Shown here: positions 1 to 64,000 of the stretch, one piece after another | How positions within the stretch are numbered: position 1 is the stretch's first letter | How the letters are laid out: each line of letters begins with the position of its first letter | NCBI GenBank assembly: GCA_005400705.1 | Contig: GCA_005400705.1_4079.1 | From: Escherichia coli | GTDB taxonomy: Bacteria > Pseudomonadota > Gammaproteobacteria > Enterobacterales > Enterobacteriaceae | Strand: one strand, 5' to 3' | DNA length: 64,000 nucleotides | The notes under the pieces: generated by a model | Databases searched by the model: none | What the model saw: only the letters and a program-made list of their open reading frames with translations | Told to the model about the DNA's origin: nothing | Position numbers and translations under genes: made by a program

Positions 1-1
1 T

Positions 2-307
2 ACTAAATGGATTGCATATTGGGAGGATTCACCAGTTGCAATTGAAATGACTGTGATTACAACAGTACTTGAAACTGGTTACATCAAAGCCATTATAGTT
101 GATAAGAAAGTCCGTACTCTTGATGAAATTAATCCATATCCAGCCCGAAATTCTAAAGTTTTTGGTGTGTTGGTTGATGGTAAATTTATGATAGAAAAAG
201 ATGCAAAGGAATATGTAATTAATAAACTTCAAACTACATCAGAAAAAAAGGAAGTATTGGATCAAAACTCTGTTGATGCAATCAAAAAAGCATGGGGACT
301 AAAGTAA
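2..307 (+). CDS. hypothetical protein (5' end probably outside window)
   Basis: Frame is open from window start to stop at 305-307; first in-window ATG at 47. Confidence 0.45.
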   Translation, partial: TKWIAYWEDSPVAIEMTVITTVLETGYIKAIIVDKKVRTLDEINPYPARNSKVFGVLVDGKFMIEKDAKEYVINKLQTTSEKKEVLDQNSVDAIKKAWGLK

Positions 308-308
308 T

Positions 309-731
309 ATGTTCACACTAAGTAATGCAAAATATCTTTTTCTTATTAGTATTATTGGTTGGGTTATGGCTCCAGTGCTAAATGCACTGGGGTTTTCCGA
401 TGAACATAAACTTTTAAATGTTTCAGGTTTAATTCAGGGTATTTCATGGTATACATTAATTACATTTTCAGTGTGCATCAATACATTTGCCCGTGAACAT
501 CGACGTTTGTTATATCTGAAAGTATTTGGAACTACCCGATATAGTTTTGTTTACACTTTCATTTTAGTACCGTGTATGTTATATGCATTTGTATTTGATT
601 ACTATACATATCTATGGGTATGTGGAACTATGTTTGTTATGTTGGAATACATCAGAACTGTTCAAAACTCATATGCCGATGAATTTCATGATCTAGAAGT
701 TAAACGAAAATTAACGGAGCTAAACAAATGA
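309..731 (+). CDS. hydrophobic membrane protein
   Basis: 140 aa ORF, several hydrophobic segments, tight tiling with neighbours. Confidence 0.5.
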   Translation: MFTLSNAKYLFLISIIGWVMAPVLNALGFSDEHKLLNVSGLIQGISWYTLITFSVCINTFAREHRRLLYLKVFGTTRYSFVYTFILVPCMLYAFVFDYYTYLWVCGTMFVMLEYIRTVQNSYADEFHDLEVKRKLTELNK

Positions 732-1153
732 GAGGTTATAATAAGATTTGTATTTTTGTATTTTTAGTTTGTGCATTCAATTCGTTTGGTTACTACTGTA
801 CAGAAAATAATATTTCATATGGTTTAAATCCTTTGTGGTTTACAATTTCTAATGTAGCACAAATTGGTATTGCTCTTATGTCTGCACTTATGTTCTGTCC
901 AATTGTCACTATGGATACTGATCATGAAAGGCTTGGATTTCTCCGTGATACTGGAGACGAACCTTACAGTAGATTGATTGTGTTGTATCCATTTATTGTT
1001 ATTTTAGGTACTAACATCCAACTTGGGTCATTATCTAATAGTGTTACATCAGCAGCTATTGCTATATTTGCATTCACATTTTTTATGGTACACAAATCAG
1101 TACTTAATTGGTATATCACAAAAATGGCAGAAGAAGGTACTAAAAATACTTGA
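728..1153 (+). CDS. hydrophobic membrane protein
   Basis: 141 aa ORF, start overlaps upstream stop (ATGA). Confidence 0.5.
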   Translation: MRGYNKICIFVFLVCAFNSFGYYCTENNISYGLNPLWFTISNVAQIGIALMSALMFCPIVTMDTDHERLGFLRDTGDEPYSRLIVLYPFIVILGTNIQLGSLSNSVTSAAIAIFAFTFFMVHKSVLNWYITKMAEEGTKNT

Positions 1154-1178
1154 CATAATTTAGTATGTTATATATAAT
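1150..1178 (+). promoter_or_regulatory. sigma70-type promoter TTGACA-17-TATAAT
   Basis: ttgaca at 1150-1155, tataat at 1173-1178. Confidence 0.6.
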
Positions 1179-1212
1179 TATTTTGTTAAAAACAAATTAG
1201 AGTAAGGAACTT

Positions 1213-1464
1213 ATGAACATCGATAAGGTCAAAGAACTTAGTGCTGCACTAATTAAGAATGAAGAAGTTTGTGAAGAACTTCGCAGTACTATCAAAGTTG
1301 AGTACGCACGACTCCAAGGTATGCTTCAAGAATCAGAATGGGTAGTAACTAAATCTATCGAAGCAATCTATAAGGATATCGAATCCCTTTTCAACAAGAA
1401 AAGTAAGATTGAATCTGATTCATATAACAAACGTAAAGAGTTATCTACTGCACTTGGTATCTAA
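1213..1464 (+). CDS. hypothetical protein
   Basis: 83 aa ORF, RBS aaggaac upstream, promoter upstream. Confidence 0.6.
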   Translation: MNIDKVKELSAALIKNEEVCEELRSTIKVEYARLQGMLQESEWVVTKSIEAIYKDIESLFNKKSKIESDSYNKRKELSTALGI

Positions 1465-1470
1465 AAGTAT

Positions 1471-1499
1471 TTGACATAACAAATAATATGGAGTACAAT
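1471..1499 (+). promoter_or_regulatory. sigma70-type promoter TTGACA-17-TACAAT
   Basis: ttgaca 1471-1476, tacaat 1494-1499. Confidence 0.55.
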
Positions 1500-1538
1500 G
1501 TGCTCCTAATTTAATTATCAGCTAAAAAGGAAAACATT

Positions 1539-1799
1539 ATGAAATCTATTCTCGTTGCAGTTAACCTGGTTGCTTCCCCATCTTTCAACTTCAAACAAGT
1601 TGTTGCTGATAATCTGAAGAAGATCTGTCCAAACGCTGAATTAACTTTCTGTGTGTTTGATTCAGAAAAAGTAACTAAAGTTGATCTAAACTATCTTTTG
1701 AACGAAGTAAAAAGCGTTTCTGGTGAAAGTAACTTAAAAGTTCTTCATGATATTGCTGATGATTATGATGATACACTTGTAATTTCGGAGAAATTCTAA
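1539..1799 (+). CDS. hypothetical protein
   Basis: 86 aa ORF, RBS aaaggaaa upstream. Confidence 0.6.
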   Translation: MKSILVAVNLVASPSFNFKQVVADNLKKICPNAELTFCVFDSEKVTKVDLNYLLNEVKSVSGESNLKVLHDIADDYDDTLVISEKF

Positions 1800-1804
1800 A
1801 TAAA

Positions 1805-2224
1805 ATGTTTAGATTTCTTCAGTACTTAATCATTAAGTTCTTTGGTTATCATACGATTGAAGGAAAAGCTACACTTGCACATAAAATCTTTGTAGCATTA
1901 TGTACGGGTGATTATGACGTATTGAATAAGTACTGTAAATCGCAAGCATGTATTGATATAATGGCACTTCGTATCTATGAGTGCCAGTTCAATAGATATA
2001 ATTTTTACCAGTACAGATTTGATAAAGAAGAATTTGATAGCATCAAAATGCTAAAGAATTTATGTAACAATAAAAAGAATATGCATATATCAGAATTTGT
2101 TGCTTTGTATTTTTATTTAAAAAGTTCATTGTATATGAACACGATGCAAAGATTCGATACTAGAATTAATGTATTCACCGATAAAGAATTTTATATATAC
2201 GATAAATTCTTAGATAAGGTTTAA
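1805..2224 (+). CDS. hypothetical protein
   Basis: 139 aa ORF, co-directional tiling. Confidence 0.5.
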   Translation: MFRFLQYLIIKFFGYHTIEGKATLAHKIFVALCTGDYDVLNKYCKSQACIDIMALRIYECQFNRYNFYQYRFDKEEFDSIKMLKNLCNNKKNMHISEFVALYFYLKSSLYMNTMQRFDTRINVFTDKEFYIYDKFLDKV

Positions 2225-2225
2225 T

Positions 2226-2723
2226 ATGACAACTGTTTATATTGATAAACGATTAAATTTATTGATTACCGATTCTAGAGTTACGTCAACTATACCACGA
2301 AACTTATTTGGTTTTTTTCCACTAAGACCAAAATATCAATATGGAGTTGTTAATCAAAAAACTTTATATGTACATGACCGTTTATTCAGTGCTAGTGGGG
2401 CAGTAAGTGAAATTGATAAAGTACTGGATTGGTTAATTAATAAAGTACCAGTTATACCTGACAGAAAGTTAAGTTGCCATTGTGTGCTTCTTTCTAAAGA
2501 TTATGTTATTCATATGATTTTAACTAAAGGAAAGTTTATTAAAAAACTTGAATATCTACATGAAGACTACACTTTCTTTATGGGAAGTGGTGGAGAATAC
2601 ATGGTAGATGCTGCTATTCATGAAGAACATACAACTTTATATGATAAAGTGTTTAGTACTTTCATGGATGTGCATAACCATGATTGCTTCACAGATGATA
2701 ATATTAATGTATATCGATTTTGA
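2226..2723 (+). CDS. hypothetical protein
   Basis: 165 aa ORF, co-directional tiling. Confidence 0.5.
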   Translation: MTTVYIDKRLNLLITDSRVTSTIPRNLFGFFPLRPKYQYGVVNQKTLYVHDRLFSASGAVSEIDKVLDWLINKVPVIPDRKLSCHCVLLSKDYVIHMILTKGKFIKKLEYLHEDYTFFMGSGGEYMVDAAIHEEHTTLYDKVFSTFMDVHNHDCFTDDNINVYRF

Positions 2724-2744
2724 TTTCGTCATTAGGAGATGTAA

Positions 2745-3710
2745 GTGAAAAAGCTTGATTTAAATACAATTGCCGAAGAAGTTCTGGATGAATGTTTTGC
2801 TAATGAAGAAGTCAACACACTAGAAGCCTTAGATTTCGTTGAAGATAAAGATGAAAATGAAGGTAAAGTACAAAGCAGTTTCAAATATAATATTACACTT
2901 AAGCGACCACCAAATGTTTCCAATGAAGATCTAATTCGTGATATTCAAGCTGGTATCAATGTAAAGAAAAACACTGAACTGTTAGTTCGTTACAATTATG
3001 GACTGATTATTGATGTAGCAAGTAAATGTACTTGTTATATCCCATTTGAAGATAAGATTTCATATGGTGTTGAGGGGTTCATGAGAGCACTAAAAACCTT
3101 TGATCTTAATAAGAATGTGAAGTTCATTACCTATGCTTCTTCTAGTATTTACATGACAGTTTATAACGAAAGTTCTGACGCTAACTATATGGTACACTTC
3201 CCACGTTATATGAGTGTTCATAAGATCAAAGTAAAAAGATTCTGCCAGGAATATATGCGTAAACATGGTGTTCGCCCAACTCCTGAAATAATCTCAGAGG
3301 GTACTGGGATTGAGATTCAGCATGTTAATAATTGTTTGTTATTTCAAAGCGAATACACTTCACTGGATGCACCATTAGACGGTGTTACAGATGGTACACT
3401 AGGTGACATTATTCATTCACCTGCTTCTGATTTTAACCTCAATGTTGATAGTATTCGTGCACCTTTACGTTATGCTATCAATGAACTGACTAACGAATTG
3501 AGTACTAAAGAACGTGAGATTATCCAGCGTGTTCATGGTCTAGGTGAATATGAACCTGAAACGCTTCGTGAGATTGCTGATAATGGTTTTGTTGATGATA
3601 ATGGAAAATATGTTAAATCCCGTTCATCAATACACCGAAAGTACAGTGAAGCTATGCAAAAGCTTAAGAAGCTAGTACTTGCAAAAGGGTACGAATACGA
3701 AGATTTCTAA
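2745..3710 (+). CDS. sigma-70 family RNA polymerase sigma factor-like protein
   Basis: 321 aa, GTG start with RBS aggaga; region-2-like YGVEGFMRALKTFDLNKNVKFITYASSSIY and region-4-like LSTKEREIIQRVHGLGEYEPETLREIADN...VKSRSSIHRKYSEAMQKLKKL. Confidence 0.65.
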   Translation: MKKLDLNTIAEEVLDECFANEEVNTLEALDFVEDKDENEGKVQSSFKYNITLKRPPNVSNEDLIRDIQAGINVKKNTELLVRYNYGLIIDVASKCTCYIPFEDKISYGVEGFMRALKTFDLNKNVKFITYASSSIYMTVYNESSDANYMVHFPRYMSVHKIKVKRFCQEYMRKHGVRPTPEIISEGTGIEIQHVNNCLLFQSEYTSLDAPLDGVTDGTLGDIIHSPASDFNLNVDSIRAPLRYAINELTNELSTKEREIIQRVHGLGEYEPETLREIADNGFVDDNGKYVKSRSSIHRKYSEAMQKLKKLVLAKGYEYEDF

Positions 3711-3717
3711 AGAAAAA

Positions 3718-3744
3718 GGGTTGGCTTATGCCAACCTTTTTTTA
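3718..3744 (+). terminator. intrinsic terminator
   Basis: gggttggc-ttat-gccaacc hairpin followed by T7 run. Confidence 0.7.
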
Positions 3745-4268
3745 TGGGATGAAGTAAAAGTTTGTGATATAATTATCTTGTACAATTCTGTTGGCATGAT
3801 ATTCATGTACCTGATCCACTCGAAAACGTAGAGGGCAGTTGAGCAGTCCGACAGTGCGAACAGCAAAAGAAACCCGTTAGATGTGGGCATAGTTTGAACC
3901 CCTCACGGCAATGCGGCTGTATAAAGAACCACGTTAGGATAGCTGGTGGTTCCTTGATAGACATATAAGGATAACACCTTACGAATTATCTAAGGGAGAG
4001 TTATCAAATTTTGTACAGGAAAGTTGCGTCCAGAATTTGAGTACTCACATTAAGTATTTGATTGCATAGATACTTAATGAAGATACACTATGTTTAAAAG
4101 TGTAGACCGTCATATGAAACTGAAGTAGAGAGAAACAGGATGACCCGCTTTCGCACTCGTTATGAGTAATCTTCAATGCAATAGCTCTGATACCATCAGC
4201 GTCAAATTTCCCTCCTTGTGGGGGGGAAGAAAAATCCCTTCCTCAAATCCCGTCAATATTAAAAGTCC
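3745..4268 (+). ncRNA. candidate structured non-coding RNA (unclassified)
   Basis: About 520 nt without ORF, locally GC-richer, nested helices e.g. gataac-a-cctta-cgaattatc-taagg-gaga-gttatc and gaaccac...gtggttc. Confidence 0.25.
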
Positions 4269-4297
4269 TTGACAGTTATTAATCATTCGCGTAGAAT
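4269..4297 (+). promoter_or_regulatory. sigma70-type promoter TTGACA-17-TAGAAT
   Basis: ttgaca 4269-4274, tagaat 4292-4297. Confidence 0.5.
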
Positions 4298-4361
4298 ACG
4301 TAGTATTAGAAGCGAACAGACATCTCTTCGAGATGGATGATTAACCATTAAGGAATATCAA

Positions 4362-4571
4362 ATGAATTCAGTAATCTTTTTAGTAGTCGCTTTCTCTGTT
4401 AATTCCGGTGTACAAATTACCCCAATGAACTCAATGAACCAATGTTTTTCTGTACGTGACAGTACTTATGATCAAGTAAACCACATGTCACTTATGACAG
4501 TTAGTAAAGAAAGTATGTGGTGTTACAATAGTAATACTAACACAAAGCTTATTGTAGGACAAACTCAATGA
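4362..4571 (+). CDS. hypothetical protein
   Basis: 69 aa ORF, RBS aagga upstream, hydrophobic N-terminus. Confidence 0.45.
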   Translation: MNSVIFLVVAFSVNSGVQITPMNSMNQCFSVRDSTYDQVNHMSLMTVSKESMWCYNSNTNTKLIVGQTQ

Positions 4572-4798
4572 GTTATGGTGTTCGTTTTGAGATTCGTTCT
4601 ATTGTCATCAATGCAGAGAAACAAGTATCGTTGGATGGTGATATACGTGAAATTTATCTATCATGTATCCGTGCGAAATCTGAAGCAGATGCCTTAGTAC
4701 AAATGTATAGTTTTAACTTTTCAAATGGATTCTATTTGGTACGAGTTGTTGAAGTTAAAAAAGTAATTCTTGGTTGTTGCATAGAAGGAATAATGTAA
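4568..4798 (+). CDS. hypothetical protein
   Basis: 76 aa ORF, ATGA overlap with upstream gene. Confidence 0.45.
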   Translation: MSYGVRFEIRSIVINAEKQVSLDGDIREIYLSCIRAKSEADALVQMYSFNFSNGFYLVRVVEVKKVILGCCIEGIM

Positions 4799-5587
4799 AT
4801 GAGCACTATCGATGAACTGATTCAACGGAATTCAAAATATTACCAACCATCAGAAATTGTGGATAACATTACTAAATCTGAGTTTGGACCGAACACACGC
4901 AAACTCATTCATGTAATGTCACGTGATGGCTTTAAATGTGATTGTTGTGGTGAATCAAATGTAGTATTCACTTTACACAAGCACAGTACTAAAGAACGTT
5001 ATAAATTCAGACCTTATGTACTTAAAGGGAAACGTCTTGTACGCATGACGTTAGACCATAACGTACTGGACTGTCTTCAGGGCGGTAATGATAAAGAGAA
5101 CATGACTGCACTGTGTGAAGATTGTAACGCATTACGCCAGCATAAGTTTGCTGAATACAGTGAGTTTAAACACTGGTATCATAACGCGGATCGTTCAATC
5201 GAGCCTGACGTTAACTACTGCTTCATTGAGTACATTAAGAATGCAAAAGATACATACATTCTTAAATCAATGTCACCTATTACCGTGTTTCCTGAGAACC
5301 TATTCACTACATTAAAGAATAGTTTTATTGTAGGTGATATTGATGCATTCAAGTATTTTGACAAAGGTGCAAAACATTTTGAAATTCAATGTCTTAGTAC
5401 TGCACTATGTGAACTCATTAAAATTTACATAAAAGAGTGTTTGGGTATTGACAATGTACGTGTACCAGAGTATACTTTTTCTATTGAATTCGATTGTGAA
5501 TCAATCAAAGAGTTTGGAATTCTTTTCAATAAACAAATAGAACTTGCAATTCAAAACGAAATCAAGTACTATACTACTAACATTTAA
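4799..5587 (+). CDS. HNH-family endonuclease (homing endonuclease-like)
   Basis: 262 aa; CDCCG ... TLDHNVLDCLQGGNDKENMTALCEDCNALRQHK matches the HNH CxxC/H-N/CxxC/H pattern. Confidence 0.65.
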   Translation: MSTIDELIQRNSKYYQPSEIVDNITKSEFGPNTRKLIHVMSRDGFKCDCCGESNVVFTLHKHSTKERYKFRPYVLKGKRLVRMTLDHNVLDCLQGGNDKENMTALCEDCNALRQHKFAEYSEFKHWYHNADRSIEPDVNYCFIEYIKNAKDTYILKSMSPITVFPENLFTTLKNSFIVGDIDAFKYFDKGAKHFEIQCLSTALCELIKIYIKECLGIDNVRVPEYTFSIEFDCESIKEFGILFNKQIELAIQNEIKYYTTNI

Positions 5588-5602
5588 TCAGAGGAAATTA
5601 TC

Positions 5603-5785
5603 ATGCAAATCATCATTCTTATCGTTGGTATCATGTTAGGTGTTTATGGTCACTCATGGATGAACGAGAAGTTTCCTAATACGCGTCCTGAATATTGCAG
5701 TACTAATGTATTCCAGAATGGTGAGAAACCAAAGGAAAGTATTGGTAAAAAGCTGGACAAAGTACTTGATGTAATCAACGAATAA
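5603..5785 (+). CDS. hypothetical small protein
   Basis: 60 aa ORF, hydrophobic N-terminus. Confidence 0.45.
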   Translation: MQIIILIVGIMLGVYGHSWMNEKFPNTRPEYCSTNVFQNGEKPKESIGKKLDKVLDVINE

Positions 5786-5794
5786 GGGGAAAGT

Positions 5795-5995
5795 ATGTTT
5801 AAATCAAATTCGAATGTTGGTAAGAAGGTTCAATTACTTGAGGATGTATCCACTCTGAGTGGGATTTTCCCAAGAGGTCACATCATGACTATTATTGCCG
5901 AAACATCCCGTGGTTGGGACTTGGAAGATGCTGATGGTAATCGCATCCTTGAGGCTGGCTTCTATGGTCATCGTGAATATAAAATTATCGATTAA
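5795..5995 (+). CDS. hypothetical protein
   Basis: 66 aa ORF. Confidence 0.45.
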   Translation: MFKSNSNVGKKVQLLEDVSTLSGIFPRGHIMTIIAETSRGWDLEDADGNRILEAGFYGHREYKIID

Positions 5996-6092
5996 GGATA
6001 TAAAATGATGTTAGAGGCTATCATTGGTATTGTTAGTTTTAGTCATCTGTGTTGCTTGCTTTGGGTATATGATGATTTTTGGTGATTAATAC

Positions 6093-6120
6093 TTGACAGA
6101 AGATATCAGTACTGTATAAT
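6093..6120 (+). promoter_or_regulatory. sigma70-type promoter TTGACA-16-TATAAT
   Basis: ttgaca 6093-6098, tataat 6115-6120, AGTACTG in spacer. Confidence 0.6.
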
Positions 6121-6150
6121 GTTTATATCAAACGAAATCCACTTTAACAA

Positions 6151-6444
6151 ATGATAGGAAATATTATGTCTTTTTCTAAAGAAGAACGTGACCTTATTAA
6201 AAAAGCAATTTGGTTTTATGCTAATGAAGGGAAGTGCGATGAAGAAAAAGCACGTGAACTGTGTAATATCCTTGAGAAGAAACAAGAACTGAAAGTGTTT
6301 CGTATCCGTGATTTGGATGAAGGGGATCGTATTGTCCTAGCTGAAACAAAAGAAGAAGCAGAACAAATCTTCACTGATAAAAACGAAAATCCACATTGGA
6401 TGGAAGAAGTCTGTGATGTTAAAAAAGGTACTTATATCGATTGA
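6151..6444 (+). CDS. hypothetical protein
   Basis: 97 aa ORF; alternative start at 6166. Confidence 0.5.
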   Translation: MIGNIMSFSKEERDLIKKAIWFYANEGKCDEEKARELCNILEKKQELKVFRIRDLDEGDRIVLAETKEEAEQIFTDKNENPHWMEEVCDVKKGTYID

Positions 6445-6532
6445 CAGTACTGAATAATAGCAGTATAATGTTTATATCAAAGGGAATGCAGTGAAAGGAA
6501 AGACAGCATAATCGTACTCGTCACTGCGTTCC
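6441..6532 (+). promoter_or_regulatory. promoter (TTGACA-17-TATAAT) followed by long 5' stem-loop
   Basis: ttgaca 6441-6446, tataat 6464-6469, stem gggaatgcagtga (6482-6494) pairing tcactgcgttccc (6520-6532). Confidence 0.55.
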
Positions 6533-6562
6533 CGCCCTTTTAAATTAAATGAGGAATTAACT

Positions 6563-6871
6563 ATGTTTCAAACTAACACTCAAGGTTTTGTAATCATCGA
6601 TTTGAATCAAAACAGCGGTTATTGGATGAAACCTACTGACGCATGTATGCAGTTTGATTTCTTAGGTTACAGAATTAGTGTAAGTACTGGTGCTTCTGTA
6701 CTGAGAGGTGGTTGTATCGTTGAACATCTGGTAACTGATCCAGAAGGTCGTGAGTATGAAATCGCAGGTTCAGTACAAGATGCCATTATGTTTGTATGTC
6801 AGCGTGAAATGAATGGTTCGAATTCAAATGCACTGACTCATGCTCTTTCTCAAGAAGTGGAGGTTCGTTAA
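6563..6871 (+). CDS. hypothetical protein
   Basis: 102 aa ORF, RBS gaggaa upstream. Confidence 0.55.
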   Translation: MFQTNTQGFVIIDLNQNSGYWMKPTDACMQFDFLGYRISVSTGASVLRGGCIVEHLVTDPEGREYEIAGSVQDAIMFVCQREMNGSNSNALTHALSQEVEVR

Positions 6872-7116
6872 TGAAATATATTGTAGCAGTACTAATCGCT
6901 TTTCTACTCACTGCATGTGATGCTTCTACCAAAGAACGTACAAGTGATTTTGTTCTACCTGCTGAATTAAAAGAAGCAGGGTGTAAGATTTATCGTATGC
7001 AACAAGATGGTGCTGGTGCGACTTTGTACACTGTGTACTGTCCTAATGCAAACACTTCTACGTCGCATACGAGTGGGAAAATTCGTATGAATACATCAGT
7101 GGTTCATGGAGAATAA
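6871..7116 (+). CDS. putative lipoprotein
   Basis: 81 aa; signal peptide with lipobox LTAC. Confidence 0.5.
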   Translation: MKYIVAVLIAFLLTACDASTKERTSDFVLPAELKEAGCKIYRMQQDGAGATLYTVYCPNANTSTSHTSGKIRMNTSVVHGE

Positions 7117-7118
7117 CA

Positions 7119-7487
7119 ATGAGTCTTGATACAACTCGTGCAGCAAATATCTTAGAACGTTTGAATGATGAAGAATATCTTGCTAATGCAAAATATCAGC
7201 TTGAAAAACTCATTCGAAATGTAAAATATGTTGATATCACTACACAGCTTCCACTAGATGAATATCATAAGCTAAACGAAAATATTGTATATCACCCAAA
7301 TGAAATTTGGATTGAGTGGGAATCATGGACCCATTCGGTTCTCCGTATCGAGGGCTATTGTGTGAAATATGAAAGTTCACCAGGTGATTTTACAAAAAAA
7401 CTGTCGATATTGTGCACTGACACACATGAAATAGTTGAGGTGAATTTGAATCATATGAAGGGTTGCCGTTGGGGAGATCTTAAATGA
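7119..7487 (+). CDS. hypothetical protein
   Basis: 122 aa ORF. Confidence 0.5.
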   Translation: MSLDTTRAANILERLNDEEYLANAKYQLEKLIRNVKYVDITTQLPLDEYHKLNENIVYHPNEIWIEWESWTHSVLRIEGYCVKYESSPGDFTKKLSILCTDTHEIVEVNLNHMKGCRWGDLK

Positions 7488-7759
7488 TTAAAAAACTATT
7501 GACTGTGTTTGTTGTATTCTGTACAATGTTTCTTACAGCATGTAATGATGACGGCAGGTTTAGTGCAAAAGACTTAGTTCGTCAGGATTGTACATTCACA
7601 GGCAAGTCTTTTATTAACGAGTATGAAATATGTACACAATCAGGTCGTATCTGTGGTGGTTGGGAAAAACGTCAGGAGCGATTGTATGTATATGAATGCC
7701 CTGGACATCACAACAAAGTACTAAGCACACACAAACTTGTTTATGATAAGGTTGAATAA
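7484..7759 (+). CDS. putative lipoprotein
   Basis: 91 aa; signal peptide with lipobox LTAC, Cys-rich. Confidence 0.5.
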   Translation: MIKKLLTVFVVFCTMFLTACNDDGRFSAKDLVRQDCTFTGKSFINEYEICTQSGRICGGWEKRQERLYVYECPGHHNKVLSTHKLVYDKVE

Positions 7760-7974
7760 TGACTACCAATGAAATGATGCAGGTTATTTGGGATAAAGGT
7801 TGTGATATTAAAATCACTAGTACTGATGTTCGTGTATTCAAAACTGAATATATGGAGTACTTGGATCTTGATACTTATAATAATATTGTATCAATCGAAC
7901 ACAAAGGTGCAGTACTGGAAACGATTGATGTAGTACTCAAGAAAGCTACCGACCTATTAGGAGTGGCAGTGTGA
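7759..7974 (+). CDS. hypothetical protein
   Basis: 71 aa ORF. Confidence 0.45.
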   Translation: MTTNEMMQVIWDKGCDIKITSTDVRVFKTEYMEYLDLDTYNNIVSIEHKGAVLETIDVVLKKATDLLGVAV

Positions 7975-8117
7975 ATAACAAAGAGTGGGAAGATTACCGC
8001 AAGAAGTGCCGAGAGTTTGATAAAGAACTCACAGGTGCAGTGAACGCGGTAATGTGGGTATCTGCAATTATTGCAGTACTTGGTTTGGGTGCTATTATTA
8101 TTAATAAATTATTGTAA
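7971..8117 (+). CDS. small membrane protein (GTG start)
   Basis: 48 aa ORF below the ORF-track cutoff, GTGA overlap with upstream stop, C-terminal TM segment. Confidence 0.3.
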   Translation: MNNKEWEDYRKKCREFDKELTGAVNAVMWVSAIIAVLGLGAIIINKLL

Positions 8118-8125
8118 GGACTAAT

Positions 8126-8326
8126 ATGTTTACTTTATATCTTGCAGTAGTACTAACTAATGGTGAAATCACTCGCACCGTTGGTGAAGGTGTATATAAA
8201 ACACCTGAGCAGTGTTACTCTGCAACTCATTGGCCTCGTGATGCTGGTGATGAATCTCGCACTGAATACAAATGTATGAAGGTTAAAGGTGATTTTGTAA
8301 ATCTAAAGGTTATTGAGACTAAGTAA
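8126..8326 (+). CDS. hypothetical protein
   Basis: 66 aa ORF. Confidence 0.45.
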   Translation: MFTLYLAVVLTNGEITRTVGEGVYKTPEQCYSATHWPRDAGDESRTEYKCMKVKGDFVNLKVIETK

Positions 8327-8844
8327 TGGATATTAATGAGTTGTTGAAATTAGTGTTTAATCGTGAACGCCGCGATACAAGACCAATTGAATATCAAGAT
8401 GTGATACGCATTGAAACTGATTTCTGTTATGGTAAAACAACTCATGACCTTTTGAATCTCTCTGGAAAACGCTATGCTGATGTTTGTTTTTCAGAGAGAA
8501 GTGATGGTTCAGAAATAACGAGTACTGATATTGTTTGTTACGCACGCAGTGCTGATAAATCTTATGAAATAGAACTTATATATTCCCCTAGTTCTAAAAC
8601 AAATCATCACCGCCATATTTTATATGATGTTTACACACCACCTGGTATTGCTGAATATTTTGTTATTGATTATAGTACTGAAGAAAATGTGTTTCAACAA
8701 AGTTTGATTCATAACTTTGAGGTGAATGATCCATTAGTACCAAAGTTGTTCAAACTACTTGACACCATAGATGTTGATTTTGAATTTGTTATGTGCATTA
8801 GAACTTCTTTATTCAATGAATTCATGGAACTTTTTAATATATGA
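8326..8844 (+). CDS. hypothetical protein
   Basis: 172 aa ORF. Confidence 0.55.
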   Translation: MDINELLKLVFNRERRDTRPIEYQDVIRIETDFCYGKTTHDLLNLSGKRYADVCFSERSDGSEITSTDIVCYARSADKSYEIELIYSPSSKTNHHRHILYDVYTPPGIAEYFVIDYSTEENVFQQSLIHNFEVNDPLVPKLFKLLDTIDVDFEFVMCIRTSLFNEFMELFNI

Positions 8845-9062
8845 ATAGATACTATGTTGTGTATGAACACGTCTCTGAATTTAATAACATACGCGGGTTT
8901 TCCAGAGTAGTCACCAAGATGGATGTATTCATTCGTGCTCTTAGTGAAGTAGATGCACTGTTTAAATTGTTTGATGAAATTACAAAGTATAACACACCTA
9001 AAACACACCGCTATGTGGAAACTGTACATAGCATTATGCTAACTGAAAGTGATGAGGAATGA
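8841..9062 (+). CDS. hypothetical protein
   Basis: 73 aa ORF, ATGA overlap. Confidence 0.45.
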   Translation: MNRYYVVYEHVSEFNNIRGFSRVVTKMDVFIRALSEVDALFKLFDEITKYNTPKTHRYVETVHSIMLTESDEE

Positions 9063-9065
9063 TAA

Positions 9066-9284
9066 ATGAATTTATATCTAGTTGAAGGTTTAGTACAAGT
9101 CTATAAACCAGAAGGTGAAGGTCAACGTTTTTCACACGTAGAAGAATTTAAGTACGTTGTACAGGCTGATGGTCAGTACGATGCGGAAATTCAAGTAGAT
9201 GAATCATTCCGTAAGAAAAATGAAATTGGTAAATTTCAATACCAGAACTTACAATATAAAGTATGGCCTAGTATAAATGACTAA
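9066..9284 (+). CDS. hypothetical protein
   Basis: 72 aa ORF. Confidence 0.45.
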   Translation: MNLYLVEGLVQVYKPEGEGQRFSHVEEFKYVVQADGQYDAEIQVDESFRKKNEIGKFQYQNLQYKVWPSIND

Positions 9285-9492
9285 GATGTGGTGGTGTCAT
9301 GGTGTATATAACGTGTATGTAAATGGTAGATATAAAATGTCTAGTACCTATACAAGACGTGTTAATGCGAACAACCAAGTTGATGCTGCTTGTGAGATCA
9401 TTGAGTGGTATGCTGAGTTCAATGCACCTGACTATATGTACGAAATAGTTACAATAAATGTTGTACAAATCGATACATCTTTGATACAATAA
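9277..9492 (+). CDS. hypothetical protein
   Basis: 71 aa ORF. Confidence 0.4.
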   Translation: MTKMWWCHGVYNVYVNGRYKMSSTYTRRVNANNQVDAACEIIEWYAEFNAPDYMYEIVTINVVQIDTSLIQ

Positions 9493-9524
9493 CCACATCA
9501 AAAAAATTGCATCTGAGGATACTT

Positions 9525-10187
9525 ATGTTAGTTAATCTTAATTTCATCACTTCACCTGACTGGGCATTACGTGGAGTTTCTTTAAACTTCAAGGAAACTA
9601 TGTTTGATTACATTGGTGAGTGTACATTGGTAAATGCAACTTTTGACCCAAATCATCCGTTCTGGGCTGAAATTCATGATCCAACTGTAAACAACAATAC
9701 ATCTGTTATGACTATTGTCCAGACTAAACATGCAGGTATCCTTGCAGGTTATCGACCTGGACATGCAATTGAACACTTCACTGATTACGATGTAGTGGAT
9801 GAATACCCAATGATCCATGAAGATGGAAGTCTATACACATCTGAGGACTTCCGTGCTATCTTTAATAGTACTGATGATATTCTACCAAGTGGACGTCCAC
9901 GTCCTGAGTCTTATCTTATGCATCCATCTTATGGTGTAGCAGATACGCTTGAACAGATTATGAATAAGTACAAGAACCTAATTGAAGGTCCAGAAGAAAT
10001 TGTCCTGTGCTATCACCCAGTACTGAAGTCTGAACAACCAAAGGATGGTGGATGGCGTTGGCATAAGAATGGTGAGTATATCGGTACTAAACGAAGTAAA
10101 GAACGTTTTGAGTACTTGTATGATGAGCCAGATGTTGATGTGGTTTTGTGTTATAATTTTATTAAGGTGAAAAAGAAATGTATCTAG
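9525..10187 (+). CDS. hypothetical protein
   Basis: 220 aa from ATG 9525 (RBS gagga); ORF-track start 9507 lacks an RBS. Confidence 0.55.
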   Translation: MLVNLNFITSPDWALRGVSLNFKETMFDYIGECTLVNATFDPNHPFWAEIHDPTVNNNTSVMTIVQTKHAGILAGYRPGHAIEHFTDYDVVDEYPMIHEDGSLYTSEDFRAIFNSTDDILPSGRPRPESYLMHPSYGVADTLEQIMNKYKNLIEGPEEIVLCYHPVLKSEQPKDGGWRWHKNGEYIGTKRSKERFEYLYDEPDVDVVLCYNFIKVKKKCI

Positions 10188-10417
10188 TACTAAGTTTTGT
10201 TGTTGCACTATTGTTTATGTTTTATCCTACACTAGTAGCATTAGCCACTAAACGACCGATTGTAGATATCACTACTGTATTCTTGCTAAACGTGGCATTA
10301 GTACTGGTTTCTATTATCATTCCCGTGAGCTTTACTGTTATTGATATTGTGTCGGTATTACTCTTCGTAATCAGTTATCTTATGCTTATTGAAGAAAAAC
10401 CAGTTGACAACCATTAG
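10178..10417 (+). CDS. small membrane protein
   Basis: 79 aa, two hydrophobic helices. Confidence 0.45.
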   Translation: MYLVLSFVVALLFMFYPTLVALATKRPIVDITTVFLLNVALVLVSIIIPVSFTVIDIVSVLLFVISYLMLIEEKPVDNH

Positions 10418-10431
10418 TAGTACTGTATAAT
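10404..10431 (+). promoter_or_regulatory. sigma70-type promoter TTGACA-16-TATAAT
   Basis: ttgaca 10404-10409, tataat 10426-10431, AGTACTG in spacer. Confidence 0.55.
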
Positions 10432-10477
10432 GGTTCCTGTAGTCTGAAACTTAACACTTAAACTTGAGGTAAAAAAT

Positions 10478-10804
10478 ATGCTATCAGTACTAATTTCAAT
10501 TCCGTCTTTAATTCTGATTTGGCTTCTGGTTTACGAATGCTTTATTACTGATGATAATGATAAAAAAGAGTTCTCTGAGTTGTTTATGCTTGATTCACCG
10601 ATTGTGCGTATTTTCTATACAGTCGTTGTGGTTTCAGTAATTGTATGGGTTTTGAGTTTTATCTTCCCACTCGGTGCAGTAGTTAAAACTTTGGATTTAG
10701 TTGAGAACTTTGTTGCAATTATGTGGCTAATCAAAGCACTATTTGCAGGAAATGTTAAAATTTGGATTGATATTATCAAATTCAAGTTCACGAATAAGAT
10801 GTAA
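10478..10804 (+). CDS. small membrane protein
   Basis: 108 aa, multiple hydrophobic segments. Confidence 0.5.
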   Translation: MLSVLISIPSLILIWLLVYECFITDDNDKKEFSELFMLDSPIVRIFYTVVVVSVIVWVLSFIFPLGAVVKTLDLVENFVAIMWLIKALFAGNVKIWIDIIKFKFTNKM

Positions 10805-10831
10805 CAGTCAAAATACCTCTATAGTATTAAA

Positions 10832-10862
10832 TACTTCTGTACATATATATAGTACAGAAGTA
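10832..10862. promoter_or_regulatory. perfect palindrome (terminator or operator)
   Basis: tacttctgtac-atatatat-gtacagaagta. Confidence 0.4.
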
Positions 10863-10882
10863 TTTCTCGTTAGAGGTTTGTT

Positions 10883-11242
10883 ATGAAAAGTTATATAAAA
10901 TTAATAGCACTTGTGTGTGCATTATTTTCATGTTTTAGTTATGGTGCAGCAGCAGAAACATATTGTCGTAGTACTAAGGGAACGTGGCATGTATTGACTA
11001 ACGACCCTAGAAATGGTAAAAATATAGTTGTTGATGGCGTGATTTATCGTTTTAAAGTAGAAAGTATTATTGGTAATAAAAAAATCTCGACTTATAGAGA
11101 TGATTCTGGTACATTAGCAAACGTAATATTAATTGTAGACCCAAGAACTGGTAATGGTGATATCTATATAGTAATTTACTTGGACTCATCGGTACGCCGT
11201 GACCTAGATATAGATAAATTGAACTTACACTGTGAAATATAG
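10883..11242 (+). CDS. secreted protein (signal peptide)
   Basis: 119 aa, N-terminal signal peptide MKSYIKLIALVCALFSCFSYGAAA. Confidence 0.5.
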   Translation: MKSYIKLIALVCALFSCFSYGAAAETYCRSTKGTWHVLTNDPRNGKNIVVDGVIYRFKVESIIGNKKISTYRDDSGTLANVILIVDPRTGNGDIYIVIYLDSSVRRDLDIDKLNLHCEI

Positions 11243-11253
11243 GACTTAAAAAA

Positions 11254-11631
11254 ATGGTAAACACTATTTTACTTTTGTTGTTGAATATTCCAATTATTCT
11301 GTCTTTTTTAATTTCTATTTTTATGGCAGGATATTGTTTAGTTGCAGTAATTCATTTTATTTTAACAAACAAATATGTCCTAATTTCTAAGCTTGATTCT
11401 ATTTTTGCTTGCGATTCAATGGCTTATAACTTATGGTTAATTTGTTCTTGCATTATGGGAGTAACTTTCCTTCTGCATGTATTTGATGTCCTTGACCAAA
11501 AGTTCGTATACATCAGTACTGGATTGGCTCTTTATCCTGCTACGTGGTACTTGATTTACGTTGGTGATATATGGTATAGTACTTATAAAGAATATCAGTA
11601 CAAGAAATCACTTAACGTTGGAGGAAAATAA
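11254..11631 (+). CDS. membrane protein
   Basis: 125 aa, hydrophobic. Confidence 0.5.
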   Translation: MVNTILLLLLNIPIILSFLISIFMAGYCLVAVIHFILTNKYVLISKLDSIFACDSMAYNLWLICSCIMGVTFLLHVFDVLDQKFVYISTGLALYPATWYLIYVGDIWYSTYKEYQYKKSLNVGGK

Positions 11632-11633
11632 TC

Positions 11634-11984
11634 ATGAAAATTATTTTATTTTTTGTATGTATGTTAATGTGTGGATTGTCATATGCTGAACCATTGGAAG
11701 GTTTAGTTTGTACAGATGGTAATATTAAACATATCTATCAAGGTGATAGTGACGATCGAGATATTGTATATATTGATGGACAATCATATACGTTTGTTAA
11801 AGTGCATACAGTAGGCGACATTAGCTTCACTGAGTTTTCTAACGACACAGACCCTAACTTCTTAGCGTTTATTGAAGTAGATGTATATGAAGATAGTAAT
11901 GGTACACAATATGCTAAATTAGTTATGATGCGTCGTGGTGCTAAAGAAACTAGTTTTGGTGGCTTGTGTAAATATAAGGATTGA
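11634..11984 (+). CDS. secreted protein (signal peptide)
   Basis: 116 aa, signal peptide MKIILFFVCMLMCGLSYA; loosely resembles 10883 product. Confidence 0.5.
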   Translation: MKIILFFVCMLMCGLSYAEPLEGLVCTDGNIKHIYQGDSDDRDIVYIDGQSYTFVKVHTVGDISFTEFSNDTDPNFLAFIEVDVYEDSNGTQYAKLVMMRRGAKETSFGGLCKYKD

Positions 11985-11988
11985 TATT

Positions 11989-12180
11989 ATGTTGATTTAT
12001 CAAAGTGAAAATATTCGTGTTATGCAGCATCCCTACTTACAAATCTTTGATGTGCAGCAGTATATGGAAGGTGATGACCCAAGAACCTATGGTCGTAAGT
12101 ATGATTACTTCACTGTAAAGCAGTGTAAAAATATTAACGAAGTACGACAATTAGTTCAAGAACTTCAAAACAAAGGTTGA
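11989..12180 (+). CDS. hypothetical protein
   Basis: 63 aa from internal ATG with RBS aagga. Confidence 0.4.
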   Translation: MLIYQSENIRVMQHPYLQIFDVQQYMEGDDPRTYGRKYDYFTVKQCKNINEVRQLVQELQNKG

Positions 12181-12206
12181 CTTCGGTCAGCCTTTTTTGT
12201 TATAAT
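12175..12206 (+). terminator. fused terminator-promoter: hairpin GGTTGAC-TTCG-GTCAGCC, T-run, TATAAT
   Basis: Hairpin 12175-12192, T6 run, tataat 12201-12206; TTGACT inside stem lies 18 nt upstream of the -10. Confidence 0.65.
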
Positions 12207-12234
12207 TCTCTTAATAAATTAGAGGATTTTAATT

Positions 12235-12675
12235 ATGTATGTATATCGTTTTGAACTTAAATTTAGTTACATTGAACCTAACTTAGATCCTGCACGAACT
12301 GTAGGTCCGTTTGCACGGTATTCAACCAGATACAGTACTAAAAATGGATTTGACCGTTTGCTCATGACTACACCTTCTCAATTCCAACCTGAACCAACTG
12401 AGGATGGGATCTATTCAATCAAAAGTGGATGGGTATTTGGCTGTCAAAGTTTGAAAGATTTGTTCAGATTCTTCACTATGGACTTAGGTAAATTGCATCG
12501 TGCTGGGTTTGCTATATCTGTATATGAAGTTCCAGACCACCATGTAGACATTGGTCGTAATCAGGTTCAGTACTATTGCGGTAGTGCTAAATTAGTTCGT
12601 ATCATGTCAGTTAAGGAAGCAAAGGATGAGTTCCGACAAAGTAAAAGAGAAACAAATGAGGTAATATATGGATAA
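12235..12675 (+). CDS. hypothetical protein
   Basis: 146 aa ORF, RBS agagga. Confidence 0.55.
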   Translation: MYVYRFELKFSYIEPNLDPARTVGPFARYSTRYSTKNGFDRLLMTTPSQFQPEPTEDGIYSIKSGWVFGCQSLKDLFRFFTMDLGKLHRAGFAISVYEVPDHHVDIGRNQVQYYCGSAKLVRIMSVKEAKDEFRQSKRETNEVIYG

Positions 12676-13012
12676 AACTCAAATAGAATTAAAGAAATTT
12701 GTTTCATTCTATCTTCCTGATGACCCACGTAATTCACAAAAAGATATTGAATATTATAATATCCTATCTAAACAGTTAATGAGAAAGTTTCAACAGTGTT
12801 TAACAATATTCAATACAGATGGAAGACGTAGATACCGAATCGTTTCAATGAATGATGAAAACGCAAATTTCTTTGATTACGATGTAGTCTTTAGGGCATA
12901 TAATGATGATCGTATAAAATTAAATTATGATCAAATTATACTTGACCTGAATGTTATATGTGTTATAATTACTCACATAGCCGAACTTAATGGTTTTAAA
13001 GAATGGTATTGA
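12668..13012 (+). CDS. hypothetical protein
   Basis: 114 aa ORF. Confidence 0.5.
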   Translation: MDKTQIELKKFVSFYLPDDPRNSQKDIEYYNILSKQLMRKFQQCLTIFNTDGRRRYRIVSMNDENANFFDYDVVFRAYNDDRIKLNYDQIILDLNVICVIITHIAELNGFKEWY

Positions 13013-13026
13013 ATATAGGATAACAT

Positions 13027-13293
13027 ATGAAGCTTAAATTACAATATAATGGATTTACTTTACGTAATGATACTGAATTTATTAATCGTTCTCCTGGTGC
13101 TGAACTGTTTTTACGAGAGATGAACATTCCTTTCATCATTACTACAGTGGGCGACCGTGAAGTTCTACAATACGCAGAGCATCCGATCATTGATGTTCCT
13201 TGGTACTCTGAGCATATGTACATGGATATGGCACGTCGCTACAACTGTAAGTTCGTAGTTGAAGGTGATAAAATTACAGTCGAATTTAAATAA
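13027..13293 (+). CDS. hypothetical protein
   Basis: 88 aa ORF. Confidence 0.5.
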   Translation: MKLKLQYNGFTLRNDTEFINRSPGAELFLREMNIPFIITTVGDREVLQYAEHPIIDVPWYSEHMYMDMARRYNCKFVVEGDKITVEFK

Positions 13294-13304
13294 GGTAAAT
13301 TAAA

Positions 13305-13598
13305 ATGATCAGTACTTCAGTTAATGAAAGCATCGTCGCTGACGTAGAAATGGTTAAAGAATGTGCAGATGAAACTCTTCGTGATATGTACATTAATGAT
13401 TTAATTACTGAATACGGTAGTCGTGGTGTACACGAATTTATTCGTTTAAGTGGAGAGTTGATGAAAAATCGAATTCGTATGAAGCTTAACGTACATCCAA
13501 AAGCATGGGCATTTACATTAAAATACGCAGAAGATATTGTGAATTTGCGTCGAACTGAAGTATATGAACGTTTGCACAATGGTATGTTAGATAAATGA
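13305..13598 (+). CDS. hypothetical protein
   Basis: 97 aa ORF. Confidence 0.5.
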   Translation: MISTSVNESIVADVEMVKECADETLRDMYINDLITEYGSRGVHEFIRLSGELMKNRIRMKLNVHPKAWAFTLKYAEDIVNLRRTEVYERLHNGMLDK

Positions 13599-13650
13599 TT
13601 GTAAAATAGGAATTCTTAAATGAATTCCTTTTTGTTTATAAGGTATAGTA

Positions 13651-13872
13651 ATGAAATATATAGTACTTGTACTGATATTATTCAGTACTGTTGTAAGTGC
13701 TAAACAAAAAGAATATGTTAAATGTATAAATTATGAAGAGAAATATGTTGAAACATATAAAAAAAGTATAATTAAAAACGTTTCGATTACTAACAGAGCA
13801 ACAATCATTGTACTTAAAAATGGGTTAATTATGCTATATAAACCACACGTTAAATGTGAAATTATTAATTGA
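13651..13872 (+). CDS. secreted small protein
   Basis: 73 aa, signal peptide. Confidence 0.45.
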   Translation: MKYIVLVLILFSTVVSAKQKEYVKCINYEEKYVETYKKSIIKNVSITNRATIIVLKNGLIMLYKPHVKCEIIN

Positions 13873-13879
13873 GGAAATT

Positions 13880-14452
13880 ATGAATCGTAAAGGTCGTTTT
13901 AAAGTATCAAAAAAGAACAAAAGTTCTAGGTTTAAACCTATTGTTTTAACAGTTAAATCTAACAAAGAATTAACTGCACTTAGTAAAAAGATAATTTCAT
14001 CTAAGATTGAAGTATCATACGTAAATTCATTAAAATATATGAATGTCAAACCACTGGACCAACTCATTTCACTTATATTTGAACGTAATGATTTTGAGAT
14101 ATCAGTAGATGATTATAGAGCCTATAATGCTGGTTTCATTAATGTTACTTGTAATAAAAAACTAACTGAGTTGGAAAATTTGTCATGTATAATAAATCTA
14201 GATAAAGGTGTAGTGAAGTACCATTTTGTACATTTCACTAATATCAATAATGGAATGGGTGTACAATCCAGACCTATAGTGCCTACGTGTGATGTTACTA
14301 AATTAGCAAAGCTCAATGATGAAGAATATTTTCAAGAAAGCATTGTAACTGAGCATTTAGATGATATAATAGCTACTTACAAAGAATGCATATGGGTGTT
14401 GAATGCTATAAAACCTAAATTGTGTTTAATGAATATTGTTCGTGATTTATGA
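13880..14452 (+). CDS. hypothetical protein
   Basis: 190 aa from ATG 13880 (RBS gaggaa). Confidence 0.5.
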   Translation: MNRKGRFKVSKKNKSSRFKPIVLTVKSNKELTALSKKIISSKIEVSYVNSLKYMNVKPLDQLISLIFERNDFEISVDDYRAYNAGFINVTCNKKLTELENLSCIINLDKGVVKYHFVHFTNINNGMGVQSRPIVPTCDVTKLAKLNDEEYFQESIVTEHLDDIIATYKECIWVLNAIKPKLCLMNIVRDL

Positions 14453-14465
14453 ATGGGGAATCGTA

Positions 14466-14909
14466 ATGAGTTGGGTAAATGTTAATAGTATTGAACTTAA
14501 CGAACAAGATATTTTTGCATTTGTAAATTTAACTAATAACACAGTACTAAAAGGGCGTTTGTTCAGTGCGAGTGATGGATATAAATGGATCTCTTTGATG
14601 GATGATAGTGGTGTGATTTATAATGTAATGCAATTACCCCAATGGGTATATAGTAACACTGCCGACGATGTTCTTGCCGCAGTTATGCGTGAGTTTGAAA
14701 AACTCCCAGGTGGTGATATCAAAAACAAAGTTTTTAATGCAGAACGGAAAAATTATACAGCACAGCAGTTGGAATCCCTTGCCATTGCTGCTTATCAAGC
14801 TGCTATTAAGAAGCCAGAGTGCGTTATTCTTAAGTATGTACCAGACTTAAAACTTACGTTGGAAGACATGGATGCATTCATTTTTACATCTGAACTTGAT
14901 CAGTACTAA
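14466..14909 (+). CDS. hypothetical protein
   Basis: 147 aa from ATG 14466. Confidence 0.5.
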   Translation: MSWVNVNSIELNEQDIFAFVNLTNNTVLKGRLFSASDGYKWISLMDDSGVIYNVMQLPQWVYSNTADDVLAAVMREFEKLPGGDIKNKVFNAERKNYTAQQLESLAIAAYQAAIKKPECVILKYVPDLKLTLEDMDAFIFTSELDQY

Positions 14910-15024
14910 TTTAACTTTGGGACAACCATTCTTATTATGATATAATGTTTTATGTCATTCGATATAAATGACAACGGAACTATAAATATTATAGTAAAAT
15001 TTATCTCTTATAGGAGTTATAAAA

Positions 15025-15408
15025 ATGGTTGATAAATGGAATAAGAAAGATCCATCACATGATGTTGATATTTCTGGTCTAGACAATGCACATAAGCACA
15101 AGTATCTAGATTCACTAGGTCTTCTAAAACCGGACCAAAGTCTTGCACATGATCGTCCATCCCGTGAAAAAGCATTTAGCCTAGAATCACTAGGTCATGA
15201 GCTTAATCGTGTGTTTGAGGATCACCCAATCTATGTACGTGATATTATCGAGAAACTTAAAGTAACTCCTAAAGAGCACTTTAAAGCAACAGTACACTCT
15301 GCATTCCGTGCATTGCATGATTCTCTCAAGAAAACTCACAATCTTCGTAAAATTCATGATGAAATCGTGAATGCAATCGAAAGTGAAAAACATAAGTTCA
15401 AGAAGTAA
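15025..15408 (+). CDS. hypothetical protein
   Basis: 127 aa, RBS taggag; shares YLDSLGLL motif with 15655 product. Confidence 0.55.
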   Translation: MVDKWNKKDPSHDVDISGLDNAHKHKYLDSLGLLKPDQSLAHDRPSREKAFSLESLGHELNRVFEDHPIYVRDIIEKLKVTPKEHFKATVHSAFRALHDSLKKTHNLRKIHDEIVNAIESEKHKFKK

Positions 15409-15414
15409 TAAAAA

Positions 15415-15448
15415 GGGGTTGACTAAGGTCAGCCCTTTGTTGTATCAT
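15415..15448 (+). terminator. fused terminator-promoter (GGGTTGAC-TAAG-GTCAGCCC)
   Basis: Hairpin 15415-15436, then TTT; candidate -10 tatcat 18 nt after the stem TTGACT. Confidence 0.55.
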
Positions 15449-15477
15449 AACTTCTCAATATAACTGAGGTATCATAT

Positions 15478-15591
15478 ATGCAAGGTTTGAAATTTGTAGT
15501 TGCTGCACTCATCGCCGCAGTACTGGTTGGTGGTGTATTCTATGTAGTGGATCAAAAAGTAAATCCACCTGCACAAGAACAATCTAAGTAA
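15478..15591 (+). CDS. small membrane peptide
   Basis: 37 aa ORF between two terminator hairpins, RBS gaggt, single TM helix. Confidence 0.35.
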   Translation: MQGLKFVVAALIAAVLVGGVFYVVDQKVNPPAQEQSK

Positions 15592-15599
15592 CAAAATAA

Positions 15600-15630
15600 G
15601 GTTGACTTCGGTCAGCCTTTTCTTTATACT
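15600..15630 (+). terminator. fused terminator-promoter (GGTTGAC-TTCG-GTCAGCC)
   Basis: Hairpin 15600-15617, T-run, tatact 15625-15630 (17 nt spacer from stem TTGACT). Confidence 0.6.
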
Positions 15631-15654
15631 ATAAATATAGTCATAGAGAAAAAA

Positions 15655-16932
15655 ATGAAATCTATGGAGAGAAATCAAATGCCAAGTAATTTTACTGATA
15701 AAAATGGTGGTAACATGGCTGGTCACTCTGATAAATGGAGTGAACGCAACCGCCGTCCAAATAGTTATCAAGCAGGTCAAGGTTCACGTGGGTCACGTAA
15801 TCAAGGAACTGGTCTAGCTGGTAAAGCAAACGCAGAAGCAGGTGAAGTTAAGAGTACTGAGAACATGACTGAGCTAGAAAAGCTACGTTATGTTAATTCA
15901 TTGGGACTTCTTAATGCTACACAAAAACAACGTCTAGCTGATATGGAACGTGAAGAAAAAGAAAAATCTGCTCCTGCTAAAGAAGAACCAAAACAAGAAG
16001 CACCAAAGGCGGTTAACCCTGTCAAAGAACTGTCTGATAAGTTAGGTAAGATTTTTGCTAATAAACCACAACTTATCCAAGGTATTGTGAAAGAATTGCA
16101 ATCTGTACCTAAAGAAGAATTAAAAGTCAAAGCACAAGCTGTACTTGATGCAATGAGTGGAAATACCAGTACTGAACCAACTGAAGTATTCAGTACTATA
16201 ATGCGTGCACTTGAAGGTACGCAACAAGGTGATGTGCCTGCACAAGAGGAAGTAAGTCTTGAAAGCGTACTTAAAACATTTGATAGTATTGGTAAAGAAG
16301 ACCGTGCTAATGCTCAACAAGTTAAGAATGTACTAGCTAAGTTAGAAAACCGTCTGGAAGGTAAAGACGATAAGATTAAATTAGTATCTGATGCAGTTAA
16401 CGATGCACTTAAATCTTACGTACAAGGTGAAAAGAGTCGTTTTGTAACTGCAATGGATGCTGCATTCAATACTATGAAAAAGTATGAAGCTGATCACGGT
16501 GAGAAGGTTACACGAGATGGTTATCTGATGCGTGATGATGAAGAAGGTGCAGTAGAACAGAACGATGTTCATTCAGACGAAGAAATTGATGACATGGAAG
16601 CTGAACTGTCACAAGACCGCCAAATGACTGAAAAATCCCATAACGAACTACAGAAATTAATGCAATGGGTTGCAGATGTTGGTGAAAAAGCTGGTGCTGA
16701 TAAGAAGAGTATAAACCGAAATCTTAGTTGGATTAAAGATAAAGTTGGTAACAACGCTCGTAAACTACAAAAAGCGTGGACTGATGTAGTGAATGGTGCT
16801 GTTGACATTGATGTTGAATCCGGTGAGGCATATGATTATGCATTGACTACACTTGATGACTCTTTCCGTGATTACGAAAATGGAAATGTAACTCCTTGGG
16901 AAAAGGACATCATGAGCAAATACGGTAAATGA
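15655..16932 (+). CDS. hypothetical charged (K/E/D-rich) protein
   Basis: 425 aa, largest plus-strand ORF, predicted coiled-coil-like; N-terminal YVNSLGLL motif. Confidence 0.65.
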   Translation: MKSMERNQMPSNFTDKNGGNMAGHSDKWSERNRRPNSYQAGQGSRGSRNQGTGLAGKANAEAGEVKSTENMTELEKLRYVNSLGLLNATQKQRLADMEREEKEKSAPAKEEPKQEAPKAVNPVKELSDKLGKIFANKPQLIQGIVKELQSVPKEELKVKAQAVLDAMSGNTSTEPTEVFSTIMRALEGTQQGDVPAQEEVSLESVLKTFDSIGKEDRANAQQVKNVLAKLENRLEGKDDKIKLVSDAVNDALKSYVQGEKSRFVTAMDAAFNTMKKYEADHGEKVTRDGYLMRDDEEGAVEQNDVHSDEEIDDMEAELSQDRQMTEKSHNELQKLMQWVADVGEKAGADKKSINRNLSWIKDKVGNNARKLQKAWTDVVNGAVDIDVESGEAYDYALTTLDDSFRDYENGNVTPWEKDIMSKYGK

Positions 16933-16942
16933 TAAAACAAAA

Positions 16943-16974
16943 GGTTGACTTCGGTCAGCCTTTTTTTGTAAATA
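16943..16974 (+). terminator. fused terminator-promoter (GGTTGAC-TTCG-GTCAGCC)
   Basis: Hairpin 16943-16960, T7 run, weak -10 taaata. Confidence 0.6.
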
Positions 16975-17003
16975 CAAAAGAGGAATTAAGAAGAGGGATT
17001 ACA

Positions 17004-17255
17004 ATGAAAAAATATATTATATTTGGAATTGTATTATTTTCCAGTACTACTTATGGTGCAGATTATCATTGCTCCGTAGCAAGGCAGGATTTCAGAAATG
17101 GGGAGTTCTATACTACCTCATACACAAAAGGAATAATACACGACACCGACAGAACTATTGGATTTAATGCGTTTGACAACAAAGATTCATATACTTCAGG
17201 TATACTATCTGAGCGTAAGACGGATGTACTCGGAATAGAAAAAGAGTTTCGGTGA
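17004..17255 (+). CDS. secreted small protein
   Basis: 83 aa from ATG 17004 with RBS; signal peptide; ORF-track start 16929 lies in the terminator. Confidence 0.5.
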   Translation: MKKYIIFGIVLFSSTTYGADYHCSVARQDFRNGEFYTTSYTKGIIHDTDRTIGFNAFDNKDSYTSGILSERKTDVLGIEKEFR

Positions 17256-17259
17256 TTCC

Positions 17260-17589
17260 GTGGCAATGTGTAATGACATTGAAAGTACTAAAAAAATTTA
17301 TTATAATAATGAAATAAATTATCGTTTTCATAATTTAACCACAAATAAAAGTTTACTATTTTACAATTGTAAAGAAGTAAAACTCCCACCAGACAATAGC
17401 TGTACTCCAACTAATCAACCCCCAGCACAATGTAATACTCCCTCTGAACCTGATAAAAATAAAAAAGACAAAGATAAAGATAAAAAAGAAGACAAAAAAC
17501 CTTTAAAAGATAAAAAGAAAGATAAAAAACCTAATCCGTTTAAAAATAATAAACCAGCACAACCCGATATGACGTGTAAAATAAAATAA
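17260..17589 (+). CDS. hypothetical protein with K/D-rich low-complexity tail
   Basis: 109 aa; KDKDKDKKEDKKPLKDKKKDKK. Confidence 0.4.
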   Translation: MAMCNDIESTKKIYYNNEINYRFHNLTTNKSLLFYNCKEVKLPPDNSCTPTNQPPAQCNTPSEPDKNKKDKDKDKKEDKKPLKDKKKDKKPNPFKNNKPAQPDMTCKIK

Positions 17590-17598
17590 GGATATAAA

Positions 17599-18018
17599 AT
17601 GAAAAAGATTTTTTTAAGTATTATTTTAGTACTTTTTAGTTTTAATGTATATGCAGCAGATGCTAAACAGGTTGCTAATACAGTAAAAGATGTTATAGTA
17701 GACAATGCTCCTACCTTAGAGGAAATTGGGGTAAAAACTTGTGATATTGTAATATATAATTTAGTTAATGATGAACGAGTTATGTTGAATACGTATGAAC
17801 AAGTAGTCCCATTGGTTGAATCTGGTGCTGCTTTTAGCTTTACATATAAAGTTAAATTAACAGGAGGGGTTGAAGTTAATCTTGACATTGATACCGCTTC
17901 AGTACTAAAAGATAAACTAGGATATGTGTTCAATCGTATTCGTGAAGAAGGTCATCTTAAGTATGTTTATGAAAGTAAAATACTAAAACGTGCAATAGTT
18001 ATAGAAAACTGTAAATGA
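17599..18018 (+). CDS. secreted protein (signal peptide)
   Basis: 139 aa, signal peptide MKKIFLSIILVLFSFNVYA. Confidence 0.55.
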   Translation: MKKIFLSIILVLFSFNVYAADAKQVANTVKDVIVDNAPTLEEIGVKTCDIVIYNLVNDERVMLNTYEQVVPLVESGAAFSFTYKVKLTGGVEVNLDIDTASVLKDKLGYVFNRIREEGHLKYVYESKILKRAIVIENCK

Positions 18019-18026
18019 TAATAAAA

Positions 18027-18059
18027 GGGTTGACTTCGGTCAGCCTTTTTTGTTATGAT
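18027..18059 (+). terminator. fused terminator-promoter (GGGTTGAC-TTCG-GTCAGCC)
   Basis: Hairpin 18027-18045, T6, tatgat 18054-18059. Confidence 0.65.
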
Positions 18060-18087
18060 GTTGATATTAACTACAGAGGATAAAGTA

Positions 18088-18729
18088 ATGACTAAGCAAG
18101 AAATATTCAAAACTTTAATTGACATTTTGCGTCCATCAAAAACTCGTTGTGCGATGGAGTTTGATATTCCTTATGCTGAACGCGTAATCTTTCCACAAGT
18201 TAAAGCTGCTGGACTTACTTTGCTTGGAATGGGGATGTACTCTGTAGTAGTTGAACATAAAAACTATCCTGGGCGTGCATTTAAAGTAACCACTTCACGC
18301 TGGGATGGTTTTCGTGCTTATGCAATGTACTGCATTGAAAACGCAGGAACCAAGTTTCTTCCAGTGATCTACAGTGCAAACGAACAAGGAAACTTTGGAT
18401 GGTATGAGATGGACAAGTACTATCCTATAATTAAACAAAAAAATAATTATGATGACTTTGTTAGTACTAAAATTGGAGATTTATATTCTTATGCACATGC
18501 TGGTCAGTATGCTACTTCAGTGAATGATATGCGTGGAAATTCTGAAGAGATTGCTATTGCGACGGTCGCTGCTAACATCATGAAAGAGTTTCACGGGTGT
18601 TTTGTACCAGACATTCATTCCAGTAATGTCATGATGGATAAAGATGGCAATGTATTCATTACTGATCCTCTTTCGTGTGATGTACGTAGAGAAATACCAG
18701 TTACTGAAGAAGATCCAGTTTTTTATTGA
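18088..18729 (+). CDS. kinase-like (phosphotransferase-fold) protein
   Basis: 213 aa from ATG 18088 (RBS gagga); DIHSSNVMMDKDGNVFITDP resembles the APH/protein-kinase catalytic loop and metal-binding Asp. Confidence 0.45.
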   Translation: MTKQEIFKTLIDILRPSKTRCAMEFDIPYAERVIFPQVKAAGLTLLGMGMYSVVVEHKNYPGRAFKVTTSRWDGFRAYAMYCIENAGTKFLPVIYSANEQGNFGWYEMDKYYPIIKQKNNYDDFVSTKIGDLYSYAHAGQYATSVNDMRGNSEEIAIATVAANIMKEFHGCFVPDIHSSNVMMDKDGNVFITDPLSCDVRREIPVTEEDPVFY

Positions 18730-18791
18730 CAGAACTGATGTAATGAGGTATTCTTAATAAACCATTAAAAAGTGCGGTAAAGGATAAAATC

Positions 18792-19073
18792 ATGCGTTCA
18801 TTTGAAAACTTAATAGGTAAGAATCTTTTATCTGAAATTGATGCAGACGTTAAAGAATTATCCAAATCAAAAAGTTACATTCATTTGGATGAACTATTTG
18901 TTAAGTACGGTGAGATTGGTTTTAAGTCATTATTTGTTTTTACTATGAAAGTACATAGTTTAAAGTACTTCGATTTGAGTGCTAAAGATGGTGAACCGAA
19001 TCTATATTACATGTATTACCTTAAGAACAAAGATGAAGCTAATACATTACTCTCTGAATATATATTGGGGTAA
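18792..19073 (+). CDS. hypothetical protein
   Basis: 93 aa ORF. Confidence 0.5.
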   Translation: MRSFENLIGKNLLSEIDADVKELSKSKSYIHLDELFVKYGEIGFKSLFVFTMKVHSLKYFDLSAKDGEPNLYYMYYLKNKDEANTLLSEYILG

Positions 19074-19075
19074 AA

Positions 19076-19414
19076 ATGGAACAATATTTTGAATTAATAA
19101 ACAAAGTATCATTTTATGTAGTATCTTTGGTTTGGGTGTATTATATGTTTTGCTACATTATTGCATTCTTCCGATACACTACTTTATATGAACGTATCTA
19201 CTATGATGCCCCAATTTCATTCTTGATGTTTTGTGCATGTACGTGGGGAATATTAGAAGTACTGATATGTGGGTATAGTACTGATGAATTAAATCTGGTA
19301 TCGGTGTTGACTGGGTTTTCATTTGTTGTTATGATAGCTGCCGTTCCAGTATGGTTGTTCTTTGGACTAGTTCATCGCATTGATATATGGCGTTCTAATA
19401 TCCCTGAAAAGTAA
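19076..19414 (+). CDS. small multi-pass membrane protein (paralog family M)
   Basis: 112 aa, 3-4 hydrophobic helices, C-terminal RSNIPEK. Confidence 0.55.
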   Translation: MEQYFELINKVSFYVVSLVWVYYMFCYIIAFFRYTTLYERIYYDAPISFLMFCACTWGILEVLICGYSTDELNLVSVLTGFSFVVMIAAVPVWLFFGLVHRIDIWRSNIPEK

Positions 19415-19417
19415 GGA

Positions 19418-19765
19418 TTGGTAATGATTTATTACACTAACATGTTTGCCTATGCTGTTGCTTGCATTTACATTGTTTACTTCTTATTCGGTGGAGTACT
19501 GTGCTTCTTTAAGTACAAAACGTTGTTCAACCGAATGTACCCAAATCATCCAATTGTAGTTGTACTTTTGATTCTTTCAGTTTCTCAAATAATCGTTGAA
19601 ACTACAATGGGTATCAGTAGTGTACATTATAGTTTTGGTACTATAGTAATTATTACTATGCTTATTGCATACATTTTAGTACTTGGATATGGTATCTTTG
19701 GTAATATTGGTATGAAAATGTATCATCGAATTAAAACATTACGTGATAATCTACCGGAGCGTTGA
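19418..19765 (+). CDS. small multi-pass membrane protein (paralog family M)
   Basis: 115 aa, C-terminal RDNLPER. Confidence 0.55.
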   Translation: MVMIYYTNMFAYAVACIYIVYFLFGGVLCFFKYKTLFNRMYPNHPIVVVLLILSVSQIIVETTMGISSVHYSFGTIVIITMLIAYILVLGYGIFGNIGMKMYHRIKTLRDNLPER

Positions 19766-19766
19766 T

Positions 19767-20111
19767 ATGTATAATTTGAACCTAATCTCATATATTATAA
19801 CAACACTGTTTACATTCTATGCCTTTGTTGGTATAATCCTACTGTACTTTAAATTTTATAAAGTGTTTAACCGTTTCTATCCTTCAATGGAGAATGAGTT
19901 TTTCTTTGTGTTGTACGTATGTTACACATTCATGGCTACATGTTTCACTGTAGTCGATGGTGTCATCGGCATTAAAACTGCTGCACCAAATGGTAGTACG
20001 CTGGTTGCATTTATTCTTACCGGATTCCTTGCAACTTATATTGCCTTCATTGCAACATGGTCAGTGGTTGAATTTCTCTTGCGACTACGAAAGAATATGC
20101 CGAATCGATAG
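19767..20111 (+). CDS. small multi-pass membrane protein (paralog family M)
   Basis: 114 aa from ATG 19767, C-terminal RKNMPNR. Confidence 0.5.
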   Translation: MYNLNLISYIITTLFTFYAFVGIILLYFKFYKVFNRFYPSMENEFFFVLYVCYTFMATCFTVVDGVIGIKTAAPNGSTLVAFILTGFLATYIAFIATWSVVEFLLRLRKNMPNR

Positions 20112-20120
20112 GAGACATAT

Positions 20121-20375
20121 ATGTTTGCATTGCGTAACAAAAACACTAAAGAAATATTATGTTTAGATACCGTATGGGATTGTGCGGGATCAACTACAGT
20201 TCTTGAAGAAGGAACTGGATATTGCGTGTTTGTTGTACATGATAGGAATGAACTCGAATTATTACTTGCTGAGTTCAATGCTGGTGGTAATCCTAACAGT
20301 ACTGAATACCCTGAGATTATCAATCCAGCACCACCAGGCTCTTATGAAATTCTACAACTGTGGGAGTTGAAGTAA
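20121..20375 (+). CDS. hypothetical protein
   Basis: 84 aa ORF, RBS aggaga. Confidence 0.5.
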   Translation: MFALRNKNTKEILCLDTVWDCAGSTTVLEEGTGYCVFVVHDRNELELLLAEFNAGGNPNSTEYPEIINPAPPGSYEILQLWELK

Positions 20376-20755
20376 TGCGTCAAATGCACAAAGTAACCGA
20401 GCTAAACAAGCGTCTGGTTAAACAATCAATGTTCGAGGATAAAGAGTCTTATTATAACTTTAAACGTGCTGTAGAGGCTGCTATCCACATTCAGAAGCTT
20501 AAAGAACGTGGTTGTATTATTCTGGAAAATGGGTCGGAAGTTGTAACGGATGACTTTAGTGTAGCGTTTGATGTTTCACCTGACGGGACGCTATCAATGC
20601 CCCGCTTAGGAACTGGAAACATGACTGTTTGGGTTGGCTTCACTATGGGGAATGTACCTGGTACTGTGTACGTAGATGATGCGGAATTGAAAGACAGTTT
20701 CAAAAACTTATCTTATCTTGAACCACAATACGCACATGAAATGAATTTATTTTGA
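20375..20755 (+). CDS. hypothetical protein
   Basis: 126 aa from ATG overlapping upstream stop (TAATG). Confidence 0.5.
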   Translation: MRQMHKVTELNKRLVKQSMFEDKESYYNFKRAVEAAIHIQKLKERGCIILENGSEVVTDDFSVAFDVSPDGTLSMPRLGTGNMTVWVGFTMGNVPGTVYVDDAELKDSFKNLSYLEPQYAHEMNLF

Positions 20756-20756
20756 G

Positions 20757-20815
20757 TTGACAAACACATTCAGTACTGTATAATGCTTATCAAGGGGATG
20801 AACTTCTCATCCCTA
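20757..20815 (+). promoter_or_regulatory. promoter TTGACA-16-TATAAT plus 5' stem-loop
   Basis: ttgaca 20757-20762, tataat 20779-20784, stem gggatga-acttc-tcatccc. Confidence 0.55.
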
Positions 20816-20831
20816 CAATCGAGGAACTACC

Positions 20832-21386
20832 ATGATTACTTTTAAGAAAACTGCTAACCACATCCATGAAATCTACATTAACGGTCACAAAGCTGGCCTT
20901 CTTCGTTTACTCGCCCATCATCCTGATGTTACCGTATCTGATAATGAACCTAAAGATTGGCGTGTATTTTTCTTTGGAAAGTACAGTGATTTTCAAGTAT
21001 CAAACCTGAAGAACATTCGTTCAGTATGCACGTTAACTGAAATTAAAGAAAAGTTAGAAAAAGCATTGAAAACTAATCCAGATGGTGTTCTTCCACCTGA
21101 TAACTTTGTAGAGAAAGGTTATGCATTAGCTCATTTCAAAGATGGTACTATTCAATCTATCAGTACTGAATATGAATATCAATGGACTGAGTACTTCACT
21201 TATGGATCGCGTAATACATTGATGGCTTCACGTAGTAAATTGGAAGAAGTACTGACTCGTATGAATGAACGCGAACGTCAATTTTATGACAAACCAGAAA
21301 TGTGGAGTTCAACTTACATTGACCGTATTGACTATGTTATTATGACTCCAATCTTTGACACTGCTTACTATGATTCTTTGAAATAA
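20832..21386 (+). CDS. hypothetical protein
   Basis: 184 aa, RBS gaggaa. Confidence 0.6.
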   Translation: MITFKKTANHIHEIYINGHKAGLLRLLAHHPDVTVSDNEPKDWRVFFFGKYSDFQVSNLKNIRSVCTLTEIKEKLEKALKTNPDGVLPPDNFVEKGYALAHFKDGTIQSISTEYEYQWTEYFTYGSRNTLMASRSKLEEVLTRMNERERQFYDKPEMWSSTYIDRIDYVIMTPIFDTAYYDSLK

Positions 21387-21397
21387 GGATAACTTAT

Positions 21398-21574
21398 ATG
21401 AAACTACGTACTCGTAATCGACTGATGGATGCACTGTACCATGAACAGCTTTCACTGAATGAAGTGAAGCGACAGTTAATGTACACATATCTGTTACCCG
21501 CTCGCATTGCAAAACAACGTGCTAAAGAATTGCTGAAAGAAGCAATCGAGTACTGGGAATCTGATTCATACTAA
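21398..21574 (+). CDS. hypothetical small protein
   Basis: 58 aa ORF (below ORF-track cutoff), RBS aagga. Confidence 0.4.
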   Translation: MKLRTRNRLMDALYHEQLSLNEVKRQLMYTYLLPARIAKQRAKELLKEAIEYWESDSY

Positions 21575-21613
21575 TATTACGTGATATGTCACGTTAATTA
21601 AGTGAGGCGATAA

Positions 21614-21865
21614 ATGAAAATATTATTAGTTTTAATACTACTAATAGTTTTACCATTTACTTTAGTATCCCCTGGACTTGCATGGAATGTATTTGTGTAC
21701 TTAGTATGTACTATTGTAGTAAATGGTATCTTGTTCTTAGTTCTATTCATAAATGGAATAGGACACGGTGGAGGATGGACCAGTACTGCTGATATTGTAC
21801 ATAAAACCACTATGTCTTTATTTGTAGTGTGGAATTTATTCTGGACTTGGTTTGTGTTCTTCTAA
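21614..21865 (+). CDS. small membrane protein
   Basis: 83 aa, hydrophobic. Confidence 0.5.
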   Translation: MKILLVLILLIVLPFTLVSPGLAWNVFVYLVCTIVVNGILFLVLFINGIGHGGGWTSTADIVHKTTMSLFVVWNLFWTWFVFF

Positions 21866-21874
21866 TTAAAAAAT

Positions 21875-22246
21875 ATGAATATAGATTTGAAAGGTGCAAC
21901 CCGAACTGTTATCCTCATTGGGGAATACGCTATCAAGATTCCAACCTTTAAAAGTTGGAAGCTATTCTTAACAGGGATGATAGCTAACCTCAATGAACGT
22001 TCGTGGATGCAGTACTCCAAGCGTAGTGATACTGGTATCTGTCCTACTTTGTGGTCATCATGTACTGGACTAGTAACTGTACAGAAACGTTGTAAGCCAG
22101 TGCAACATAGGGGTTTATTTTGGGTGGAGTTGTGTGCTTTAGCATTGAATACAGAGTTAAGTACTGACTTCTTCTATTCAGATGCGAAGCCAGAAAACTT
22201 TGGGTATCTGGGTGGTAAGTTAGTTAAACTTGATTATGGAGATTAA
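21875..22246 (+). CDS. kinase-like small protein
   Basis: 123 aa; EYAIKIP (Lys motif), DAKPENFG (catalytic-loop-like), KLDYGD (DFG-like). Confidence 0.4.
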   Translation: MNIDLKGATRTVILIGEYAIKIPTFKSWKLFLTGMIANLNERSWMQYSKRSDTGICPTLWSSCTGLVTVQKRCKPVQHRGLFWVELCALALNTELSTDFFYSDAKPENFGYLGGKLVKLDYGD

Positions 22247-22247
22247 T

Positions 22248-22517
22248 ATGTACGCACTGTATAATAAAGAAAAGAAACGATTTGCTAAGGTTGAAATTTC
22301 GATTGATACATTTGATATGTTGGAGTACTGTATTGTAACTGACCTATCTGCTAACTTGTATTACGTTCATGATGACGTATCAGTACTGCAACGATTGCTT
22401 GAGAATTCCAAAAGTCAATGCCAGGACATCCATGATGGTTCATCTTATGAAACACCTGAGTGTCCCCACGGGCAACTCGATGGGTATGAGATTGTTAAGT
22501 TGGGAATTGTTGAGTAA
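22248..22517 (+). CDS. hypothetical protein
   Basis: 89 aa from ATG 22248 with RBS ggaga. Confidence 0.5.
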   Translation: MYALYNKEKKRFAKVEISIDTFDMLEYCIVTDLSANLYYVHDDVSVLQRLLENSKSQCQDIHDGSSYETPECPHGQLDGYEIVKLGIVE

Positions 22518-22523
22518 AAGGTA

Positions 22524-22552
22524 TTGACACCGTACTCATTTAACTGTATTAT
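22524..22552 (+). promoter_or_regulatory. sigma70-type promoter TTGACA-17-TATTAT
   Basis: ttgaca 22524-22529, tattat 22547-22552. Confidence 0.5.
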
Positions 22553-22582
22553 GTATGTACACCAACTAATGAGGAATCGGAA

Positions 22583-22942
22583 ATGGCATCTTTATCTGAA
22601 ATCACTGAACTGAATCCACTGGTAATTAGTACTGTTCAACGCACCAAGACGTTTTACTTCCGTCCTGCTGATGGATGGAAACGTGGAATGAATGGTGACT
22701 ATCGAGTACTGGAAGATTCGCTCATCGAGCGTATCAACTCTGAACTACAGAAGTATGAAGGTGTTAAAGTTGTCCGTTCAACTTCTCGTTATTTTGAGTA
22801 CTACATTGAGTCTTCAACTGTAAATGAAAACTCATCATTCTCGGTGGATAACACTGATATTCTTCGCAATGCAGTTGGTTTGCTATGCAACATTGCAGAA
22901 GAAATGGGATTAACTATCACCACAATGAGTGAGTTAGAATAG
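22583..22942 (+). CDS. hypothetical protein
   Basis: 119 aa, RBS gaggaa. Confidence 0.55.
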   Translation: MASLSEITELNPLVISTVQRTKTFYFRPADGWKRGMNGDYRVLEDSLIERINSELQKYEGVKVVRSTSRYFEYYIESSTVNENSSFSVDNTDILRNAVGLLCNIAEEMGLTITTMSELE

Positions 22943-22952
22943 AATAAAAAAA

Positions 22953-22984
22953 GGGTTGACTTAGGTCGGCCCTTTTGCTATTAT
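22953..22984 (+). terminator. fused terminator-promoter (GGGTTGAC-TTAG-GTCGGCCC, G-U wobbles)
   Basis: Hairpin 22953-22972, TTTT, tattat 22979-22984. Confidence 0.55.
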
Positions 22985-23012
22985 ATCTATATCGAAACGA
23001 AGGAGACAAACC

Positions 23013-23786
23013 ATGACCCGTCAAGAGAAAGCAATCCAAATCGAAAAAAACTTCAATAGCATGATGGCTGCACTGGAATGCCTTCTTGATACACAAGCTA
23101 ACTCTATCAACTCTCTGATCGTATCAGGTAAAGGTGGTGTTGGTAAAACTTATAACGTTGACCAACGGTTGCAGAAAGCTGATGATAACTTTGAAATCGA
23201 CTACAAGAAAATCAGTGGTAAAGTAACTACTTTGGGTCTGTACGAAGCACTGTATCGTTCACGTCATGCCGCATCAGTACTGTTACTTGATGACGTTGAT
23301 ATCTTCTCTGACGAGACTAATATTGATTTGCTTAAAGCTGTGTTGGATACGTCAGAGAAGCGTGTAGTTTCTTACGCGACTTCTGCTAAGTACCTGGAAC
23401 AGCAGGGTATCCCTAAGCAGTTTGAATTCCGTGGTAAAGTAATCTTTCTGACTAACAAAAACCTGTCACAGATTGCTAAAGGTAAAAGCAGCTTAGCACC
23501 ACACATCGATGCACTGATCACTCGTAGTATCTTTGTTGACCTGCAACTGTTCACCAACGAAGAAGTGATGATTCACATTGAGAACATCATGAACAAAACT
23601 AACATCCTTGAAAACAATGGTGTTAACAAAAATGGTTGTAAAGCAATCCTGAATTGGATGCTGAACAACGAAGAACGTTTGCGTAGTCCATCACTGCGTA
23701 TGCCAGTACTGATCGCTGGTTTGTATAATAAATTCCCATACGATTGGGAATCAATGGCAGAGAATATGTTCCTTGAGAAAATTTAA
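23013..23786 (+). CDS. P-loop NTPase (AAA-like ATPase)
   Basis: 257 aa; Walker A GKGGVGKT, Walker B VLLLDDVD. Confidence 0.6.
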   Translation: MTRQEKAIQIEKNFNSMMAALECLLDTQANSINSLIVSGKGGVGKTYNVDQRLQKADDNFEIDYKKISGKVTTLGLYEALYRSRHAASVLLLDDVDIFSDETNIDLLKAVLDTSEKRVVSYATSAKYLEQQGIPKQFEFRGKVIFLTNKNLSQIAKGKSSLAPHIDALITRSIFVDLQLFTNEEVMIHIENIMNKTNILENNGVNKNGCKAILNWMLNNEERLRSPSLRMPVLIAGLYNKFPYDWESMAENMFLEKI

Positions 23787-23853
23787 TTACATGTATTGAC
23801 AGTACTACACTATGGTAGTACTATAACTTAATATTCACCACCGGAGATACGAT

Positions 23854-24192
23854 ATGCTTGAGTTTTTTAATTCAGATACAATGCTTAGTATTACTTTGAT
23901 TTATCTGTTTGGTTTTTTCTTTTATCATGCACTAGTTGTAGTACTATGGTATTTTAAAAAGAAAATCGTTTTCAAACTGTATCCTGATGGAAACATTTCA
24001 CTACTTCTTTTCACTATTATCCAAGGTATGTTTGCAATTGTTGGTCTTATCGCACACTTAATTTATTGTGCTAATCCACAGTTGAACTCAATATCACAAT
24101 ATATTGTATTCCTTGGATTACTAATTTGGGTGCTGATATACTTGTTTAATCTCATCATTAATGGAAGAGCAAAAATTCGTGGGGACTTCTAA
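23854..24192 (+). CDS. small multi-pass membrane protein (family M)
   Basis: 112 aa, hydrophobic. Confidence 0.5.
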   Translation: MLEFFNSDTMLSITLIYLFGFFFYHALVVVLWYFKKKIVFKLYPDGNISLLLFTIIQGMFAIVGLIAHLIYCANPQLNSISQYIVFLGLLIWVLIYLFNLIINGRAKIRGDF

Positions 24193-24539
24193 TGTTTGAA
24201 TCTTATCTTGAGTTTTTAAAGAGTAGTTCTGTTGCACATTCAATTGCAGGGATTATTCTAACAGGTTATGTAACATTTTGGGTAGTTATGTTTCTAGGAT
24301 GGTATTTTAAACGACAATTCTATAAGCGTAATGGTGAAGATTTTATGAATTCTTTCATTAATCAATCGTTGTTTGCATCAACATTGATAGCATGTATTGT
24401 AGCAACACTCACAGGAAAGGTACTGCCAGCATTCTCCGCAGTTTACGGTACATTGGGTATGATATGTGTAGTTTTTTACTTGACCATTAAAATTTGTTGT
24501 GTTATGATTGAACTTCGAAATAAGATACCGGAGGAATGA
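24192..24539 (+). CDS. small multi-pass membrane protein (family M)
   Basis: 115 aa, C-terminal LRNKIPEE. Confidence 0.5.
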   Translation: MFESYLEFLKSSSVAHSIAGIILTGYVTFWVVMFLGWYFKRQFYKRNGEDFMNSFINQSLFASTLIACIVATLTGKVLPAFSAVYGTLGMICVVFYLTIKICCVMIELRNKIPEE

Positions 24540-24874
24540 TGGAGTACTTTATTGATTTACTGCCGTGGTATATGAAAGTTAGTACTTTGTACTATATTAT
24601 TAGTGCTGGATTCTACTTTCTGATGTGGTTCTTTAAACGACCAATTTCAGTATTCATCGCTGATAACATGCTGCAATTAAAATTACACGCATGGTTTGGT
24701 ATGGCGATGATTATGCCTATTATTCACTACTCAATGATTAGTAGAGGTTTCCGTTCTAATGGTGAACCAATTGTATTAGTATTCTATTGGGGTTCAACTA
24801 TTGCATATGTAAGTTTGTTGTTGTTCCCAGTCGTTCATAAGTTACGTGCTAAAATTCCTGATGCGAGGTACTAA
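24536..24874 (+). CDS. small multi-pass membrane protein (family M)
   Basis: 112 aa, C-terminal LRAKIPDARY. Confidence 0.5.
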   Translation: MMEYFIDLLPWYMKVSTLYYIISAGFYFLMWFFKRPISVFIADNMLQLKLHAWFGMAMIMPIIHYSMISRGFRSNGEPIVLVFYWGSTIAYVSLLLFPVVHKLRAKIPDARY

Positions 24875-25188
24875 TGGATATAGTAACATTGATTTACACG
24901 TTGTATTCATTCTATTTCATTATGTGTTGGGTTGGATTTTTATTTGTACTCAAGATGTTTGATTATGTTGAAAAACAGATAAAAGAATTTTGTATTCCTT
25001 TTATCGGTTCAACCATTATTAGTGTTTCTTGTGTGTATTTTTTGGTTTTTGATCCACCAGATAACACTGCAATGATTGACTTGATGTTACTACCAACAAC
25101 TGTTACTTTTTTATGTAGTCTGATGCCGCCGATTAGCCGTGGACTAACAGAATTTAGACGCAATCAAAAGCGTAAACGAGGGATGTAA
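24874..25188 (+). CDS. small multi-pass membrane protein (family M)
   Basis: 104 aa, basic C-terminus. Confidence 0.5.
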   Translation: MDIVTLIYTLYSFYFIMCWVGFLFVLKMFDYVEKQIKEFCIPFIGSTIISVSCVYFLVFDPPDNTAMIDLMLLPTTVTFLCSLMPPISRGLTEFRRNQKRKRGM

Positions 25189-25556
25189 TGGAAATTGCTC
25201 TTATTATCTTAACTGCTATGCTGTTTATTAGTACTGTGGTTATAATTGGTAAATTCTTTTGTGTATCATTTTTAGAAACGGTATACGATGAAATTGCTGA
25301 TGATTATGAATTACAAGCCGGATTTTTCATTACGTATTGGCTTAGTTTATTTTGTCTAGTCATTGCTTGGATTTTACATATCTTTAAATGGGGTATGGTA
25401 GACGGTGATCCTATTATGGCAATTATTGTTCTAGTGTTTGGTATCCTTGGTGGTGCAGTGCATAATCTAATGGTTATCTGGCAAACTGTTCAATATGTTT
25501 TGGTTCCCTATTTCGAAAAGATGCACAGTACAATTAAAAAACGTAAACGAGGTTAG
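25188..25556 (+). CDS. small multi-pass membrane protein (family M)
   Basis: 122 aa, basic C-terminus KKRKRG. Confidence 0.5.
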   Translation: MEIALIILTAMLFISTVVIIGKFFCVSFLETVYDEIADDYELQAGFFITYWLSLFCLVIAWILHIFKWGMVDGDPIMAIIVLVFGILGGAVHNLMVIWQTVQYVLVPYFEKMHSTIKKRKRG

Positions 25557-25557
25557 T

Positions 25558-25920
25558 ATGAACGGGATAGAATTATCTTTCGTTGGTCAATTACTAGTAA
25601 TGGCGTATACATTTATCTTCTCACTGAATGCATTCGTGTGCATTGGGAAGTACTTCCATAAGCGACCATTATCAAATATATATGATGTAATCCAAAAGAG
25701 ATATAGTCCAGCATATACTGTGTTGGGTACAGTATTCAATTTTGGTTTTATTGTATTAATAATTGGACTGTTCACATCCTCTTTGAATACAATAACCTTC
25801 GGTCTTATGATATGTTCATTGGTATTAGCCGTAATTATATGTTGTTTAGTACTACACCTTGTGATACTATTATATATAAAGATCTCTGAAATCCACCAAC
25901 GTTTGGGTATGAGGAAATAA
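25558..25920 (+). CDS. small multi-pass membrane protein (family M)
   Basis: 120 aa from ATG 25558. Confidence 0.45.
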   Translation: MNGIELSFVGQLLVMAYTFIFSLNAFVCIGKYFHKRPLSNIYDVIQKRYSPAYTVLGTVFNFGFIVLIIGLFTSSLNTITFGLMICSLVLAVIICCLVLHLVILLYIKISEIHQRLGMRK

Positions 25921-25921
25921 T

Positions 25922-26293
25922 ATGAGTTACCGTGAGATATTTTCCATTATTTCAATTATTATGTTCAGTACTGGAACACTGGTATGGTTATTATATTTCT
26001 TCTGTATTAATCCAGTGTATAATATGTTATGTAATATTAAATCAAGTGCCGGATATATCACTTTTATGGTCTTTATGGGATATTATTGTCTAAGCATTTT
26101 AGGTGTTGTTTTGGTTGTTATATTTGATGTGGGGCCAAATAGTGATGGTATGGAAATACATGAATTAATAACCATGTTTGGATGTATGATACCAACAGCA
26201 CTACTGTTTGTAGCTACTGGTAGTGGATTGATAAAATTATATAATTATTTAAAATCCATTCATAATTCCATTCATAATAAGCGTATGTCATAA
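25922..26293 (+). CDS. small multi-pass membrane protein (family M)
   Basis: 123 aa, hydrophobic. Confidence 0.5.
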   Translation: MSYREIFSIISIIMFSTGTLVWLLYFFCINPVYNMLCNIKSSAGYITFMVFMGYYCLSILGVVLVVIFDVGPNSDGMEIHELITMFGCMIPTALLFVATGSGLIKLYNYLKSIHNSIHNKRMS

Positions 26294-26335
26294 TAAAAAA
26301 TCCAGTACTATTAAGTACTGGATGTATAAGGAGTT

Positions 26336-26998
26336 ATGATGAAATCAAAATTAGGTTTGTTTTATAAAAACTATTTTGTTAAACAACGTAAATTTATAAA
26401 AAAATATTTCTCTGGTGAGAAGTCTAGTCCTATAATTTTTAAAAGACCAAGTTATAATACTTACTTAGCTTGTGCTAAACAGTCTAAGAAATTTATTACT
26501 CTTTTAAATAAAAACAAAATTAAAGCTTCTTATGTTGAAACGAGAAGAAACTCATCAATAACTCCTGGTGATTTTATTGAGTACGGATGTTTCAATATTA
26601 AGTATAATGATAATACATACTTTATGGATATTGATTGTAATACATCCAATCTTTTTAACATTGTAGTAAATCCATTAAAACAATATAATGTTTATGGTGA
26701 TTCTATTATCAAATTAATCAAAAACAAAGATGGCTTTGATTTTGAAATAAATGTTTTAGATGATAATTTTGACGAAGTACCCGTAAACCCTGAAATCTGT
26801 GATATTTTAAACAGTTTAAAAGGTAGTACCTACAATATATCATCTGATTTAATGTTTCAGTACTCATTAATCCATAAAGATATTGAAAAGTATATTGAAT
26901 GCTCCAGAATTTTGAATTTTCTCTATGATGAATTTAAAAAGAGTTCTAAAATAACTGCATACACTTTGTACAATATTCCTAAAATGGTGAATCTTTAA
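26336..26998 (+). CDS. hypothetical protein
   Basis: 220 aa, RBS aaggag; 3' end converges on the minus-strand array. Confidence 0.55.
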   Translation: MMKSKLGLFYKNYFVKQRKFIKKYFSGEKSSPIIFKRPSYNTYLACAKQSKKFITLLNKNKIKASYVETRRNSSITPGDFIEYGCFNIKYNDNTYFMDIDCNTSNLFNIVVNPLKQYNVYGDSIIKLIKNKDGFDFEINVLDDNFDEVPVNPEICDILNSLKGSTYNISSDLMFQYSLIHKDIEKYIECSRILNFLYDEFKKSSKITAYTLYNIPKMVNL

Positions 26999-27604
26999 CA
27001 AATACAGTACTGGCAACTCCACCGTCTGTAATATATTGTCCAGTACTGTAAATTTGTATACCATCGGTTAAGTAAGTTCTGTATAAAGTTGCTGTAACAT
27101 ATACGTTATTCATATTCATCTCTATTGGTAGTACACATTTGGTATAGGCCGACACATCTGTTTGTGTACCTATACCCAATTGACCTGCGTTATCGCCTGT
27201 GTTATTACCAGTTGCGTAAACACCCAATGAAGTTATAATATGATTAGAAAAATATGAATAACCCAAACTCTTGAGATTCTCTACTGTACAACGTACCATC
27301 TGACATAAGGGCAAAAACTGTTGTATCAGATGAAGCTATTTTTGTTACAGAAGGTTGTATGTTCTGTTTTGATGATGTGATAATTCTTCGAAAGGGTAGC
27401 ATTGTATCCTCCAAATGTAAATCATTATTATATTTAGGACAAAAAAATGCCAGTACAAGGCACTGGCATAAAATCTAAGCAGAAGGCATATCCTTCATCT
27501 TAATAAATGAAAATTGTGTACCAGTATTTGTGGTTCCAATTTCTTTATTTCAGGAAGAGTTGGTTTAATATTTCCGTACTTGACCATTCTTGCAAAAGGT
27601 AACA
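26979..27604 (-). pseudogene. decayed ninth copy of the RCC1-like leader-peptide family
   Basis: Intact start MLPFARMVKYGNI near 27604 hits a stop after about 35 codons; C-terminal fragment ORF 26979-27314 still has GQLGIG. Confidence 0.5.
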
Positions 27605-27678
27605 TAATTCCCTCCTTTTATTTGTTATACTATATTTAATACAAATAAGAAAGCCAGTATCAAGTACTGGCTTTTACA
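27605..27678 (-). promoter_or_regulatory. family cassette: hairpin GCCAGTA-CTTGA-TACTGGC, TATAAT-like element, AAGGAGG RBS
   Basis: Conserved block preceding each RCC1-like paralog. Confidence 0.5.
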
Positions 27679-28869
27679 TTACAATTGTCTAGGTGTATCC
27701 AGTACATATCTATTTGTACGAGGACCACCATCATCATCAGTTCCGGTTGAATATATATTTTTCATATCAGCAGTTAGGAAAGTACGATACGAACCGCGAT
27801 ATATTTTTATTTTATCATACATAGAATATGTTATTTCTGACGGCAATGGACATGCAGTAAATTTACCAATGGTAACATCAGAACCAACACCCAATGTGCC
27901 AGCATAACTACTCGCATTTAAACCAGTTGCATATACACCTGCACTCGTAACTAGTATACTAGATTGTGTTGGGTATCCAGTATGAATTGAATACAAAGTA
28001 CCGGGTGGTAAGGTTGTACTATTGTTTCCTAAAACTCCATTAACAGTGCTAGATGTAGTTTTATTTCCCCATGCTCCATTATTAGCTAATCCACCAACTA
28101 GAAACTGACGTGCTCCTGTATTTGGATTCTCCACTAAAGCACTGACTGAACCCATTGAGCATACAGTGTATTGTAACGTTTTTGTGTATGTTGTACTTGG
28201 CTGATATAAAGTATATTCATTATATAAAGTCCATGTAGTGCTGGAACTTATACCGGATGTACCACCACCAATATATAAATTATTTTGTGTATCAAAAAAC
28301 ATTGCACAGCTATTTGTTGACATTATTTGTGCAATATCAACATCTGGTGTTACAGCTTTAACAAATGAACCATCGGTTATTTGTTGAGTTTTTCCAGTAC
28401 CATCAGCGAATTGTTTAGCCCCACTCCAACCAGTACTCCATATTGTATTATTATCCATTAAGAAAGTAAACCACGTAGTACCTGCATACATCTGTTTAAT
28501 TGAAGTACTTGAACTTTGTGTGAACAAATTTTCAATATATTGGTTATAACTTAAAAATGATGTAGTACTAGTTTCTAAACCAATATGACTACCATATCCA
28601 CAATAAAAATAATTTAAGTCATTATCTTGTACTAACAAAGTTCCTTCTGACATCCAACAATCGTTAACGTTTTCTCTAATTAATGTCCATGTTCTTAATG
28701 CAGTGTTGTTTCCTCTCCCAAACTTCCCAAAACTATTATTGCCTCGTGCGTATAGTTGACCATCAGTATAAAGTACAACAACATCACTATTGATTGGTAT
28801 TATTTTCTTAATTTGAAGAGGCTCAGGTGTAATATTTCCATAATCAAACATTCTAACAAAAGGTAACAT
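27679..28869 (-). CDS. RCC1-like repeat (beta-propeller) protein with MLPFVRMFDYGN leader, paralog 1
   Basis: 396 aa from ATG with RBS aaggagg; G-x-F/L-G-x-G repeats; ORF-track extension MPVLDTG... reads through the upstream hairpin. Confidence 0.7.
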   Translation of the reverse strand: MLPFVRMFDYGNITPEPLQIKKIIPINSDVVVLYTDGQLYARGNNSFGKFGRGNNTALRTWTLIRENVNDCWMSEGTLLVQDNDLNYFYCGYGSHIGLETSTTSFLSYNQYIENLFTQSSSTSIKQMYAGTTWFTFLMDNNTIWSTGWSGAKQFADGTGKTQQITDGSFVKAVTPDVDIAQIMSTNSCAMFFDTQNNLYIGGGTSGISSSTTWTLYNEYTLYQPSTTYTKTLQYTVCSMGSVSALVENPNTGARQFLVGGLANNGAWGNKTTSSTVNGVLGNNSTTLPPGTLYSIHTGYPTQSSILVTSAGVYATGLNASSYAGTLGVGSDVTIGKFTACPLPSEITYSMYDKIKIYRGSYRTFLTADMKNIYSTGTDDDGGPRTNRYVLDTPRQL

Positions 28870-28939
28870 ATTTCCTCCTTTATTCATTATACTATATTTA
28901 ATACAAAAAGAAATGCCAGTATCAAGTACTGGCATAATA
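28870..28939 (-). promoter_or_regulatory. family cassette (hairpin, TATAAT, AAGGAGG)
   Basis: Near-identical to the other inter-paralog blocks. Confidence 0.5.
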
Positions 28940-30118
28940 TTATCGGTTAAATTTAAAATCTGTTATGTGTGTCCATGTATGATTTAATGGTGTACTCATT
29001 GGTGTAAAGCCAGCAGGGTCTGACAAAGCTGTACCACGTGCGTACATAAATTGATTGCCAGTACAATCCATTATAGCATAAGAACGTGTTGCTGTGCCAC
29101 ATTTGAACCCAACTGCACTACTTGGGGTCGGTAATACTTCAAATGTAGGTGCATTTGAACTACCACCCCCATCTTTTGTTCCAGCTATGTACAGAACTCC
29201 ATTAGTATCAATGATTAAGTTAGTCCAATATGCTTGTTCTCGACCAGCATAAAAATATGTTAAATCACCGGGTACAAATGGTAACGTTCCTTTATATATT
29301 GTGGTATTAACATTCACTGGTGCACCAGCTACACCCCATGAACTCATATAGTTTCTCCCACTTGCGTAGAATGTAGTTCCTTTACCGTAAAGTATTAATG
29401 TTGCTTGACTTGTTCGCATTGCATTATATTCAAACTCAGGATCATCAGTAGCGTCCTTAAAAATCTGTGTCCATGTTGTTATATTGCCAGTAGTTGTAAC
29501 ACCCATTTGATAATAATAATTATCACCAGTAGCATAGAATTCTTTAGGGCCAGTTTGTACAATTGCATTCCCATTAGTTAACCAAAAATCTAATGTATTA
29601 GTCTTGATCTTGGTTGGTGTGTAATTCGCCACGGTATTTCCTTTTCCGAAATAACCATTAGCGTTATTTCCATGACCCCATAAATCACCATTAGTTGTGC
29701 GTAGGAATAATGTACCAGTATTGAATCCAACTTTTTCTATAGTACTTATGTCAATACCAACAGCAGTGTACTTCGTTGTAAAATCTTGAAAAGTACTCCA
29801 ATAATTTGATGAACCATTAAACATGGTTTGTCTGCCAGTGTACTTCACTTTATTATCGTTAGTGATAAGTAATGTCCCCCACACTGACGCGAACATTAAC
29901 TTAACATTTTCCATAACAAAGTATGGCTTACCGTATGCTGACGCGGTAGTGTTTAAACCTAATAGTTGTCCATCATTACTACAACCCCATACTTCGCCGT
30001 TATCCAAAAGCATCAACATAGTAGGTTTGCCAGATGATACATCCAAAAAGAAATCTTTTGGTGTTGGTACACCAGGTGTGATATTCCCATAATCAAACAA
30101 TCTTACAAAAGGTAACAT
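28940..30118 (-). CDS. RCC1-like repeat protein with MLPFVRLFDYGN leader, paralog 2
   Basis: 392 aa; conserved leader and RBS. Confidence 0.7.
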   Translation of the reverse strand: MLPFVRLFDYGNITPGVPTPKDFFLDVSSGKPTMLMLLDNGEVWGCSNDGQLLGLNTTASAYGKPYFVMENVKLMFASVWGTLLITNDNKVKYTGRQTMFNGSSNYWSTFQDFTTKYTAVGIDISTIEKVGFNTGTLFLRTTNGDLWGHGNNANGYFGKGNTVANYTPTKIKTNTLDFWLTNGNAIVQTGPKEFYATGDNYYYQMGVTTTGNITTWTQIFKDATDDPEFEYNAMRTSQATLILYGKGTTFYASGRNYMSSWGVAGAPVNVNTTIYKGTLPFVPGDLTYFYAGREQAYWTNLIIDTNGVLYIAGTKDGGGSSNAPTFEVLPTPSSAVGFKCGTATRSYAIMDCTGNQFMYARGTALSDPAGFTPMSTPLNHTWTHITDFKFNR

Positions 30119-30189
30119 ATTTCCCTCCTTTATTCATTATACTATATTTAATACAAATAAGAATGCCAGTATCAAGTACTGGCATTATG
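30119..30189 (-). promoter_or_regulatory. family cassette (hairpin, TATAAT, AAGGAGG)
   Basis: gccagtacttgatactggc hairpin and tatagtataatgaataaaggaggg. Confidence 0.5.
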
Positions 30190-31299
30190 TTATTTTGGTA
30201 AATCAATTTTAGTAAAGACTGCAACATCTTCACTTGCTCCTGGTATTGCGTAATAAGAACCAGTACTATACACATCTCCATTTTTGGTTAATATCGATGT
30301 CAAACCATCACTAAAAAGAACATCCCTAATCTCACTAACTTCAACTGGTAATTGTAAATTGGTAGCACTATATATAGCACCAGTTTGAGAATTGTTTAAT
30401 CCCAAACCACGGTTCGCCCCAACACCCTTCTGATATGTACTAGTAATTACCATTTGTGTAGCAGTATTTAAGGCAGGTGAATTCGTCATAAACAACGGAG
30501 AACTATTAGGCAAAGTACTTACAGGAACGGCACGGAATGTAGTCGTACCTGAACTAAGAAAGTTTGGAGTTTGACCACATACGAAATATGATGTACCATT
30601 ATAGTAATTGAATGCATTACCACCAATGGCTGCATCGATTACACCAGAACTACGCAATCCCCAAGTGTTAATTTGTGTTTGGTTCCCCGTACCATGCTGT
30701 CCACTACTATTCCATCCAGAACTATATAGCTTATTATCTAATGTAAGATACATACTATCATTCGCATTGGTCATTACTTTACGAACGTTCGTAGCACATT
30801 GAGTTAATGTGTAAATTGATGAGGAACCAATACCCAAAGAACCACGATATCCATTATCTCCTGCACCATAGAGTACTGAATTAGTGCTAAGTACAAATAT
30901 TAAACCATTTGTACATACAATATTAGCAATTTCACTTACTGGTATAGCATTGGTAAACCAATTAGTCCTTTCAACTAATACAGTACTGTAAGAAGTAGTT
31001 GTAGAAGATGAGAACCAGTACGTTTGACCTGATGTCCATATCGTATTATCATTTTTAATAATAACAAGTGTACGATCACCCACGAAAAAATTAGAAACAT
31101 CTGTACTTACTAATATCCATGAAGATACCGTGTTGGTATTACCATTTCCAGATTCACCACCTTGATTTCTACCTATGTAATATAAATCATGTGAATCAGT
31201 CAATAAGAATTGACCTTGTGTAGAAGCACCAACTTTAATTATATTTTTAGGACCAGGTACAATATTTCCGTACTTAACCATTCTTGCAAAAGGTAACAT
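30190..31299 (-). CDS. RCC1-like repeat protein with MLPFARMVKYGN leader, paralog 3
   Basis: 369 aa; GSLGIG, GQHGTG motifs; only 10 nt downstream of paralog 4 (likely co-transcribed). Confidence 0.7.
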   Translation of the reverse strand: MLPFARMVKYGNIVPGPKNIIKVGASTQGQFLLTDSHDLYYIGRNQGGESGNGNTNTVSSWILVSTDVSNFFVGDRTLVIIKNDNTIWTSGQTYWFSSSTTTSYSTVLVERTNWFTNAIPVSEIANIVCTNGLIFVLSTNSVLYGAGDNGYRGSLGIGSSSIYTLTQCATNVRKVMTNANDSMYLTLDNKLYSSGWNSSGQHGTGNQTQINTWGLRSSGVIDAAIGGNAFNYYNGTSYFVCGQTPNFLSSGTTTFRAVPVSTLPNSSPLFMTNSPALNTATQMVITSTYQKGVGANRGLGLNNSQTGAIYSATNLQLPVEVSEIRDVLFSDGLTSILTKNGDVYSTGSYYAIPGASEDVAVFTKIDLPK

Positions 31300-31309
31300 A
31301 ATTCTCTCC

Positions 31310-32440
31310 TTAATTTAATAATGCCCCTGGCAAATCCACTTTGACGAATTGTGCATATGCTGAGGAATTTTGATCAAAGTTTGGTCCCAATCCATAAAAT
31401 GAGCTAATGCCGTCTTCATTTGTGTATATGATATAAACGTTCTTTACATCATTTCCGCATATAAATCGAATGTCTTTCGTTTGTGTTCCCGCTGGAACAT
31501 TACGAAGGTTCACAACGCCATTACTTGCATTGTTATCAGCCGACGCAATTGGTAATTGATTTTGACCATATTGACCACGCATATTTTTTGCATCTAAACC
31601 AAACACAGTATTTGATACCGCACCAACTTTCAAAAATGAACCAAAACTATTATTGAATGACTTTGGAAATGTACCACTATAAACACTTCTCCCATCTGAT
31701 AATACCGCTGAACTGAATTTCCCGTTATTCGATATGGCAAATTCATTGTAAGGAAGTGTACCCATTTTGGTATATACAGAATATGAATTAGTGGAAGTAT
31801 TATCAATAATCTTATTACCATTATATCCAATACCATACTGGTATCCGTCTGCATCTTGAACTATACACAAAGGACCACTTGGGGTTTGTGTCAACGAAAC
31901 AACACGTTCAACTTGTATATCACCAAATGTATTTCTTCGCCATGTTCTATCTATTATAGTACTAGTATTACCCAAAGATAATTCCACACTATATAATAGA
32001 TTGTTTTCAGTAAAAATGGCAACATAATATGCGTGGTTAATAACTTGCTTCATCCCAGCATCAATAACTTCCTGTGGAATATGATCAGTAACATCCAACC
32101 AATCAAGGTTAGATGATGCAATATCTGGAGTACTGAATTTGTCAAATCTAGTTGAGCCACAAACTAGCACTCTATCATCATTTGTCAAAGCCACTGTGCT
32201 AGTCTGCATATTAGAACTGAATGATTTAACATTACTAATGTTAGACTTGTACCAACCCTTATCAGCAGCACCCACCGTGAATCCGGTTCCCATTGATCCA
32301 CTTGTACTTGTACCATAAGCCCACATCTCACCACTATATGTTAGTGCCATACAGTGGCTTCCATTTGCTTGGAAATCCTTTATACCAGTGGGAGCAACCA
32401 CTGTATTCCCATAATCAAACATTCTAACAAAAGGTAACAT
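31310..32440 (-). CDS. RCC1-like repeat protein with MLPFVRMFDYGN leader, paralog 4
   Basis: 376 aa from ATG 32440 (RBS ggag); ORF-track start 32455 adds 5 codons without an RBS. Confidence 0.65.
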   Translation of the reverse strand: MLPFVRMFDYGNTVVAPTGIKDFQANGSHCMALTYSGEMWAYGTSTSGSMGTGFTVGAADKGWYKSNISNVKSFSSNMQTSTVALTNDDRVLVCGSTRFDKFSTPDIASSNLDWLDVTDHIPQEVIDAGMKQVINHAYYVAIFTENNLLYSVELSLGNTSTIIDRTWRRNTFGDIQVERVVSLTQTPSGPLCIVQDADGYQYGIGYNGNKIIDNTSTNSYSVYTKMGTLPYNEFAISNNGKFSSAVLSDGRSVYSGTFPKSFNNSFGSFLKVGAVSNTVFGLDAKNMRGQYGQNQLPIASADNNASNGVVNLRNVPAGTQTKDIRFICGNDVKNVYIIYTNEDGISSFYGLGPNFDQNSSAYAQFVKVDLPGALLN

Positions 32441-32515
32441 AACTAAAATCTCCATATAATAATTATAATGTATTTACAAAAAAATACCAGTACATATTTC
32501 AGTACTGGTATAATG
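32441..32515 (-). promoter_or_regulatory. family cassette variant (hairpin ACCAGTACTGAAATATGTACTGGT, TATAAT)
   Basis: Palindromic hairpin plus tataat. Confidence 0.45.
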
Positions 32516-33688
32516 TTATGGTAAAATAATAGCTTGTAACGAACTCATACCCAATGTTGGGACACTCGCCTGTGGTGCTGGTGCATTCACTTTTGGTGAT
32601 GAAACCGCATAAGTCATTCCTGTACCCAAATCTGGATCAAAAACTACAGAACAATAATCCCCATTGTATATAAGTCCATTAGTATATCCTTGTGCACTTT
32701 GAATGCATTTCGTGAACGTACCAATGTCAGTAGTGGCATTTATTAAGTTCCTCCCACGGTAGCCACAGGTGTATATGAAATTATCAACACCTATGTACAT
32801 ACTCGCAGAACCAGAAGAACTACATAGATAAGACATATAAGCACGCATGTTTTTAGGAGCAACTGACAATGTACCAGCATAGAATTTATTATTCATACTC
32901 GAAATATCACCATCACCCAAAGCACCAAAACTCCCCCAACCAGTACCATAATATCTCTTATCACTCAAGAATATAATACAGTTGTTATTACACATCTTGA
33001 CTTGATATATCAATGAAGGATCAACCCCAGGGAATGATTCAGTGTATGTTAGAACAGCCAGATCAGTACTAGCATTACATTGATGATATGTATTAGTACC
33101 AGCGGACAATATTGTACCATCAACTAATAGAATCCTCGAAGTGCCAGTACCAGCAATACAAGCAACAGCATTACCTGTATATATTTGTCTGAAAGTAAAG
33201 AAACCAACAGTCTTACTCCCCTGTCCACTCCAACCAGTATTATCAACACCACATGCCCATACTGAACCATCTTGCATGATCATCATTACACCATAGCGTT
33301 CTATCGAAATATAGACAATCTTCGTAGTATCAACTGCACTAAATCTAGAAGTTATATCAGTCCAAACCTTTACACTCACCGCCGTCGCACCGAAAGTAGG
33401 ATCTTCCCCTGCTATCATTATCCTACCATTGTTAGTCAGATACATTGTCTGACTATAACCAGTACTACAAAACTTAACACTATCAGTCTCTGGAACTTTT
33501 AACCACTCGTTGTAACGTGTTACGTTAGTGTTATTACCTAACTGATAATAGTTATTCATCCCAGATACATATAACACACCATCCTTTATTAAACTATAAG
33601 TCGCACTATAGTCACTACAGGTATAACGTGTACCCACAGGTCGCTCAACGACGTTCCCATAATCAAACATTCTAACAAAAGGTAACAT
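32516..33688 (-). CDS. RCC1-like repeat protein with MLPFVRMFDYGN leader, paralog 5
   Basis: 390 aa; GALGDG motif. Confidence 0.7.
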   Translation of the reverse strand: MLPFVRMFDYGNVVERPVGTRYTCSDYSATYSLIKDGVLYVSGMNNYYQLGNNTNVTRYNEWLKVPETDSVKFCSTGYSQTMYLTNNGRIMIAGEDPTFGATAVSVKVWTDITSRFSAVDTTKIVYISIERYGVMMIMQDGSVWACGVDNTGWSGQGSKTVGFFTFRQIYTGNAVACIAGTGTSRILLVDGTILSAGTNTYHQCNASTDLAVLTYTESFPGVDPSLIYQVKMCNNNCIIFLSDKRYYGTGWGSFGALGDGDISSMNNKFYAGTLSVAPKNMRAYMSYLCSSSGSASMYIGVDNFIYTCGYRGRNLINATTDIGTFTKCIQSAQGYTNGLIYNGDYCSVVFDPDLGTGMTYAVSSPKVNAPAPQASVPTLGMSSLQAIILP

Positions 33689-33768
33689 AATTAAATCTCC
33701 AAAATTAAAATAATTAGATAGTATTTACAAAAAATACCAGTACATATTTCAGTACTGGTATCGTAGCG
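33689..33768 (-). promoter_or_regulatory. family cassette variant
   Basis: Same hairpin type as 32441-32515. Confidence 0.45.
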
Positions 33769-34911
33769 TTAAAATGGCATCTTAACCTCTTTATATACTA
33801 ATATATCACCGGATAAACCAGGAAACGCAGAACCATTACCACATGCATATATAGTACTATCATTCCACACTGCTTGATGGTAATTGCCTATAGTACATTT
33901 ATAATTCGATAAATCAGTCACACCAGGTGTTAGTACATAATATACTGGTCCACTAGGTAAATTAAAATCAAATCTACCAAAGTAGTTCAAACCAGATGAA
34001 TAGGACTTGTCATTAGCAAATATTACAGTACCATCTTCTGTAAAAGAACTGTGAGAAATGTCTTTGAGATTGTTCACAACACCAGACGGTATTGATGTAT
34101 TCAACGTAAAGGACGTCAATGGTGCTGCACTTGGTGTGTTGTTCGCCGTGTAACCATAATATGCATAACCAGCTACATATACACTCGAATCTGAACAAAA
34201 TAAAAATGCACTCCTATAACCCAACCTAATACTCTCTATAGTCTTACTAAAAGTAACTTTAGTAAAGGTAGGAACTAAACCACTATATCCTACCCCACAT
34301 GTACCAAAATCATTCTTCCCAGTACTGTACAATTCGTTATTATTTGTAAGGTAAAATGACGCAGCAGCACCGCTATCTAAAGTACTGTAAACGTCTTTTA
34401 CATTACTCGCAATCAATTTAAATGCACTCAATACGGTAGCCGAACCATTGTTAGACAGCGTTGTTGAATCCGTGCCTTGTCCTATTGTATATAAATCTCC
34501 AGTACTAGTCAAAACAAATATACCATTAGTCGCCATAACAATTCTGTCATTCTTTAAATTAAATGAACTAAAAAGTGTACTTATATCAGTAAAGGTAGTA
34601 TAACGCCCACTCTGCCCTATACTCGATAAATTCCCACTCAAATAAACCTTATTATCATTACCAACAGCTACATAACAACCCCACCCAGCATATATCTGAT
34701 CAATGCCTTGTATCGGTATTTGTAACCATTCACTACCAGTTACCGAAGCAGTACTTCCAGTTCCAAGTTCACCAGAGTTATTAGCTCCGAATACATATAA
34801 ATTCCCACTATCCGATAAAACAACTGTATTACCAACTCCAGTTTTTATATCCTTGATACCATTCTTAGGAGCAACATTCCCATAATCAAACATTCTAACA
34901 AAAGGTAACAT
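33769..34911 (-). CDS. RCC1-like repeat protein with MLPFVRMFDYGN leader, paralog 6
   Basis: 380 aa; GELGTG motif. Confidence 0.7.
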   Translation of the reverse strand: MLPFVRMFDYGNVAPKNGIKDIKTGVGNTVVLSDSGNLYVFGANNSGELGTGSTASVTGSEWLQIPIQGIDQIYAGWGCYVAVGNDNKVYLSGNLSSIGQSGRYTTFTDISTLFSSFNLKNDRIVMATNGIFVLTSTGDLYTIGQGTDSTTLSNNGSATVLSAFKLIASNVKDVYSTLDSGAAASFYLTNNNELYSTGKNDFGTCGVGYSGLVPTFTKVTFSKTIESIRLGYRSAFLFCSDSSVYVAGYAYYGYTANNTPSAAPLTSFTLNTSIPSGVVNNLKDISHSSFTEDGTVIFANDKSYSSGLNYFGRFDFNLPSGPVYYVLTPGVTDLSNYKCTIGNYHQAVWNDSTIYACGNGSAFPGLSGDILVYKEVKMPF

Positions 34912-34983
34912 ATTTCCCTCCTTTATTCATTATACTATATTTAATCAAAAAGAAAAGCCAGTACTTGAGTACTGGCATAGTTT
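34912..34983 (-). promoter_or_regulatory. family cassette (hairpin, TATAAT, AAGGAGG)
   Basis: gccagtactcaagtactggc hairpin, tatagtataatgaataaaggagg. Confidence 0.5.
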
Positions 34984-36111
34984 TCAAAAAGGTAAATCAA
35001 TTTGCTTAGTAATAATAGTATCTAACGGTATTGAACACAATGAGAAATTCTTTCCACCCGTATTTTCAGGATTATATCCATTCATCCATACATTATTACC
35101 TTCGTAAAATGTATTCCAGTATAAAGCCCCACTATATCGTGTATTCGAATTGAACGATGGAAAGTTGAATTCTTGGAATGATGTAAAATATGGAATGGAA
35201 CTTGAACTACTTCCCGTAAATGGGGTATACCCAGTTGCTATTAGTTTGTTTGTATCTGCATTAATTAAAAATACAACACTAGTCGAATAGTCCAACGAAT
35301 CAGGATGATATATATTACTCATATCACCTATAGTAAAACCAACATCAAAAACTTTACTATGTGCACCACTACCAGCAAAAGTAGTTCCAGTTGCATATAT
35401 TTTATTATCAGATGTTATCATTACAAAACCAGCACCAGAAACAAAACTGCATTTTATATCATAAGATATATCATCAAACAACGGAACAAATGTGGTTGCA
35501 TCACCCGATGTTGCTTTAACTTGAAAGCTGTTATTTGAACCTGAACCATATACAGTTCCATCGTTTTTAATCTTAAACAATGTATCGCCAAGGTAACCGC
35601 CAAATATATTATCCACATTAGTGTCAAGTACAGTCCACGCTGAAACATAATTTTTATGTCCTAAACCTAATGCACCACTTCGATTCCATCCTCTTCCATA
35701 AAGTGTTCCGTCTTTCATTAATATAAATGCTGTATAACCACATAACATTTTTTTAATTTGGGTAACATCTATACCAGTGAAATACACACCCCAGTCAGTA
35801 TATCCTTGTTGGAAAGTATCAGAATTCGTGAATGCATATGTTGAACCTGAACCATATATTTTATCACCTTTAATAACAACGGAAAACAATCCTAACCATA
35901 AGTCATCAACTTCAGTTGTGATTTGTTGAACTGCTCCTAACGATACAAACTGTGTACTTAAACCCGCATTATAGTTTGAATCTTCACCGTGTGCATATAC
36001 AGTGCCATCTTGCATTAGAAACATTTCAAGAGTGTAACTAACAACACTTTTCTTTATATTATTAACTTCGATTATATTCCCATAATCAAACATTCTAACA
36101 AAAGGTAACAT
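34984..36111 (-). CDS. RCC1-like repeat protein with MLPFVRMFDYGN leader, paralog 7
   Basis: 375 aa; GALGLG motif. Confidence 0.7.
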   Translation of the reverse strand: MLPFVRMFDYGNIIEVNNIKKSVVSYTLEMFLMQDGTVYAHGEDSNYNAGLSTQFVSLGAVQQITTEVDDLWLGLFSVVIKGDKIYGSGSTYAFTNSDTFQQGYTDWGVYFTGIDVTQIKKMLCGYTAFILMKDGTLYGRGWNRSGALGLGHKNYVSAWTVLDTNVDNIFGGYLGDTLFKIKNDGTVYGSGSNNSFQVKATSGDATTFVPLFDDISYDIKCSFVSGAGFVMITSDNKIYATGTTFAGSGAHSKVFDVGFTIGDMSNIYHPDSLDYSTSVVFLINADTNKLIATGYTPFTGSSSSSIPYFTSFQEFNFPSFNSNTRYSGALYWNTFYEGNNVWMNGYNPENTGGKNFSLCSIPLDTIITKQIDLPF

Positions 36112-36183
36112 AATTCCCTCCTTTATTCATTATACTTTATTTAATACAAATAAGAATTCCTGTATCGAGTACTGGCATTCAAT
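36112..36183 (-). promoter_or_regulatory. family cassette (hairpin, TATAAT, AAGGAGG)
   Basis: gccagtactcgatacagg hairpin-like, tataatgaataaaggagg. Confidence 0.45.
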
Positions 36184-37332
36184 TTATTGTAAAAAGGACA
36201 TATCTACTTCTGTATAACTAAGAATGTTTTGACCAGCAATTCCACCCATTACTACTATTGCATACCCACAATAATATAATTTCCCAGTGTCCGTAAGTAT
36301 AAGTGAACCAGAAGGTGTTCTTACCAAATTACACGAACTATTAAAAGAAGTATACGAAGGAGTATAGGAGTACTGATCAATATTATTACCAACACCTAAT
36401 TGACCACCCCTATTCGAACCAGATGCATAAAGTACTTCATCTGCTTTGACAATATGTGATGCCATGTTACCAACACATGCATATACACCATATACCCCTG
36501 TACTCAATAATGTAGGAGTCTTGTATTGAATATCAGTACTAGTAGATGTTCCACCTGTGCCAAATTCATTACCATATTGTGCTCCGTACTGCTTCCCACA
36601 TGCGTACAAATTATTATCGGACTTAATAAAAAATGTACTCTGATAACTTACATCAAAATCTATAACATCCGAAGAAATCATCGTTACCCCAGTAATCGAA
36701 GTTTGATTACCAGTACCCAACTGGTAGTAATAGTTAAAACCACAACCCCATAAAGTATTATCTTCTCGCAAATAAATGTTACCAACAGCCTTTTTAACAG
36801 ATGTTATAGTACTGACCTTCTTGAAGGTATTAAATGAATCAATGTTAGTACCATCTCCAAAGGAGGATATGTTCGATGCGTTATTAGCACCACAACAATA
36901 TAATGTCCCATCCTTCAGTACTAAATTTACCTTCATATCATTAAAACTGCTCATATACTCAATATCAGATACACTAATACCACCTGATGTTATCCACGTA
37001 GTACAGTCCGTCCATAACGTCTTCCTATCAGTTACCCCAGTAAATGCCTCCGTGTTACCAGTGATAAACACTTTACCAGTACCCTTTTCTTCATACAATT
37101 GACAATCACTACTGTTATCTTCCAATAAAACCCTCTGTACATTCTCTGCACAAAGAATAAATTTACTCGATGCTACACCTGTTCCAGTACCCCAATTCGT
37201 CGCAGAAGATGCATACAACTTATGTGTTAGTGTATCATGCAAATACATAGAACCACTAGAATATATTTTAAAACGCCCAGAGTTGGTAGGTGCTTCATTC
37301 CCATAATCAAACATTCTAACAAAAGGTAACAT
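36184..37332 (-). CDS. RCC1-like repeat protein with MLPFVRMFDYGN leader, paralog 8
   Basis: 382 aa; GQLGVGNN motif; first gene of the minus-strand block. Confidence 0.7.
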   Translation of the reverse strand: MLPFVRMFDYGNEAPTNSGRFKIYSSGSMYLHDTLTHKLYASSATNWGTGTGVASSKFILCAENVQRVLLEDNSSDCQLYEEKGTGKVFITGNTEAFTGVTDRKTLWTDCTTWITSGGISVSDIEYMSSFNDMKVNLVLKDGTLYCCGANNASNISSFGDGTNIDSFNTFKKVSTITSVKKAVGNIYLREDNTLWGCGFNYYYQLGTGNQTSITGVTMISSDVIDFDVSYQSTFFIKSDNNLYACGKQYGAQYGNEFGTGGTSTSTDIQYKTPTLLSTGVYGVYACVGNMASHIVKADEVLYASGSNRGGQLGVGNNIDQYSYTPSYTSFNSSCNLVRTPSGSLILTDTGKLYYCGYAIVVMGGIAGQNILSYTEVDMSFLQ

Positions 37333-37375
37333 AATTCCCTCCTTTATTCATTATATCATATTTACCCCATAACCC

Positions 37376-37404
37376 TTGACATCCTTTCAGTACTGGTGTA
37401 CTAT
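37376..37404 (+). promoter_or_regulatory. candidate promoter TTGACA-17-TACTAT in divergent region
   Basis: ttgaca 37376-37381, AGTACTG in spacer. Confidence 0.4.
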
Positions 37405-37429
37405 AGAAGGAATATAAGGAGAACTACAC

Positions 37430-37657
37430 ATGACAGCTACACTTAAGTACTACATTAATACTCTAAATGAACTAGAGTACGCGAAGTTTCTCGCGGATTG
37501 TTCGTGGCTAATAGAGCTAAAAACACATAACAGTACTGGATGTAACCTTATGCTGAACAGTGCACTTGATACCCTTGTAGTGAGTATTTTACACAGCAAC
37601 ATCTGCGTGGATAGCAATAAACAATTATCAAAAATCTTAGTACTGGTAGCTATATGA
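37430..37657 (+). CDS. small protein, tandem family A
   Basis: 75 aa, RBS aaggag. Confidence 0.5.
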   Translation: MTATLKYYINTLNELEYAKFLADCSWLIELKTHNSTGCNLMLNSALDTLVVSILHSNICVDSNKQLSKILVLVAI

Positions 37658-37866
37658 ACACTATGAACATTAAACAGTACTACATCGATGCACTACCAAC
37701 AAAAGGTCTACGAGAAAGCCTACTGTATACACAAAATAATTTTATACACTACAAACGTTATCCTAAACTCCTGAACTCGTACAGGAATAATAACATAAGA
37801 AATGCTTTACAAGGGGTAGAAAGTATGCAATACTATTACATCCTTACCCTTTTAATCGAGTACTAA
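37654..37866 (+). CDS. small protein, tandem family A
   Basis: 70 aa; QYYIDALP N-terminus, C-terminal LTLLIEY. Confidence 0.5.
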   Translation: MNTMNIKQYYIDALPTKGLRESLLYTQNNFIHYKRYPKLLNSYRNNNIRNALQGVESMQYYYILTLLIEY

Positions 37867-37867
37867 T

Positions 37868-38053
37868 ATGTATAAAGAATTCTACTGTAGTAAGCTGCAC
37901 AAACAATACAGAGATTCATTTCCCAATGAACCTATGGACATGAATAGTCCCTTTTATAATTTTGACTTCAGACTGGAGACACGTTATGCAATAGAACATC
38001 AATTTCCTGAAACTAAGTACTTAGCTATCATGAACCTCATCTTTAAGTTCTAA
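37868..38053 (+). CDS. small protein, tandem family A
   Basis: 61 aa. Confidence 0.45.
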   Translation: MYKEFYCSKLHKQYRDSFPNEPMDMNSPFYNFDFRLETRYAIEHQFPETKYLAIMNLIFKF

Positions 38054-38274
38054 AAGAGTACTATATGAAAACTATGAACATTCATCAGTACTACTTAGAT
38101 ATTCTCCCTAAAGATGTGCAGAACATCCTTAAACAAGAATTCAGTACTTTAAAAAAACCTTAAAAGATCCGCACCGAATGTACTCATCCTGCACCAAATA
38201 AATGTAGTTGATAATATTCTACAAGGTGTACCAGGAACCGAGTACTTTAATATAGTAAGGCTAATTACATTACA

Positions 38275-38460
38275 ATGAATCATATAAGCTACTATTACCA
38301 AAAACTATCCGACCGAGACAAGTACAGCCACAACTCCCATGTATGGTACTACAAACGCGGTAGTATAAGGGACAAACAACATTACTTCTGTACTGCTATA
38401 AAAGAAACACTAACAACTAAGTACACGTACAGAGCAGTACTGAAACTTATTGATATGTAA
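38275..38460 (+). CDS. small protein, tandem family A
   Basis: 61 aa; C-terminal YTYRAVLKLIDM. Confidence 0.45.
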   Translation: MNHISYYYQKLSDRDKYSHNSHVWYYKRGSIRDKQHYFCTAIKETLTTKYTYRAVLKLIDM

Positions 38461-38470
38461 AGAGAATACT

Positions 38471-38656
38471 ATGAATACATTTGAGTACTATACAAATAAA
38501 CTATCTATGCCAGAAAGATCTCATCTCTATGTGTGGAGAAATGCGTATAAAAGCGGCAATAAACTTATACAAAGAAATTCCCTTACAGTGTGTACAAATT
38601 TAATTAAAGCAGAGTACCGCACATATATTGAAGTACTGAAACTAATCTCTATCTAA
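38471..38656 (+). CDS. small protein, tandem family A
   Basis: 61 aa from ATG 38471; C-terminal EVLKLISI. Confidence 0.45.
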   Translation: MNTFEYYTNKLSMPERSHLYVWRNAYKSGNKLIQRNSLTVCTNLIKAEYRTYIEVLKLISI

Positions 38657-38664
38657 GGTACTCT

Positions 38665-38844
38665 ATGCAAGAATTCTATATCTATAAACTTCAGCACAAA
38701 GATAGATACAACTATAATAAATTCCAAAGGTACTACACAGTCGGGAACAAAAGAGATAAAAAACGATACTTTCTATCATGTACAGTAGAAGCACAAAACG
38801 AAAAGTACACGTACAGAGAAGTACTGAAACTCATCTCAATCTAA
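38665..38844 (+). CDS. small protein, tandem family A
   Basis: 59 aa (below ORF-track cutoff); C-terminal YTYREVLKLISI. Confidence 0.4.
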   Translation: MQEFYIYKLQHKDRYNYNKFQRYYTVGNKRDKKRYFLSCTVEAQNEKYTYREVLKLISI

Positions 38845-38852
38845 GGAATAAT

Positions 38853-39032
38853 ATGCAAGAATACTATATAGAACACATAAGCATTAAAGACCGTTTCATG
38901 TACGACACCTTCGTGAAGTACTACAACCTGGCAACTAACAGTACTAAAAATATTAATCTCAATAGCTGCATTCATCACGCACTAACAAAAGATAATCCCT
39001 TCAGGGAAATCCTCGCACTAGCATCTGTATAA
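38853..39032 (+). CDS. small protein, tandem family A
   Basis: 59 aa from ATG 38853 with RBS aagga. Confidence 0.45.
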   Translation: MQEYYIEHISIKDRFMYDTFVKYYNLATNSTKNINLNSCIHHALTKDNPFREILALASV

Positions 39033-39042
39033 AGGAAACCAA

Positions 39043-39702
39043 ATGAAACTTAATGCACACAGCAAACAATACCTTAAGCACTTTAAGTACCTCAACAGTA
39101 TTCAAGCAGAATCTATTACATCTGCATATACGTATCACCCTAATGTACTAAAGAAACGAAATAAAAAGAAAAAATCCAGAAATGTTCTCGTATCTAAGAA
39201 CCTCAAATCGTACTTGAAGAAAAATAATATAGCTCTTGCTTTTATTAATATCTATAATACTGATTTAAAAGTATTGAGTACTAATACCAGCACAAAAGCA
39301 CTAAAGAATGCATCTATCTATATACACATGGATAATATCCCGTGCACTATAATTCTATCTTTCGGGAATGTATACTTCTTCGGGAATTGTAATAGCACCC
39401 ATGATATCAGTACTGCACAATTCCAAATCGGCGATATGTACTGCATGGGTTCAGAAAAAATACACGATAACATGCACTTCTTCCAAAAGCAACGTACTAA
39501 CGAAACTGATACAGTACTGCAATTCCTCAAAGAATTACAAAACAAAGAATTATCCGAGGAAGAAGAATTCATGTACAGTACTGTAATCGATAATCCAGAA
39601 CTCTATAAAAACGCGTACAATCTAACAAAACATGTACAGGAACTTATCAGTACTGATAAGAAATTTCATCACCTCATTACGTATATTTCAAACTATGTAT
39701 AA
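39043..39702 (+). CDS. hypothetical protein
   Basis: 219 aa, RBS aaggaaa; interrupts family A array. Confidence 0.55.
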   Translation: MKLNAHSKQYLKHFKYLNSIQAESITSAYTYHPNVLKKRNKKKKSRNVLVSKNLKSYLKKNNIALAFINIYNTDLKVLSTNTSTKALKNASIYIHMDNIPCTIILSFGNVYFFGNCNSTHDISTAQFQIGDMYCMGSEKIHDNMHFFQKQRTNETDTVLQFLKELQNKELSEEEEFMYSTVIDNPELYKNAYNLTKHVQELISTDKKFHHLITYISNYV

Positions 39703-39877
39703 AGAATACTACAAAGATAAAATCCCAATGCATCTACAACACCATATACCAAACGTTGCATTGGGTATCAAAGATCACGCAAAGATAATGTTCCAACAAT
39801 GTACTAAGTACACGCTCATATACGATGATAATCCATATATGCTGTACTACGTAGTAATGCTAACATTCAGGTACTAA
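39695..39877 (+). CDS. small protein, tandem family A
   Basis: 60 aa from ATG 39695; MYKEYYKDKIP ... LTFRY. Confidence 0.45.
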   Translation: MYKEYYKDKIPMHLQHHIPNVALGIKDHAKIMFQQCTKYTLIYDDNPYMLYYVVMLTFRY

Positions 39878-39878
39878 T

Positions 39879-40058
39879 ATGAATACTTATAAAGAATTCT
39901 ACCTCTCGTACCTTAATTCCGATATAGTAACATCCAATACATTCAGTACTAAAATTATCTATAATGAATTAATGAAAGAATGTATTAAAGGTGCTATTAA
40001 CCCTAAAGATACGTATGACTTGTACTATGCAGTACTAACCCTTGTTTTCACGAAATAA
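39879..40058 (+). CDS. small protein, tandem family A
   Basis: 59 aa (below cutoff); TAATATG overlap. Confidence 0.4.
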   Translation: MNTYKEFYLSYLNSDIVTSNTFSTKIIYNELMKECIKGAINPKDTYDLYYAVLTLVFTK

Positions 40059-40066
40059 CACATAAT

Positions 40067-40258
40067 ATGAATAACCACAAAGAATACTACATAGAGAAAC
40101 TCCCAATGTATCTCCAACACCTTGTACCAACAGAACCATTGGGTATAGAAAAAAACTACGAAAAAGACTACTTCATTCAGTGCACTAAATCCTCGATATA
40201 TATTGAAGACTATAATCGAGTACTGTATCACATCCTTTTACTAATATATAGGTACTAA
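40067..40258 (+). CDS. small protein, tandem family A
   Basis: 63 aa; C-terminal LLLIYRY. Confidence 0.5.
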   Translation: MNNHKEYYIEKLPMYLQHLVPTEPLGIEKNYEKDYFIQCTKSSIYIEDYNRVLYHILLLIYRY

Positions 40259-40259
40259 T

Positions 40260-40442
40260 ATGCACAAAGAATACTACACACAATTTCTCCCCAGCATTTT
40301 TGAACACTACGCCAGATACAAAGTCCCTATGGATAACGATTTGGCAGTACTGGGATTCAATAACTGCATAGAACGAAGTATAGAAAATAGTAGTAGTTAT
40401 GACCAGCTATATAACACTATCCTACTTATATTCAGGTACTAA
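40260..40442 (+). CDS. small protein, tandem family A
   Basis: 60 aa; C-terminal ILLIFRY. Confidence 0.5.
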   Translation: MHKEYYTQFLPSIFEHYARYKVPMDNDLAVLGFNNCIERSIENSSSYDQLYNTILLIFRY

Positions 40443-40443
40443 T

Positions 40444-40629
40444 ATGCATAAAGAATACTACACACAATTTGTTAAAGGGAACTACAAACATGCCGTACCC
40501 AGAACCCCTTTAAATTCTCATGACCCAAGTACTATATTCTTGTTTAATGACGCAATACGTACAGTACTCAATACTAAAGATGAAGATGTGCAGTACGTAT
40601 TCTTACTATTACTTATATACAGACACTAA
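40444..40629 (+). CDS. small protein, tandem family A
   Basis: 61 aa from ATG 40444; C-terminal LLLLIYRH. Confidence 0.45.
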   Translation: MHKEYYTQFVKGNYKHAVPRTPLNSHDPSTIFLFNDAIRTVLNTKDEDVQYVFLLLLIYRH

Positions 40630-40634
40630 CTAAT

Positions 40635-40844
40635 ATGAATAAAGAACATAAAGAATTCTACTCCAAATACATAAGCCCCTCAGAACAAATGTTTCTAAGG
40701 ACTACTCCACCTTTAAGTACTAATACATTTTTCGGCAGAGTATGCTACAATAATTGTATTCAAATGACTTTAAACGCAAACGAAGATGGTAACAGTACTA
40801 ACCTGTACTCAGGTATCATAGGTATACTATTCCTGTATGAATAA
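40635..40844 (+). CDS. small protein, tandem family A
   Basis: 69 aa. Confidence 0.45.
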   Translation: MNKEHKEFYSKYISPSEQMFLRTTPPLSTNTFFGRVCYNNCIQMTLNANEDGNSTNLYSGIIGILFLYE

Positions 40845-41025
40845 TTACAAAGACTTCTATTTGAATACACTACCTACTGTACTTTCTCTAAGTGCTCAAT
40901 GTAAAATCCCGCTGGATAATGCTTACGCCAGATATAGCTATTCCATAACTGTTAATCGATGTATAGAGAATCATTGCAGTACTAACCAGTACTATAACAT
41001 AATCCTACTTATATTCAGGTACTAA
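40837..41025 (+). CDS. small protein, tandem family A
   Basis: 62 aa; C-terminal ILLIFRY. Confidence 0.5.
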   Translation: MNNYKDFYLNTLPTVLSLSAQCKIPLDNAYARYSYSITVNRCIENHCSTNQYYNIILLIFRY

Positions 41026-41026
41026 T

Positions 41027-41209
41027 ATGAATAAAGAACATAAAGAATTCTATATACGAAAACTAACATTCGTCCCCGTAAGAATATATAAAGAATGCGA
41101 CCCAAGATTATACCTATGGCACTTCAATGAGTGCATAAAAGATTCTATATACCATAAGAACTATAAAGAACAATTGTGCTCAGTACTAACACTAGTACTA
41201 TCATATTAA
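41027..41209 (+). CDS. small protein, tandem family A
   Basis: 60 aa. Confidence 0.45.
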   Translation: MNKEHKEFYIRKLTFVPVRIYKECDPRLYLWHFNECIKDSIYHKNYKEQLCSVLTLVLSY

Positions 41210-41224
41210 TTAATAGAGAATACT

Positions 41225-41416
41225 ATGTATAAAAACTTCTATATAAGTAAACTAAAAGAAAATGAACAAGTATGGATTAGATCTATAATTCCACTGGCAT
41301 TTAATAGATATGCATTTAACAGATGTACCGAGATTGCTATAGACCCTTATAATATTAAAGAGAATGTACAGTATAATCAGTACTACTATATCTTAATGCT
41401 TATATATAGAAAGTAA
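41225..41416 (+). CDS. small protein, tandem family A
   Basis: 63 aa; C-terminal ILMLIYRK. Confidence 0.45.
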   Translation: MYKNFYISKLKENEQVWIRSIIPLAFNRYAFNRCTEIAIDPYNIKENVQYNQYYYILMLIYRK

Positions 41417-42054
41417 TTAAACACAAGTAGACAGGGGAAGCTCCTAGTGAACAACCTTTATGTACAGGCGAATTGTTAAAATTCAGCCTGGACAAATGCG
41501 ATCACTAGGATTCTCCCCAGGCTAAACCCCGTAATCATAGGTAGTCATAAGTAATCATATATAAACATTTATATGAGCACCGTAGAATCACAGAATGATT
41601 ATATATGATTCAGTACTGATTAGTATAGACAAGATTGCTCAAGAATGCACGGAAATGTGTGTGAATGATTCAGTACTGATATCCCACTAAGTAGGCAGAG
41701 GAAGTCTGCCGTACTTTTTAGTTTCCAAGCTCCTTTTCCATTTTTCAAATTACATCAAATGTAATCAAAAGTAATCACGCAATGATTAGTACTGAATTAT
41801 TACTTTCACCTTAATTACAATTACCCTTTTACCCTTCGGGGTAAAATTCCATTACCCCTTGAGGCTCCAGCAAAAAGTTGGTTAGTACTCCATCCTAAAT
41901 CTCGATCCTAAAAATTTTGGAGTACCTATGAAATAAAAGTTGGATCTTCGAAAGTTGAAATTTACGTTGGGACGTTTATGATTTGTGGGATATAATGATG
42001 TTTGTAGTCGGGTAGTTCTCAAGAATATCAGTACTGAATGATGAAAGAAAGCTA

Positions 42055-42082
42055 TTGACTTTATGATTCAGTACTGTATAAT
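42055..42082 (+). promoter_or_regulatory. orphan promoter TTGACT-16-TATAAT with no ORF downstream
   Basis: ttgact 42055-42060, tataat 42077-42082, followed by gttttacat as in the PeSL-type promoters. Confidence 0.5.
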
Positions 42083-42088
42083 GTTTTA

Positions 42089-42200
42089 CATAGAGAGATG
42101 AGTTGCCGCAAACAATTCATTCACTCTACTTCCTGTCGTGAGACAGTACAGAAAGATAGTTCCTCCTATGGGTGGTACATCTTTTAGAACCTCTTTTTTC
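42089..42200 (+). ncRNA. candidate small RNA
   Basis: About 110 nt from the orphan promoter to the T-run ctcttttttc at 42191-42200, no ORF. Confidence 0.25.
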
Positions 42201-42410
42201 GTAATATGAACAGTACTGATATTAACAGAATGGTGTCAGTACTGATTTTAATTTAATGCATTATGCCACCAGCACAAGCTGGTGGATTCCCTCTAACAGT
42301 ATTCAGTACTACATGATGGTCTTCATCCTCCTAGGGTAACATAGTGAGGGCTATGATGGCAGTACTGAATACTCCCTTTCAAAAGATAGATCTATGGTAT
42401 AGTACTGACG

Positions 42411-42600
42411 GATTTTGGGCGTAGTTACCCTGGATGGATTTTGGACGTAGATATGTCTAGCCCTCCAGAAGTCTGGAAGTAAAGATGGCTATCCATCTAG
42501 ACGGCTAAACGGCTAGATTTCTGGATGGCTGGATGGCTAGACGTTTGGACGGCTAAACGGCTAGATGGTTACACGTCTGGAAGTATAGACGGCTAAATCA
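42411..42600. repeat. iteron-like direct repeats
   Basis: gacggctaaacggctagat twice (42500-42518, 42548-42566); ggatggct three times; gtctggaagta twice; gattttgg(g/a)cgtag twice. Confidence 0.6.
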
Positions 42601-43337
42601 AAATTTTATTTTGTTTTTTCCAATAGTTCCCCTACCGCGTGGGGATAGTTTCCCCGCAGTATCTGGAGTTAGATTTTTCTGAATCTGGAATCATTATCTT
42701 ATAAACTGGGGGCAATGTCAACCGCCTGGACGGATATTTTTAAAAATTTTTTCAGTACTGAATTTTGGGCGTAACTATGCACCCGGTGGGCTTGAGTCTT
42801 TCTCGACTTGATGGAACTATTATACAGTACTGGAAAAATAAAGCAATACCCTGGAAGCAAAAAAGTTTTAATTAATTTGCTTGCTATCCTGGGCCGGACT
42901 ATGGTACTATATTTCAGTACTGAGAAAGTGCGTTTACCTGCTAGGGTGCGGGAGTGTATCCTTTTTTTATATCTTGAATTTTGGGCGTAATTCCGCACCC
43001 TCTGGGGTTTCCGCTTTCTCGCGTCTATGTAGTAATTATACGCTTTTTCAGGATCAAGTCAATACCTAAAAACAAAATAATTGAAAATAATTTAACGCGT
43101 TTAAACGGCCCGTAAAGCCCTGGAATGATTGGAATGGTGCAAATGTATAGCTTAGGTGTATTAATGCGTTAGAATGCGTCTGAGGCCGTTTTACGGGGTA
43201 TAGGGATGATTTGGTGGATTGATTCAGTACTGAATGATAGTACTACTATATAGAAAGATAGTTCCCCTGAATGGTTGCAGTACTGAATGATAGTTCCCCT
43301 ATATAGAAAGAAAACTATTTTAAAAGTATTTGTAGAA

Positions 43338-43402
43338 AGTACTTGCAAACTAAGTTTAACGGCGTATAATGTTTTACATCGAGAGCGGGAACACTTCCCG
43401 CT
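43338..43402 (+). promoter_or_regulatory. PeSL-like cassette (promoter AGTACTTGCAAAC..TATAAT, stem-loop GCGGGAA-CAC-TTCCCGC)
   Basis: tataat 43365-43370 within gtataatgttttacatc; hairpin 43385-43401. Confidence 0.6.
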
Positions 43403-43425
43403 ACATATTACGAGAGATTAAAACG

Positions 43426-43788
43426 ATGGCGACTCAAATCACTAAAATTATTGCTAACCTGGTTAACTTTCGCGACGAGATGAAAGATCTTCCGGCAGAA
43501 ACGGTAAAAATTCACATTTCAGCTTATCGGGAACTTATTGCAATGTTACCGCTTAAGCGTGAACAATACGCCGCGACCGTGATGCTTGATGCGATGATCC
43601 ATAAGATGATCGCCAGTGATTTAACGATGGTTTATCAGTATATGGGCGAAAATTTCGCGGTGTATAGTAAACCAGTACCAGGAATGGAAAGTACAGAAGT
43701 ATTACACGGTTTAAATTTAAAACAAGATGCATGGGATAATATGCCTCGTTTCCTGGTATGGGCTGACAGTGGCAAGATTTACGAATAA
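43426..43788 (+). CDS. hypothetical protein
   Basis: 120 aa from ATG 43426 downstream of the cassette hairpin; ORF-track start 43369 is the ATG inside tataATGtttt. Confidence 0.55.
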   Translation: MATQITKIIANLVNFRDEMKDLPAETVKIHISAYRELIAMLPLKREQYAATVMLDAMIHKMIASDLTMVYQYMGENFAVYSKPVPGMESTEVLHGLNLKQDAWDNMPRFLVWADSGKIYE

Positions 43789-43797
43789 GTTTTAGAA

Positions 43798-43860
43798 AGT
43801 ACTTGCAAACTAAGTTTAAAAGCGTATAATGTTTTACATCAGGTGGGGAATAGTTCCCCA
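43798..43860 (+). promoter_or_regulatory. PeSL-like cassette
   Basis: agtacttgcaaactaagtttaaaagcgtataat then hairpin tggggaa-tag-ttcccca 43844-43860. Confidence 0.6.
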
Positions 43861-43881
43861 CTATATAAGAGGATTAAAAAA

Positions 43882-44121
43882 ATGGCTAAATCAAAAATGT
43901 TCTTAGGTCACAAAAACAAAACTCATTGGAATGTAAGCCTTTGGATTAATAACGATGAGTCATTGTACCGGTTGGCCCAGGACTTTATTAACGATAGCAC
44001 TAATCGCAATGATGCGGCCCGTCATATGATGTTATTTTTAGAACAGACTGGACAAGATAAAACACCGGACGGATTCAAATATAGCACTACTGCGATCCGT
44101 GCGGCGATGGTTGGAATGTAA
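43882..44121 (+). CDS. hypothetical protein
   Basis: 79 aa from ATG 43882, RBS gagga. Confidence 0.55.
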   Translation: MAKSKMFLGHKNKTHWNVSLWINNDESLYRLAQDFINDSTNRNDAARHMMLFLEQTGQDKTPDGFKYSTTAIRAAMVGM

Positions 44122-44136
44122 TAGAATATATTTAAA

Positions 44137-44170
44137 GTACTATCGCAAAAAATGATAGTACTTTATAATA
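44137..44170 (+). promoter_or_regulatory. promoter with upstream palindrome AGTACTATC...GATAGTACT
   Basis: Palindrome 44137-44163, tataat 44165-44170; same design at 55759-55794. Confidence 0.5.
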
Positions 44171-44206
44171 GTGTTTTATTCATACACAAACGATAAGGGC
44201 AACAGC

Positions 44207-44473
44207 ATGAATATTAAGTATTTTGCGACGCGTGAACAAGCTCGGATCGCCGCACGCCAGGACGGGGCAACGTTTAAAGATATGGGCGTACAATCGGAAC
44301 GTGGTAAACGTTGGGCCATTATAAAGCGTAGTACCGCCAGATCATTACAGTACTGGTTAGCGGCGTTAAAAAGTCCTGATAGTGTATCGCGTCGAGTGGT
44401 AGAAATAAAGCTCGACCGAAAGGGCAACCGCGTGACCGTGTACCGTACTAAAAAGATAGCAGTACTTGAATAA
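44207..44473 (+). CDS. hypothetical protein (paralog of 55839 product)
   Basis: 88 aa; FATREQARIAARQDGATFKDMG ... DRKGNRVTVY shared with the 55839-56234 product. Confidence 0.55.
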   Translation: MNIKYFATREQARIAARQDGATFKDMGVQSERGKRWAIIKRSTARSLQYWLAALKSPDSVSRRVVEIKLDRKGNRVTVYRTKKIAVLE

Positions 44474-44474
44474 A

Positions 44475-44538
44475 AGTACTTGCATACTATGTTTAAAGGC
44501 GTATAATGTTTTACATCGAGAGCGGGAACACTTCCCGC
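44475..44538 (+). promoter_or_regulatory. PeSL-like cassette
   Basis: aaagtacttgcatactatgtttaaaggcgtataat, hairpin gcgggaacacttcccgc 44522-44538. Confidence 0.6.
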
Positions 44539-44559
44539 CTATAACCTGGAGTAATAAAA

Positions 44560-44790
44560 ATGACTAATATGTATATGACTGAAGTTAAAACTGTAAAAGA
44601 TACTACCACGAATAAAACTACTTACTTACAGCGGATCTGTGGTGTCTGGCAACGTATCAGCAAAATAAAGTACTATAAATTGACATCACATGCTAACCGT
44701 TCGGATTCATTCAGTACTGAAATAAAAGGTAATAAAGTACACCAATACGGCACTTATTATTATTATAGCCTGGATGCGATTGCAGTATAA
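44560..44790 (+). CDS. hypothetical protein
   Basis: 76 aa, RBS ggag. Confidence 0.55.
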   Translation: MTNMYMTEVKTVKDTTTNKTTYLQRICGVWQRISKIKYYKLTSHANRSDSFSTEIKGNKVHQYGTYYYYSLDAIAV

Positions 44791-44820
44791 GCAGTTTACA
44801 AATCTTTACAATTGCCGGTA

Positions 44821-44849
44821 TTGACTTATTTTGTCAGTACTGGCATAAT
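44821..44849 (+). promoter_or_regulatory. promoter TTGACT-17-CATAAT (AGTACTGG class)
   Basis: ttgact 44821-44826, agtactggcataat. Confidence 0.45.
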
Positions 44850-45032
44850 GTATTCATTGGCAGATAAGCCGTAGCCCATAGGGTGCGGGAGTGTATCTAT
44901 AGAAAAAGTAGTTTATTACAGTTACAATTGTGCACCCGGTGGGTTAGCTGTTGTCATGGGGTATATTATACCAGTACTGGATAGTGCTGTCAATACCTTT
45001 TTACTATTCAGTACTGAAAACTATTTTTAAAA

Positions 45033-45065
45033 AGTACTTGCAAACTATGTTTAAAGGCGTATAAT
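45033..45065 (+). promoter_or_regulatory. PeSL-type promoter driving the structured element
   Basis: agtacttgcaaactatgtttaaaggcgtataat. Confidence 0.55.
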
Positions 45066-45150
45066 GTTTTACATCAGGACGGGGAACGAAATAAGTAACT
45101 TCCCGTTAAGTAGCCCAGGAGTAAGGCACACGAAAAACTCCCCTGATAAA
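45066..45150 (+). ncRNA. candidate structured small RNA, copy A (identical copy at 54907-54990)
   Basis: No ORF; closing helix atcagg...cctgat and inner hairpin acgggga...ttcccgt; about 100 nt identical in both copies. Confidence 0.35.
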
Positions 45151-45155
45151 ATAGT

Positions 45156-45183
45156 TTGACAAATGTTTTTAAAAGCGTATAAT
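45156..45183 (+). promoter_or_regulatory. sigma70-type promoter TTGACA-16-TATAAT
   Basis: ttgaca 45156-45161, tataat 45178-45183. Confidence 0.55.
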
Positions 45184-45215
45184 ACTTACATCAACTACTG
45201 AATGAGGGTTACAAA

Positions 45216-45827
45216 ATGAAAACTATCACTACTACTACTTTCGTTATGGCTTTTTCTGAATTGAACGCAGAACAACAAACGTCAGCTATCGAACTGGTTC
45301 GGGATCGGGAACGTTCAAGCGGTGATGATTTCTTTTCTGAGTCAGTGATCGAGTACTATAAAGAAACAGTACTACCAGAATATGGAATTGATGACGCTGA
45401 TTTGCAATTCAGTGGTTTTTGGTCGCAGGGTGACGGTGCATCAATCAGTACTGACCACGTTGACGCTGTGAAGTTTTTACGCAAGATTAAAGCATTAACT
45501 AAGTATCGTTCTATCCGTCACCTGCTGAATGAAGATGATTTGGCGATGAGTGTAAAGCGTTCTCACTCCCACTACTCGCATGAAAACACTGTAAGCGGGT
45601 ACATTGAATCGGGGTACACTGATTTAACCGCAAAACAAGAAACGTTAGTTAATGAGCTTGAGGAACTACTCACTGAAACTATTCGTGAATTATCCCGCAA
45701 GTTGTACCGTGATTTAGAGAATGCATATGAGGATCAATTCACTACTGAAAACATTACGGCACTGATTGAGGGTAACGAATATCAATTCAATGTTATTGAT
45801 GGCGTAGTAGAATCTATCGAATATTAA
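45216..45827 (+). CDS. hypothetical acidic protein
   Basis: 203 aa, RBS gagggt. Confidence 0.6.
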   Translation: MKTITTTTFVMAFSELNAEQQTSAIELVRDRERSSGDDFFSESVIEYYKETVLPEYGIDDADLQFSGFWSQGDGASISTDHVDAVKFLRKIKALTKYRSIRHLLNEDDLAMSVKRSHSHYSHENTVSGYIESGYTDLTAKQETLVNELEELLTETIRELSRKLYRDLENAYEDQFTTENITALIEGNEYQFNVIDGVVESIEY

Positions 45828-45883
45828 TTCAGTACTGAATCAATGGCGGGAGTGGTTCCCGCCTATAACCAGGAGTAAGCATC

Positions 45884-46117
45884 ATGATCGAACAAATTCA
45901 AACGACCACAAGCCGGAGCGGAACGAAAGTACATTACATCGCTGATACTGATAAAGGTGTACCCTATTGTGCTGTACACGTAAATACTGACGGTGACTAT
46001 TGGTTAACTGTATACGGGCGTTACTCGTTTGCTTTTAGTGCACATTGTAAGATCCTGGAAGTAGTGAAGCCTACCGGTAAGAATATCACGCCGGGAAAAT
46101 GTTTTACTAAGCACTAA
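45884..46117 (+). CDS. hypothetical protein (paralog of 47039 product)
   Basis: 77 aa; GVPYCAVHVNT.G.YW.TVYG.YSF ... PTGKNIT shared with 47039. Confidence 0.6.
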   Translation: MIEQIQTTTSRSGTKVHYIADTDKGVPYCAVHVNTDGDYWLTVYGRYSFAFSAHCKILEVVKPTGKNITPGKCFTKH

Positions 46118-46118
46118 A

Positions 46119-46185
46119 AAGTACTTGCATACTAAGTTTAAAAGCGTATAATACTTTATATCGAGGCGGGGGAATGGTTCCCGCC
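46119..46185 (+). promoter_or_regulatory. PeSL-like cassette
   Basis: aaagtacttgcatactaagtttaaaagcgtataat, hairpin ggcggggg-aatgg-ttcccgcc. Confidence 0.6.
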
Positions 46186-46203
46186 TTTACTGAGGATTAT
46201 CTA

Positions 46204-46491
46204 ATGAGCAAAGTAATTAACTATACAGTACTAAGCAAGTCATTATCTATTAGCCAGTGCACCGATGGTTTTTGGCTGTACGATGAAACGCGTGGCATGA
46301 ATTTAGCTATGCGGGAGAAAACTGCTGAGGCGGCGTATTTACAAGCCCTGGAATACTACCAGGAACGTTTAAAGGAAGTAGAAAACAATTATCAAAATTT
46401 AAAAGAGAAAGTAGATAATTTCGTTTGTCAATTCGTTGACGATGACGAGGAAGACGGGCACTACTGCAACCGTTGCGGATCTTACAATTAA
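46204..46491 (+). CDS. hypothetical protein
   Basis: 95 aa from ATG 46204; C-terminal CNRCGSYN. Confidence 0.5.
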   Translation: MSKVINYTVLSKSLSISQCTDGFWLYDETRGMNLAMREKTAEAAYLQALEYYQERLKEVENNYQNLKEKVDNFVCQFVDDDEEDGHYCNRCGSYN

Positions 46492-46554
46492 GTACTTGCA
46501 ATTAGTTTTCAGTACTGTATAATGGTTTACATCAAAGGGAGAAATGGTTCTCCC
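46491..46554 (+). promoter_or_regulatory. PeSL-like cassette
   Basis: agtacttgcaattagttttcagtactgtataat, hairpin gggaga-aatggt-tctccc. Confidence 0.6.
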
Positions 46555-46573
46555 TGGTAATGAGGAAAATAAA

Positions 46574-46795
46574 ATGGCTAATATCACTACTCTTTCCCAA
46601 CTGGAAGCACTGGTTAAATCTATGCGGGAACATGCCGACAAAATCGGCGTACAAGATCCAGCCGTTTGCTTCTGCGACGAATTGAATGATGATACCCTGG
46701 TAATAGCAGAAGTCCAGGACGTTTCTAACTATTCCTCGCGTTACACTGGCGGCGTAGCAAATAAAGGTGACTTCTGTTTATACCTTACAAAATAA
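46574..46795 (+). CDS. hypothetical protein
   Basis: 73 aa from ATG 46574, RBS gagga. Confidence 0.55.
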   Translation: MANITTLSQLEALVKSMREHADKIGVQDPAVCFCDELNDDTLVIAEVQDVSNYSSRYTGGVANKGDFCLYLTK

Positions 46796-46798
46796 CAA

Positions 46799-46836
46799 CG
46801 CGGGGAGATAATAACTCCCCGTTACTTTTTCAGTAC
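46799..46836 (+). terminator. intrinsic terminator
   Basis: cgcggggag-ataataa-ctccccg then ttacttttt. Confidence 0.6.
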
Positions 46837-46958
46837 TGAATCATTTAATAGACGGATCTCGGCACCCGGTGGGTTAGTGACTGTTTCGTCTTGATGTAGT
46901 AATTATGCCAGTACTGGATGCACTTGTCAACAATTATTTTTCAAATACTTTTTATTAA

Positions 46959-47017
46959 AATACTTGCAATTAGTTTTTAAACGCGTATAATGTTTTGCAT
47001 AGGGGGAGCGGTTCCCC
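46959..47017 (+). promoter_or_regulatory. PeSL-like cassette
   Basis: tacttgcaattagtttttaaacgcgtataat, hairpin gggga-gcggt-tcccc. Confidence 0.55.
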
Positions 47018-47038
47018 TGGTAACTAAGGAATAATAAA

Positions 47039-47275
47039 ATGCTTGAACAAATCAAATCAACGTCTTCGAATGTAACGGGAACGGTAGCACACTTTACTAG
47101 TGATGAATCGCGGGGCGTTCCCTATTGTGCTGTACATGTAAACACTGAGGGTAACTACTGGTTTACGGTTTACGGTTCATATTCATTTGGACGGCCAGGG
47201 CATCAAAAAATTCTGGATAAAGTACAGCCAACGGGTAAAAATATCACTGCTGAAATGTTTTATAAAAAATCATAA
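47039..47275 (+). CDS. hypothetical protein (paralog of 45884 product)
   Basis: 78 aa, RBS aagga. Confidence 0.6.
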   Translation: MLEQIKSTSSNVTGTVAHFTSDESRGVPYCAVHVNTEGNYWFTVYGSYSFGRPGHQKILDKVQPTGKNITAEMFYKKS

Positions 47276-47276
47276 A

Positions 47277-47339
47277 GTACTTGCAATTAGTTTTTAGTAC
47301 TGTATAATATTTTACATCGCAAGGGGGAGCGGTTCCCCC
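47277..47339 (+). promoter_or_regulatory. PeSL-like cassette
   Basis: aagtacttgcaattagtttttagtactgtataat, hairpin ggggga-gcggt-tccccc. Confidence 0.6.
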
Positions 47340-47359
47340 TGGTAACTAAGGATAATCAA

Positions 47360-47659
47360 ATGAAAATTGCAATCATCGCCCTGGCTTTATCTGTTTCCTC
47401 TTTCGCTGTTAATGCGTCATTAGATGTAAGTAGTGAAAAATTCATTCAGTGCACTGTTGCAATGACCGATGAAAGTACTGGCGAGATTGTTTTAAAGGAT
47501 TTAGAGATCCAGCCCGAAGCATTTAAAAACGGGCCGTTCCATGAAGAAGACGAAAAAGGTAGCACGACAATTTATTACGATGCAAGTACTAAACGCGGTT
47601 CGGTCACTGTTATGGATACTGAGAAAGTAACTCATACTGGCGTTATTAATTGCCGTTGA
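47360..47659 (+). CDS. secreted protein (signal peptide)
   Basis: 99 aa, signal peptide MKIAIIALALSVSSFAVNA. Confidence 0.55.
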   Translation: MKIAIIALALSVSSFAVNASLDVSSEKFIQCTVAMTDESTGEIVLKDLEIQPEAFKNGPFHEEDEKGSTTIYYDASTKRGSVTVMDTEKVTHTGVINCR

Positions 47660-47680
47660 TAGATACTACGGGGTAACATC

Positions 47681-47911
47681 ATGACTAAGCGAATTGTTTT
47701 ACTTAACGAAAGCAGTACTACACAACTACTTAACGCCGTGCATTATGATATTGAAACGAGCGTTAATCTTATCAGTACTGTAGTACTGTTGGACACTGGA
47801 AAGGTCGCCAATGATAAAGCGATTGCAGGTATACTAACGGATCTTGAGCCTGGTAGCAGTGCACCAATAACGTTAAATGGTAAAGTGTTTAATATTTTAC
47901 TCACTGATTAA
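47681..47911 (+). CDS. hypothetical protein
   Basis: 76 aa. Confidence 0.5.
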   Translation: MTKRIVLLNESSTTQLLNAVHYDIETSVNLISTVVLLDTGKVANDKAIAGILTDLEPGSSAPITLNGKVFNILLTD

Positions 47912-47917
47912 GTACAT

Positions 47918-47941
47918 AGCCCACCTGGTGGGCTTTTTTGT
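47918..47941 (+). terminator. intrinsic terminator
   Basis: agcccacc-t-ggtgggct then T6. Confidence 0.7.
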
Positions 47942-47992
47942 TTTTGTAGTATCGTAGTACTGAGATACTTTGAAAATAGTTTTAAAAAATAG

Positions 47993-48020
47993 TTGACATT
48001 ACCGCAGAAAAGCGTAGAAT
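47993..48020 (+). promoter_or_regulatory. sigma70-type promoter TTGACA-16-TAGAAT
   Basis: ttgaca 47993-47998, tagaat 48015-48020. Confidence 0.5.
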
Positions 48021-48143
48021 GTATTACATCAAGACGGGGAGCACTAAGTAGACCGCCAGTAAGTCGAACGAAAAACTGGACACGTCGAGAAAACTTTGAT
48101 ACACTAATAAACGTAAACTAAACTTTAATTGAGGATTTATAAA

Positions 48144-48626
48144 ATGGCTAATGTAAAATCATTCATCAAAGCACTGGTAGCAAATGAAACTAACGTCGCG
48201 GCAGAGATCCTGGCTGATCTGGATAACGATACCATGAAAGCGGTACGCAATAATTTTAACATCGCTTATAGTACTGCGAAAGAACTACAAGCAAATAAAG
48301 CGGCAGAAATTGAAGCGGCAAAGGCGGCCCGTGAAGCAGAACTACAAGCAACAATTGAAAGTATCCAGGCGGCAGTAGTTGGATTGGATCTGGAAGTAGT
48401 TACAGAGATGGCACAAAAAGCCCTGGCGGTTAAGTATGGGGAAGATAAGCCGGAATCTAAGCCTAAAAAATGGATTCAAAAACGTGTAGCGGTAGTACTG
48501 GACAACGGGGAAGAATATCTGATTCCGGTGCGTGGTAACTGCATTGCGGTAGTACTGGATGCGATTAACTCCAGTGGTATGACTCGCGAGGAATGGATCG
48601 AAGCTCATCGCAAAGTTGAAGCATAA
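48144..48626 (+). CDS. hypothetical protein
   Basis: 160 aa from ATG 48144 (RBS gagga); alternative start 48129. Confidence 0.55.
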   Translation: MANVKSFIKALVANETNVAAEILADLDNDTMKAVRNNFNIAYSTAKELQANKAAEIEAAKAAREAELQATIESIQAAVVGLDLEVVTEMAQKALAVKYGEDKPESKPKKWIQKRVAVVLDNGEEYLIPVRGNCIAVVLDAINSSGMTREEWIEAHRKVEA

Positions 48627-48647
48627 CAATTAAAGTACTGAATCACT

Positions 48648-48675
48648 AGCCCACCTTAAACGGTGGGCTTTTTTG
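48648..48675 (+). terminator. intrinsic terminator
   Basis: agcccacc-ttaaac-ggtgggct then T6. Confidence 0.7.
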
Positions 48676-48823
48676 TGTTTATCGTTTACCAGGCCACCAG
48701 CACCGCCTAGAAACGATTCTAACGCATTAAACTGATTATCTGATGCATTGCCCTAGCTGGTGGCGTTAAGGCTGTAAGAACGCGATTGAGAGCGTTTAAA
48801 GTATTTTGCAAAAAGTAATAAAA

Positions 48824-48888
48824 AGTACTTGCACGATTAAGAGATTAGCGTATAATGTTTTACATCGAGAGGGGGAAACGGTTCTCCT
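48824..48888 (+). promoter_or_regulatory. PeSL-like cassette
   Basis: aaagtacttgcacgattaagagattagcgtataat, hairpin ggggaa-acgg-ttctcc. Confidence 0.55.
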
Positions 48889-48911
48889 TCCAAATCAAAG
48901 GAATTAAAACA

Positions 48912-49139
48912 ATGGCTATCGTAATCACTCGCGTAACTGGTACTACTGGCAATTCTTCTACTGTTGCTGTAATTACTAATAAGAAAGGTGCGGAATTGCA
49001 TTTTGCAATGGATAAATGGGCCGTTAATGAGTTCGGTCAGTGGGCAAGTGTAGCATACATTGAAACCTATCAAGTGCCGTCGATTAGTTTAACTGATTTG
49101 GGCGTTGAGCGTATCCTTTGCCTGGATGAATTAAATTAA
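48912..49139 (+). CDS. hypothetical protein
   Basis: 75 aa from ATG 48912, RBS aaggaa. Confidence 0.55.
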   Translation: MAIVITRVTGTTGNSSTVAVITNKKGAELHFAMDKWAVNEFGQWASVAYIETYQVPSISLTDLGVERILCLDELN

Positions 49140-49140
49140 A

Positions 49141-49206
49141 AAAGTACTTGCAAAGTAAATCAGATAAAGTATAATACATTACATCAAGGGGAGAAATGGT
49201 TCTCCC
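49141..49206 (+). promoter_or_regulatory. PeSL-like cassette
   Basis: aaagtacttgcaaagtaaatcagataaagtataat, hairpin gggaga-aatggt-tctccc. Confidence 0.6.
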
Positions 49207-49225
49207 TGATAATGAGGAAACTAAT

Positions 49226-49369
49226 ATGAAAACTTGTCAATGTGGTAAAAAATCTATTACTGGTTTAAAGCGGGGCGTTGCACTTTGCCAGTACCATTAT
49301 AATTTACAAGTATGGGGTAAAGAATGGGCCGACCAGGTGGAAGCAGCAAAGAAAGCAAAAAGTAAGTAA
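49226..49369 (+). CDS. small Cys-containing protein
   Basis: 47 aa (below cutoff), RBS gagga; CQCG...C..H. Confidence 0.45.
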   Translation: MKTCQCGKKSITGLKRGVALCQYHYNLQVWGKEWADQVEAAKKAKSK

Positions 49370-49388
49370 AAATATTATCACAGTACTA

Positions 49389-49417
49389 TTGACATAGTTT
49401 GATAGTACTGGCATAAT
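49389..49417 (+). promoter_or_regulatory. promoter TTGACA-17-CATAAT (AGTACTGG class)
   Basis: ttgaca 49389-49394, gatagtactggcataat. Confidence 0.5.
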
Positions 49418-49450
49418 AGATTTTATCAAGACAACTAAGAGGAAATTAAA

Positions 49451-49795
49451 ATGGCTAATATCAACACTATCGCAAAACAAAATATCAACCTGTCTTCTGT
49501 TGAAGTTGTACATATTGCCGCTCGGCGTTGGTTCCAGGCTTCATATGGTAACACTTATTTCTCTTTAAGTGTAGACGTAGAAATTGATGGTAATTTTATT
49601 GAAGTAGTAAACGTGCCGTTCCAATATGGATACGGGGATCACTTTGACACTGTAGCAATGGAAGAATTTAGCAAGGTTATTAATATGGAAGATAAGGAGT
49701 TTACACGCGGATCGTACCTTTCACGTTTTTGCCGTGATAATAATATCACTGTTTACAGTTCGGTAACTGATGTTAAACGCAAAAAAGATCTTTAA
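49451..49795 (+). CDS. hypothetical protein (paralog of 55420 product)
   Basis: 114 aa; shared features incl. C-terminal DVKRKKD. Confidence 0.55.
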   Translation: MANINTIAKQNINLSSVEVVHIAARRWFQASYGNTYFSLSVDVEIDGNFIEVVNVPFQYGYGDHFDTVAMEEFSKVINMEDKEFTRGSYLSRFCRDNNITVYSSVTDVKRKKDL

Positions 49796-49875
49796 TTCGC
49801 TTTACTTTATGCAGATACTTTGATATAGTGTCTGCATAGGGGAAAGAAATTAAATTAACTTAAGAGGAACGTATA

Positions 49876-50145
49876 ATGAAAAATATCAGTACTTTAATCG
49901 ATGCAGGTACACATGTTCGGCGGTCAATGGTTGCAACCAGTACTACAAAACAAGTAGCGAGCGGTTATCTTGTATTTGTGCACGATGGTAAACTCCTGGA
50001 ACGTTCAATCAATTTTGATGTTAAAAACAATTGCCGTTTTATTATCTTTCGCCGTGAACAATATAAGATCGACATTCCAGCGAAGCCCATTAGCGGTGCG
50101 TACAACGTGCAATCATTGTTTGAGCGTCAACCATACACCTATTAA
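49876..50145 (+). CDS. hypothetical protein
   Basis: 89 aa, RBS agagga. Confidence 0.5.
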   Translation: MKNISTLIDAGTHVRRSMVATSTTKQVASGYLVFVHDGKLLERSINFDVKNNCRFIIFRREQYKIDIPAKPISGAYNVQSLFERQPYTY

Positions 50146-50196
50146 TCAAAACATCGTTAGCGGTTGATTTAGGCCGCTTATATTGAGGATTATACC

Positions 50197-50469
50197 ATGA
50201 ACGTTAATCAAGTACTGAATGAGATCGAAAGCATCATTAAACCGATGAAGCGTACTGATGCTATGTTAACACCGGAAGAATGCCGCCTATATGAGCGTTA
50301 TAGCGTCGAACAAGTCCAGGCAATGGCTATGGCTACCACAGCCGTTAAACCGCCTGAGAATGCGTTACAGGACGTTACAGGGGATTATATCATCAATCCA
50401 GTACTAGGGAAGATGGCTGCAATCACCGAAGATCAACAAGACTACTTAAGCCAGTACTTAAAAGGTTAA
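50197..50469 (+). CDS. hypothetical protein
   Basis: 90 aa, RBS gagga. Confidence 0.5.
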   Translation: MNVNQVLNEIESIIKPMKRTDAMLTPEECRLYERYSVEQVQAMAMATTAVKPPENALQDVTGDYIINPVLGKMAAITEDQQDYLSQYLKG

Positions 50470-50474
50470 TTAAT

Positions 50475-50684
50475 ATGCTTACTGTACAGGATAAGATCGA
50501 CATCTTAAAGGTTAATATGTATGTGATTGATGCCGTACCTGGTAAAGTATTTGCATACGATGATAGTACTGTAAGCGATTTCTACTATAGCCAGGACGTG
50601 GGGGATCTTTCTGTACAGTCGGTTATTGAAAACGTAGTTAATGCAGCGTATGAGCATTTACTTTCAAATAGTACTTGCAATTAG
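50475..50684 (+). CDS. hypothetical protein
   Basis: 69 aa. Confidence 0.45.
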   Translation: MLTVQDKIDILKVNMYVIDAVPGKVFAYDDSTVSDFYYSQDVGDLSVQSVIENVVNAAYEHLLSNSTCN

Positions 50685-50734
50685 TTTTTAAACGCGTATA
50701 ATGTTTTACATGAAGGGGAGAAATGATTCTCCCC
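50670..50734 (+). promoter_or_regulatory. PeSL-like cassette
   Basis: agtacttgcaattagtttttaaacgcgtataat, hairpin ggggagaa-atga-ttctcccc. Confidence 0.6.
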
Positions 50735-50753
50735 ACTAATTAAGGAATATGAA

Positions 50754-50900
50754 ATGAAAGCATCAAAAAAGAGTAATACCAAGAAAGCATGTTCACCTTT
50801 CGCTGGGGTATTCCCTTTACGTTTCGTTGATGAAGTGGTTTCCTACCCGCCGGGCCTTACTCCTGAGATGGTAGAAAGTTTGCGTAAATCTAAAAAATAG
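50754..50900 (+). CDS. small basic protein
   Basis: 48 aa (below cutoff), RBS aagga. Confidence 0.4.
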   Translation: MKASKKSNTKKACSPFAGVFPLRFVDEVVSYPPGLTPEMVESLRKSKK

Positions 50901-50963
50901 TACTTGCAATTAGTTTTCAGTACTGTATAATGTTTTACATGAAGGGGAGAAATGATTCTCCCC
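50899..50963 (+). promoter_or_regulatory. PeSL-like cassette
   Basis: agtacttgcaattagttttcagtactgtataat, hairpin ggggagaa-atga-ttctcccc. Confidence 0.6.
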
Positions 50964-50981
50964 AATAACAGGAGAAACAAA

Positions 50982-51134
50982 ATGAAACAATACAACGCTC
51001 GGTTTGATGTTACTATCGGTAACGGCAAAGGTCAATTCTCTTTCAGTACTCGCAAAAGTTATACAGAAAACTTCCTGCGTAATTGTGCACTGACCGCCGC
51101 TCAAATTAAACATTACTTTCAGGCTAAAAAATGA
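50982..51134 (+). CDS. small protein
   Basis: 50 aa from ATG 50982, RBS aggaga. Confidence 0.45.
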   Translation: MKQYNARFDVTIGNGKGQFSFSTRKSYTENFLRNCALTAAQIKHYFQAKK

Positions 51135-51220
51135 AATCATTAGCTTACTATAGTTCGGCCCTGGTCGGTACATTGATCGCGGCATTGTTAGTAACCTATC
51201 TATTCTTTATGGTGATTTAA
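51131..51220 (+). CDS. small hydrophobic peptide
   Basis: 29 aa, ATGA overlap, single TM helix. Confidence 0.25.
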   Translation: MKSLAYYSSALVGTLIAALLVTYLFFMVI

Positions 51221-51364
51221 ATGAATCCAACAGGTTTAAATTATAAAAGTTGTTCGGCGTTTACGAAAGCAAATAAAGCGAATGCACGTAAAGCGAAAGT
51301 ACAGGAATACATCAAGCAAGGCATGACGCGAAAGGCGGCGATTCTAAAAGCTAAAAATAAATGA
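51221..51364 (+). CDS. small basic protein
   Basis: 47 aa, start abuts upstream stop. Confidence 0.35.
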   Translation: MNPTGLNYKSCSAFTKANKANARKAKVQEYIKQGMTRKAAILKAKNK

Positions 51365-51371
51365 AAAAAGT

Positions 51372-51402
51372 GGTTGACTCCGGTCAGCCATTTTGCTATT
51401 AT
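51372..51402 (+). terminator. fused terminator-promoter (GGTTGAC-TCCG-GTCAGCC)
   Basis: Hairpin 51372-51389, TTTT, tattat 51397-51402. Confidence 0.6.
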
Positions 51403-51488
51403 ATATTCATTGAGAGATAGCTCACTAGCCCACAGGGTGCATAAGTGTATCTATTATATAAGTATTGAGTACTGAAAACTATTTTTAA

Positions 51489-51554
51489 AAAGTACTTGCA
51501 AACTATCTCAATTGGCGTATAATGTTTTACATCGCAAGGGGAAACGGTTTCCCC
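51489..51554 (+). promoter_or_regulatory. PeSL-like cassette
   Basis: aaagtacttgcaaactatctcaattggcgtataat, palindromic stem ggggaaac-g-gtttcccc. Confidence 0.6.
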
Positions 51555-51574
51555 TGGTAATAAGGAAACGAATC

Positions 51575-51916
51575 ATGACTATCTCAATTGCTCAATCTAA
51601 CTTTGAAAACGAAATCATCGCCCAGGCACTGCGTTTAAATGATGGTCGGGCCGAAATTAATTACGGTTTCAATTCAGGCGGTTGCGAAAAATATCAGTAC
51701 TTTGTAACGGCTGATGGCGGTGTCCTGGGGATCAATACAGTTATTGTAAACATTCAGAAAATTAATTTCAATGATCCAGAAGATAGCCAGTTTTACATCA
51801 CGGGCGTGAACGTGAACTATGAGGATGATTATCTAACTGATGATCACACTGGCGAGAAGTTAGAAAGTGCATACGGTGAAGATGATTATCAGTCCGGTCC
51901 AGAAGATTTTGAATAA
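51575..51916 (+). CDS. hypothetical acidic protein
   Basis: 113 aa from ATG 51575, RBS aagga. Confidence 0.55.
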   Translation: MTISIAQSNFENEIIAQALRLNDGRAEINYGFNSGGCEKYQYFVTADGGVLGINTVIVNIQKINFNDPEDSQFYITGVNVNYEDDYLTDDHTGEKLESAYGEDDYQSGPEDFE

Positions 51917-51930
51917 TATTAAAAAATAGT

Positions 51931-51990
51931 TTGACAATAGATTATAGTACTGTATAATAAGTTACATCAAGGGGAGAAATGATTCTCCCC
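51931..51990 (+). promoter_or_regulatory. PeSL-like cassette (TTGACA-16-TATAAT)
   Basis: ttgaca 51931-51936, tataat 51953-51958, hairpin ggggagaaatgattctcccc 51971-51990. Confidence 0.6.
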
Positions 51991-52010
51991 ACTAACAAAG
52001 AGAAAACAAA

Positions 52011-52223
52011 ATGGCTAATATCTGCACTGTACTGAAAAATGCAAAACAAGTTTTATTTTCTGATCATGAAAATTTCAACAAGGATATTACGGGCGTTCGG
52101 AATATCAAAGATGTAAAAAGTGTTATGGGTATCTATTGCAATATGAAACGTGTTGGTACGTTCGGCGACAAAGTACTATACCAGGCAGGGGATTATAACT
52201 TTACATTAACCATTATCAATTAA
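52011..52223 (+). CDS. hypothetical protein
   Basis: 70 aa. Confidence 0.55.
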   Translation: MANICTVLKNAKQVLFSDHENFNKDITGVRNIKDVKSVMGIYCNMKRVGTFGDKVLYQAGDYNFTLTIIN

Positions 52224-52241
52224 AATATATTACCAGTACTA

Positions 52242-52270
52242 TTAACAATGATTGATAGTACTGGCATAAT
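52242..52270 (+). promoter_or_regulatory. promoter TTAACA-17-CATAAT (AGTACTGG class)
   Basis: gatagtactggcataat. Confidence 0.45.
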
Positions 52271-52314
52271 AACTTTTATCAACAGTAGTTAACTTAACAA
52301 AAGAGAGAAACAAA

Positions 52315-52458
52315 ATGATCGCACTAGATTCATTCATCGACGCAGTACTGGCAAAAACTGGCGAGGATCTGACCGCAGAACAATACGCGATGATCGAACA
52401 ATGTCAGCAAAACGGTAAATCGGTGAAAGATACTGTTAAGATTATCCGCAAGATGTAA
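52315..52458 (+). CDS. small protein
   Basis: 47 aa (below cutoff), RBS agagag. Confidence 0.4.
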   Translation: MIALDSFIDAVLAKTGEDLTAEQYAMIEQCQQNGKSVKDTVKIIRKM

Positions 52459-52563
52459 GATTATAGCCCACTGGTTAACGCTGGTGGGCTATAATTCATT
52501 ACCCTATACAATGCCAGTACTCAACCGTTTATCTCGTTAGAATGCGTTACAGGACGTTTACCA

Positions 52564-52761
52564 ATGATTAGCATGAAATCAGTACAAAAACAAATAGAAA
52601 CATTATCAAAAATTAAACGTAAACAGTACTCGTTAGAATATACAATCAATGGTAACTATCATCTAATGAAAGAGAATAATTTTATCGTCATTGATGAATC
52701 ATTGCAAGTTATTAGTATAGTACTGAAAGCATTAATCAATGACAGAAAAAAATTAAAATAA
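52564..52761 (+). CDS. hypothetical protein
   Basis: 65 aa. Confidence 0.45.
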   Translation: MISMKSVQKQIETLSKIKRKQYSLEYTINGNYHLMKENNFIVIDESLQVISIVLKALINDRKKLK

Positions 52762-52765
52762 TCTA

Positions 52766-52794
52766 TTGACAATATCCTCCAGTACTGGCATAAT
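52766..52794 (+). promoter_or_regulatory. promoter TTGACA-17-CATAAT (AGTACTGG class)
   Basis: ttgaca 52766-52771, agtactggcataat. Confidence 0.5.
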
Positions 52795-52856
52795 ACTTAC
52801 ATCAAGACGAGAACGTCACCAACCCATAGGGTGCACAAATGTAACTATATAATATC

Positions 52857-52929
52857 GATCAATAAATGATCAAAAAAGTACTGGATCAATTTAGCATAAG
52901 GCGTATAATTCTGATCAATTCTTGATCAA
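52857..52929. repeat. cluster of five (T)GATCAA repeats (GATC sites)
   Basis: gatcaa at 52857, 52868, 52884, 52913, 52924, flanking a tataat at 52903-52908. Confidence 0.5.
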
Positions 52930-53090
52930 AGGCAATATACGCAGTTGAATTTATATAGACAGTACAAAGGCGTTACTATCCGTGGTAATGCTGGTGGATA
53001 TGTAGTATCATATGGTTTGAATAAGATAAACACTAGTAGTATTATTGTAGCATTACAGTACTATAGTATTTTTATAATGAGGTTAAAATA

Positions 53091-53348
53091 ATGGCAGTAG
53101 GATACGCGAAAGACGGGGCCGAACAAGACGAGATTCATGCAGTGATTCAGGCCGCCGTTAACCACGCTAGAAAGCAAATTAACGCACAAAGAGAATCACT
53201 GGTACATTGCCTCGACTGCGGCGATAAAATTCCTGAGAATCGACGCCAGGCCGTTATAGGGTGCATGTATTGTATTACTTGCCAGGAGGATCATGATAGT
53301 ACTTTTAAAAGAGATCCGCGTAATTGTTGGCATAGATCTATGAGATAA
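53091..53348 (+). CDS. TraR/DksA-family C4 zinc-finger protein
   Basis: 85 aa; CLDCGDKIPENRRQAVIGCMYCITCQ gives CxxC-x17-CxxC as in TraR/DksA. Confidence 0.65.
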   Translation: MAVGYAKDGAEQDEIHAVIQAAVNHARKQINAQRESLVHCLDCGDKIPENRRQAVIGCMYCITCQEDHDSTFKRDPRNCWHRSMR

Positions 53349-53354
53349 AAAGTA

Positions 53355-53383
53355 ATTGACAGTACTGAAAGATAGTGTATAAT
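53355..53383 (+). promoter_or_regulatory. sigma70-type promoter TTGACA-17-TATAAT
   Basis: ttgaca 53355-53360, tataat 53378-53383. Confidence 0.55.
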
Positions 53384-53412
53384 GTTTTATATCTTAACTG
53401 AGGATAGAAATC

Positions 53413-53769
53413 ATGGGAATACAACATATCACGCGTACTACTGACAATGGCGAGATCACTGGTTATCAAGTACAGGGCAAAGTAGCACAATTGCAGTACT
53501 GGTTTGTTAAACGTGGAATCATTGCACCGGATCTTGATTATGACCGTGTAGCGTTTATTGATTCTCTTTATGTTGATCCTGATAGTCGGGGCAATGGTGA
53601 AGGTAACGAATTAATGAATGCCTTTATCGATGCCGCCGATGATTCAGATTGTATCATCTTAGAATGCGATACGGGAGAAGATAACGCCTTTAATCTTAAA
53701 GAATGGTACGAAGGTTTCGGATTCGAGGTATTGATAGATAGTGAATATCCTATCATGATTTTATCATAG
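53413..53769 (+). CDS. hypothetical protein, possibly GNAT-like acetyltransferase
   Basis: 118 aa; IDSLYVDPDSRGNGEGNELMNAFIDAA loosely resembles GNAT motif A. Confidence 0.5.
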   Translation: MGIQHITRTTDNGEITGYQVQGKVAQLQYWFVKRGIIAPDLDYDRVAFIDSLYVDPDSRGNGEGNELMNAFIDAADDSDCIILECDTGEDNAFNLKEWYEGFGFEVLIDSEYPIMILS

Positions 53770-53830
53770 TACTTGCATTTAGTTTTCAGTACTGTTATAG
53801 TACTTGCATCAAGGGGAAACATCTTCCCCT
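53768..53830 (+). promoter_or_regulatory. PeSL-like cassette (degenerate -10)
   Basis: agtacttgcatttagttttcagtactgttatag, hairpin aggggaa-acatc-ttcccct. Confidence 0.45.
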
Positions 53831-53847
53831 ACTAAGAGGAAATAAAA

Positions 53848-54036
53848 ATGGAAAACTTATCAAGTATTTTAGTACAAGATGATTTCGGTAATCCTGGAAG
53901 TGCTATCATTGTTCGGGGTAATAAAGCAACGTTTGTTATTGCTGGTGGACCCGTACAGCGTAGCATTAAAAATAATGCTGTTACCATTAATAATGTACGC
54001 TATCGCTTAGATAAAGAATTGATTCATAAACTGTAA
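53848..54036 (+). CDS. hypothetical protein
   Basis: 62 aa, RBS agagga. Confidence 0.5.
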   Translation: MENLSSILVQDDFGNPGSAIIVRGNKATFVIAGGPVQRSIKNNAVTINNVRYRLDKELIHKL

Positions 54037-54044
54037 AAAAGTAC

Positions 54045-54104
54045 TGGACAATAGATTATAGTACTGTATAATAAGTTACATGAAGGGGAGAAATGATTCT
54101 CCCC
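54045..54104 (+). promoter_or_regulatory. PeSL-like cassette
   Basis: tggaca-16-tataat (54067-54072), hairpin ggggagaaatgattctcccc. Confidence 0.55.
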
Positions 54105-54122
54105 AGTACTGAGGAAAGAAAA

Positions 54123-54335
54123 ATGCAAGGTCAACTAATCGTTCGTAAATGGTCTGATACTAACGCTAAACCGTGGGATGTACAATACATCGGCCCCAAT
54201 GGTGAATCCAGATATCAACCAGGTGTAACGCATAGTACTGAGCAATTCGCCGCCGCTCATCGTGAACGTCTGTTACAATCAATGCAGCAAGGTTCCGGTG
54301 AAAAATTCATTCAGGATCATTGGCTGAAAGATTAA
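54123..54335 (+). CDS. hypothetical protein
   Basis: 70 aa from ATG 54123, RBS gagga. Confidence 0.55.
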   Translation: MQGQLIVRKWSDTNAKPWDVQYIGPNGESRYQPGVTHSTEQFAAAHRERLLQSMQQGSGEKFIQDHWLKD

Positions 54336-54336
54336 A

Positions 54337-54400
54337 AAGTACTTGCACAGTACTGAATAAAGTGTATAATGTTTTATATCGAGAGGGGAATAGTTCCCCT
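54337..54400 (+). promoter_or_regulatory. PeSL-like cassette
   Basis: aaagtacttgcacagtactgaataaagtgtataat, hairpin gaggggaa-tag-ttcccctc. Confidence 0.6.
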
Positions 54401-54421
54401 CCTAACAAAAAGGAAAGTATA

Positions 54422-54595
54422 ATGATCCAAGTAGAATTATCAGTACTGAAAGATCTATTTTATCGGTTAGGTACTAATGGCGAGTATCCTAAAAGTGATA
54501 CCGCAAAACTTTTTGTATCACTCGACTTATGGCAACGCGAACAATTAGTAATGTCGTGGCGTAAAGGTAAAGCAGATCGCGAGGTGAAAGCATGA
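54422..54595 (+). CDS. small protein
   Basis: 57 aa from ATG 54422, RBS aaggaaag. Confidence 0.45.
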   Translation: MIQVELSVLKDLFYRLGTNGEYPKSDTAKLFVSLDLWQREQLVMSWRKGKADREVKA

Positions 54596-54741
54596 AAGAA
54601 TTCTTATTTGAAGTAGTGTTTCAAGGTGTCGGTAATAACCAACTGATTCGATCAAGTGGTTATAATGTTAACCAGGCATGGAATAACATTAAACAAATGT
54701 ACCCTAACGCTATCACCTATCGCAACCCGAAAGAAGTTTAA
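54592..54741 (+). CDS. small protein
   Basis: 49 aa, ATGA overlap. Confidence 0.35.
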   Translation: MKEFLFEVVFQGVGNNQLIRSSGYNVNQAWNNIKQMYPNAITYRNPKEV

Positions 54742-54755
54742 AAATAATTGAAAAA

Positions 54756-54789
54756 GGGATTGACTCCGGTCAGTCCCTTTGCTATTATA
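54756..54789 (+). terminator. fused terminator-promoter (GGGATTGAC-TCCG-GTCAGTCCC)
   Basis: Hairpin 54756-54777, TTT, tattat 54784-54789. Confidence 0.6.
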
Positions 54790-54873
54790 TACGCATAGAA
54801 ACAAATCAGCCCACCGGGTGCATAAATGTATCTATTGTTTGCTGGTGGCTAGTACTGAAAACTATTTTTAAAA

Positions 54874-54906
54874 AGTACTTGCATTGTACTTAGAATCAAG
54901 TATAAT
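54874..54906 (+). promoter_or_regulatory. PeSL-type promoter driving the structured element
   Basis: aaagtacttgcattgtacttagaatcaagtataat. Confidence 0.55.
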
Positions 54907-54990
54907 GTTTTACATCAGGACGGGGAACGAAATAAGTAACTTCCCGTTAAGTAGCCCAGGAGTAAGGCACACGAAAAACTCCCCTGATAA
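54907..54990 (+). ncRNA. candidate structured small RNA, copy B
   Basis: Sequence identical to 45066-45150. Confidence 0.35.
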
Positions 54991-54996
54991 AATAGT

Positions 54997-55024
54997 TTGA
55001 CAATAGAAAGTAAACGAGTATAAT
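54997..55024 (+). promoter_or_regulatory. sigma70-type promoter TTGACA-16-TATAAT
   Basis: ttgaca 54997-55002, tataat 55019-55024. Confidence 0.55.
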
Positions 55025-55057
55025 ACTTACATCAACCACTGATAAGGAAACATTAAA

Positions 55058-55333
55058 ATGCGGATTCTACTGACAGCTAACGAAATCGAACAAGTACTGA
55101 CTACTAACCTGGAACAATGGAAACGTGATGCAGATATCCAGGCGGTTCAATGGCTTAACGATAAGTTAACGCCGGATGACTTAAGCAAGATTGTAGATCC
55201 TCAATTCTACGAAGATATCCACGACACCGCGTTAAGCGTCGAGGATGTACTTGATAAGCACTACATTGATACTGATTTACAGGTTTACGGTCGTAAAAAC
55301 TTTATCACTATCCACGACATTTACAATAATTAA
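55058..55333 (+). CDS. hypothetical acidic protein
   Basis: 91 aa, RBS aaggaaa. Confidence 0.55.
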   Translation: MRILLTANEIEQVLTTNLEQWKRDADIQAVQWLNDKLTPDDLSKIVDPQFYEDIHDTALSVEDVLDKHYIDTDLQVYGRKNFITIHDIYNN

Positions 55334-55336
55334 GTA

Positions 55337-55398
55337 TTGACAAAGTATCTTAGTACTGTATAATAGTTTACATCAAGTGAGGGGAAACGGTTCCCCTC
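55337..55398 (+). promoter_or_regulatory. PeSL-like cassette
   Basis: ttgaca-16-tataat (55359-55364), hairpin gaggggaaacggttcccctc. Confidence 0.6.
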
Positions 55399-55419
55399 CT
55401 AACAAAGAGAGAAATAAAA

Positions 55420-55743
55420 ATGGCTATGATCCTTACCCAGAAAGTAGAACTGAAAATTGTAACCTCCTTTGACATTAAAGTTAATCGCTGGACTGATCGG
55501 AACGGCAATACTTACCACTCTTGCTACGTGTCTGCATTGATTGGTGATCGTTGGGAAGACCTGGGACACGAAACTTTTACATACGGTTACGGTACGCAAG
55601 GCGAATACACGGGCTTGGAGATCATTAAAGAAACCGTTATAGGTTTCAACCCGAAAGAAAAAGTTATTCACCGCATCGAAAAAGAGATTAACAAAGAAAT
55701 AACAGTTCGCTACTACGATGTAAAACGTAAGAAAGACATGTAA
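55420..55743 (+). CDS. hypothetical protein (paralog of 49451 product)
   Basis: 107 aa, RBS agagag. Confidence 0.55.
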   Translation: MAMILTQKVELKIVTSFDIKVNRWTDRNGNTYHSCYVSALIGDRWEDLGHETFTYGYGTQGEYTGLEIIKETVIGFNPKEKVIHRIEKEINKEITVRYYDVKRKKDM

Positions 55744-55758
55744 TAGAATCCATTTAAA

Positions 55759-55794
55759 GTACTATTTGACATTACACAGATAGTACTTTATAAT
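55759..55794 (+). promoter_or_regulatory. promoter with palindrome AGTACTAT...ATAGTACT
   Basis: ttgaca 55766-55771 inside the palindrome, tataat 55789-55794. Confidence 0.5.
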
Positions 55795-55838
55795 AGACTC
55801 TAGCTTGTAGTACTAACTTAACTAATAGGATGTATACC

Positions 55839-56234
55839 ATGATTACTAAATTCTACGCTACCCGTGAAGCTGCCCGTATTGTTGCACGCGAGGAAGGAGC
55901 AGCATTTAAAGACATGGGCAAAGATGCACCGAAAGGCCAACGCTGGGCCGTACAGTTCAAAGAGATCTCTGATATTGTGAATTCACCGGAGCCAGTACTG
56001 ACAGCAGCAGAACAGAAGAAAGCTGATGAACTGTCAGCAGTTCTTAACGCTCAAGATGACTTTATCGCGGGTTCTGATATTAAAGTTTCCGTAAATTCGA
56101 ATGCATGGACTCACGCGGATCATCTGGCTAACTTGAAGCGTCCAAGTGTACTGATTCGCAACCAACGAGAGATCCGCCACGACCGCAAGGGAAACAGTGT
56201 TACTGTATTCAGTAAACGCCGCCAGGTTATCTAA
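55839..56234 (+). CDS. hypothetical protein (paralog of 44207 product)
   Basis: 131 aa from ATG 55839, RBS agga. Confidence 0.55.
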   Translation: MITKFYATREAARIVAREEGAAFKDMGKDAPKGQRWAVQFKEISDIVNSPEPVLTAAEQKKADELSAVLNAQDDFIAGSDIKVSVNSNAWTHADHLANLKRPSVLIRNQREIRHDRKGNSVTVFSKRRQVI

Positions 56235-56255
56235 TAACTTGCAGTACTAACAACA

Positions 56256-56290
56256 CGGCGGGTTCAGTTCCCGCCTTTTTTTTATAGGAT
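56256..56290 (+). terminator. intrinsic terminator
   Basis: ggcggg-ttcagtt-cccgcc then T9. Confidence 0.7.
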
Positions 56291-56298
56291 AAACTAAA

Positions 56299-56553
56299 AT
56301 GATGAAGGTACAACTATCTAAAGATAATATCTTGCGGGTACACTATAAAGCACCACAGAGAATCATCACAAAGGCCGTACAGCTTGCTAATGAGTTTATT
56401 AATGGTAGTCTATTACCCAGGAAGTTAAGCAACGGGAAACTACGTGTTATCGATGTAGACACTAACAATAGAATAGTAATTGAGAGTACTGGAAAAATTA
56501 ATCTATATGAACACCAACAATACAATAAAAAAATAAAACTAATATCACGTTGA
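56299..56553 (+). CDS. hypothetical protein
   Basis: 84 aa. Confidence 0.5.
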   Translation: MMKVQLSKDNILRVHYKAPQRIITKAVQLANEFINGSLLPRKLSNGKLRVIDVDTNNRIVIESTGKINLYEHQQYNKKIKLISR

Positions 56554-56578
56554 CAGTACTCAATTGTTTTAGTATTAT
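56550..56578 (+). promoter_or_regulatory. promoter TTGACA-17-TATTAT
   Basis: Near-identical to the 56826 promoter and leader. Confidence 0.5.
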
Positions 56579-56606
56579 GTACACATACCAACACGGGAGA
56601 AACAAA

Positions 56607-56825
56607 ATGAAATTATCTAAAATCGAAAAGAAAACTATTGATGAAGCAGTTAAGCACGGTTATACCTTTCGTAATGATTCACATTTTACCAATTTTCAAC
56701 AAGGGTATCGTACTATTAAAAAACTAATTGACAAAGGTTTATTAGTTGAAGTCAATAACGGCAATGGCATTGAGTATCAACCAACACAGGACGCATTTTA
56801 TTTTAAGAAATATAATATTATCTAA
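56607..56825 (+). CDS. hypothetical protein
   Basis: 72 aa from ATG 56607, RBS gggaga. Confidence 0.5.
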   Translation: MKLSKIEKKTIDEAVKHGYTFRNDSHFTNFQQGYRTIKKLIDKGLLVEVNNGNGIEYQPTQDAFYFKKYNII

Positions 56826-56854
56826 TTGACAGTACTCAAATGTTTTAGTACTAT
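56826..56854 (+). promoter_or_regulatory. promoter TTGACA-17-TACTAT
   Basis: Duplicate of the 56550 cassette. Confidence 0.5.
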
Positions 56855-56883
56855 ATGTACATACCAACACGGGGAAAAACAAA

Positions 56884-57126
56884 ATGATTACTTTAGAAAA
56901 ACGTATCAAAGAAACTACATCGCTGGTGGAACTGTTAACAGTACTGAAATGTAAAACAACACCATTCAGCACGCCGGACTTTATTAATATGGTTGATGTT
57001 AATGGTCGCTATCGCATCACGGTCGAACAAGGAGCGGCGAAAGTATTCAGTACTAAAAACACCAAGGAAGTGATCCACGCCGTTAATGTTAAAAAAGTAG
57101 TTGCCATTGATAGTAAAGTACTGTAA
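56884..57126 (+). CDS. hypothetical protein
   Basis: 80 aa. Confidence 0.5.
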   Translation: MITLEKRIKETTSLVELLTVLKCKTTPFSTPDFINMVDVNGRYRITVEQGAAKVFSTKNTKEVIHAVNVKKVVAIDSKVL

Positions 57127-57157
57127 TATAGTTTCATTAACTCAAGGAGAACATGCA

Positions 57158-57742
57158 ATGCGTAATTATACTAAATTCATCCGTACACTGTCAGAAATGG
57201 AAACCAACAAAGAGATCCTTTCAGCTTGTCGGTTAGCTGGCCTGGAGATCATCGGTGCTGGTTCTTCCCGTATAGTATTCGCTTTAAATGATCGGTTAGT
57301 GATTAAGGTCGCGAATTGTGATGCGGGTGTAGAACAAAATGAAACTGAATGTAAGGTATGGAATTTTTTAGACTATGACCGCCCTCAGTTGAAACAGTAC
57401 TTTGCAAAGGTGCATATGCATTTATGCGATCCTGATAATATGTTTATCGTTATGGATCGGTTGAGTACTGCAAGCAAAGGCAGTGTGAAGCACGTTAACG
57501 CGTGCAATGAATTAAAGTACAATATTAAACGTAATGCCATTGAACGCCAGCACCGCTTTGCTGATGCACTACAACACGTTGATGATACCTTATCAACACT
57601 AACTATAAGAGATATCAGAAAACAGAATATCGGCCAGGATCGCAACGGCTTGATTAAAGTACTTGATTACGGTTTAACCCGCAATATCTGGAATCAGTAC
57701 TATAAAAAGCGTGATGTAAAAGCCGTAACTATAACACGATAA
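57158..57742 (+). CDS. protein kinase-like protein
   Basis: 194 aa from ATG 57158 (RBS aaggaga); Gly-rich IGAGSSRIVF, Lys in VIKVA, RDIRKQNIG (HRD-like), VLDYGL (DFG-like). Confidence 0.5.
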   Translation: MRNYTKFIRTLSEMETNKEILSACRLAGLEIIGAGSSRIVFALNDRLVIKVANCDAGVEQNETECKVWNFLDYDRPQLKQYFAKVHMHLCDPDNMFIVMDRLSTASKGSVKHVNACNELKYNIKRNAIERQHRFADALQHVDDTLSTLTIRDIRKQNIGQDRNGLIKVLDYGLTRNIWNQYYKKRDVKAVTITR

Positions 57743-57756
57743 AAAAGATTAAAAAA

Positions 57757-57790
57757 GGGATTGACTCCGGTCAGTCCCTTTGCTATTATA
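57757..57790 (+). terminator. fused terminator-promoter (GGGATTGAC-TCCG-GTCAGTCCC)
   Basis: Hairpin 57757-57778, TTT, tattat 57785-57790. Confidence 0.6.
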
Positions 57791-57871
57791 TATGCATGAA
57801 AACAATCTAACCCACCGGGTGCATAAATGTATCTATTATATAAGTATTCAGTACTGAAAACTATTTTTAAA

Positions 57872-57937
57872 AAGTACTTGCATACTATCTCAATTCGCGT
57901 ATAATGTTTTATATCGAGAGGGGGAAATGGTTCTCCC
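57872..57937 (+). promoter_or_regulatory. PeSL-like cassette
   Basis: aaagtacttgcatactatctcaattcgcgtataat, hairpin ggggaa-atgg-ttctcc. Confidence 0.6.
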
Positions 57938-57959
57938 TGGTACATTAAGGAATAAAATC

Positions 57960-58367
57960 ATGACTACTACCAATCAAGCTCGGAACATCACCAACGATAA
58001 AAATCATGCTGCAATGGTCGCTGGATACATTGAAGCTATGCAATTCAGTACTGTATACAATGAGAACGGCGATTACCTGGAAGATTATGAATTATCAGAG
58101 CAAGCCCATCAAGCGGCAGTGATTGCATGTTCACGTTTCCTTGCTGTACATGGTGAAGATATGGAAACAGTACAAAAACACCATAATCCTGATTATACTT
58201 ATAATCATGCAGGTCATGATCTCTTTCTTACTCGCGAAGGTCACGGCACTGGCTTTTGGGATCGTGATATCGGTCACTATGACGATGTATTCACTAAGTA
58301 CTGCGAAGAAATCAACGTTTGCGATCCCTATGTAGGCGATGATAATCTAATCTATATGGGCGAATAA
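57960..58367 (+). CDS. hypothetical His-rich protein
   Basis: 135 aa from ATG 57960, RBS aaggaa. Confidence 0.55.
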   Translation: MTTTNQARNITNDKNHAAMVAGYIEAMQFSTVYNENGDYLEDYELSEQAHQAAVIACSRFLAVHGEDMETVQKHHNPDYTYNHAGHDLFLTREGHGTGFWDRDIGHYDDVFTKYCEEINVCDPYVGDDNLIYMGE

Positions 58368-58373
58368 AAGTAT

Positions 58374-58432
58374 TTGACAAAGTATATCAGTACTGTATAA
58401 TAGTTTACATCAAGGGGAGAATAGTTCTCCCC
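58374..58432 (+). promoter_or_regulatory. PeSL-like cassette
   Basis: ttgaca-16-tataat (58396-58401), hairpin ggggagaa-tag-ttctcccc. Confidence 0.6.
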
Positions 58433-58456
58433 ACACCAATAAAAGGAAACAAAATT

Positions 58457-58729
58457 ATGTCCAGCTACTCCGCTACTATGATCATTAAAGATATGAACGG
58501 TAATCCTACTTCTGCTGGTGGATCATTTGGAAATATTAACTTAGATGGGCGGTTATCCATGCAATCAGCCATTGATGCAGCGAAAGAAGTTTTTAAGAAT
58601 GAATGTACTGTAAGTAAGCTGGATTATATGGGATTCGCTATCGAGAAAACTAATCGTTTTGTGAACTACAAAAATCCACTGATGATCGATACTAACCTGA
58701 AAGCAAACGAAGTGGAATACTTATTATGA
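58457..58729 (+). CDS. hypothetical protein
   Basis: 90 aa, RBS aaaggaaa. Confidence 0.55.
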   Translation: MSSYSATMIIKDMNGNPTSAGGSFGNINLDGRLSMQSAIDAAKEVFKNECTVSKLDYMGFAIEKTNRFVNYKNPLMIDTNLKANEVEYLL

Positions 58730-58917
58730 CAGTTGAAGAAGTTAAAAAAGTACTGGCAGTACTACGCTATCATAATCATTGTAAGGTGAAGAATGATCCT
58801 GATTATGTTGATTCATCCCTGGAGGAAGACACCTTAAACGCGATAAGCCATATGCAAACATTAGCAAAGCGTATGACCGAAAAGAATAGGCCGGACTATA
58901 TCGGAAATAAAATTTAA
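58726..58917 (+). CDS. hypothetical protein
   Basis: 63 aa, ATGA overlap. Confidence 0.45.
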   Translation: MTVEEVKKVLAVLRYHNHCKVKNDPDYVDSSLEEDTLNAISHMQTLAKRMTEKNRPDYIGNKI

Positions 58918-58986
58918 AAAGTACTTGCATTGTAGTTAGATTAACGTATAATGTTTTATATCGAGAGGGGGAAATGGTTTCCCCTC
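58918..58986 (+). promoter_or_regulatory. PeSL-like cassette
   Basis: aaagtacttgcattgtagttagattaacgtataat, hairpin gagggggaaa-tgg-tttcccctc. Confidence 0.6.
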
Positions 58987-59004
58987 AAGTCCAGGAGATA
59001 CACC

Positions 59005-59268
59005 ATGAACGCTATTGAAATCACTATCAATGCACACGTATACGACAACGTAGTACTGCAAACTACTATGACCGCTAACGATACCAGTACTTTGCGGAAT
59101 ACTGTTATTAGTGCTGTATGTGCCGCTATCGGTGATGTCGCCCTGGAAAATGCAAAACACGTAAACGATGGTTTCACTATGTGCAAACGTGATAACGCAA
59201 AACATATCATCGTAGAAGGTTACGGCGGTGTAGAATATAATGTTTATATGAAAAAAGTACTTGCATAG
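59005..59268 (+). CDS. hypothetical protein
   Basis: 87 aa from ATG 59005, RBS aggaga. Confidence 0.55.
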   Translation: MNAIEITINAHVYDNVVLQTTMTANDTSTLRNTVISAVCAAIGDVALENAKHVNDGFTMCKRDNAKHIIVEGYGGVEYNVYMKKVLA

Positions 59269-59318
59269 TACTGAATAAAGCGTATAATGTTTTGCATAGG
59301 GGGAGATATCCTCCCCCA
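59265..59318 (+). promoter_or_regulatory. PeSL-like cassette
   Basis: aaagtacttgcatagtactgaataaagcgtataat, hairpin gggggag-atatc-ctccccc. Confidence 0.6.
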
Positions 59319-59335
59319 CTAAAAGGAGTATTAAA

Positions 59336-59560
59336 ATGGCTAACTTTGATGAACTGATGCGGGAAGTAGCTAACCTGGCAGAAGAGAAGAAATCATTCGA
59401 TTCTATCTATAACACCGCTCACCGTGATTCAGTACTGGCATGTAACCAGGATCAAAAAGATGAACTAATCGCCACATATCATGAAGCATGGAAGTACTAC
59501 CGACAATGGGAGAAAGAAGAAAGCGAGTCTACCATCGAAGGTATCAATAATCTAATCTAA
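59336..59560 (+). CDS. hypothetical protein
   Basis: 74 aa, RBS aaggag. Confidence 0.55.
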   Translation: MANFDELMREVANLAEEKKSFDSIYNTAHRDSVLACNQDQKDELIATYHEAWKYYRQWEKEESESTIEGINNLI

Positions 59561-59579
59561 AAGTTTTATTTCAGTACTA

Positions 59580-59608
59580 TTGACATAGCTTGATAGTACT
59601 GATATGAT
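59580..59608 (+). promoter_or_regulatory. promoter TTGACA-17-TATGAT (AGTACTG class)
   Basis: ttgaca 59580-59585. Confidence 0.45.
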
Positions 59609-59635
59609 AACTTTACTAACTAAAGGGGAAACATA

Positions 59636-59893
59636 ATGGAACAGTTCACACAATATCGGGTAAATCCAATTGCTACAGCCTACGTAGAAGACCATAAAAC
59701 GTTACCAGTACTGCAACCAGTTAAAGGCCGTATCTATCGTGGCCTTGCCTGGGATACGGCCCAGGATGGATATAAAACCGTCGCCGTGGGGATGTATTGC
59801 GGGAATGGTGAATGGTTTGATCCTAACAATCCGATTGCACTTGACAGTACTGAAAAAATGAAATGGTCCGACTACATCGAAGATATTTCATAA
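59636..59893 (+). CDS. hypothetical protein
   Basis: 85 aa, RBS aagggga. Confidence 0.55.
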   Translation: MEQFTQYRVNPIATAYVEDHKTLPVLQPVKGRIYRGLAWDTAQDGYKTVAVGMYCGNGEWFDPNNPIALDSTEKMKWSDYIEDIS

Positions 59894-59900
59894 AAACTAT

Positions 59901-59961
59901 TTGACAGTACTAACCAGTAATGTATAATGTTTTACATAGAGCGGGGGAATAGTTCTCCCGC
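59901..59961 (+). promoter_or_regulatory. PeSL-like cassette
   Basis: ttgaca-16-tataat (59923-59928), hairpin gcgggggaa-tag-ttctcccgc. Confidence 0.6.
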
Positions 59962-59983
59962 CAATAGTTTGGAGTAAAACATT

Positions 59984-60184
59984 ATGTCTATCGCTATCGC
60001 CCTGGTTGAAGTACTGAAAGAAGCTAAAGCCAACCTTATCGATGTACAGATTAAGGAATTGCAAAACGGCTTAATCGGCTGTACTTGTACCGCTGGTGGA
60101 GCGGCAGACTATCGAGAACACGAATCACTCGAATCACTGGTTCGGTATCTTACCATGATCGTTGATGATTGGAGAATCATCTAA
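59984..60184 (+). CDS. hypothetical protein
   Basis: 66 aa, RBS ggag. Confidence 0.5.
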   Translation: MSIAIALVEVLKEAKANLIDVQIKELQNGLIGCTCTAGGAADYREHESLESLVRYLTMIVDDWRII

Positions 60185-60201
60185 CAAAAAAGAATAAAAA
60201 A

Positions 60202-60234
60202 GGGATTGACTCAGGTCAGTCCCTTTGCTATTAT
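60202..60234 (+). terminator. fused terminator-promoter (GGGATTGAC-TCAG-GTCAGTCCC)
   Basis: Hairpin 60202-60223, TTT, tattat 60229-60234. Confidence 0.6.
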
Positions 60235-60347
60235 ATACGCATAGACAAAAACTAGCCCACAGGGTGCATAAGTGTATCCAAAATATATAGTTAATAACGG
60301 TGAGTAACTATCTGCTGGTGGAGTGAAAACTATTAATAAAAAAAGTA

Positions 60348-60376
60348 TTGACAAAGTATATCAGTACTGCGATAAT
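60348..60376 (+). promoter_or_regulatory. promoter TTGACA-17-GATAAT
   Basis: ttgaca 60348-60353, AGTACTG in spacer. Confidence 0.5.
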
Positions 60377-60429
60377 GTATCTCGTAGGGCGGCAATGGTG
60401 CGACGGCCCACAAAGTTAGGAGATTCAAA

Positions 60430-60762
60430 ATGACTACTTCAATCGCTATCGTTAAAGCTTTCATCCGTACTAATGTTTCCTCTGTATTCATCGACGGCCT
60501 CGACCGTAACGTAGAATACTCAATCATTATCGCACAAACGGCAAACGGTTCTCGGTACATCCTGAATGATAGTGAAGCAAATCACTACTACTTCACTAAA
60601 GCCACTGGCTTTAAACGCATCGATGCTGATGTAGTATACGCTAAGATGAATAAGCTGGTAGACAAGATTAACGCGAAAGGTACTATCGATTTACAGTACT
60701 GGACCGAAACCGATCCAGAATATGGATCACACCGCTACCTGAATCCAGGTATCAAAATGTAA
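60430..60762 (+). CDS. hypothetical protein
   Basis: 110 aa, RBS aggaga. Confidence 0.55.
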   Translation: MTTSIAIVKAFIRTNVSSVFIDGLDRNVEYSIIIAQTANGSRYILNDSEANHYYFTKATGFKRIDADVVYAKMNKLVDKINAKGTIDLQYWTETDPEYGSHRYLNPGIKM

Positions 60763-60763
60763 A

Positions 60764-60830
60764 AAGTACTTGCATAGTACTTAGATTCATGTATAATGTT
60801 TTACATAGAGAGGGGGAAATGGTTCTCCCT
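60764..60830 (+). promoter_or_regulatory. PeSL-like cassette
   Basis: aaagtacttgcatagtacttagattcatgtataat, hairpin gagaggggg-aaatgg-ttctccctc. Confidence 0.6.
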
Positions 60831-60851
60831 CCTAAATTAAGGAGTTTTATC

Positions 60852-61253
60852 ATGACCTTCTCAATCACTTCCTTCGCTGACGTTTTAGTACTGGCTCGGA
60901 CTTTTGGTAAAGATGCACTGGAGTACGCTGTAAGTAATGGCACTATCCAACCGGAACAGTGCCGCATCATTGGAAACTGCAAACGTTGGGCGGTATCCAA
61001 TACTATTGCACTGGAAAACTTCAACGATGGCAACAATGAATATTCTGTTGATGCAGTATTCGAAGCCGTAGACCTGGGCGGTATCTATAACACTAACCTG
61101 AATGATGTGCGTATCGTTCGCACTGGCTTCGGTGCTTATGATGTATCTATCCGTGAAGCTATGGACAAGGGATACATTAGCAAGGACCAGTTAGCTTACA
61201 TCATGCAGCAAACTAAGGAGCGTAACGAAGCCCGTACTATCTTAGGGTTGTAA
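60852..61253 (+). CDS. hypothetical protein
   Basis: 133 aa from ATG 60852, RBS aaggag. Confidence 0.55.
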   Translation: MTFSITSFADVLVLARTFGKDALEYAVSNGTIQPEQCRIIGNCKRWAVSNTIALENFNDGNNEYSVDAVFEAVDLGGIYNTNLNDVRIVRTGFGAYDVSIREAMDKGYISKDQLAYIMQQTKERNEARTILGL

Positions 61254-61321
61254 GCGTTACACATCACCAAACATCATAGGCCGCCTTGTAGCGGCCTTAA
61301 CTATATCAGGAGTACATACAC

Positions 61322-61531
61322 ATGATCTATACAGTATATAGCGTTCTAGGTACTATTGCAGGCGTACACGATAACGTCGATAGTGCTATGCGTACAGTAC
61401 TGCAACAGGTTCCACTAAAGCCTAAGACCATTAAGCAGATGACAGCACGACTAACCAGGGCGACGGCTGGCGTGGAAGTATGGCAGGACTATGGGGATAC
61501 ACAGATAATCGTAAGCGTAACGAAGGATTAA
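61322..61531 (+). CDS. hypothetical protein
   Basis: 69 aa, RBS aggag. Confidence 0.5.
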   Translation: MIYTVYSVLGTIAGVHDNVDSAMRTVLQQVPLKPKTIKQMTARLTRATAGVEVWQDYGDTQIIVSVTKD

Positions 61532-61564
61532 TGCGTAAAAGGATTTAGTACTGATTCAGAAAAA

Positions 61565-61640
61565 AGTCAAGGCGTTTTTAAAATTATGCGTTAAAAAAAT
61601 GCATAGGTAATCCCTTGACTTTTTTGAAATAAAAGGGATT
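61565..61640. promoter_or_regulatory. long inverted repeat at block boundary
   Basis: aaaaaagtcaagg ... ccttgactttttt flanking an internal palindrome atgcgttaaaaaaatgcat. Confidence 0.4.
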
Positions 61641-61750
61641 GGACTATGGCAAAATGCGTAGGGGGGCTAAAGTGCGGGTAACTTAGCGACTTCGATAAAA
61701 GGGTATTACGAATAAAATGTTATTGACTTTTTATATAAATCGTATAAAAT

Positions 61751-61978
61751 ATGATTGATAATAATTTTAAGGGAGTCCCTGTGCGTATTTTAACTCAAGC
61801 AGAACACCACGAAAGACTTATCAATAACATGGCTATGATAATGTATAAGTCCCATGAACGTGGTATTGCCTATAAGCGTGAATTAGTACTGGAACTATTC
61901 ATTGGAACTAACTTTCAGGAAAGGTATGTCAACGATTGGATTTGGTATTTAATTGAAGATATAACGAGTAAACTATGA
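61751..61978 (+). CDS. small protein, tandem family B
   Basis: 75 aa; GTNFQERYV core motif. Confidence 0.5.
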   Translation: MIDNNFKGVPVRILTQAEHHERLINNMAMIMYKSHERGIAYKRELVLELFIGTNFQERYVNDWIWYLIEDITSKL

Positions 61979-62169
61979 TAATTTTAACTAAAAAAGAATA
62001 TCAAGAACTGTTACGTAAAAACTACGTAAAGATTTACAATACAGACACACACGTAGAACGAATGGAGTTATACCTTTTGATTACATTGGGAACTAACTAT
62101 CAGGAAAGATGGGTGATTCAATATATGGATACATTGAAAAATAAAATATTGTCCACGAGGAAACAATGA
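61975..62169 (+). CDS. small protein, tandem family B
   Basis: 64 aa; ATGA overlap; GTNYQERWV. Confidence 0.5.
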   Translation: MIILTKKEYQELLRKNYVKIYNTDTHVERMELYLLITLGTNYQERWVIQYMDTLKNKILSTRKQ

Positions 62170-62375
62170 AAATCATAACACACAGACAAGCATTGGGTCG
62201 TATGGTGAAGTATCTTGAATTGATGGTGTCTATACCAAAGAGCTTACCAAAAACTGAAAGAGCGATACATTCAGCAGAGTATCGTCTGTTAGCAGTACTG
62301 AATACTAACTACCAAGATGAATATGTTGACGATTGGATTCTATCATTAATAGAAGATATAAAGAGTAAACTATGA
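62166..62375 (+). CDS. small protein, tandem family B
   Basis: 69 aa; ATGA overlap; NTNYQDEYV. Confidence 0.5.
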   Translation: MKIITHRQALGRMVKYLELMVSIPKSLPKTERAIHSAEYRLLAVLNTNYQDEYVDDWILSLIEDIKSKL

Positions 62376-62584
62376 TTTTTTTAACACCAGAAGAATATAA
62401 GATACGTTTTGTTTCTGTCCAGAATAAAATCTTAATTATATACAATTCAAATGCAGACCTTAACTTATCAAGGGTATTAGAAAAAGATTTACTTATGGGT
62501 GCATTTTTGGATACAGACTTTCAGGAGTATTATGTAGGGGAATACTTAATTGCACTCAAGAATTATATTAAGAGTAAACTATGA
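62372..62584 (+). CDS. small protein, tandem family B
   Basis: 70 aa; ATGA overlap; DTDFQEYYV. Confidence 0.5.
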   Translation: MIFLTPEEYKIRFVSVQNKILIIYNSNADLNLSRVLEKDLLMGAFLDTDFQEYYVGEYLIALKNYIKSKL

Positions 62585-62796
62585 ATATCATTGCAAACTC
62601 AAATCAATATACCGAACGCGTCGCTGCAAGACAACTTGAAATTCTCATAGTATACGAAGAGACTTCTGATTTAAACTTAGCCGAGGTATTGGAAAATGAT
62701 ATACTATTGGGTGCATTCCTCGGCACAGACTATCAGGAGCACTTCTTGAATGAGTATATAATTGCACTCCAGAAATACATTAAGAGCAAACTATGA
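62581..62796 (+). CDS. small protein, tandem family B
   Basis: 71 aa; ATGA overlap; GTDYQEHFL. Confidence 0.5.
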   Translation: MNIIANSNQYTERVAARQLEILIVYEETSDLNLAEVLENDILLGAFLGTDYQEHFLNEYIIALQKYIKSKL

Positions 62797-63029
62797 AACA
62801 TTTAAGTAATTCCGAGAAGAATAAAATTATCGTTGCTGCAATAAACAAATATTTTACACTTCCTCACACAGAAGGTTTATGTGTAAGAGAACACAGGATA
62901 AACACCACCGATATACGCATGATGGCTGTACTGGGGACTAACTTTCAGAAGGAGTATGTTGATGCACACATTACCGCACTGATGAACTTTATAATGGGAA
63001 AGGTAAATGAAACACTTAACACTAGATGA
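62793..63029 (+). CDS. small protein, tandem family B
   Basis: 78 aa; ATGA overlap; GTNFQKEYV. Confidence 0.5.
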   Translation: MKHLSNSEKNKIIVAAINKYFTLPHTEGLCVREHRINTTDIRMMAVLGTNFQKEYVDAHITALMNFIMGKVNETLNTR

Positions 63030-63264
63030 ATATGAAACTATAGTCCGTAAACTAACCCCTATAGCAAGGATAGTCTACGATGACCCCAGCCTTACATGGA
63101 ACCAAATGCGAGCTAAAGTTAATGAGCTATGGTTGCTGTACTTTATGGGAACGCAATATCAAGATAAGTTTTGCACAGAATATGTCGAACAATTAATGAA
63201 TGTTATACAGGATAAACTAGATGATTATTGGCTCGCAAAACATGAAGACTTTATCAGGAGTTGA
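63007..63264 (+). CDS. small protein, tandem family B
   Basis: 85 aa; GTQYQDKF. Confidence 0.5.
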   Translation: MKHLTLDEYETIVRKLTPIARIVYDDPSLTWNQMRAKVNELWLLYFMGTQYQDKFCTEYVEQLMNVIQDKLDDYWLAKHEDFIRS

Positions 63265-63493
63265 GTATCAAACTGCCCTATTCTCTTTAATCCATACCCT
63301 TAGAAAAAACAATGCCTTACATGGTGCACCTGAAGTGGATGTTATCAACGGTGAACTTTATCTGATGAAATTCATTGGAACAAACTATCAAGATCTGTTC
63401 ATTCAACGATACCTATCAGCATTAAGAAACCAAATCCAATATAAAACCATCAAGGCCAAAAAAGAATGGAATAAACAATGCGACACAGACTAA
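63242..63493 (+). CDS. small protein, tandem family B
   Basis: 83 aa from ATG 63242; GTNYQDLF. Confidence 0.45.
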   Translation: MKTLSGVEYQTALFSLIHTLRKNNALHGAPEVDVINGELYLMKFIGTNYQDLFIQRYLSALRNQIQYKTIKAKKEWNKQCDTD

Positions 63494-63729
63494 ATCACAA
63501 AATGTATTGTAAACTATTGCAGACACTGGCACAGAAACACTATGACACGGTATCTGAAATATTACCCTATGATATCATGCGTTTACTTCACTGTGAGGCC
63601 GAGATGCTTGTACTGATGACAGGCACAGATAAAAAAGCAATTGCCAAATCAATAGATATGTTCATCGAAGCACAATGTCAACACATTAGAACCGAGATAT
63701 GGAGGCGAGAGAATGATAACCCTAAATGA
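63478..63729 (+). CDS. small protein, tandem family B (divergent)
   Basis: 83 aa; overlaps upstream gene. Confidence 0.45.
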   Translation: MRHRLNHKMYCKLLQTLAQKHYDTVSEILPYDIMRLLHCEAEMLVLMTGTDKKAIAKSIDMFIEAQCQHIRTEIWRRENDNPK

Positions 63730-63928
63730 GTATCAGTATCATTGGAGGTTACAAGCTATAAGAAGGAAAGTTGTTAGTATTTCTTTAGACAAGTCTATTG
63801 CACAAGAGGACAAATGTGTTATAATAGCTGAAATGAAGTTGGGTGTTTTCGTAGGGACAAACTATCAAAACATCTACACTGACGTATTGTTAAGTGTCTT
63901 ACGTAACAAGGTGATATCAAAAGAATGA
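63713..63928 (+). CDS. small protein, tandem family B
   Basis: 71 aa; GTNYQNIYT. Confidence 0.5.
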   Translation: MITLNEYQYHWRLQAIRRKVVSISLDKSIAQEDKCVIIAEMKLGVFVGTNYQNIYTDVLLSVLRNKVISKE

Positions 63929-64000
63929 GAAAATTACAAGGCTTTGAATACATCAGGCTCCTGAAAACATGTGGCAGCAGAAGGAGAATGATATCAAGCG
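63925..64000 (+). CDS. small protein, tandem family B (3' end outside window)
   Basis: ATGA overlap start; open to window end. Confidence 0.35.
   Translation, partial: MRKLQGFEYIRLLKTCGSRRRMISS

Follow-up and report, generated by a model that had tools for sequence, protein, structure and literature searches.

Ten hairpin elements in a 64,000-nucleotide stretch of DNA (the window), which stems from an Asteriusvirus jumbo coliphage (PBECO4/121Q/SP27-like, RaK2-related), are probably cassettes of the type described as 'promoter-early stem-loops' (PeSLs) and would act as one-way 'stop and restart' modules between genes. The stop hairpin and the host-type start signal use the same 35 bases: the −35 sequence TTGAC is the 5' arm of the hairpin, a UNCG-type tetraloop closes the stem, and a −10 hexamer usually follows 17–18 nt after TTGACT. 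The design is already known from the PeSLs of T4-like phages, and it is the host group that is new here, not the kind of element.

Ten copies of one hairpin in two blocks

The initial annotation of the window had placed ten such hairpins in two blocks of different composition, and both observations were reproduced. All ten hairpins were recovered at their positions, every one of them on the plus strand (Table 1), and the blocks have about 32–38% GC (block 1, 10–24 kb, six elements) and about 36–40% GC (block 2, 42–62 kb). The core TTGACTYCGGTCA, with at most one mismatch, occurs eight times compared with 0.10 times expected from dinucleotide shuffles, and none of 100 shuffles reached eight occurrences. 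A relaxed scan of the window for TTGAC-N3-8-GTC[AG] returned the same ten elements and, in addition, one unrelated promoter hairpin at 44821. Folding of the RNA of the ten elements yielded −12.4 to −19.5 kcal/mol (z = −4.6 to −6.4), values that none of 200 shuffles equalled, and Rfam covariance models, applied to the whole window at the gathering threshold, gave no match.

The common layout consists of an A-run, a G/C-clamped hairpin of 7–9 bp, a T-run of 3–7 and usually TGn plus a −10 hexamer. In every element, an A-run of 2–7 residues directly precedes the G clamp and forms an AT-rich upstream tract (family consensus aaaaAAaGGGTTGAC). Without exception the elements have the orientation of the genes, and the upstream stop codon lies 6–17 nt before them or, in one case, is a TGA within TTGAC. 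In block 1, the upstream stop is located 6–10 nt before or inside the element, and a start codon with a Shine-Dalgarno sequence follows 25–31 nt after the −10. In block 2, the upstream stop is found 7–17 nt before the element and the next ORF is 138–196 nt away behind a second promoter, such that another promoter is present within about 120 nt after that of each element. Similarity among the copies is restricted to −24 to +33 in block 1 and to −20 to +210 in block 2, the flanking ORFs being unrelated. The genes downstream of the elements are mostly of unknown function.

Table 1. Position, sequence layout and surroundings of the ten elements
Element	Position	Strand	A-run, hairpin and T-run	−10 region	Spacer	Further features
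1 (12175)	12172–12206	+	AAA-GGTTGAC-TTCG-GTCAGCC-T6	TGt-TATAAT	18	RNA fold −13.9 kcal/mol, z −5.0; TGA stop of ORF 11935/11989–12180 inside TTGAC; 3' ORF begins at 12235; ortholog in phage G17 carries ARNOLD terminator annotation
2 (15415)	15413–15448	+	AA-GGGGTTGAC-TAAG-GTCAGCCC-TTT	TATCAT, no TG	18	RNA fold −17.0 kcal/mol, z −5.2; between virion structural protein gene (15025–15408) and 37-aa ORF (15478–15591)
3 (15600)	15598–15637	+	AA-GGTTGAC-TTCG-GTCAGCC-TTTT	TATACT (15625–15630)	17	Late-type TATAAATA (15630–15637) overlaps TATACT; 3' gene for 425-aa virion structural protein (15655–16932; phrog_20398)
4 (16943)	16939–16974	+	AAAA-GGTTGAC-TTCG-GTCAGCC-T7	GTAAATA (16968–16974)		TAAATA/TGTAAA at place of −10; late-type motif TGTAAATAC, also found after minus-strand terminators 32511 and 33762; conserved in 121Q and G17; ORF 17004–17255 downstream
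5 (18027)	18023–18059	+	AAAA-GGGTTGAC-TTCG-GTCAGCC-T6	TGt-TATGAT	18	3' gene for T7 gp0.7-like protein kinase (18088–18729; phrog_15752, E 1.5e-90)
6 (22953)	22949–22984	+	AAAA-GGGTTGAC-TTAG-GTCGGCCC-TTTT	TGc-TATTAT	17	Two U·G wobbles in stem; JP4 homology stops at boundary; 121Q has own element copy at this boundary with other gene behind
7 (51372)	51367–51402	+	AAA-GTGGTTGAC-TCCG-GTCAGCCAT-TTT	TGc-TATTAT	17	Outer stem T-A in place of G-C (compensatory change); repeated cassette 51352–51581 with non-coding leader and second promoter (51496–51523)
8 (54756)	54753–54788	+	AAA-GGGATTGAC-TCCG-GTCAGTCCC-TTT	TGc-TATTAT	17	Repeated cassette 54739–54927
9 (57757)	57754–57789	+	as element 8	as element 8	as element 8	Cassette 57740–57966, right end is left breakpoint of gene replacement vs SP27 and 121Q (window ORF 57927–58367)
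10 (60202)	60199–60234	+	AAA-GGGATTGAC-TCAG-GTCAGTCCC-TTT	TGc-TATTAT	17	Cassette 60186–60287; second promoter 60348–60376

It had further been stated that TTGACT inside the stem is followed at 17–18 nt by TATAAT or TATTAT in every case. The spacing applies to nine of the ten elements, in which a −10-like hexamer matches at 5–6 of 6 positions, but not to 16943, which contains hairpin and T-run without a sigma-70 −10. The two hexamers are present in six elements, TATAAT at 12175 only and TATTAT at 22953, 51372, 54756, 57757 and 60202, whereas 15415, 15600 and 18027 carry variants. Judged by its sequence, 16943 is a terminator combined with a late-type motif, and the −10 of 15600 may be incidental to the overlapping late TATAAATA. 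Sequence and comparative evidence thus speak for a compact combination of terminator and sigma-70-type promoter with the −35 in the stem in the case of eight elements; 15600 is ambiguous in this respect and 16943 does not belong to this class.

The terminator half

The hairpins exhibit the hallmarks of intrinsic terminators, i.e., a G/C-rich stem of 5–14 bp, a short loop and a U-tract on the transcribed strand. Seven of them (12175, 15600, 22953, 51372, 54756, 57757 and 60202) were listed by a scan with the intrinsic-terminator consensus and all ten by a second terminator scan performed in this analysis, and ARNOLD terminator calls have been made independently on the orthologous hairpins in G17 and phage CBB. 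The U-tract is strong in block 1 (about T4–T7) and weak in block 2 (T3, then GCTATTAT). As just three T directly follow the stem in block 2 (UUUGCUAUUAU), termination may be weak there.

In each of the ten elements, RNA of the plus strand is 3.7–10.5 kcal/mol more stable than RNA of the minus strand. This asymmetry arises because a U·G wobble is conserved at the first T of TTGAC, a position at which all ten elements and 96 of the 118 copies in the family have it. The loops in the family are UNCG or GNRA tetraloops, and its outer stem pairs show double changes from G-C to A-T and T-A. At the level of sequence comparison, selection on the hairpin as RNA is supported, and a role as a DNA cruciform is made less plausible by the conservation of the T·G mismatch.

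The same observations bear on the possibility that TTGAC/GTCA is a palindromic operator in the DNA, where a dimeric regulator of the phage or the host would bind and switch the promoters, with the RNA hairpin being irrelevant. The repeat overlaps the −35, which is a classic operator position, and a second palindrome, AGTACT, is extremely frequent throughout the genome, both within promoters and next to them. Nevertheless, we consider an operator extremely improbable: the imperfection of the DNA repeat is itself conserved (T·G in one strand, C·A in the other), the loops vary yet stay within stable RNA tetraloop classes while the outer stem pairs co-vary, the T-run always comes after and the A-run before the repeat, and the same sequence is shared by phages whose hosts are unrelated, one of these hosts being Gram-positive.

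The promoter half and its length trade-off with the stem

The promoter half was evaluated on 53 distinct public copies that had been selected by the 18-nt hairpin core alone. A −10 with a match of at least 5/6 is located at 16–18 nt in 41 of these copies (77%), as opposed to 0–3 copies (0–6%) at five control offsets, and 36 of the 53 contain the TGn extension; the copies of the family are related to each other, such that these statistics are not fully independent. The length of the 3' arm and that of the T-run are inversely related (arm of 7 with T6, of 8 with T4–5, of 9 with T3; r = −0.55, n = 89). This trade-off is attributed to the fixed promoter spacer, which predicts exactly such a relation. 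The 5' arm is invariably TTGAC, and the other terminators of the window have unrelated stems.

Genome annotators and the authors of the CBB paper list sites of this kind solely as terminators, and the elements might indeed be nothing but terminators or protective hairpins at RNA 3' ends, in which case −35 and −10 would be by-products of an A/T-rich context and of common descent. The hairpin without a sigma-70 −10 at 16943 fits this interpretation, as does the relatedness of the family copies. It is very unlikely all the same, given the frequency of correctly spaced −10 hexamers and TGn extensions, the trade-off between arm and T-run, the invariable TTGAC in the arm and, in block 1, the short and constant distance at which Shine-Dalgarno sequence and start codon follow. 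In all likelihood, jumbo-phage hairpins that are labelled only 'terminator' (G17 record, CBB terminator table) double as strong early promoters and delimit transcription units.

The promoter classes also occur without hairpins, and the hairpin half is also found with a non-sigma-70 motif (16943). Hairpin and promoter are therefore separable modules. Where they are fused, a quantitative design rule emerges, according to which the spacer of 17–18 bp caps the sum of 3' arm and T-run at about 12–13 nt and stem strength is paid for with U-tract.

Comparison with PeSLs and other phage elements

A search of related genomes for the same element had been proposed in the initial annotation, and the identical sequence is indeed present in many other phages. 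The bifunctional element did not prove to be new, as T4-type phages have the same architecture in their published PeSL cassettes (PMC2839356, PMC4122927). PeSLs have been described for RB49/phi1, T4/PST and KVP40/nt-1 (Arbiol et al. 2010, PMC2839356; Comeau et al. 2014, PMC4122927), and stem-loops that overlap the −35 constitute one of five subclasses (PMC2839356). Like PeSLs, the elements studied here are composites in which a sigma-70-like promoter is joined by an AT-rich tract upstream and a terminator or attenuator stem-loop, and which finish (in block 1) with the Shine-Dalgarno sequence and the start codon of the gene that follows. They likewise occur in many copies among small genes without known function in plastic regions, and go along with the breakpoints of indels and replacements that distinguish close relatives. 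Their anatomy matches the nt-1 consensus, A3-4 G3-loop-C3 T3-4 with TTGYVH-N17-TAWWAT (PMC4122927), and our scan of Vibrio phage nt-1 detected AAAAGGGTTGACAGATGTCAGCCCTTTTTTGTATCAT and relatives in intergenic gaps of its 51–56 kb PeSL region.

There are also differences. The phage is of the Asteriusvirus/RaK2-like jumbo group and not T4-type (Straboviridae), four copies would drive a conserved non-coding leader plus a second promoter instead of a gene directly, and two pair the hairpin with late-type motifs. Promoter and terminator activity as well as mini-circles, excised when adjacent cassettes recombine, are part of the PeSL description, whereas our elements are described from their sequence. 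In the literature searched, we found no description of PeSLs for the Asteriusvirus/RaK2-like group, and the searchable literature yielded no data on transcript 5' or 3' ends for any Asteriusvirus. While the principle itself is not new, the PeSL concept now reaches beyond T4-type phages and takes in RaK2-like jumbo phages as well as several further large myoviruses.

Two further systems invite comparison. The C(UUCG)G intercistronic hairpins and intrinsic terminators of phage T4, reportedly described by Tuerk et al. in PNAS in 1988, have an exceptionally stable UNCG tetraloop closed by C-G and lie between phage genes, like the elements in the window; unlike these, they are not characterized by a −35 within the hairpin and a −10 at constant spacing. 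Lambdoid morons, which comprise a gene with its own promoter and terminator, are similar in that an autonomous unit is inserted between genes, as exemplified by the 121Q element with denV. The regulatory sequences of morons do not form conserved repeats, and mobility is not ascribed to them (PMC2839356), whereas here the repeated unit is the regulatory cassette itself.

Proposed mode of action

On a plus-strand transcript, the hairpin with its G/C clamp and UNCG-type tetraloop would, together with the U-rich tract, end or attenuate the RNA of the upstream gene. At the DNA level, the same bases would serve as a sigma-70-type promoter, recognized by host sigma-70 or by the phage's own RpoD-like factor, and new RNA would start about 7 nt past the −10. 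The A-run would then be a UP-like element and TTGACT, spanning the 5' arm and the first loop base, the −35, while 3' arm and T-run would make up the 17–18 bp spacer in front of the extended −10, TGn-TATNAT. The predicted output is a leader of about 20 nt with a Shine-Dalgarno sequence in block 1 and, in block 2, a conserved non-coding leader ahead of a second promoter. Since the spacer is fixed, a longer stem would entail a weaker U-tract and thus an attenuator rather than a full stop. The hairpin half would behave as an independent module, joined to late-type motifs at 16943 and partly at 15600. For synthetic biology, the cassettes offer themselves as ready-made compact insulator-plus-promoter parts.

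The initial annotation had gone further and suggested that termination could be coupled to re-initiation by hairpin formation in the RNA or by the state of the DNA; such coupling is compatible with the PeSL-type stop and restart. RNA polymerase releasing in the T-run would stay on the DNA and re-initiate at the fused promoter, so that the cassette would reset the transcript and keep the polymerase flux. Release site and promoter coincide by construction, E. coli RNA polymerase usually remains on the DNA after intrinsic termination and can restart according to single-molecule work (10.1101/663534), and the U·G wobble removes the mirror TTGAC on the bottom strand, which would fit selection against antisense restarts. 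However, restarts in that work were mostly antisense (10.1101/663534), in the published lacZ fusions of PeSLs, promoter activity was assayed apart from terminator activity (PMC2839356), the two halves are separable as outlined above, and nothing in the sequence requires coupling. We therefore regard such a hand-over as unlikely. Similarly doubtful is the wider proposition that the overlap is exploited mechanistically, with polymerases ending in the T-run being handed to the fused promoter for a forward restart and the wobble (GTCAGCC, not GTCAACC) suppressing antisense restarts by erasing the bottom-strand mirror −35. The same applies to a second reading, in which large virulent myoviruses that are not related to each other, phage A9 of the Gram-positive Brochothrix among them, exchange the near-identical cassette of 36–40 nt by horizontal transfer, in a sub-family together with the transcribed leader ATCGAAACGA.

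Cassettes and genome plasticity

The relatives of the phage cover just about 46–62% of the 50–62 kb region, in 5–12 pieces. When the window was compared with SP27, 121Q and JP4, 29 of 46 indel or replacement ends were located at most 60 nt from a strong promoter cassette, while 8.6 are expected at random (0 of 2000 trials); most of these ends lie at promoter cassettes without hairpins and not at the ten elements, some events are common to SP27 and 121Q, and the random control ignores the general tendency of indels to be intergenic. Many breakpoints bear the overlap signature of flanking repeats. Among the ten elements, 22953 and 57757 mark boundaries of gene replacements. An insertion with denV in 121Q, absent from the window, starts with an element, and the JP4 insertion at the same junction likewise includes a gene for endonuclease V, together with a copy of the element. 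The repeated cassettes of 35–230 bp would also provide the homology for insertion, loss and swapping of genes between related phages.

Finally, the 37-aa ORF is flanked by elements 15415 and 15600, which are 185 bp apart, and is a candidate substrate for excision as a mini-circle.

Anatomy of the ten composite elements

The initial annotation described ten hairpins carrying a -35 hexamer within the stem, and all ten are present, without exception on the plus strand. The elements are genuine, clearly delimited and open to functional interpretation: the core TTGACTYCGGTCA, with at most one mismatch, occurs eight times in the window versus 0.10 expected occurrences, the relaxed pattern TTGAC-N3-8-GTC[AG] retrieves exactly the ten elements and one unrelated promoter hairpin at 44821, and RNA folding of each element yields energies of -12.4 to -19.5 kcal/mol (z -4.6 to -6.4), with none of 200 shuffled sequences folding as well. 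The anatomy proposed at that stage was also correct. Read from 5' to 3', the elements consist of an A-run of 2-7, a G clamp (GG, GGG, GGGG, GTGG or GGGA, the latter adding an extra A-T pair), TTGAC, a loop of four bases (TTCG in four elements, TCCG in three, and TAAG, TTAG and TCAG), GTCAG (replaced by GTCGG in one element), a C clamp complementary to the G clamp, a T-run of 3-7 and usually TGn plus a -10 box, such extended -10 boxes being present in seven of the ten. Because of this layout, the -35 hexamer TTGACT runs from the final five bases of the 5' arm into the first base of the loop; the promoter spacer is formed by the 3' arm and the T-run. The assertion that the -10 box is always TATAAT or TATTAT holds for six elements and fails for 15415, 15600, 18027 and 16943.

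The elements start 6-17 nt past the stop of the preceding ORF. In block 1, the six elements from 12175 to 22953, the distance from the -10 box to the next start codon, which is preceded by a Shine-Dalgarno sequence, is 25-31 nt. In block 2, the four elements from 51372 to 60202, the element promoter precedes a conserved non-coding leader (AGCCCACNGGGTGCATAAGTGTATC...), and a second promoter lies about 120 nt further on. The functions of the genes downstream are mostly unknown, the exceptions being those after 15600 and 18027.

Positions of the composite elements and of further features in the window
Position	Strand	Feature	-10 box	Remark
12175	+	TTGAC element, block 1	TATAAT	TGA stop of upstream ORF is part of TTGAC
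15415	+	TTGAC element, block 1	TATCAT	
15600	+	TTGAC element, block 1	TATACT	-10 overlapped by TATAAATA (15630-15637); gene for virion structural protein downstream
16943	+	TTGAC element, block 1	no acceptable sigma-70 -10	T-run followed by TGTAAATAC
18027	+	TTGAC element, block 1	TATGAT	gene for T7 gp0.7-like kinase downstream
22953	+	TTGAC element, block 1	TATTAT	
51372	+	TTGAC element, block 2	TATTAT	T-A where other elements have G-C
54756	+	TTGAC element, block 2	TATTAT	
57757	+	TTGAC element, block 2	TATTAT	
60202	+	TTGAC element, block 2	TATTAT	
15478-15591		37-aa ORF		between two elements 185 bp apart (15413-15637)
~34976, 33762, 32511, 28935, 27674, 27469, 26323	-	hairpins of the gene array at 26300-37400		
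44821-44849, 49389-49417, 52242-52270, 59580-59608, 55755-55794, 44133		second composite class	CATAAT or TATAAT, with TGn	CAGTACT/AGTACTG arms
44858-44958		~100-nt hairpin		arms AGCCCATAGGGTGC/GCACCCGGTGGGTT, -39.5 kcal/mol
51425-51450, 54808-54835, 57810-57835, 60255-60280		5' half only of the ~100-nt hairpin		following block-2 elements
47918, 48648		short intact AGCCCACC...GGTGGGCT terminators		
42721, 43062, 44993, 46930	-	-35 of near-consensus sigma-70 promoters		11-12/12 matches
6107, 20771, 42211-42244, 44835, 58388		examples of AGTACT sites		

The TATAAATA that overlaps the -10 box of 15600 is the T4-type late promoter consensus, and a further copy is located upstream of the structural gene at 15025. 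The TGTAAATAC of 16943 is also found 3' of CCAGTACT-stem terminators at 32511 and 33762 in a minus-strand gene array. These two exceptions therefore indicate that the hairpin half is a terminator module that is joined to different start signals.

The array itself comprises similarly sized ORFs of about 370-420 aa, several of which are followed by a CCAGTACT-stem hairpin that has both a T-run and a TAAATA motif of the late type (e.g., TTTTTTGTAAATAC and GTATTAAATATAG). These hairpins together with TAAATA are a terminator plus late-promoter counterpart of the TTGAC elements.

The hairpin as an RNA structure

In all ten elements, the pairing partner of the first T of TTGAC is a G, as it is in 96 of 118 distinct family copies taken from the window and from retrieved loci; on the bottom strand, a C·A mismatch would occupy this position. 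Since T pairs with G, plus-strand RNA is 3.7-10.5 kcal/mol more stable than minus-strand RNA. Family loops are UNCG or GNRA tetraloops (TTCG 61, TCCG 9, also GAAA, GCGA, GAGA, GTAA and GCAA). Pair 1 exhibits a double-sided change from G-C to A-T (97 vs. 7) and pair 3 occurs as G-C, A-T, G-T and T-A, as counted by a custom script among family copies that are related and so do not represent independent events. In the record of phage G17, orthologous hairpins are already annotated as terminators (ARNOLD prediction). Together, these features of the sequence are evidence that the hairpin would act in RNA on the transcribed strand. That the elements serve as operators on the DNA is hardly credible in view of the strand asymmetry of the conserved T·G pair and the tetraloop classes, and this asymmetry and the loop classes also argue against a DNA cruciform.

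Joint constraint on hairpin and promoter

When IMG/VR was scanned with the 18-nt hairpin core alone, 53 distinct copies were retrieved. A -10 box matching in at least 5/6 positions is present at 16-18 nt in 41 of them, as opposed to 0-3 at five control offsets, and TGn is present in 36. Furthermore, the 3' arm and the T-run are inversely related in length: arms of 7 go with T6, arms of 8 with T4-5 and arms of 9 with T3 (r = -0.55, n = 89). This trade-off is predicted by a fixed spacer of 17-18 bp, while a free-standing terminator makes no such prediction. The pattern is evidence that the promoter half has probably been selected together with the hairpin, and a reading of the elements as terminators and nothing else, which is disfavored by the -10 statistics, is improbable. 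As a consequence of the trade-off, the four block-2 copies have the longest stems and three T only right after the stem; their hairpins are probably attenuators, not full stops.

Relation to promoter-early stem-loops

Promoter-early stem-loops (PeSLs) were described in the T4-type phages RB49 and phi1 as intergenic strong sigma-70 promoters with an AT-rich upstream tract and a stem-loop that proved to be an effective terminator in lacZ fusions; five subclasses were distinguished by stem-loop position, one of them overlapping the -35 (Arbiol et al. 2010, PMC2839356). They were later extended to T4/PST and KVP40/nt-1, the nt-1 version having a stem-loop A3-4 G3-loop-C3 T3-4 and the promoter TTGYVH-N17-TAWWAT (Comeau et al. 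2014, PMC4122927). Our scan of nt-1 revealed exactly the anatomy of the ten elements in the region highlighted by Comeau et al., where the hairpins lie in intergenic gaps and enclose the -35 (e.g., AAAAGGGTTGACAGATGTCAGCCCTTTTTTGTATCAT). By anatomy, the element is therefore a PeSL. In the CBB paper, GGGTTGACTTCGGTCAGCCC sites appear in the terminator table only and are absent from its 18 RpoD-like promoters, the Sharanji and RaK2 papers contain nothing on promoters or terminators, and the promoter in the N1M2 paper is phiKZ/OBP-like and unrelated. Our literature search yielded no PeSL-like description for RaK2-like phages and no relevant RNA-seq for Asteriusvirus. The element is of a known kind, but attention had not been drawn to it in this phage group.

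We consider it likely that the elements are stop-and-restart cassettes of the PeSL type that also serve as recombination homology. The idea of the initial annotation, that termination of the upstream unit is coupled to re-initiation, is compatible with such a cassette and gains some plausibility from the finding that RNA polymerase stays on the DNA after termination and can restart (10.1101/663534); as the explanation of the elements it is rather unlikely.

Distribution among phages

The region at 11-19 kb shares 99% identity with Escherichia phage SP27 and 96-99% with PBECO4, 121Q, G17 and JP4, all of them Asteriusvirus jumbo myoviruses that are related to RaK2 and about 350 kb in size. At 50-62 kb, the same phages match in pieces only (46-62% coverage, 89-94% identity). 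A 43-nt consensus of the element is found at 567 places in 167 GenBank phage records, and BLAST gave 2-9 places per RaK2-like genome. Carriers are RaK2-like jumbo phages (Asteriusvirus, RaK2, K64-1, GAP32, CBB and relatives from Serratia, Erwinia, Yersinia and Salmonella), KVP40-like Vibrio phages, Aeromonas phage 65-like T4 relatives and Pectobacterium, Cronobacter and Enterobacter myoviruses of about 150 kb. The identical 18-nt core with A-run, T-run and -10 box is present in Brochothrix phage A9 (loci L024 and L030), Aeromonas phage 65 (L028) and Vibrio phage VH7D (L036), i.e., in phages of unrelated hosts, one of which is Gram-positive (that of A9). This may be due to horizontal spread or convergence. 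Element 22953, other RaK2-like contigs and Vibrio nt-1 form a sub-family sharing the transcribed leader TATTAT-ATCTAC-ATCGAAACGA. One IMG/VR lineage with the element (L003, L010, L017 and L022, contigs of 118-162 kb) has no match among GenBank phages.

Cassettes and recombination breakpoints

Self-comparison by BLAST showed that the repeat is limited to the cassette (-24..+33 in block 1, -20..+210 in block 2), and the flanking ORFs are unrelated between copies. An origin of the four copies at 51-60 kb by tandem duplication of a 3-kb gene unit is ruled out, as only -20..+210 is repeated. The plus strand of the window carries about 60 strong sigma-70-like promoters, many with 12/12 matches, and only about 21 terminator-like hairpins, ten of which are of the TTGAC type. 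Relative to SP27, 121Q and JP4, 29 of 46 indel or replacement ends are no more than 60 nt away from a strong promoter cassette, as opposed to 8.6 for random positions (0 of 2000 trials), a control that ignores the intergenic preference of indels. Some of the events are common to more than one relative. Most of these breakpoints lie at promoter cassettes without a hairpin. In many cases the flanking alignments have 55-107 nt in common, the signature of repeated cassettes on either side of an inserted gene.

Among the elements themselves, homology to JP4 stops at 22953; here 121Q carries another gene behind its own copy of the element. A gene replacement has its left breakpoint where the 57757 cassette ends on the right. 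In 121Q, about 890 bp are inserted (L027:11869-12762) at the equivalent of window position ~22520; the insertion starts with a TTGAC-hairpin element and encodes T4 endonuclease V. At the same junction, JP4 carries 1275 bp (L042:17225-18501) that encode an HNH endonuclease as well as endonuclease V and contain a copy of the element at L042:17644. The site lies between a stop codon and the promoter at 22524, and the insertion is absent from the window.

The 37-aa ORF between two elements is annotated in G17, JP4 and 121Q; with its flanking elements, it may be a substrate for excision of the PeSL type.

Further hairpins and repeats in the window

The hairpins of a second composite class (12-14 bp, -13 to -21 kcal/mol) span the -35 and the spacer of a promoter and are not followed by a T-run. 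Among the PeSLs, its counterpart is the subclass whose stem-loop lies between -35 and -10.

AGTACT occurs 299 times in the window, where about 22 copies would be expected and no other palindromic hexamer exceeds 82; CAGTACTG occurs 74 times (about 0.9 expected). The sites are located in promoter spacers (CAGTACTGTATAAT), 5' of -35 boxes (GTACTTGCAA) and in terminator stems, and also within ORFs, where they favor no reading frame. The AGTACT enrichment is shared by SP27, 121Q and JP4 and absent from the nt-1, VH7D, Aeromonas 65 and A9 loci. A literature search gave nothing relevant on either motif.

The window contains no Rfam RNA families and no tRNAs. The promoter at 44821 drives the ~100-nt hairpin at 44858-44958, which has no match in Rfam and may be a small structured RNA or leader. 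Transcription from the 12/12 minus-strand promoter at 44993 would run back into it. This promoter is one of four in an otherwise plus-strand gene block (42700-47000), which suggests antisense or small divergent transcripts.

Follow-up and report, generated by a model that had tools for sequence, protein, structure and literature searches.

The 64,000-nucleotide stretch of DNA analysed here (the window) probably encodes three small protein-kinase-like enzymes, K1, K2 and K3, each with a complete ATP-binding and phosphotransfer core and each without an activation segment or helices αF-αI. Profile comparison identifies K1 as a homologue of the experimentally proven T7 kinase gp0.7 (T7K) that consists of the kinase domain only, and it places K2 and K3 as homologous proteins, two members of the phage family PHROG 4301. 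K2 is a member of a very large, undescribed phage family of ~120-aa "half-kinases" whose chains stop just past the catalytic core. We infer that all three proteins are catalytically active, most securely in the case of K1. The window comes from an Asteriusvirus (a 121Q/PBECO4-like jumbo coliphage) and is about 97% identical to 121Q, phAPEC6 and G17. An initial annotation had pointed to three open reading frames with kinase motifs, and its coordinates, start codons and motifs were all upheld: the three ORFs lie on the + strand as listed below, every quoted motif is found in the translations, and K1, K2 and K3 are genuine conserved genes whose PHROG matches (E 1.5e-90, 2.5e-43 and 7.9e-42, respectively) are far better than chance would give.

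18025..18059, + strand: putative early promoter of K1, a terminator-like hairpin with -35 TTGACT, then a TG-TATGAT -10 (PeSL-like cassette)
18088..18729, + strand: K1, 213-aa protein kinase of T7K type (gp0.7-like), kinase domain only, no shut-off domain (phrog_15752; hhalign against T7 gp0.7)
18223..18252, + strand: K1 Gly-rich loop LGMGMYSVVV, aa 46-55; G47 and G49 invariant
18277..18288, + strand: K1 β3 motif AFKV, aa 64-67; K66 invariant
18610..18627, + strand: K1 catalytic loop DIHSSN, aa 175-180; D175, H177 and N180 invariant (T7K: DMHSGN)
18664..18675, + strand: K1 DPL-S (DPLS), aa 193-196; matches the T7K DPV motif (DFG substitute)
21875..22246, + strand: K2 mini-kinase, 123 aa: N-lobe, αE, catalytic loop, β7-8, DYG, stop (phrog_4301, E 2.5e-43; AF2)
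21890..21910, + strand: K2 G-loop KGATRTV, aa 6-12; G7 and R10 invariant, V12 in 72/73 mini-kinases
21929..21943, + strand: K2 β3 motif AIKIP, aa 19-23; K21 invariant
21974..21997, + strand: K2 αC signature G-x3-N-x2-E, common to K3; E41 invariant
22181..22204, + strand: K2 catalytic loop DAKPENFG, aa 103-110; D103, K105, N108
22232..22243, + strand: K2 DYG-D (DYGD), aa 120-123, at the C-terminal end; its invariant Asp is the DFG equivalent and is followed by three residues
57101..57149, + strand: putative sigma70-type promoter of K3, TTGCCA-17-TAATAT (57101-57129), and Shine-Dalgarno AAGGAG (57144-57149), by direct sequence reading
57158..57742, + strand: K3 mini-kinase, 194 aa, N-terminal helical extension and insert before αE (phrog_4301, E 7.9e-42; AF2)
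57251..57277, + strand: K3 G-loop IGAGSSRIV, aa 32-40; G33, G35, R38 and V40 invariant
57299..57310, + strand: K3 β3 motif VIKV, aa 48-51; K50 invariant
57326..57349, + strand: K3 αC signature GVEQNETE; G57, N61 and E64 invariant
57611..57634, + strand: K3 catalytic loop DIRKQNIG, aa 152-159; D152 invariant, N157 nearly so
57665..57673, + strand: K3 DYG, aa 170-172; D170 and G172 invariant, 24 residues after the Asp

K1, whose orthologues are 121Q gp205 and Sharanji WNN14432.1, has its best PHROG match in phrog_15752 ("protein kinase"), and in a tblastn search it matched 778 phage records, the majority of them T7-like Ser/Thr kinases. The K1 family aligns with residues 61-230 of T7 gp0.7 over 169 columns (hhalign 98.5%, E 3e-15), and 20 K1 relatives show no variation at G47, G49, K66, D175, H177, N180, D193 and P194. 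With T7K and its homologues (JSS1_004 and the G17/Munch clade) K1 shares the GxG loop, the β3 Lys, a D-x-H-x-x-N catalytic loop and D-P-x in place of DFG, the last being DPL in K1 and DPV in T7K. Its G49 aligns with T7K G76, the residue altered in the catalytically dead G76F mutant, and the Ser of DPLS aligns with the autoinhibitory Ser216 of T7K, a position that is Gly or Ala in most jumbophage relatives. The kinase core of both proteins ends about 20-27 aa past the DP motif, the T7K kinase domain spanning residues 1-242 and ending 27 aa past DPV (PMC13645617). Unlike T7K, K1 has no C-terminal DNA-binding shut-off domain, the part that focuses T7K on nucleic-acid-binding proteins; G17 and Munch jumbophage homologues of T7K without the SO domain have been reported (PMC13645617).

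The novelty first ascribed to these kinases was overstated. The K1 gene already bears the label "protein kinase" in 121Q (GenBank), and a description of the jumbophage clade to which it belongs (phage G17) has been published (Nature 2026, PMC13645617). The Sharanji paper calls the orthologues of both K1 and K3 kinases, the latter as "another protein kinase" (PMC11895373), and K3 orthologues carry kinase labels in several records and in UniProt. By contrast with these two, which are in the literature as kinases, K2 is labelled hypothetical in all Asteriusvirus records examined, and for its family, PHROG 4301, we found no Pfam model and no paper.

K2 and K3 both match PHROG 4301 ("unknown function") at about 1e-42, and a 73-sequence mini-kinase profile aligns with the K3 family at an hhalign probability of 96.4% (E 1e-9). 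The family signature comprises a G-x-[TS]-R-x-V G-loop, a Lys, G-x3-N-x2-E, D-x4-N-[FYW]-G and, near the C-terminus, [LI]-D-Y-G. Within PHROG 4301, K3 is the longer RaK2-group form, which has a helical extension at the N-terminus and an insert of ~25 aa, and K2 is the widespread ~120-aa form. What the initial annotation missed is the size of the uncharacterised family of kinase cores that K2 represents: it contains at least 2,101 sequence clusters, mostly of about 120 aa, the majority of which stop three residues past the DFG-like Asp. In 73 diverse mini-kinases with a mean column identity of 25%, G7, R10, K21, E41 and D120 never vary, 64 have the catalytic Asp and 63 the Asn, and the chain ends exactly 3 aa past the DxG Asp in 50. 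Diverse K2/K3 relatives all have the G-loop Gly, β3 Lys, αC Glu and DxG Asp, and most keep the catalytic Asp and Asn; for all three proteins, the motif positions show little or no variation in relatives as distant as 25-40% identity. The three proteins are not, however, three copies of one gene, as had been supposed, since K1 belongs to the T7K family and K2 and K3 to PHROG 4301. Pairwise BLASTP among them gave no significant match, and comparison of the K2 and T7K families reached 0.4% only, with no detectable sequence relation. K3 matched the T7K family at 4% with the first profiles and at 78.8% (E 1.6e-5, 158 collinear columns) with a K3 profile that was enriched post hoc with tandem-domain sequences, which suggests a link between K3 and the family of K1 only at the limit of profile detection.

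The kinase-like fold of K2 and K3 is supported by confident AlphaFold2 models, built on a 26-sequence alignment (pLDDT 89.8 and pTM 0.79 for K2; 84.7 and 0.81 for K3), together with the strong conservation of their catalytic residues. Nearly all top Foldseek matches of these models have a kinase fold at probability 1.0 (Lpg2603, TTK/MPS1, RIOK2, MEK1, APH(2''), NleH2), with moderate E-values against the PDB (about 1e-4) and TM-scores of 0.4-0.66. Lpg2603 (6vve) is the top PDB match of K2 and among the top for K3. The other PDB matches of K2 are likewise kinases, including TTK and RIOK2, with TMq up to 0.66; RIOK2 gave the best TM-scores, 0.63-0.66. K3 matched kinases in both the PDB and BFVD, with NleH2 (4lrk, 162 aa) at a TMt of 0.45. 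T7-like kinases, to which its profile link is weak, are among its best non-orthologous neighbours in BFVD (E 1e-6 to 1e-5, TMq 0.52-0.57) and outscore every PDB kinase. A K3 profile searched against the PDB also found MKK4/MKK7 at E 2e-4, aligned over the catalytic loop and DFG. Pfam and NCBIfam searches with K1, K2 and K3 returned nothing above threshold: K3 matched Pfam Pkinase at E 0.002 and 17.9 bits, under the 31.7 threshold, and neither K2 nor any of the 73 mini-kinases matched it, but T7 gp0.7 is likewise without a Pfam match in the same library copy.

All three proteins stop 3-24 residues past the DFG-equivalent Asp and therefore have no activation segment and no C-lobe helices αF-αI; the kinase C-lobe is missing from the active T7 kinase domain as well. 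The core that they retain consists of the Gly-rich loop, the β3 Lys, the αC Glu (K2 and K3), the catalytic D-x4-N loop and the DFG-equivalent Asp. The mini-kinases present these motifs in the same order as PF00069 Ser/Thr kinases (MKK4/7, TTK/MPS1, PknB), whose HMM and Foldseek matches cover the N-lobe, catalytic loop and DFG, and the D-x-K-P-E-N of K2 is of the Ser/Thr-kinase HRDLKPEN type. They nevertheless differ from those enzymes in falling below the Pfam gathering threshold and in having no HRD His-Arg, activation loop, APE motif or αF-αI. The minimal bacterial effectors Lpg2603 (Legionella), NleH1/2 (kinase domain) and HopBF1 are small or atypical kinase folds by which a parasite manipulates its host, as K2 and K3 may be, but the sequence identity is just 11-14%. 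These effectors keep the C-lobe helices, have about 160-280 aa and act in eukaryotic cells, whereas K2 has 123 aa and ends at DYG. The RIO/Bud32 atypical kinases are compact and without a classical activation loop, as is K2, to which no sequence similarity was detected; they too keep the C-lobe helices, at 220 aa or more.

It is unlikely that K2 and/or K3 are instead small-molecule kinases in the style of aminoglycoside, choline or methylthioribose kinases, acting on a metabolite, nucleotide, antibiotic or defence-signalling molecule and not on proteins. APH(2'')-IIa, which has a kinase-like fold, is the best PDB match of K3 by E-value (1.8e-4), and MTR kinase is also among the matches. The missing protein-substrate platform would suit a small substrate held between the lobes, and K3 has its Lys at D+3 and not at the D+2 of Ser/Thr kinases. 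The APH alignments are poor, however, with an rmsd of at least 13 Å against 4-6 Å for protein kinases, and among viral proteins T7-like protein kinases are the closest in structure. The aminoglycoside-phosphotransferase alternative raised at the outset is not favoured: K1, K2 and K3 have no counterpart of the His in the APH/ChoK H-x-D-x4-N motif, the C-terminal helical substrate-binding subdomain of APH is absent, and the D-A-K-P-E-N loop of K2 has the Ser/Thr protein-kinase form.

Quite unlikely in our judgement is that K2, and possibly K3, is not autonomous, being either a pseudokinase or decoy that binds nucleotide, or half of an enzyme whose C-lobe or substrate site has to be completed by a partner (itself, a host or a phage protein). 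K2 ends three residues past the DxG Asp with no activation segment or αF, the C-lobe that it lacks is what usually forms the hydrophobic spines and the substrate site, and we know of no kinase this small (123 aa) and lacking residues after DxG that is active alone. Some relatives are extended at the C-terminus (Kc263, 267 aa; P0131, 313 aa), whereas others have 2-4 tandem domains per chain, a hint that extra mass is useful, and in 9/73 relatives the catalytic Asp is replaced by Glu and the Asn by Ser. Yet the invariance or near-invariance of all ATP/Mg-binding and catalytic residues at 25% mean identity is hard to explain without catalysis, K2-like genes have no conserved neighbour in four unrelated phages, and T7K is highly active despite having no C-lobe.

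Use of the fold for other chemistry, such as AMPylation (SelO) or glutamylation (SidJ), seems very improbable. The fold search is blind to the type of chemistry, and several atypical kinase-fold proteins of pathogens perform such other reactions; but SelO- and SidJ-type enzymes have altered or additional active-site motifs, which counts against this reading, as do the canonical Lys-Glu, D-x4-N and DxG arrangement retained here and the proven phosphorylation by the family of K1. Finally, that the motifs are fortuitous and the proteins not kinase-like can effectively be dismissed, for all the insignificant BLASTP matches and the absence of above-threshold Pfam/NCBIfam matches, because the profile, structure and conservation evidence converges on a kinase-like fold.

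If K1, K2 and K3 are protein-kinase-like enzymes, as we favour, Mg-ATP would be bound in each between the five-stranded N-lobe and the catalytic loop and DxG, and its γ-phosphate would pass to Ser/Thr (possibly Tyr) residues of proteins of the host and perhaps of the phage. Lacking a C-lobe platform for substrates, they may have little sequence specificity, as shown for T7K, which experiments have proven to be a hyper-promiscuous anti-defence kinase (PMC13645617). The outcome would be host takeover and/or disarmed defence proteins, and the probable role of the trio is phosphorylation early in infection that promotes host takeover or counters defences.

Putative sigma70-like promoters lie directly upstream of K1 and of K3 and would allow early transcription by the host RNA polymerase, and K2, without its own promoter, lies within the same + strand block of small genes. 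The hairpin of the K1 cassette recurs, with 7 occurrences in the window where 0.01 would be expected, and repeats resembling the K3 promoter flank small genes nearby. Taken as a class, promoter-like sites are no more frequent in the K1-K2 region than in shuffled sequence (25 found, 26.1 expected), so early timing would rest on individual strong sites. These elements also favour the shorter reading frames: a Shine-Dalgarno sequence precedes both the K1 start at 18088 and the K3 start at 57158, and the starts of the longer ORFs fall within upstream promoter boxes, ATG 18055 in the -10 box of K1 and TTG 57101 at the -35 box of K3. Podophages that carry T7K are reported to have early proteins depleted in Ser/Thr/Tyr, a pattern not seen in this phage, where the value is 0.18 for small-gene regions and 0.17 for structural ones. 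When K1 and K3 are compared with their relatives, synonymous codon changes outnumber non-synonymous ones; for K2 the two are about equal among close relatives, in which just 8-11 codons differ.

Profile scans that covered every window ORF and the other ~325 kb of phAPEC6, a nearly identical genome, revealed no fourth kinase copy. The trio had been thought unusual, but it is a fixed, genus-wide feature of Asteriusvirus. The orthologues of K2 (121Q gp215, Sharanji WNN14422.1) and of K3 (phAPEC6 gp500c, 121Q gp308, Sharanji WNN14351.1) are each found, at 90% identity or more, in 35 phage records, and the related jumbo phage CBB has two K3-like proteins.

The three kinase-like products encoded in this stretch of Asteriusvirus DNA belong to two families and are not three paralogues; the new element among them is K2, a kinase-like core that represents a large unannotated phage family. 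All three reading frames lie on the + strand within many small, tightly packed genes:

18088-18729, + strand: K1, 213 aa, predicted kinase domain of the type found in the phage T7 protein kinase gp0.7 (T7K)
21875-22246, + strand: K2, 123 aa, the ~120-aa form of the PHROG 4301 family (here called mini-kinases)
57158-57742, + strand: K3, 194 aa, the longer, RaK2-group form of the same family

The ORFs, their start codons and every motif quoted for them in the initial annotation were confirmed in the translations, and the window from 17.5 to 23 kb is ~97% identical to the Asteriusvirus phages 121Q, PBECO4, phAPEC6, G17, Sharanji and slurp01. Compared with 121Q and Sharanji, K1 (8:3 and 11:4) and K3 (16:4) have more synonymous than non-synonymous codon changes; in K2, which has few differing sites, the two kinds are about equally frequent (5:6 and 4:4). 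The genus as a whole retains the trio, and K3 is 100% identical in the window and phAPEC6.

Judged by its sequence, K1 is a T7K-type kinase domain of the PHROG 15752/PF27024 family. It matches PHROG 15752 ('protein kinase; inhibitor of host transcription...') at E 1.5e-90, its homologues carry PF27024, its orthologue in 121Q (gp205) is annotated as a protein kinase, and a profile of 20 family members aligns with residues 61-230 of T7 gp0.7 (hhalign 98.5%, E 3e-15). A tblastn search with K1 returned 778 phage records, nearly all of them T7-like 'serine-threonine kinase' genes at 26-30% identity, with matches to these kinases extending to E 1e-14. Eight residues are invariant across the 20 relatives (G47, G49, K66, D175, H177, N180, D193 and P194). 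The GxG loop is among the shared features: G47-M-G49 aligns with G74-N-G76 of T7K, in which a G76F mutant is catalytically dead (PMC13645617). Similarly, D193-P194-L195 aligns with the DPV motif that replaces DFG in T7K, the Val of which is less conserved in jumbophages (PMC13645617), and S196 aligns with the autoinhibitory Ser216, a position occupied by Ser in this phage and by Gly or Ala in most jumbophage relatives. No alignment to gp0.7 was found past residue 230. K1 stops 20 aa past the DP motif and therefore has no T7K shut-off/DNA-binding domain (residues 243-359), which is likewise missing in the G17/Munch clade (PMC13645617); K1 thus belongs to the kinase-domain family and does not have the full T7K architecture. 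This identity is already published: the paper describing phage Sharanji names WNN14432.1 (PMC11895373), and we confirmed its orthology to K1.

K2 and K3 both match PHROG 4301, a family of unknown function (E 2.5e-43 and 7.9e-42, respectively). Pairwise BLASTP comparisons among K1, K2 and K3 were insignificant, and profiles were therefore needed. The K2 homologue set (15 sequences, all 118-127 aa) and the K3 set (12 sequences, down to 40% identity) align together and have in common an invariant Gly, Arg and Val in the G-loop, the beta3 Lys, G-x3-N-x2-E in alphaC, the catalytic Asp (and Asn), and the Asp and Gly of DxG. Both proteins accordingly carry the signature G-x-[ST]-R-x-V ... K ... G-x3-N-x2-E ... 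D-x4-N-[FYW]-G ... D-Y-G near the C-terminus, and the core catalytic residues are invariant or nearly so in each (G7, K21, E41, D103, N108 and D120 in K2; G33/G35, K50, E64, D152, N157 and D170 in K3). A profile built from 73 diverse ~120-aa relatives aligns with the K3 family (hhalign 96.4%, E 1e-9), and the merged profile finds both K2 and K3 in scans.

Standard domain models say little about these proteins. NCBIfam and Pfam searches with K1, K2 and K3 were uninformative; for Pkinase (PF00069), K3 alone gave a sub-threshold match (E 0.002; 17.9 bits vs a gathering cut-off of 31.7), K2 gave none, and none of the 73 mini-kinase relatives matched. The positive control, T7 gp0.7, likewise had no Pfam match. 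PADLOC returned only weak PD-T4-6 matches for K3. Against PDB sequences, the K3 family profile aligned with MKK4/MKK7 through the catalytic loop and DFG (E 2e-4), the K2 family profile found no match, and the 73-sequence profile found only weak TTK matches (E 0.17), so structure prediction was required for the K2 family. This was also one of the checks proposed in the initial annotation, and it supports the kinase-fold reading. The AlphaFold2 models are confident (K2, pLDDT 89.8, pTM 0.79; K3, pLDDT 84.7, pTM 0.81), and essentially all of the top 50 Foldseek matches to the PDB are kinases (probability 0.97-1.0), including Lpg2603, TTK/MPS1 and RIOK2 for K2 (TMq up to 0.66) and APH(2''), MEK1, Lpg2603, NleH2 and RIOK2 for K3. 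Both models are bilobal, with an N-lobe beta-sheet plus alphaC and a C-lobe portion comprising alphaE, the catalytic loop and beta7-8; in K2 the order is beta1-beta3, alphaC, beta4-beta5, an alphaE-like helix, catalytic loop, beta7-beta8, DYG and chain end. The activation segment (DFG...APE) and the alphaF-alphaI helices are absent, as K2 ends 3 aa and K3 24 aa past the Asp; we therefore regard both as kinase-like cores and not as complete eukaryotic-type protein kinase domains. For K1, the same reading of the fold is supported by its homology to T7K.

The initial annotation had left room for an aminoglycoside-phosphotransferase (APH) assignment, and APH(2'') does appear among the structural matches of K3. 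The hallmark of APH and choline kinases is H-x-D-x4-N, with a His two residues before the Asp. This His is absent from all three proteins, which have V-P-D (K1), Y-S-D (K2) and I-R-D (K3), and no sequence past the DxG region is available to form the C-terminal helical substrate-binding subdomain. The structural alignments to APH enzymes have an rmsd of 13-18 A, and the K2 loop D-A-K-P-E-N is of the Ser/Thr protein-kinase form. The lack of the His and of the substrate subdomain, together with the form of the K2 loop, disfavours the aminoglycoside-kinase reading.

The family represented by K2 is large. Searched in full with HMMER, 1.84 billion cluster representatives contained 2,101 proteins matching the merged profile at E <=1e-3 and 710 at E <=1e-10, most of them 110-130 aa long; at 50% identity the family thus numbers at least 2,100 clusters. 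Despite a mean column identity of 25% among the 73 sampled mini-kinases, G7, R10, K21, E41 and D120 are conserved in every one, and the chain ends exactly 3 residues past the DxG Asp in 50. The catalytic Asp is present in 64 and is Glu in the other nine, with a co-varying change of Asn to Ser; the latter form a sub-clade with the loop E-x-K-x-[DN]-S-F-G, the sequence of which suggests altered chemistry or lost activity in part of the family. The idea that K2 is a truncated pseudogene of a K3-like gene was rejected because the ~120-aa length and the stop after DYG are kept across thousands of clusters. A conserved partner gene supplying a C-lobe was also rejected: the neighbours of K2-like genes are entirely different in four unrelated phages (JS10, Kc263, ZC01 and 2L372D), and no such partner is therefore evident. 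In Kosakonia phage Kc263 (L011, 1441-2244), a 267-aa protein annotated 'serine/threonine-protein kinase PknA' has a K2-like N-terminal half, and its extra C-terminal ~145 aa had no Pfam or PDB sequence match.

A tblastn search found K2-like genes in 118 phage records, among them those of T4-like Dhakavirus, several jumbo phages, Aeromonas phages and ~58-kb Pseudomonas and Xanthomonas phages; most carry the label 'hypothetical', and two are called 'serine/threonine kinase'. Genes of the K3 type occur only in jumbo phages of the RaK2 group, some of them under the annotation protein kinase, and the Sharanji orthologue WNN14351.1 has been described as 'another protein kinase... function unknown' (PMC11895373). 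The same paper makes no mention of the K2 orthologue, which is 'hypothetical' in all Asteriusvirus records examined. We found no Pfam model for the K2 family and, within an incomplete coverage of the literature, no paper on it. The initial annotation had considered three divergent kinase copies unusual; three kinase cores are indeed present, but they form two families, and since K1 and K3 had already appeared in papers and annotations, the claim is new only in part. When all ORFs of the window and of phAPEC6 from 27 to 352 kb were scanned with profile HMMs, no fourth kinase of the families described here came up, these being the only ones that the profiles can detect. Weak matches at window 48129-48623 and at phAPEC6 299179-299538 were discarded, as all kinase motifs are absent from them.

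How the two families relate to each other is a matter of more distant similarities. Direct profile comparison of the T7K-like family was negative with K3 (4%) and indicated no relation to the K2 family (0.6% and 0.4%). In a viral structure library, the best non-orthologous neighbours of K3 include T7-like kinases (Pantoea SK1, Yersinia fPS-53, Pectobacterium Q19 and A0A7L7SMK1; E 1e-6 to 1e-5, TMq 0.52-0.57), with scores that beat those of any kinase in a PDB library of similar size; A0A7L7SMK1 is named as a T7K homologue in the T7K paper (PMC13645617). When the K3 profile was enriched with single domains cut from metagenomic proteins having 2-4 tandem K3-like domains, it aligned with the T7K family (plus T7K itself) over 158 collinear columns (hhalign 78.8%, E 1.6e-5). 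One such domain, the first of metagenomic protein P0104, joins a K3-like N-lobe to a T7K-like catalytic half (D-F-H-A-S-N ... I-D-P-G). These similarities suggest, but do not prove, that C-lobe-less phage kinases make up a single superfamily. The tandem arrangement was seen in P0081 (923 aa), P0104 (969 aa), P0186 (782 aa) and P0194 (468 aa), and several of their domains have altered catalytic loops.

All Mg-ATP-binding and phosphotransfer residues of protein kinases are kept in K1, K2 and K3, in canonical order and predicted geometry, and K1 shares with the other two the lack of an activation segment and of alphaF-alphaI. The kinase domain of T7K is truncated in the same way; it phosphorylates Ser, Thr and Tyr with extremely high activity and independently of any motif, and it inactivates defence systems (PMC13645617). 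We infer that K1, K3 and probably K2 are active kinases, which would be expressed early from host-type promoters and would phosphorylate proteins with little sequence specificity. Two observations speak against promiscuity on the scale of T7: K1 is without a DNA-targeting domain, and the Ser/Thr/Tyr depletion expected as the footprint of a promiscuous kinase was not seen in small-gene regions, in a comparison that used rough gene calls and classes defined by genome region only. The least secure point of this reading is that a 123-aa core without any C-lobe would fold stably and act alone. A broader proposal, which we advance tentatively and consider rather unlikely, is that K2-type proteins are autonomous active protein kinases, that they form one C-lobe-less phage superfamily with the K3 and T7K types, and that jumbo phages such as this one use three of them together to phosphorylate host and defence proteins early and with low specificity.

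Recent work has shown that T7K uses mass phosphorylation to disarm numerous bacterial defence systems (PMC13645617), a result that raises questions about the spread of phage kinases and about the least that such activity might require. Three kinase cores, each without a C-lobe, are retained in one lineage of jumbo phages. If K2-type proteins are active, far more phages than are now known would turn out to carry kinases, and the minimum size of the kinase fold would have to be revised; should they also be autonomous, we know of no smaller kinase architecture. Active mini-kinases would provide compact enzymes for biotechnology and for probing anti-defence mechanisms, and inactive ATP-binders would constitute a new class of phage pseudokinase. 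In either case, 'hypothetical protein' annotations could be improved in hundreds of phage genomes.

No expression or proteomics literature on the three genes in Asteriusvirus was found. The K1 start (ATG 18088) is preceded by the Shine-Dalgarno sequence AGAGGA, and the in-frame ATG upstream at 18055 falls within the -10 box of a putative promoter (TTGACT-18-TG-TATGAT) that is nested in a hairpin resembling a terminator. The K3 start (ATG 57158) is preceded by AAGGAG (57144-57149), and the upstream TTG at 57101 coincides with the -35 element of a putative promoter (TTGCCA-17-TAATAT). The K2 start lies 9 nt past the end of a gene for an 83-aa membrane protein, and the gene that follows begins just beyond the stop of K2.

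Several further features of the region deserve mention. The hairpin GGTTGACTTCGGTCAGCC (~21 nt, + strand) occurs at 12172, 15414, 15597, 16940, 18025, 22951 and 51369, seven copies in the window vs 0.01 expected, one of them directly upstream of K1. Within it lies the -35 element TTGACT, and a T-run and a -10 box come after it, an arrangement that resembles the composite terminator/early-promoter cassettes (PeSLs) of T4-like phages (PMC2839356, PMC4122927). Around K3 there are repeated intergenic families (55337-55377 and 58374-58414; 56529-56607 and 56805-56883; 57866-57938, 58913-58985 and 59252-59293) that carry near-consensus sigma70 promoters (e.g. TTGACA-17-TATAAT) upstream of many small genes, and the 2-kb stretch around K3 matches up to 10 places per record in related genomes. 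Between K1 and K2 lie three tandem genes (19076-19414, 19418-19765 and 19743-20111) whose 112-122-aa products, judged by eye from the translations, are apparently paralogous multi-pass membrane proteins with similar ...N[IL/M]P[EN][KR] tails. At 22517-22583 the window is without denV (endonuclease V/pyrimidine-dimer glycosylase) and the small gene adjoining it in 121Q, between gp216 and gp219; denV is at the same locus in Sharanji and phAPEC6, and the indel is roughly 600-850 bp. Outside the window, phAPEC6 (MK817115.1) has a run of ~50 consecutive same-strand hypothetical genes of ~110-200 aa at ~289-315 kb (gp404c-gp460c), possibly a large paralogous array, and two annotated Ser/Thr protein phosphatases (265306-266097, gp356c; 269669-270427, gp362c) that could counterbalance the three kinases.

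Follow-up and report, generated by a model that had tools for sequence, protein, structure and literature searches.

An old, clade-restricted family of three-helix membrane proteins encoded in tandem arrays by Rak2-like jumbo phages

Two described kinds of phage protein come closest to those considered here. T4 Imm and HK97 gp15 are superinfection-exclusion proteins, both small and located in the inner membrane; T4 Imm has two transmembrane (TM) segments and is a non-structural protein that a lytic T4-type phage produces early and does not require in the laboratory. Class I holins (lambda S / P22 gp13 type) are ~100–125 residues long and have three TM domains (TMDs), an N-out/C-in orientation, and a charged, basic cytoplasmic C terminus. 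We analyzed a 64,000-nucleotide stretch of DNA (the window) that originates from an Asteriusvirus-type jumbo coliphage (121Q/PBECO4/phAPEC6 group) and that carries ten + strand genes for small membrane proteins in two clusters, three at positions 19076–20111 (A1–A3) and seven at 23854–26293 (B1–B7; Table 1). As a structural and evolutionary description, we hold with high confidence that these ten genes form one old, clade-restricted multigene family.

All ten reading frames lie on the + strand where a first-pass annotation of the window had placed them, but three starts need correction. Judged by the first in-frame ATG and by the annotated starts in related phages, the starts of A2, A3, and B6 move from TTG 19418 to ATG 19424, from GTG 19743 to ATG 19767, and from 25495 to ATG 25558 (MNGIEL...), respectively, whereupon the sizes of 104–123 residues given in that annotation are reproduced. 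From their layout, the two arrays appear to be operon-like and translationally coupled; the stop codon of B1 and the start codon of B2 overlap (TAATG). The A cluster, 3 kb upstream of the B array, is found only in Asteriusvirus-type phages, and an array of RCC1 genes adjoins the membrane-protein array both in Asteriusvirus and in Erwinia phage Hallingskeid. The function of the hairpin that follows B7 is uncertain because its T-run sits on the − strand.

Table 1. Coordinates of the family genes and associated features in the window
Feature	Position	Strand	Description
Promoter, sigma-70-like	18726..18754	+	TTGACA-17-TATTCT; intergenic consensus match before a 93-aa gene and the A1-A2-A3 unit
A1	19076..19414	+	112 aa, 3-TM type I; C terminus RSNIPEK
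A2	19424..19765	+	113 aa, type I; RDNLPER; corrected ATG start
A3	19767..20111	+	114 aa, type I; RKNMPNR; corrected ATG start
P-loop ATPase	23013..23786	+	T4 NrdC.10 homolog; conserved upstream neighbor of the B array in three phage genera
Promoter, sigma-70-like	23796..23824	+	TTGACA-17-TACTAT; in 68-nt gap between ATPase gene and B1; followed by GGAGA ribosome-binding site
B1	23854..24192	+	112 aa, type I; RAKIRGDF
B2	24192..24539	+	115 aa, type I; RNKIPEE
B3	24536..24874	+	112 aa, type I; RAKIPDARY; ATGA overlap with B2
B4	24874..25188	+	104 aa, probable type II; RRNQKRKRGM; weakest family link
B5	25188..25556	+	122 aa, type II; GKFFCV after TM1; tail KKRKRG
B6	25558..25920	+	120 aa, type II; corrected ATG start
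B7	25922..26293	+	123 aa, type II; tail HNKRMS
Hairpin, 10-bp	26300..26323		directly 3' of B7; array end

That the ten proteins are paralogs, as the first-pass annotation had proposed, is mostly weakly visible in pairwise comparisons, since most BLAST and phmmer pairs among them are non-significant. This, together with group-to-group hhalign probabilities that in some cases fall below 10% and for B4 never exceed 15%, would favor ten unrelated small membrane genes made alike by hydrophobic composition and chance, a reading that we nevertheless consider very improbable. Profiles that include orthologs unite all ten proteins and exclude composition-matched shuffles: jackhmmer merged all groups while recruiting none of ~1,200 shuffled or reversed decoys and no other open reading frame (ORF) of the window. 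In leave-one-group-out HMM searches, 8 of the 11 groups scored 20–49 bits against a best decoy of ≤17 bits; the three weaker groups were A2 (34–44 bits; best decoy 17), B3 (12–33 bits, overlapping the decoys), and B4 (10–32 bits). Comparing the type I with the type II profile by hhalign gave an end-to-end alignment (probability 94%, E = 1.4e-7, 101 columns), against 2%–6% for the reversed controls. Individual links include A2 with A1 (4e-10, phmmer) and, by hhalign, A3 with A1 and A2 (97%), B1 with a gene of related phages that we call B0 (99.9%), and B2 with B3 (95.5%). Paralogy thus goes beyond compositional chance, and motifs at the same positions, a shared length, topology, and tandem position, and the occurrence of the same array in other genera all speak against the chance reading. 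B4 is the weakest member, tied in mainly through its ortholog in phage A4, its array position, its topology, and its B5-like tail. Defining the family by a length of ~100–130 residues, three TM helices (N-out/C-in), the TM1-end and C-terminal motifs, and the locus (tandem position downstream of an NrdC.10-like ATPase), we assign all ten proteins to it, including B4, for which the sequence support is weak, and A1–A3, which lie in the second, upstream cluster.

TM prediction and alignment of all ten, the check proposed in the first-pass annotation, yielded a common topology with motifs at the same positions. Each protein has three TM helices, not the three to four suggested there, with the N terminus out and the C terminus in. 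This orientation fits the distribution of Lys and Arg residues, which summed over the ten proteins number 4 in the N terminus, 29 in loop 1, 4 in loop 2, and 42 in the C terminus (i.e., 71 on the cytoplasmic side versus 8 on the periplasmic side). In the record of phage Muenster, independent TMHMM notes likewise assign "3 TMDs; N-out, C-in" to five of the eight array proteins and differing calls to the remaining three, and an AlphaFold2 model of A1 has three long helices and a short cytoplasmic helix (mean pLDDT 77). The related basic C termini that had been noticed are real and come in two types, RxxIPE[RK] in A1–A3, B2, and B3 (type I, with RAKIRGDF instead in B1) and HxxIxxKR/KRKRG in B4–B7 (type II), each C-terminal segment carrying 2–7 Lys and Arg residues. 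A [WFY][FY]F[KRC] motif at the end of TM1 is another of the defining features. Conservation is highest in the cytoplasmic motifs, and close orthologs vary about twice as much in TM2 and TM3 as in TM1 and loop 1.

The proteins are already catalogued in part: nine of the ten belong to PHROGs (eight at 1e-46 to 1e-70, including A1 with phrog_19285 at 3.9e-59, and A3 at only 4e-4) and are therefore known as deposited hypothetical or putative membrane proteins. The families matched (phrog_19285, 19454, 19046, 27396, 33258, 26405, and 27618) are all of unknown function; there is also a weak match to phrog_16874 ("membrane protein"), and B6 matches no PHROG. Split into seven unrelated-looking families, the PHROG entries do not show that the proteins belong together, that they form two subtypes, or that their array structure is conserved; the family was not found described in a literature search. 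Scans of the ten proteins against Pfam, NCBIfam, and PADLOC gave only scattered chance-level matches, as did Pfam with 43 family members. No defense component was matched in PADLOC (one chance-level hit at E = 0.26), no Pfam holin model at E ≤ 1 for the ten or E ≤ 0.1 for the 43 members, no NCBIfam holin, and no Imm_superinfect or other immunity family in Pfam or PHROG for any of the ten. Searching PDB sequences with a profile returned nothing below E = 0.05, and no fold search produced an informative match.

The array follows the same NrdC.10-like ATPase gene in jumbo phages of Klebsiella (RaK2/Muenster; 8 copies) and Erwinia (Hallingskeid; 11 copies), and across the Escherichia, Klebsiella, and Erwinia phages the subtype order and several one-to-one orthologs are kept. 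B3, B4, B5, and B7 have one-to-one orthologs in Muenster (75.8, 66, and 111.8 bits for B3, B4, and B7, respectively), B1 matches RaK2/Muenster proteins at 27.6% identity (E = 2e-4), and B6 has an ortholog in Hallingskeid (49 bits) with none found in Muenster. Purifying selection acts on each of the seven B genes (dN/dS 0.09–0.47), and the A1 sequence is identical across 21 phage records. The genes are thus tandem paralogs, as the wording "tandemly amplified" in the first-pass annotation implied, but the array, largely collinear across phages of three host genera, is ancient and not recently amplified. Copy-number change among relatives is modest: B0 is present in some and absent from others, B4 is duplicated in Turkey5 and frameshifted in the 121Q record, family copies in the A cluster number from one to three, in the UE-S1 annotation some copies are truncated or absent, and alleles have been exchanged by recombination at a gene boundary. 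Records of Salmonella SD phages show many deletions across the region, also within the ATPase gene; because their assembly quality is uncertain, we do not take them as evidence of dispensability. The family was found only in this group of giant phages: a search of 1.84 billion protein representatives returned only 21 clusters, all like the array proteins of these phages, and a related-locus search with B7 orthologs returned only 121Q and RaK2.

The neighborhood comprises a T7 gp0.7-like kinase, the NrdC.10 homolog, hypothetical genes, and the RCC1 genes, with no endolysin or spanin gene adjoining either array; the kinase and the NrdC.10 homolog are themselves typical early or accessory genes. 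The ATPase is probably not a specific partner of the B array, since over 1,300 phage records contain a homolog and the T6 copy lacks an adjoining membrane array. A segmental duplication of kinase plus array is not supported, the two kinase-like genes being without detectable similarity. An 83-aa membrane ORF at 21614–21865 was rejected as a family member or Imm homolog: the family HMM reported no window ORF below E = 0.28, PHROG and Pfam gave no hit, and BLAST aligned just 38 residues, weakly, with a Hallingskeid protein that carries an immunity annotation.

Of 13 promoter matches on the + strand (≥10 of 12 consensus positions), six fall in short intergenic gaps, which make up ~5%–10% of the 10-kb region scanned, and two of these six directly precede the A unit and B1. 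By our simple binomial estimate, this enrichment has p ~1e-3 to 1e-5, while the total number of consensus matches (57 versus 49.9 expected from shuffling) is not above expectation. From these promoters we infer that both arrays would be transcribed early by host RNA polymerase. The phAPEC6 orthologs (gp012c–017c and gp028c–029c) are absent from the virion proteome shown, in which the adjacent RCC1 proteins are present, although virion mass spectrometry easily misses small hydrophobic proteins.

The first-pass annotation had proposed superinfection exclusion or immunity, channel modulation, or anti-defense as possible functions. An early accessory role in the envelope is plausible given the sigma-70-like promoters, the absence from the virion proteome, and the single-copy losses in some isolates. 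Our preferred reading, which is tentative and drawn by analogy to T4 Imm, is that the paralogs may be early accessory inner-membrane factors of the superinfection-exclusion type. The products would be inserted into the inner membrane of the host and retained there, not taken up into the virion, each paralog acting as an accessory factor of envelope takeover. TM1, the juxtamembrane [WFY][FY]F[KRC] motif, and the RxxIPE/HxxIxxKR tail could serve as a shared module that mediates insertion or binds partners at the cytoplasmic face, while the more variable TM2-loop-TM3 hairpin would touch differing inner-membrane components on which other phages depend for DNA entry, and the infected cell would be closed to competitors throughout the long jumbo-phage cycle. 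The dN/dS values, which mark real, constrained genes, the variability of TM2 and TM3, and the accessory character seen in the B0, B4, UE-S1, and A-cluster variation and in the allele exchange all count for exclusion. Against it, no homology ties the family to known exclusion proteins, which to our knowledge are encoded by single genes and not by arrays of 8–11; relaxed constraint on lipid-facing residues alone may account for the extra variability of TM2 and TM3; and a conserved, housekeeping-like role or a multi-subunit complex would account for the one-to-one orthology, the purifying selection, and the subtype order kept across phages of the three host genera no less well than an arms-race function.

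The early-type promoters, apparent non-virion location, accessory copy-number variation, and multiplicity would also suit an anti-defense role, in which the paralogs neutralize inner-membrane host defenses (membrane-anchored sensors, nucleases, or pore-forming abortive-infection effectors), each perhaps covering a different system. We regard this as rather unlikely: we know of no phage-encoded membrane inhibitor of such a kind, the family has no match in PADLOC or elsewhere, dN/dS is well below 1, and the array has been kept in phages whose hosts, from three genera, differ in their defense repertoires. In its favor, membrane-bound defenses that act during genome injection exist (e.g., SNIPE; PMC13190303). 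In size, topology, and strongly basic tail the proteins also resemble class I holins, and they might form homo- or hetero-oligomeric channels or holes that set the membrane potential or the timing of lysis, possibly serving a SAR-type endolysin of this phage group. The predicted CBB endolysin, with homologs in 121Q, GAP32, and RaK2, has an N-terminal TMD, and no holin is mentioned in that paper (PMC5259590); translational coupling would permit stoichiometric co-expression. Such a holin- or viroporin-like function is nonetheless unlikely in our judgment, given the lack of a Pfam holin match, the distance of the 121Q endolysin homolog (gp532) from gp207–232 (PMC5259590) and the lack of an endolysin or spanin gene beside either array, sigma-70-like promoters and early-type surroundings that argue against late lysis genes, and 8–11 copies, far more than any known lysis cassette needs.

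Conservation over long evolutionary distance of paralog identity and subtype order, the strong conservation of the cytoplasmic motifs, purifying selection, and overlapping stop and start codons that suggest co-expression would fit subunits or anchors of a phage-built inner-membrane platform, whose conserved cytoplasmic tails would recruit cytoplasmic proteins of phage or host that replicate the giant genome, handle it, or assemble heads. This, too, seems improbable to us, as there are viable isolates with copies lost, duplicated, or frameshifted, B6 lacks a Muenster ortholog, and no partner is identifiable, the adjoining ATPase being a general T4-like gene. Doubtful as well is the idea that the paralogs are not independent effectors but subunits of a phage-built, hetero-oligomeric inner-membrane machine (e.g., a channel or platform) that is peculiar to the Rak2-like giant phages and would handle the 350-kb genome or control host membrane energetics, with the two subtypes at fixed positions; such fixed positions would explain why paralog identity and order are kept across the Escherichia, Klebsiella, and Erwinia phages.

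Rak2/121Q jumbo phages are therapeutic candidates, but the majority of their genes are functionally uncharacterized (83% of genes are without known function in the phAPEC6 paper). Here, 8–11 "hypothetical proteins" per genome resolve into one family whose topology is clear, whose cytoplasmic motifs and locus are conserved, and which comprises two subtypes. If exclusion or membrane anti-defense is their role, this would bear on the design of phage cocktails and on phage competition, and no larger set of such factors would be known from a single virus; a complex of these proteins would instead represent a new type of membrane machine in phages.

Compared with known systems, the array proteins are small inner-membrane proteins like T4 Imm and HK97 gp15, but they have no sequence similarity to Imm, three TM helices where Imm has two, and 8–11 paralogs in place of a single gene. 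With class I holins they share size, three TMDs, N-out/C-in topology, and a basic cytoplasmic tail, but they differ in having no holin family match, a location outside any lysis cassette, early-type promoters, and a very high copy number. A parallel in organization is the adjoining RCC1-repeat array, likewise a tandem multigene family conserved across the same Rak2-like phage clade; its products, however, are soluble, of the beta-propeller type, present in the virion, and encoded on the opposite strand, whereas the membrane family is absent from the phAPEC6 virion proteome and encoded on the + strand.

All ten of the small genes described in the first-pass annotation, three in the A cluster (A1-A3) and seven in the B cluster (B1-B7), are found at their expected places on the + strand, and the sizes given for their products (104-123 aa) are borne out once the starts of A2, A3, and B6 are moved to 19424, 19767, and 25558, on the basis of first in-frame ATGs and annotated gene starts in related phages. 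Every protein has three strongly hydrophobic helices; of the three to four helices originally proposed, a fourth is seen in none. Taken together, the ten proteins carry 42 Lys and Arg residues in the C-terminus and 29 in loop 1, as opposed to only 4 each in the N-terminus and loop 2, an unambiguous positive-inside signal that predicts an N-out/C-in topology. Five of the eight homologues in Klebsiella phage Muenster bear the independent remark "TMHMM: 3 TMDs; N-out, C-in" in that phage's curated record. In an AlphaFold2 model of A1 (mean pLDDT 77), helices span 2-31, 35-41, 45-65, and 74-107.

In the plan read off the alignment, a short periplasmic N-terminus leads into TM1, which ends in [WFY][FY]F[KRC] and is followed by a basic cytoplasmic loop, TM2, a short loop with many acidic residues, Pro, and Gly, and finally TM3, which continues into an amphipathic helix and a basic tail. 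The related basic C-termini reported at first reading are confirmed in two forms: type I proteins (A1-A3 and B0-B3, where B0 is an extra array member known from relatives) mostly end in RxxIPE[RK], with RxKIRGDF-like tails in B0 and B1, and type II proteins (B4-B7) have FFC[VI] after TM1 and end in HxxIxxKR or KRKRG. Among close orthologues, TM2 and TM3 are about twice as variable as TM1 and loop 1.

Because pairwise comparison alone is thin (significant only for A1-A2-A3, B1-B2, and A1-B7), orthologues from 121Q, Turkey5, A4, ph0011, and UE-S1 were added. Jackhmmer searches seeded by 10 of the resulting 11 groups converged on the family, with several runs taking in every group, and the B4 seed recovered B4 alone; across all runs, no other ORF of the window was included, nor was any decoy from a set of about 1,200 shuffled or reversed sequences matched in composition. 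When single groups were held out, 8 of 11 reached 20-49 bits, where the best decoy had no more than 17. A2 reached 34-44 bits (best decoy, 17), and the scores of B3 (12-33 bits) and B4 (10-32 bits) both overlap those of the decoys. Profile-profile comparison of type I with type II gave a probability of 94% (E=1.4e-7, 101 columns), as against 2-6% for reversed controls. The claimed paralogy is upheld, with B4 the weakest member. A family HMM run over the 64-kb window finds no members beyond the ten.

The family is old. B1 matches proteins of RaK2, K64-1, and Muenster at 27.6% identity; Muenster has eight tandem three-TM genes, two small ORFs downstream of a 771-nt counterpart of the ATPase (P-loop NTPase) gene that precedes B1; and in Erwinia phage Hallingskeid, the ATPase is followed by eleven family members and then by the RCC1 array. 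Group HMMs detect Muenster orthologues of B3 (76 bits), B4 (66), B5 (44), and B7 (112), and in both other genera the type I genes stand ahead of those of type II. The A cluster is seen only in Asteriusvirus-type genomes; in the Klebsiella and Erwinia phages, the 5-7 kb that precede the ATPase contain none. Of the tandem amplification originally claimed, the tandem arrays stand, but the orthologues in Muenster and Hallingskeid indicate an old locus in which copy number has changed only modestly: B0 occurs in 121Q and ph0011 and is missing from both the window and WPEC3, B4 is duplicated in Turkey5, and phage A4 has a single A copy. In the 121Q record, B4 is frameshifted by one extra T in a T-run and annotated as two short CDS (gp228/gp229, L001 11232-11547, matching window 24874-25188), which could reflect either a genuine pseudogene or a sequencing error in the homopolymer. 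Values of dN/dS for B1-B7 against four relatives (0.09-0.47) show purifying selection.

When 1.84 billion cluster representatives were searched exhaustively with a profile, only 21 clusters came back, all recognizable by sequence as array proteins; the five that were looked up come from ENA or Logan metagenome contigs and so do not establish a source phage. A word-indexed search gave 16 close relatives, IMG/VR yielded 121Q and RaK2 only, and a literature search found no paper describing the family. The ATPase is a homologue of T4 NrdC.10, present in over 1,300 phage records, and its T6 copy has no adjoining array; its place beside the array therefore gives no support to the idea of a dedicated partner, which was rejected.

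A 7.4-kb region is 89-97% identical in nucleotide sequence to Asteriusvirus-type jumbo coliphages (121Q, PBECO4, phAPEC6, slurp01, CRJP21, WPEC3), so the window derives from a Rak2-like phage, a lytic myovirus with about 350 kb of DNA. This phage is a recombinant. The B1-B2 DNA has one or two differences per gene from the WPEC3-type allele (the proteins are only about 82-91% identical to those of 121Q), WPEC3 is also the type to which the ATPase protein belongs (98.4%), and B3-B7 are near-identical to 121Q, starting at the B2/B3 junction (about 24530). The segment between the clusters is an insertion/deletion hotspot that in relatives includes homing endonucleases; 121Q has denV (endonuclease V), a 1.46-kb endonuclease gene, and several small ORFs here. 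The two small phrog_8563 proteins have barely any direct similarity to each other. An 81-aa Muenster protein ("3 TMDs N-in C-out") may be the counterpart of the window's hydrophobic 83-aa ORF, which is not recruited by the family HMM and has no Pfam or PHROG match. The gene 3' of B7 encodes a 220-aa protein (phrog_34359) unrelated to the putative outer-membrane lipoprotein and ClpP-like protease genes that follow the array in Muenster (L007 11104-12341). In the CRJP21 record (OQ708376.1), product names seem shifted relative to the genes, with the A1 orthologue labeled "Endonuclease V" and those of B1 and B2 labeled "regulator of chromosome condensation", probably an annotation offset.

Features of the array region and its surroundings
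Feature	Position	Strand	Remark
Upstream small ORFs	16929-18018		By eye, envelope-targeted in appearance; two with signal-peptide-like N-termini, MKKYIIFGIVLFSSTTYG... and MKKIFLSIILVLFSFNVYA/AD...
Lysine-rich protein	17260-17589		Low complexity, by eye
Promoter-like site	18030-18059		Overlaps first ATG of kinase gene
Protein kinase, T7 gp0.7-like	18055-18729		phrog_15752, 3.8e-97
Sigma-70-like hexamers	18726-18754	+	Consensus match; gap before gene preceding A1
A1-A3	19076-20111	+	
Small soluble protein (MFALRNK...)	20121-20375		phrog_8563; 3' of A cluster
83-aa ORF	21614-21865		Very hydrophobic; conserved among relatives (121Q gp214)
Small soluble protein (MYALYNK...)	22248-22517		phrog_8563; upstream of B cluster
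Segment with one 119-aa ORF	22517-23013		Single ORF in place of 121Q denV and endonuclease gene
ATPase	23013-23786		NrdC.10-like
Sigma-70-like TTGACA-17-TACTAT, then GGAGA	23796-23824	+	Consensus match; gap before B1
B1-B7	23854-26293	+	
Hairpin	directly 3' of B7		
RCC1-repeat array	26979-37332	-	Eight full-length paralogues, 369-418 aa
Short RCC1-like ORF fragments	26979-27414		Two; look like remnants of ninth copy

Inside both arrays, neighboring genes overlap or sit end to end (TAATG, ATGA), suggesting that their translation is coupled. Of the 13 top promoter matches on the + strand, 6 lie in the region's few gaps between genes, an enrichment by a simple binomial estimate, although the total number of matches is not in excess of the shuffled expectation. 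The shorter, 642-nt kinase annotation in phAPEC6 and UE-S1 (start MTKQEIF) fits with the promoter-like site at the kinase start. The phAPEC6 virion proteome lists no array product, while homologues of the neighboring RCC1 proteins are virion proteins.

We tentatively favor the reading that the array proteins are early envelope-takeover factors of the superinfection-exclusion type. Its basis is a single family with a three-TM, N-out/C-in inner-membrane topology, encoded by two coupled arrays at an ancient, conserved locus that is under purifying selection and restricted to this clade, together with what is probably early transcription by the host polymerase and a presumably non-structural, accessory role. 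The conserved cytoplasmic motifs would then form a module common to the paralogues, and the variable TM2-TM3 hairpin would be the part that contacts targets. Anti-defense activity at the membrane seems rather unlikely. The topology also fits that of class I holins, yet the proteins match no holin family and their genes lie in no lysis cassette; holin-like or viroporin activity is improbable. That the paralogues have long kept their identity and order would suit a membrane scaffold or hetero-oligomeric complex, but single copies have been lost or duplicated in viable phages, and we regard this explanation as equally doubtful.

The array is a real, well-defined, uncharacterized, clade-specific multigene family of phage inner-membrane proteins, the role of which is readily testable; among the small membrane proteins of phages it counts as a new variant, not as a system of a new type.
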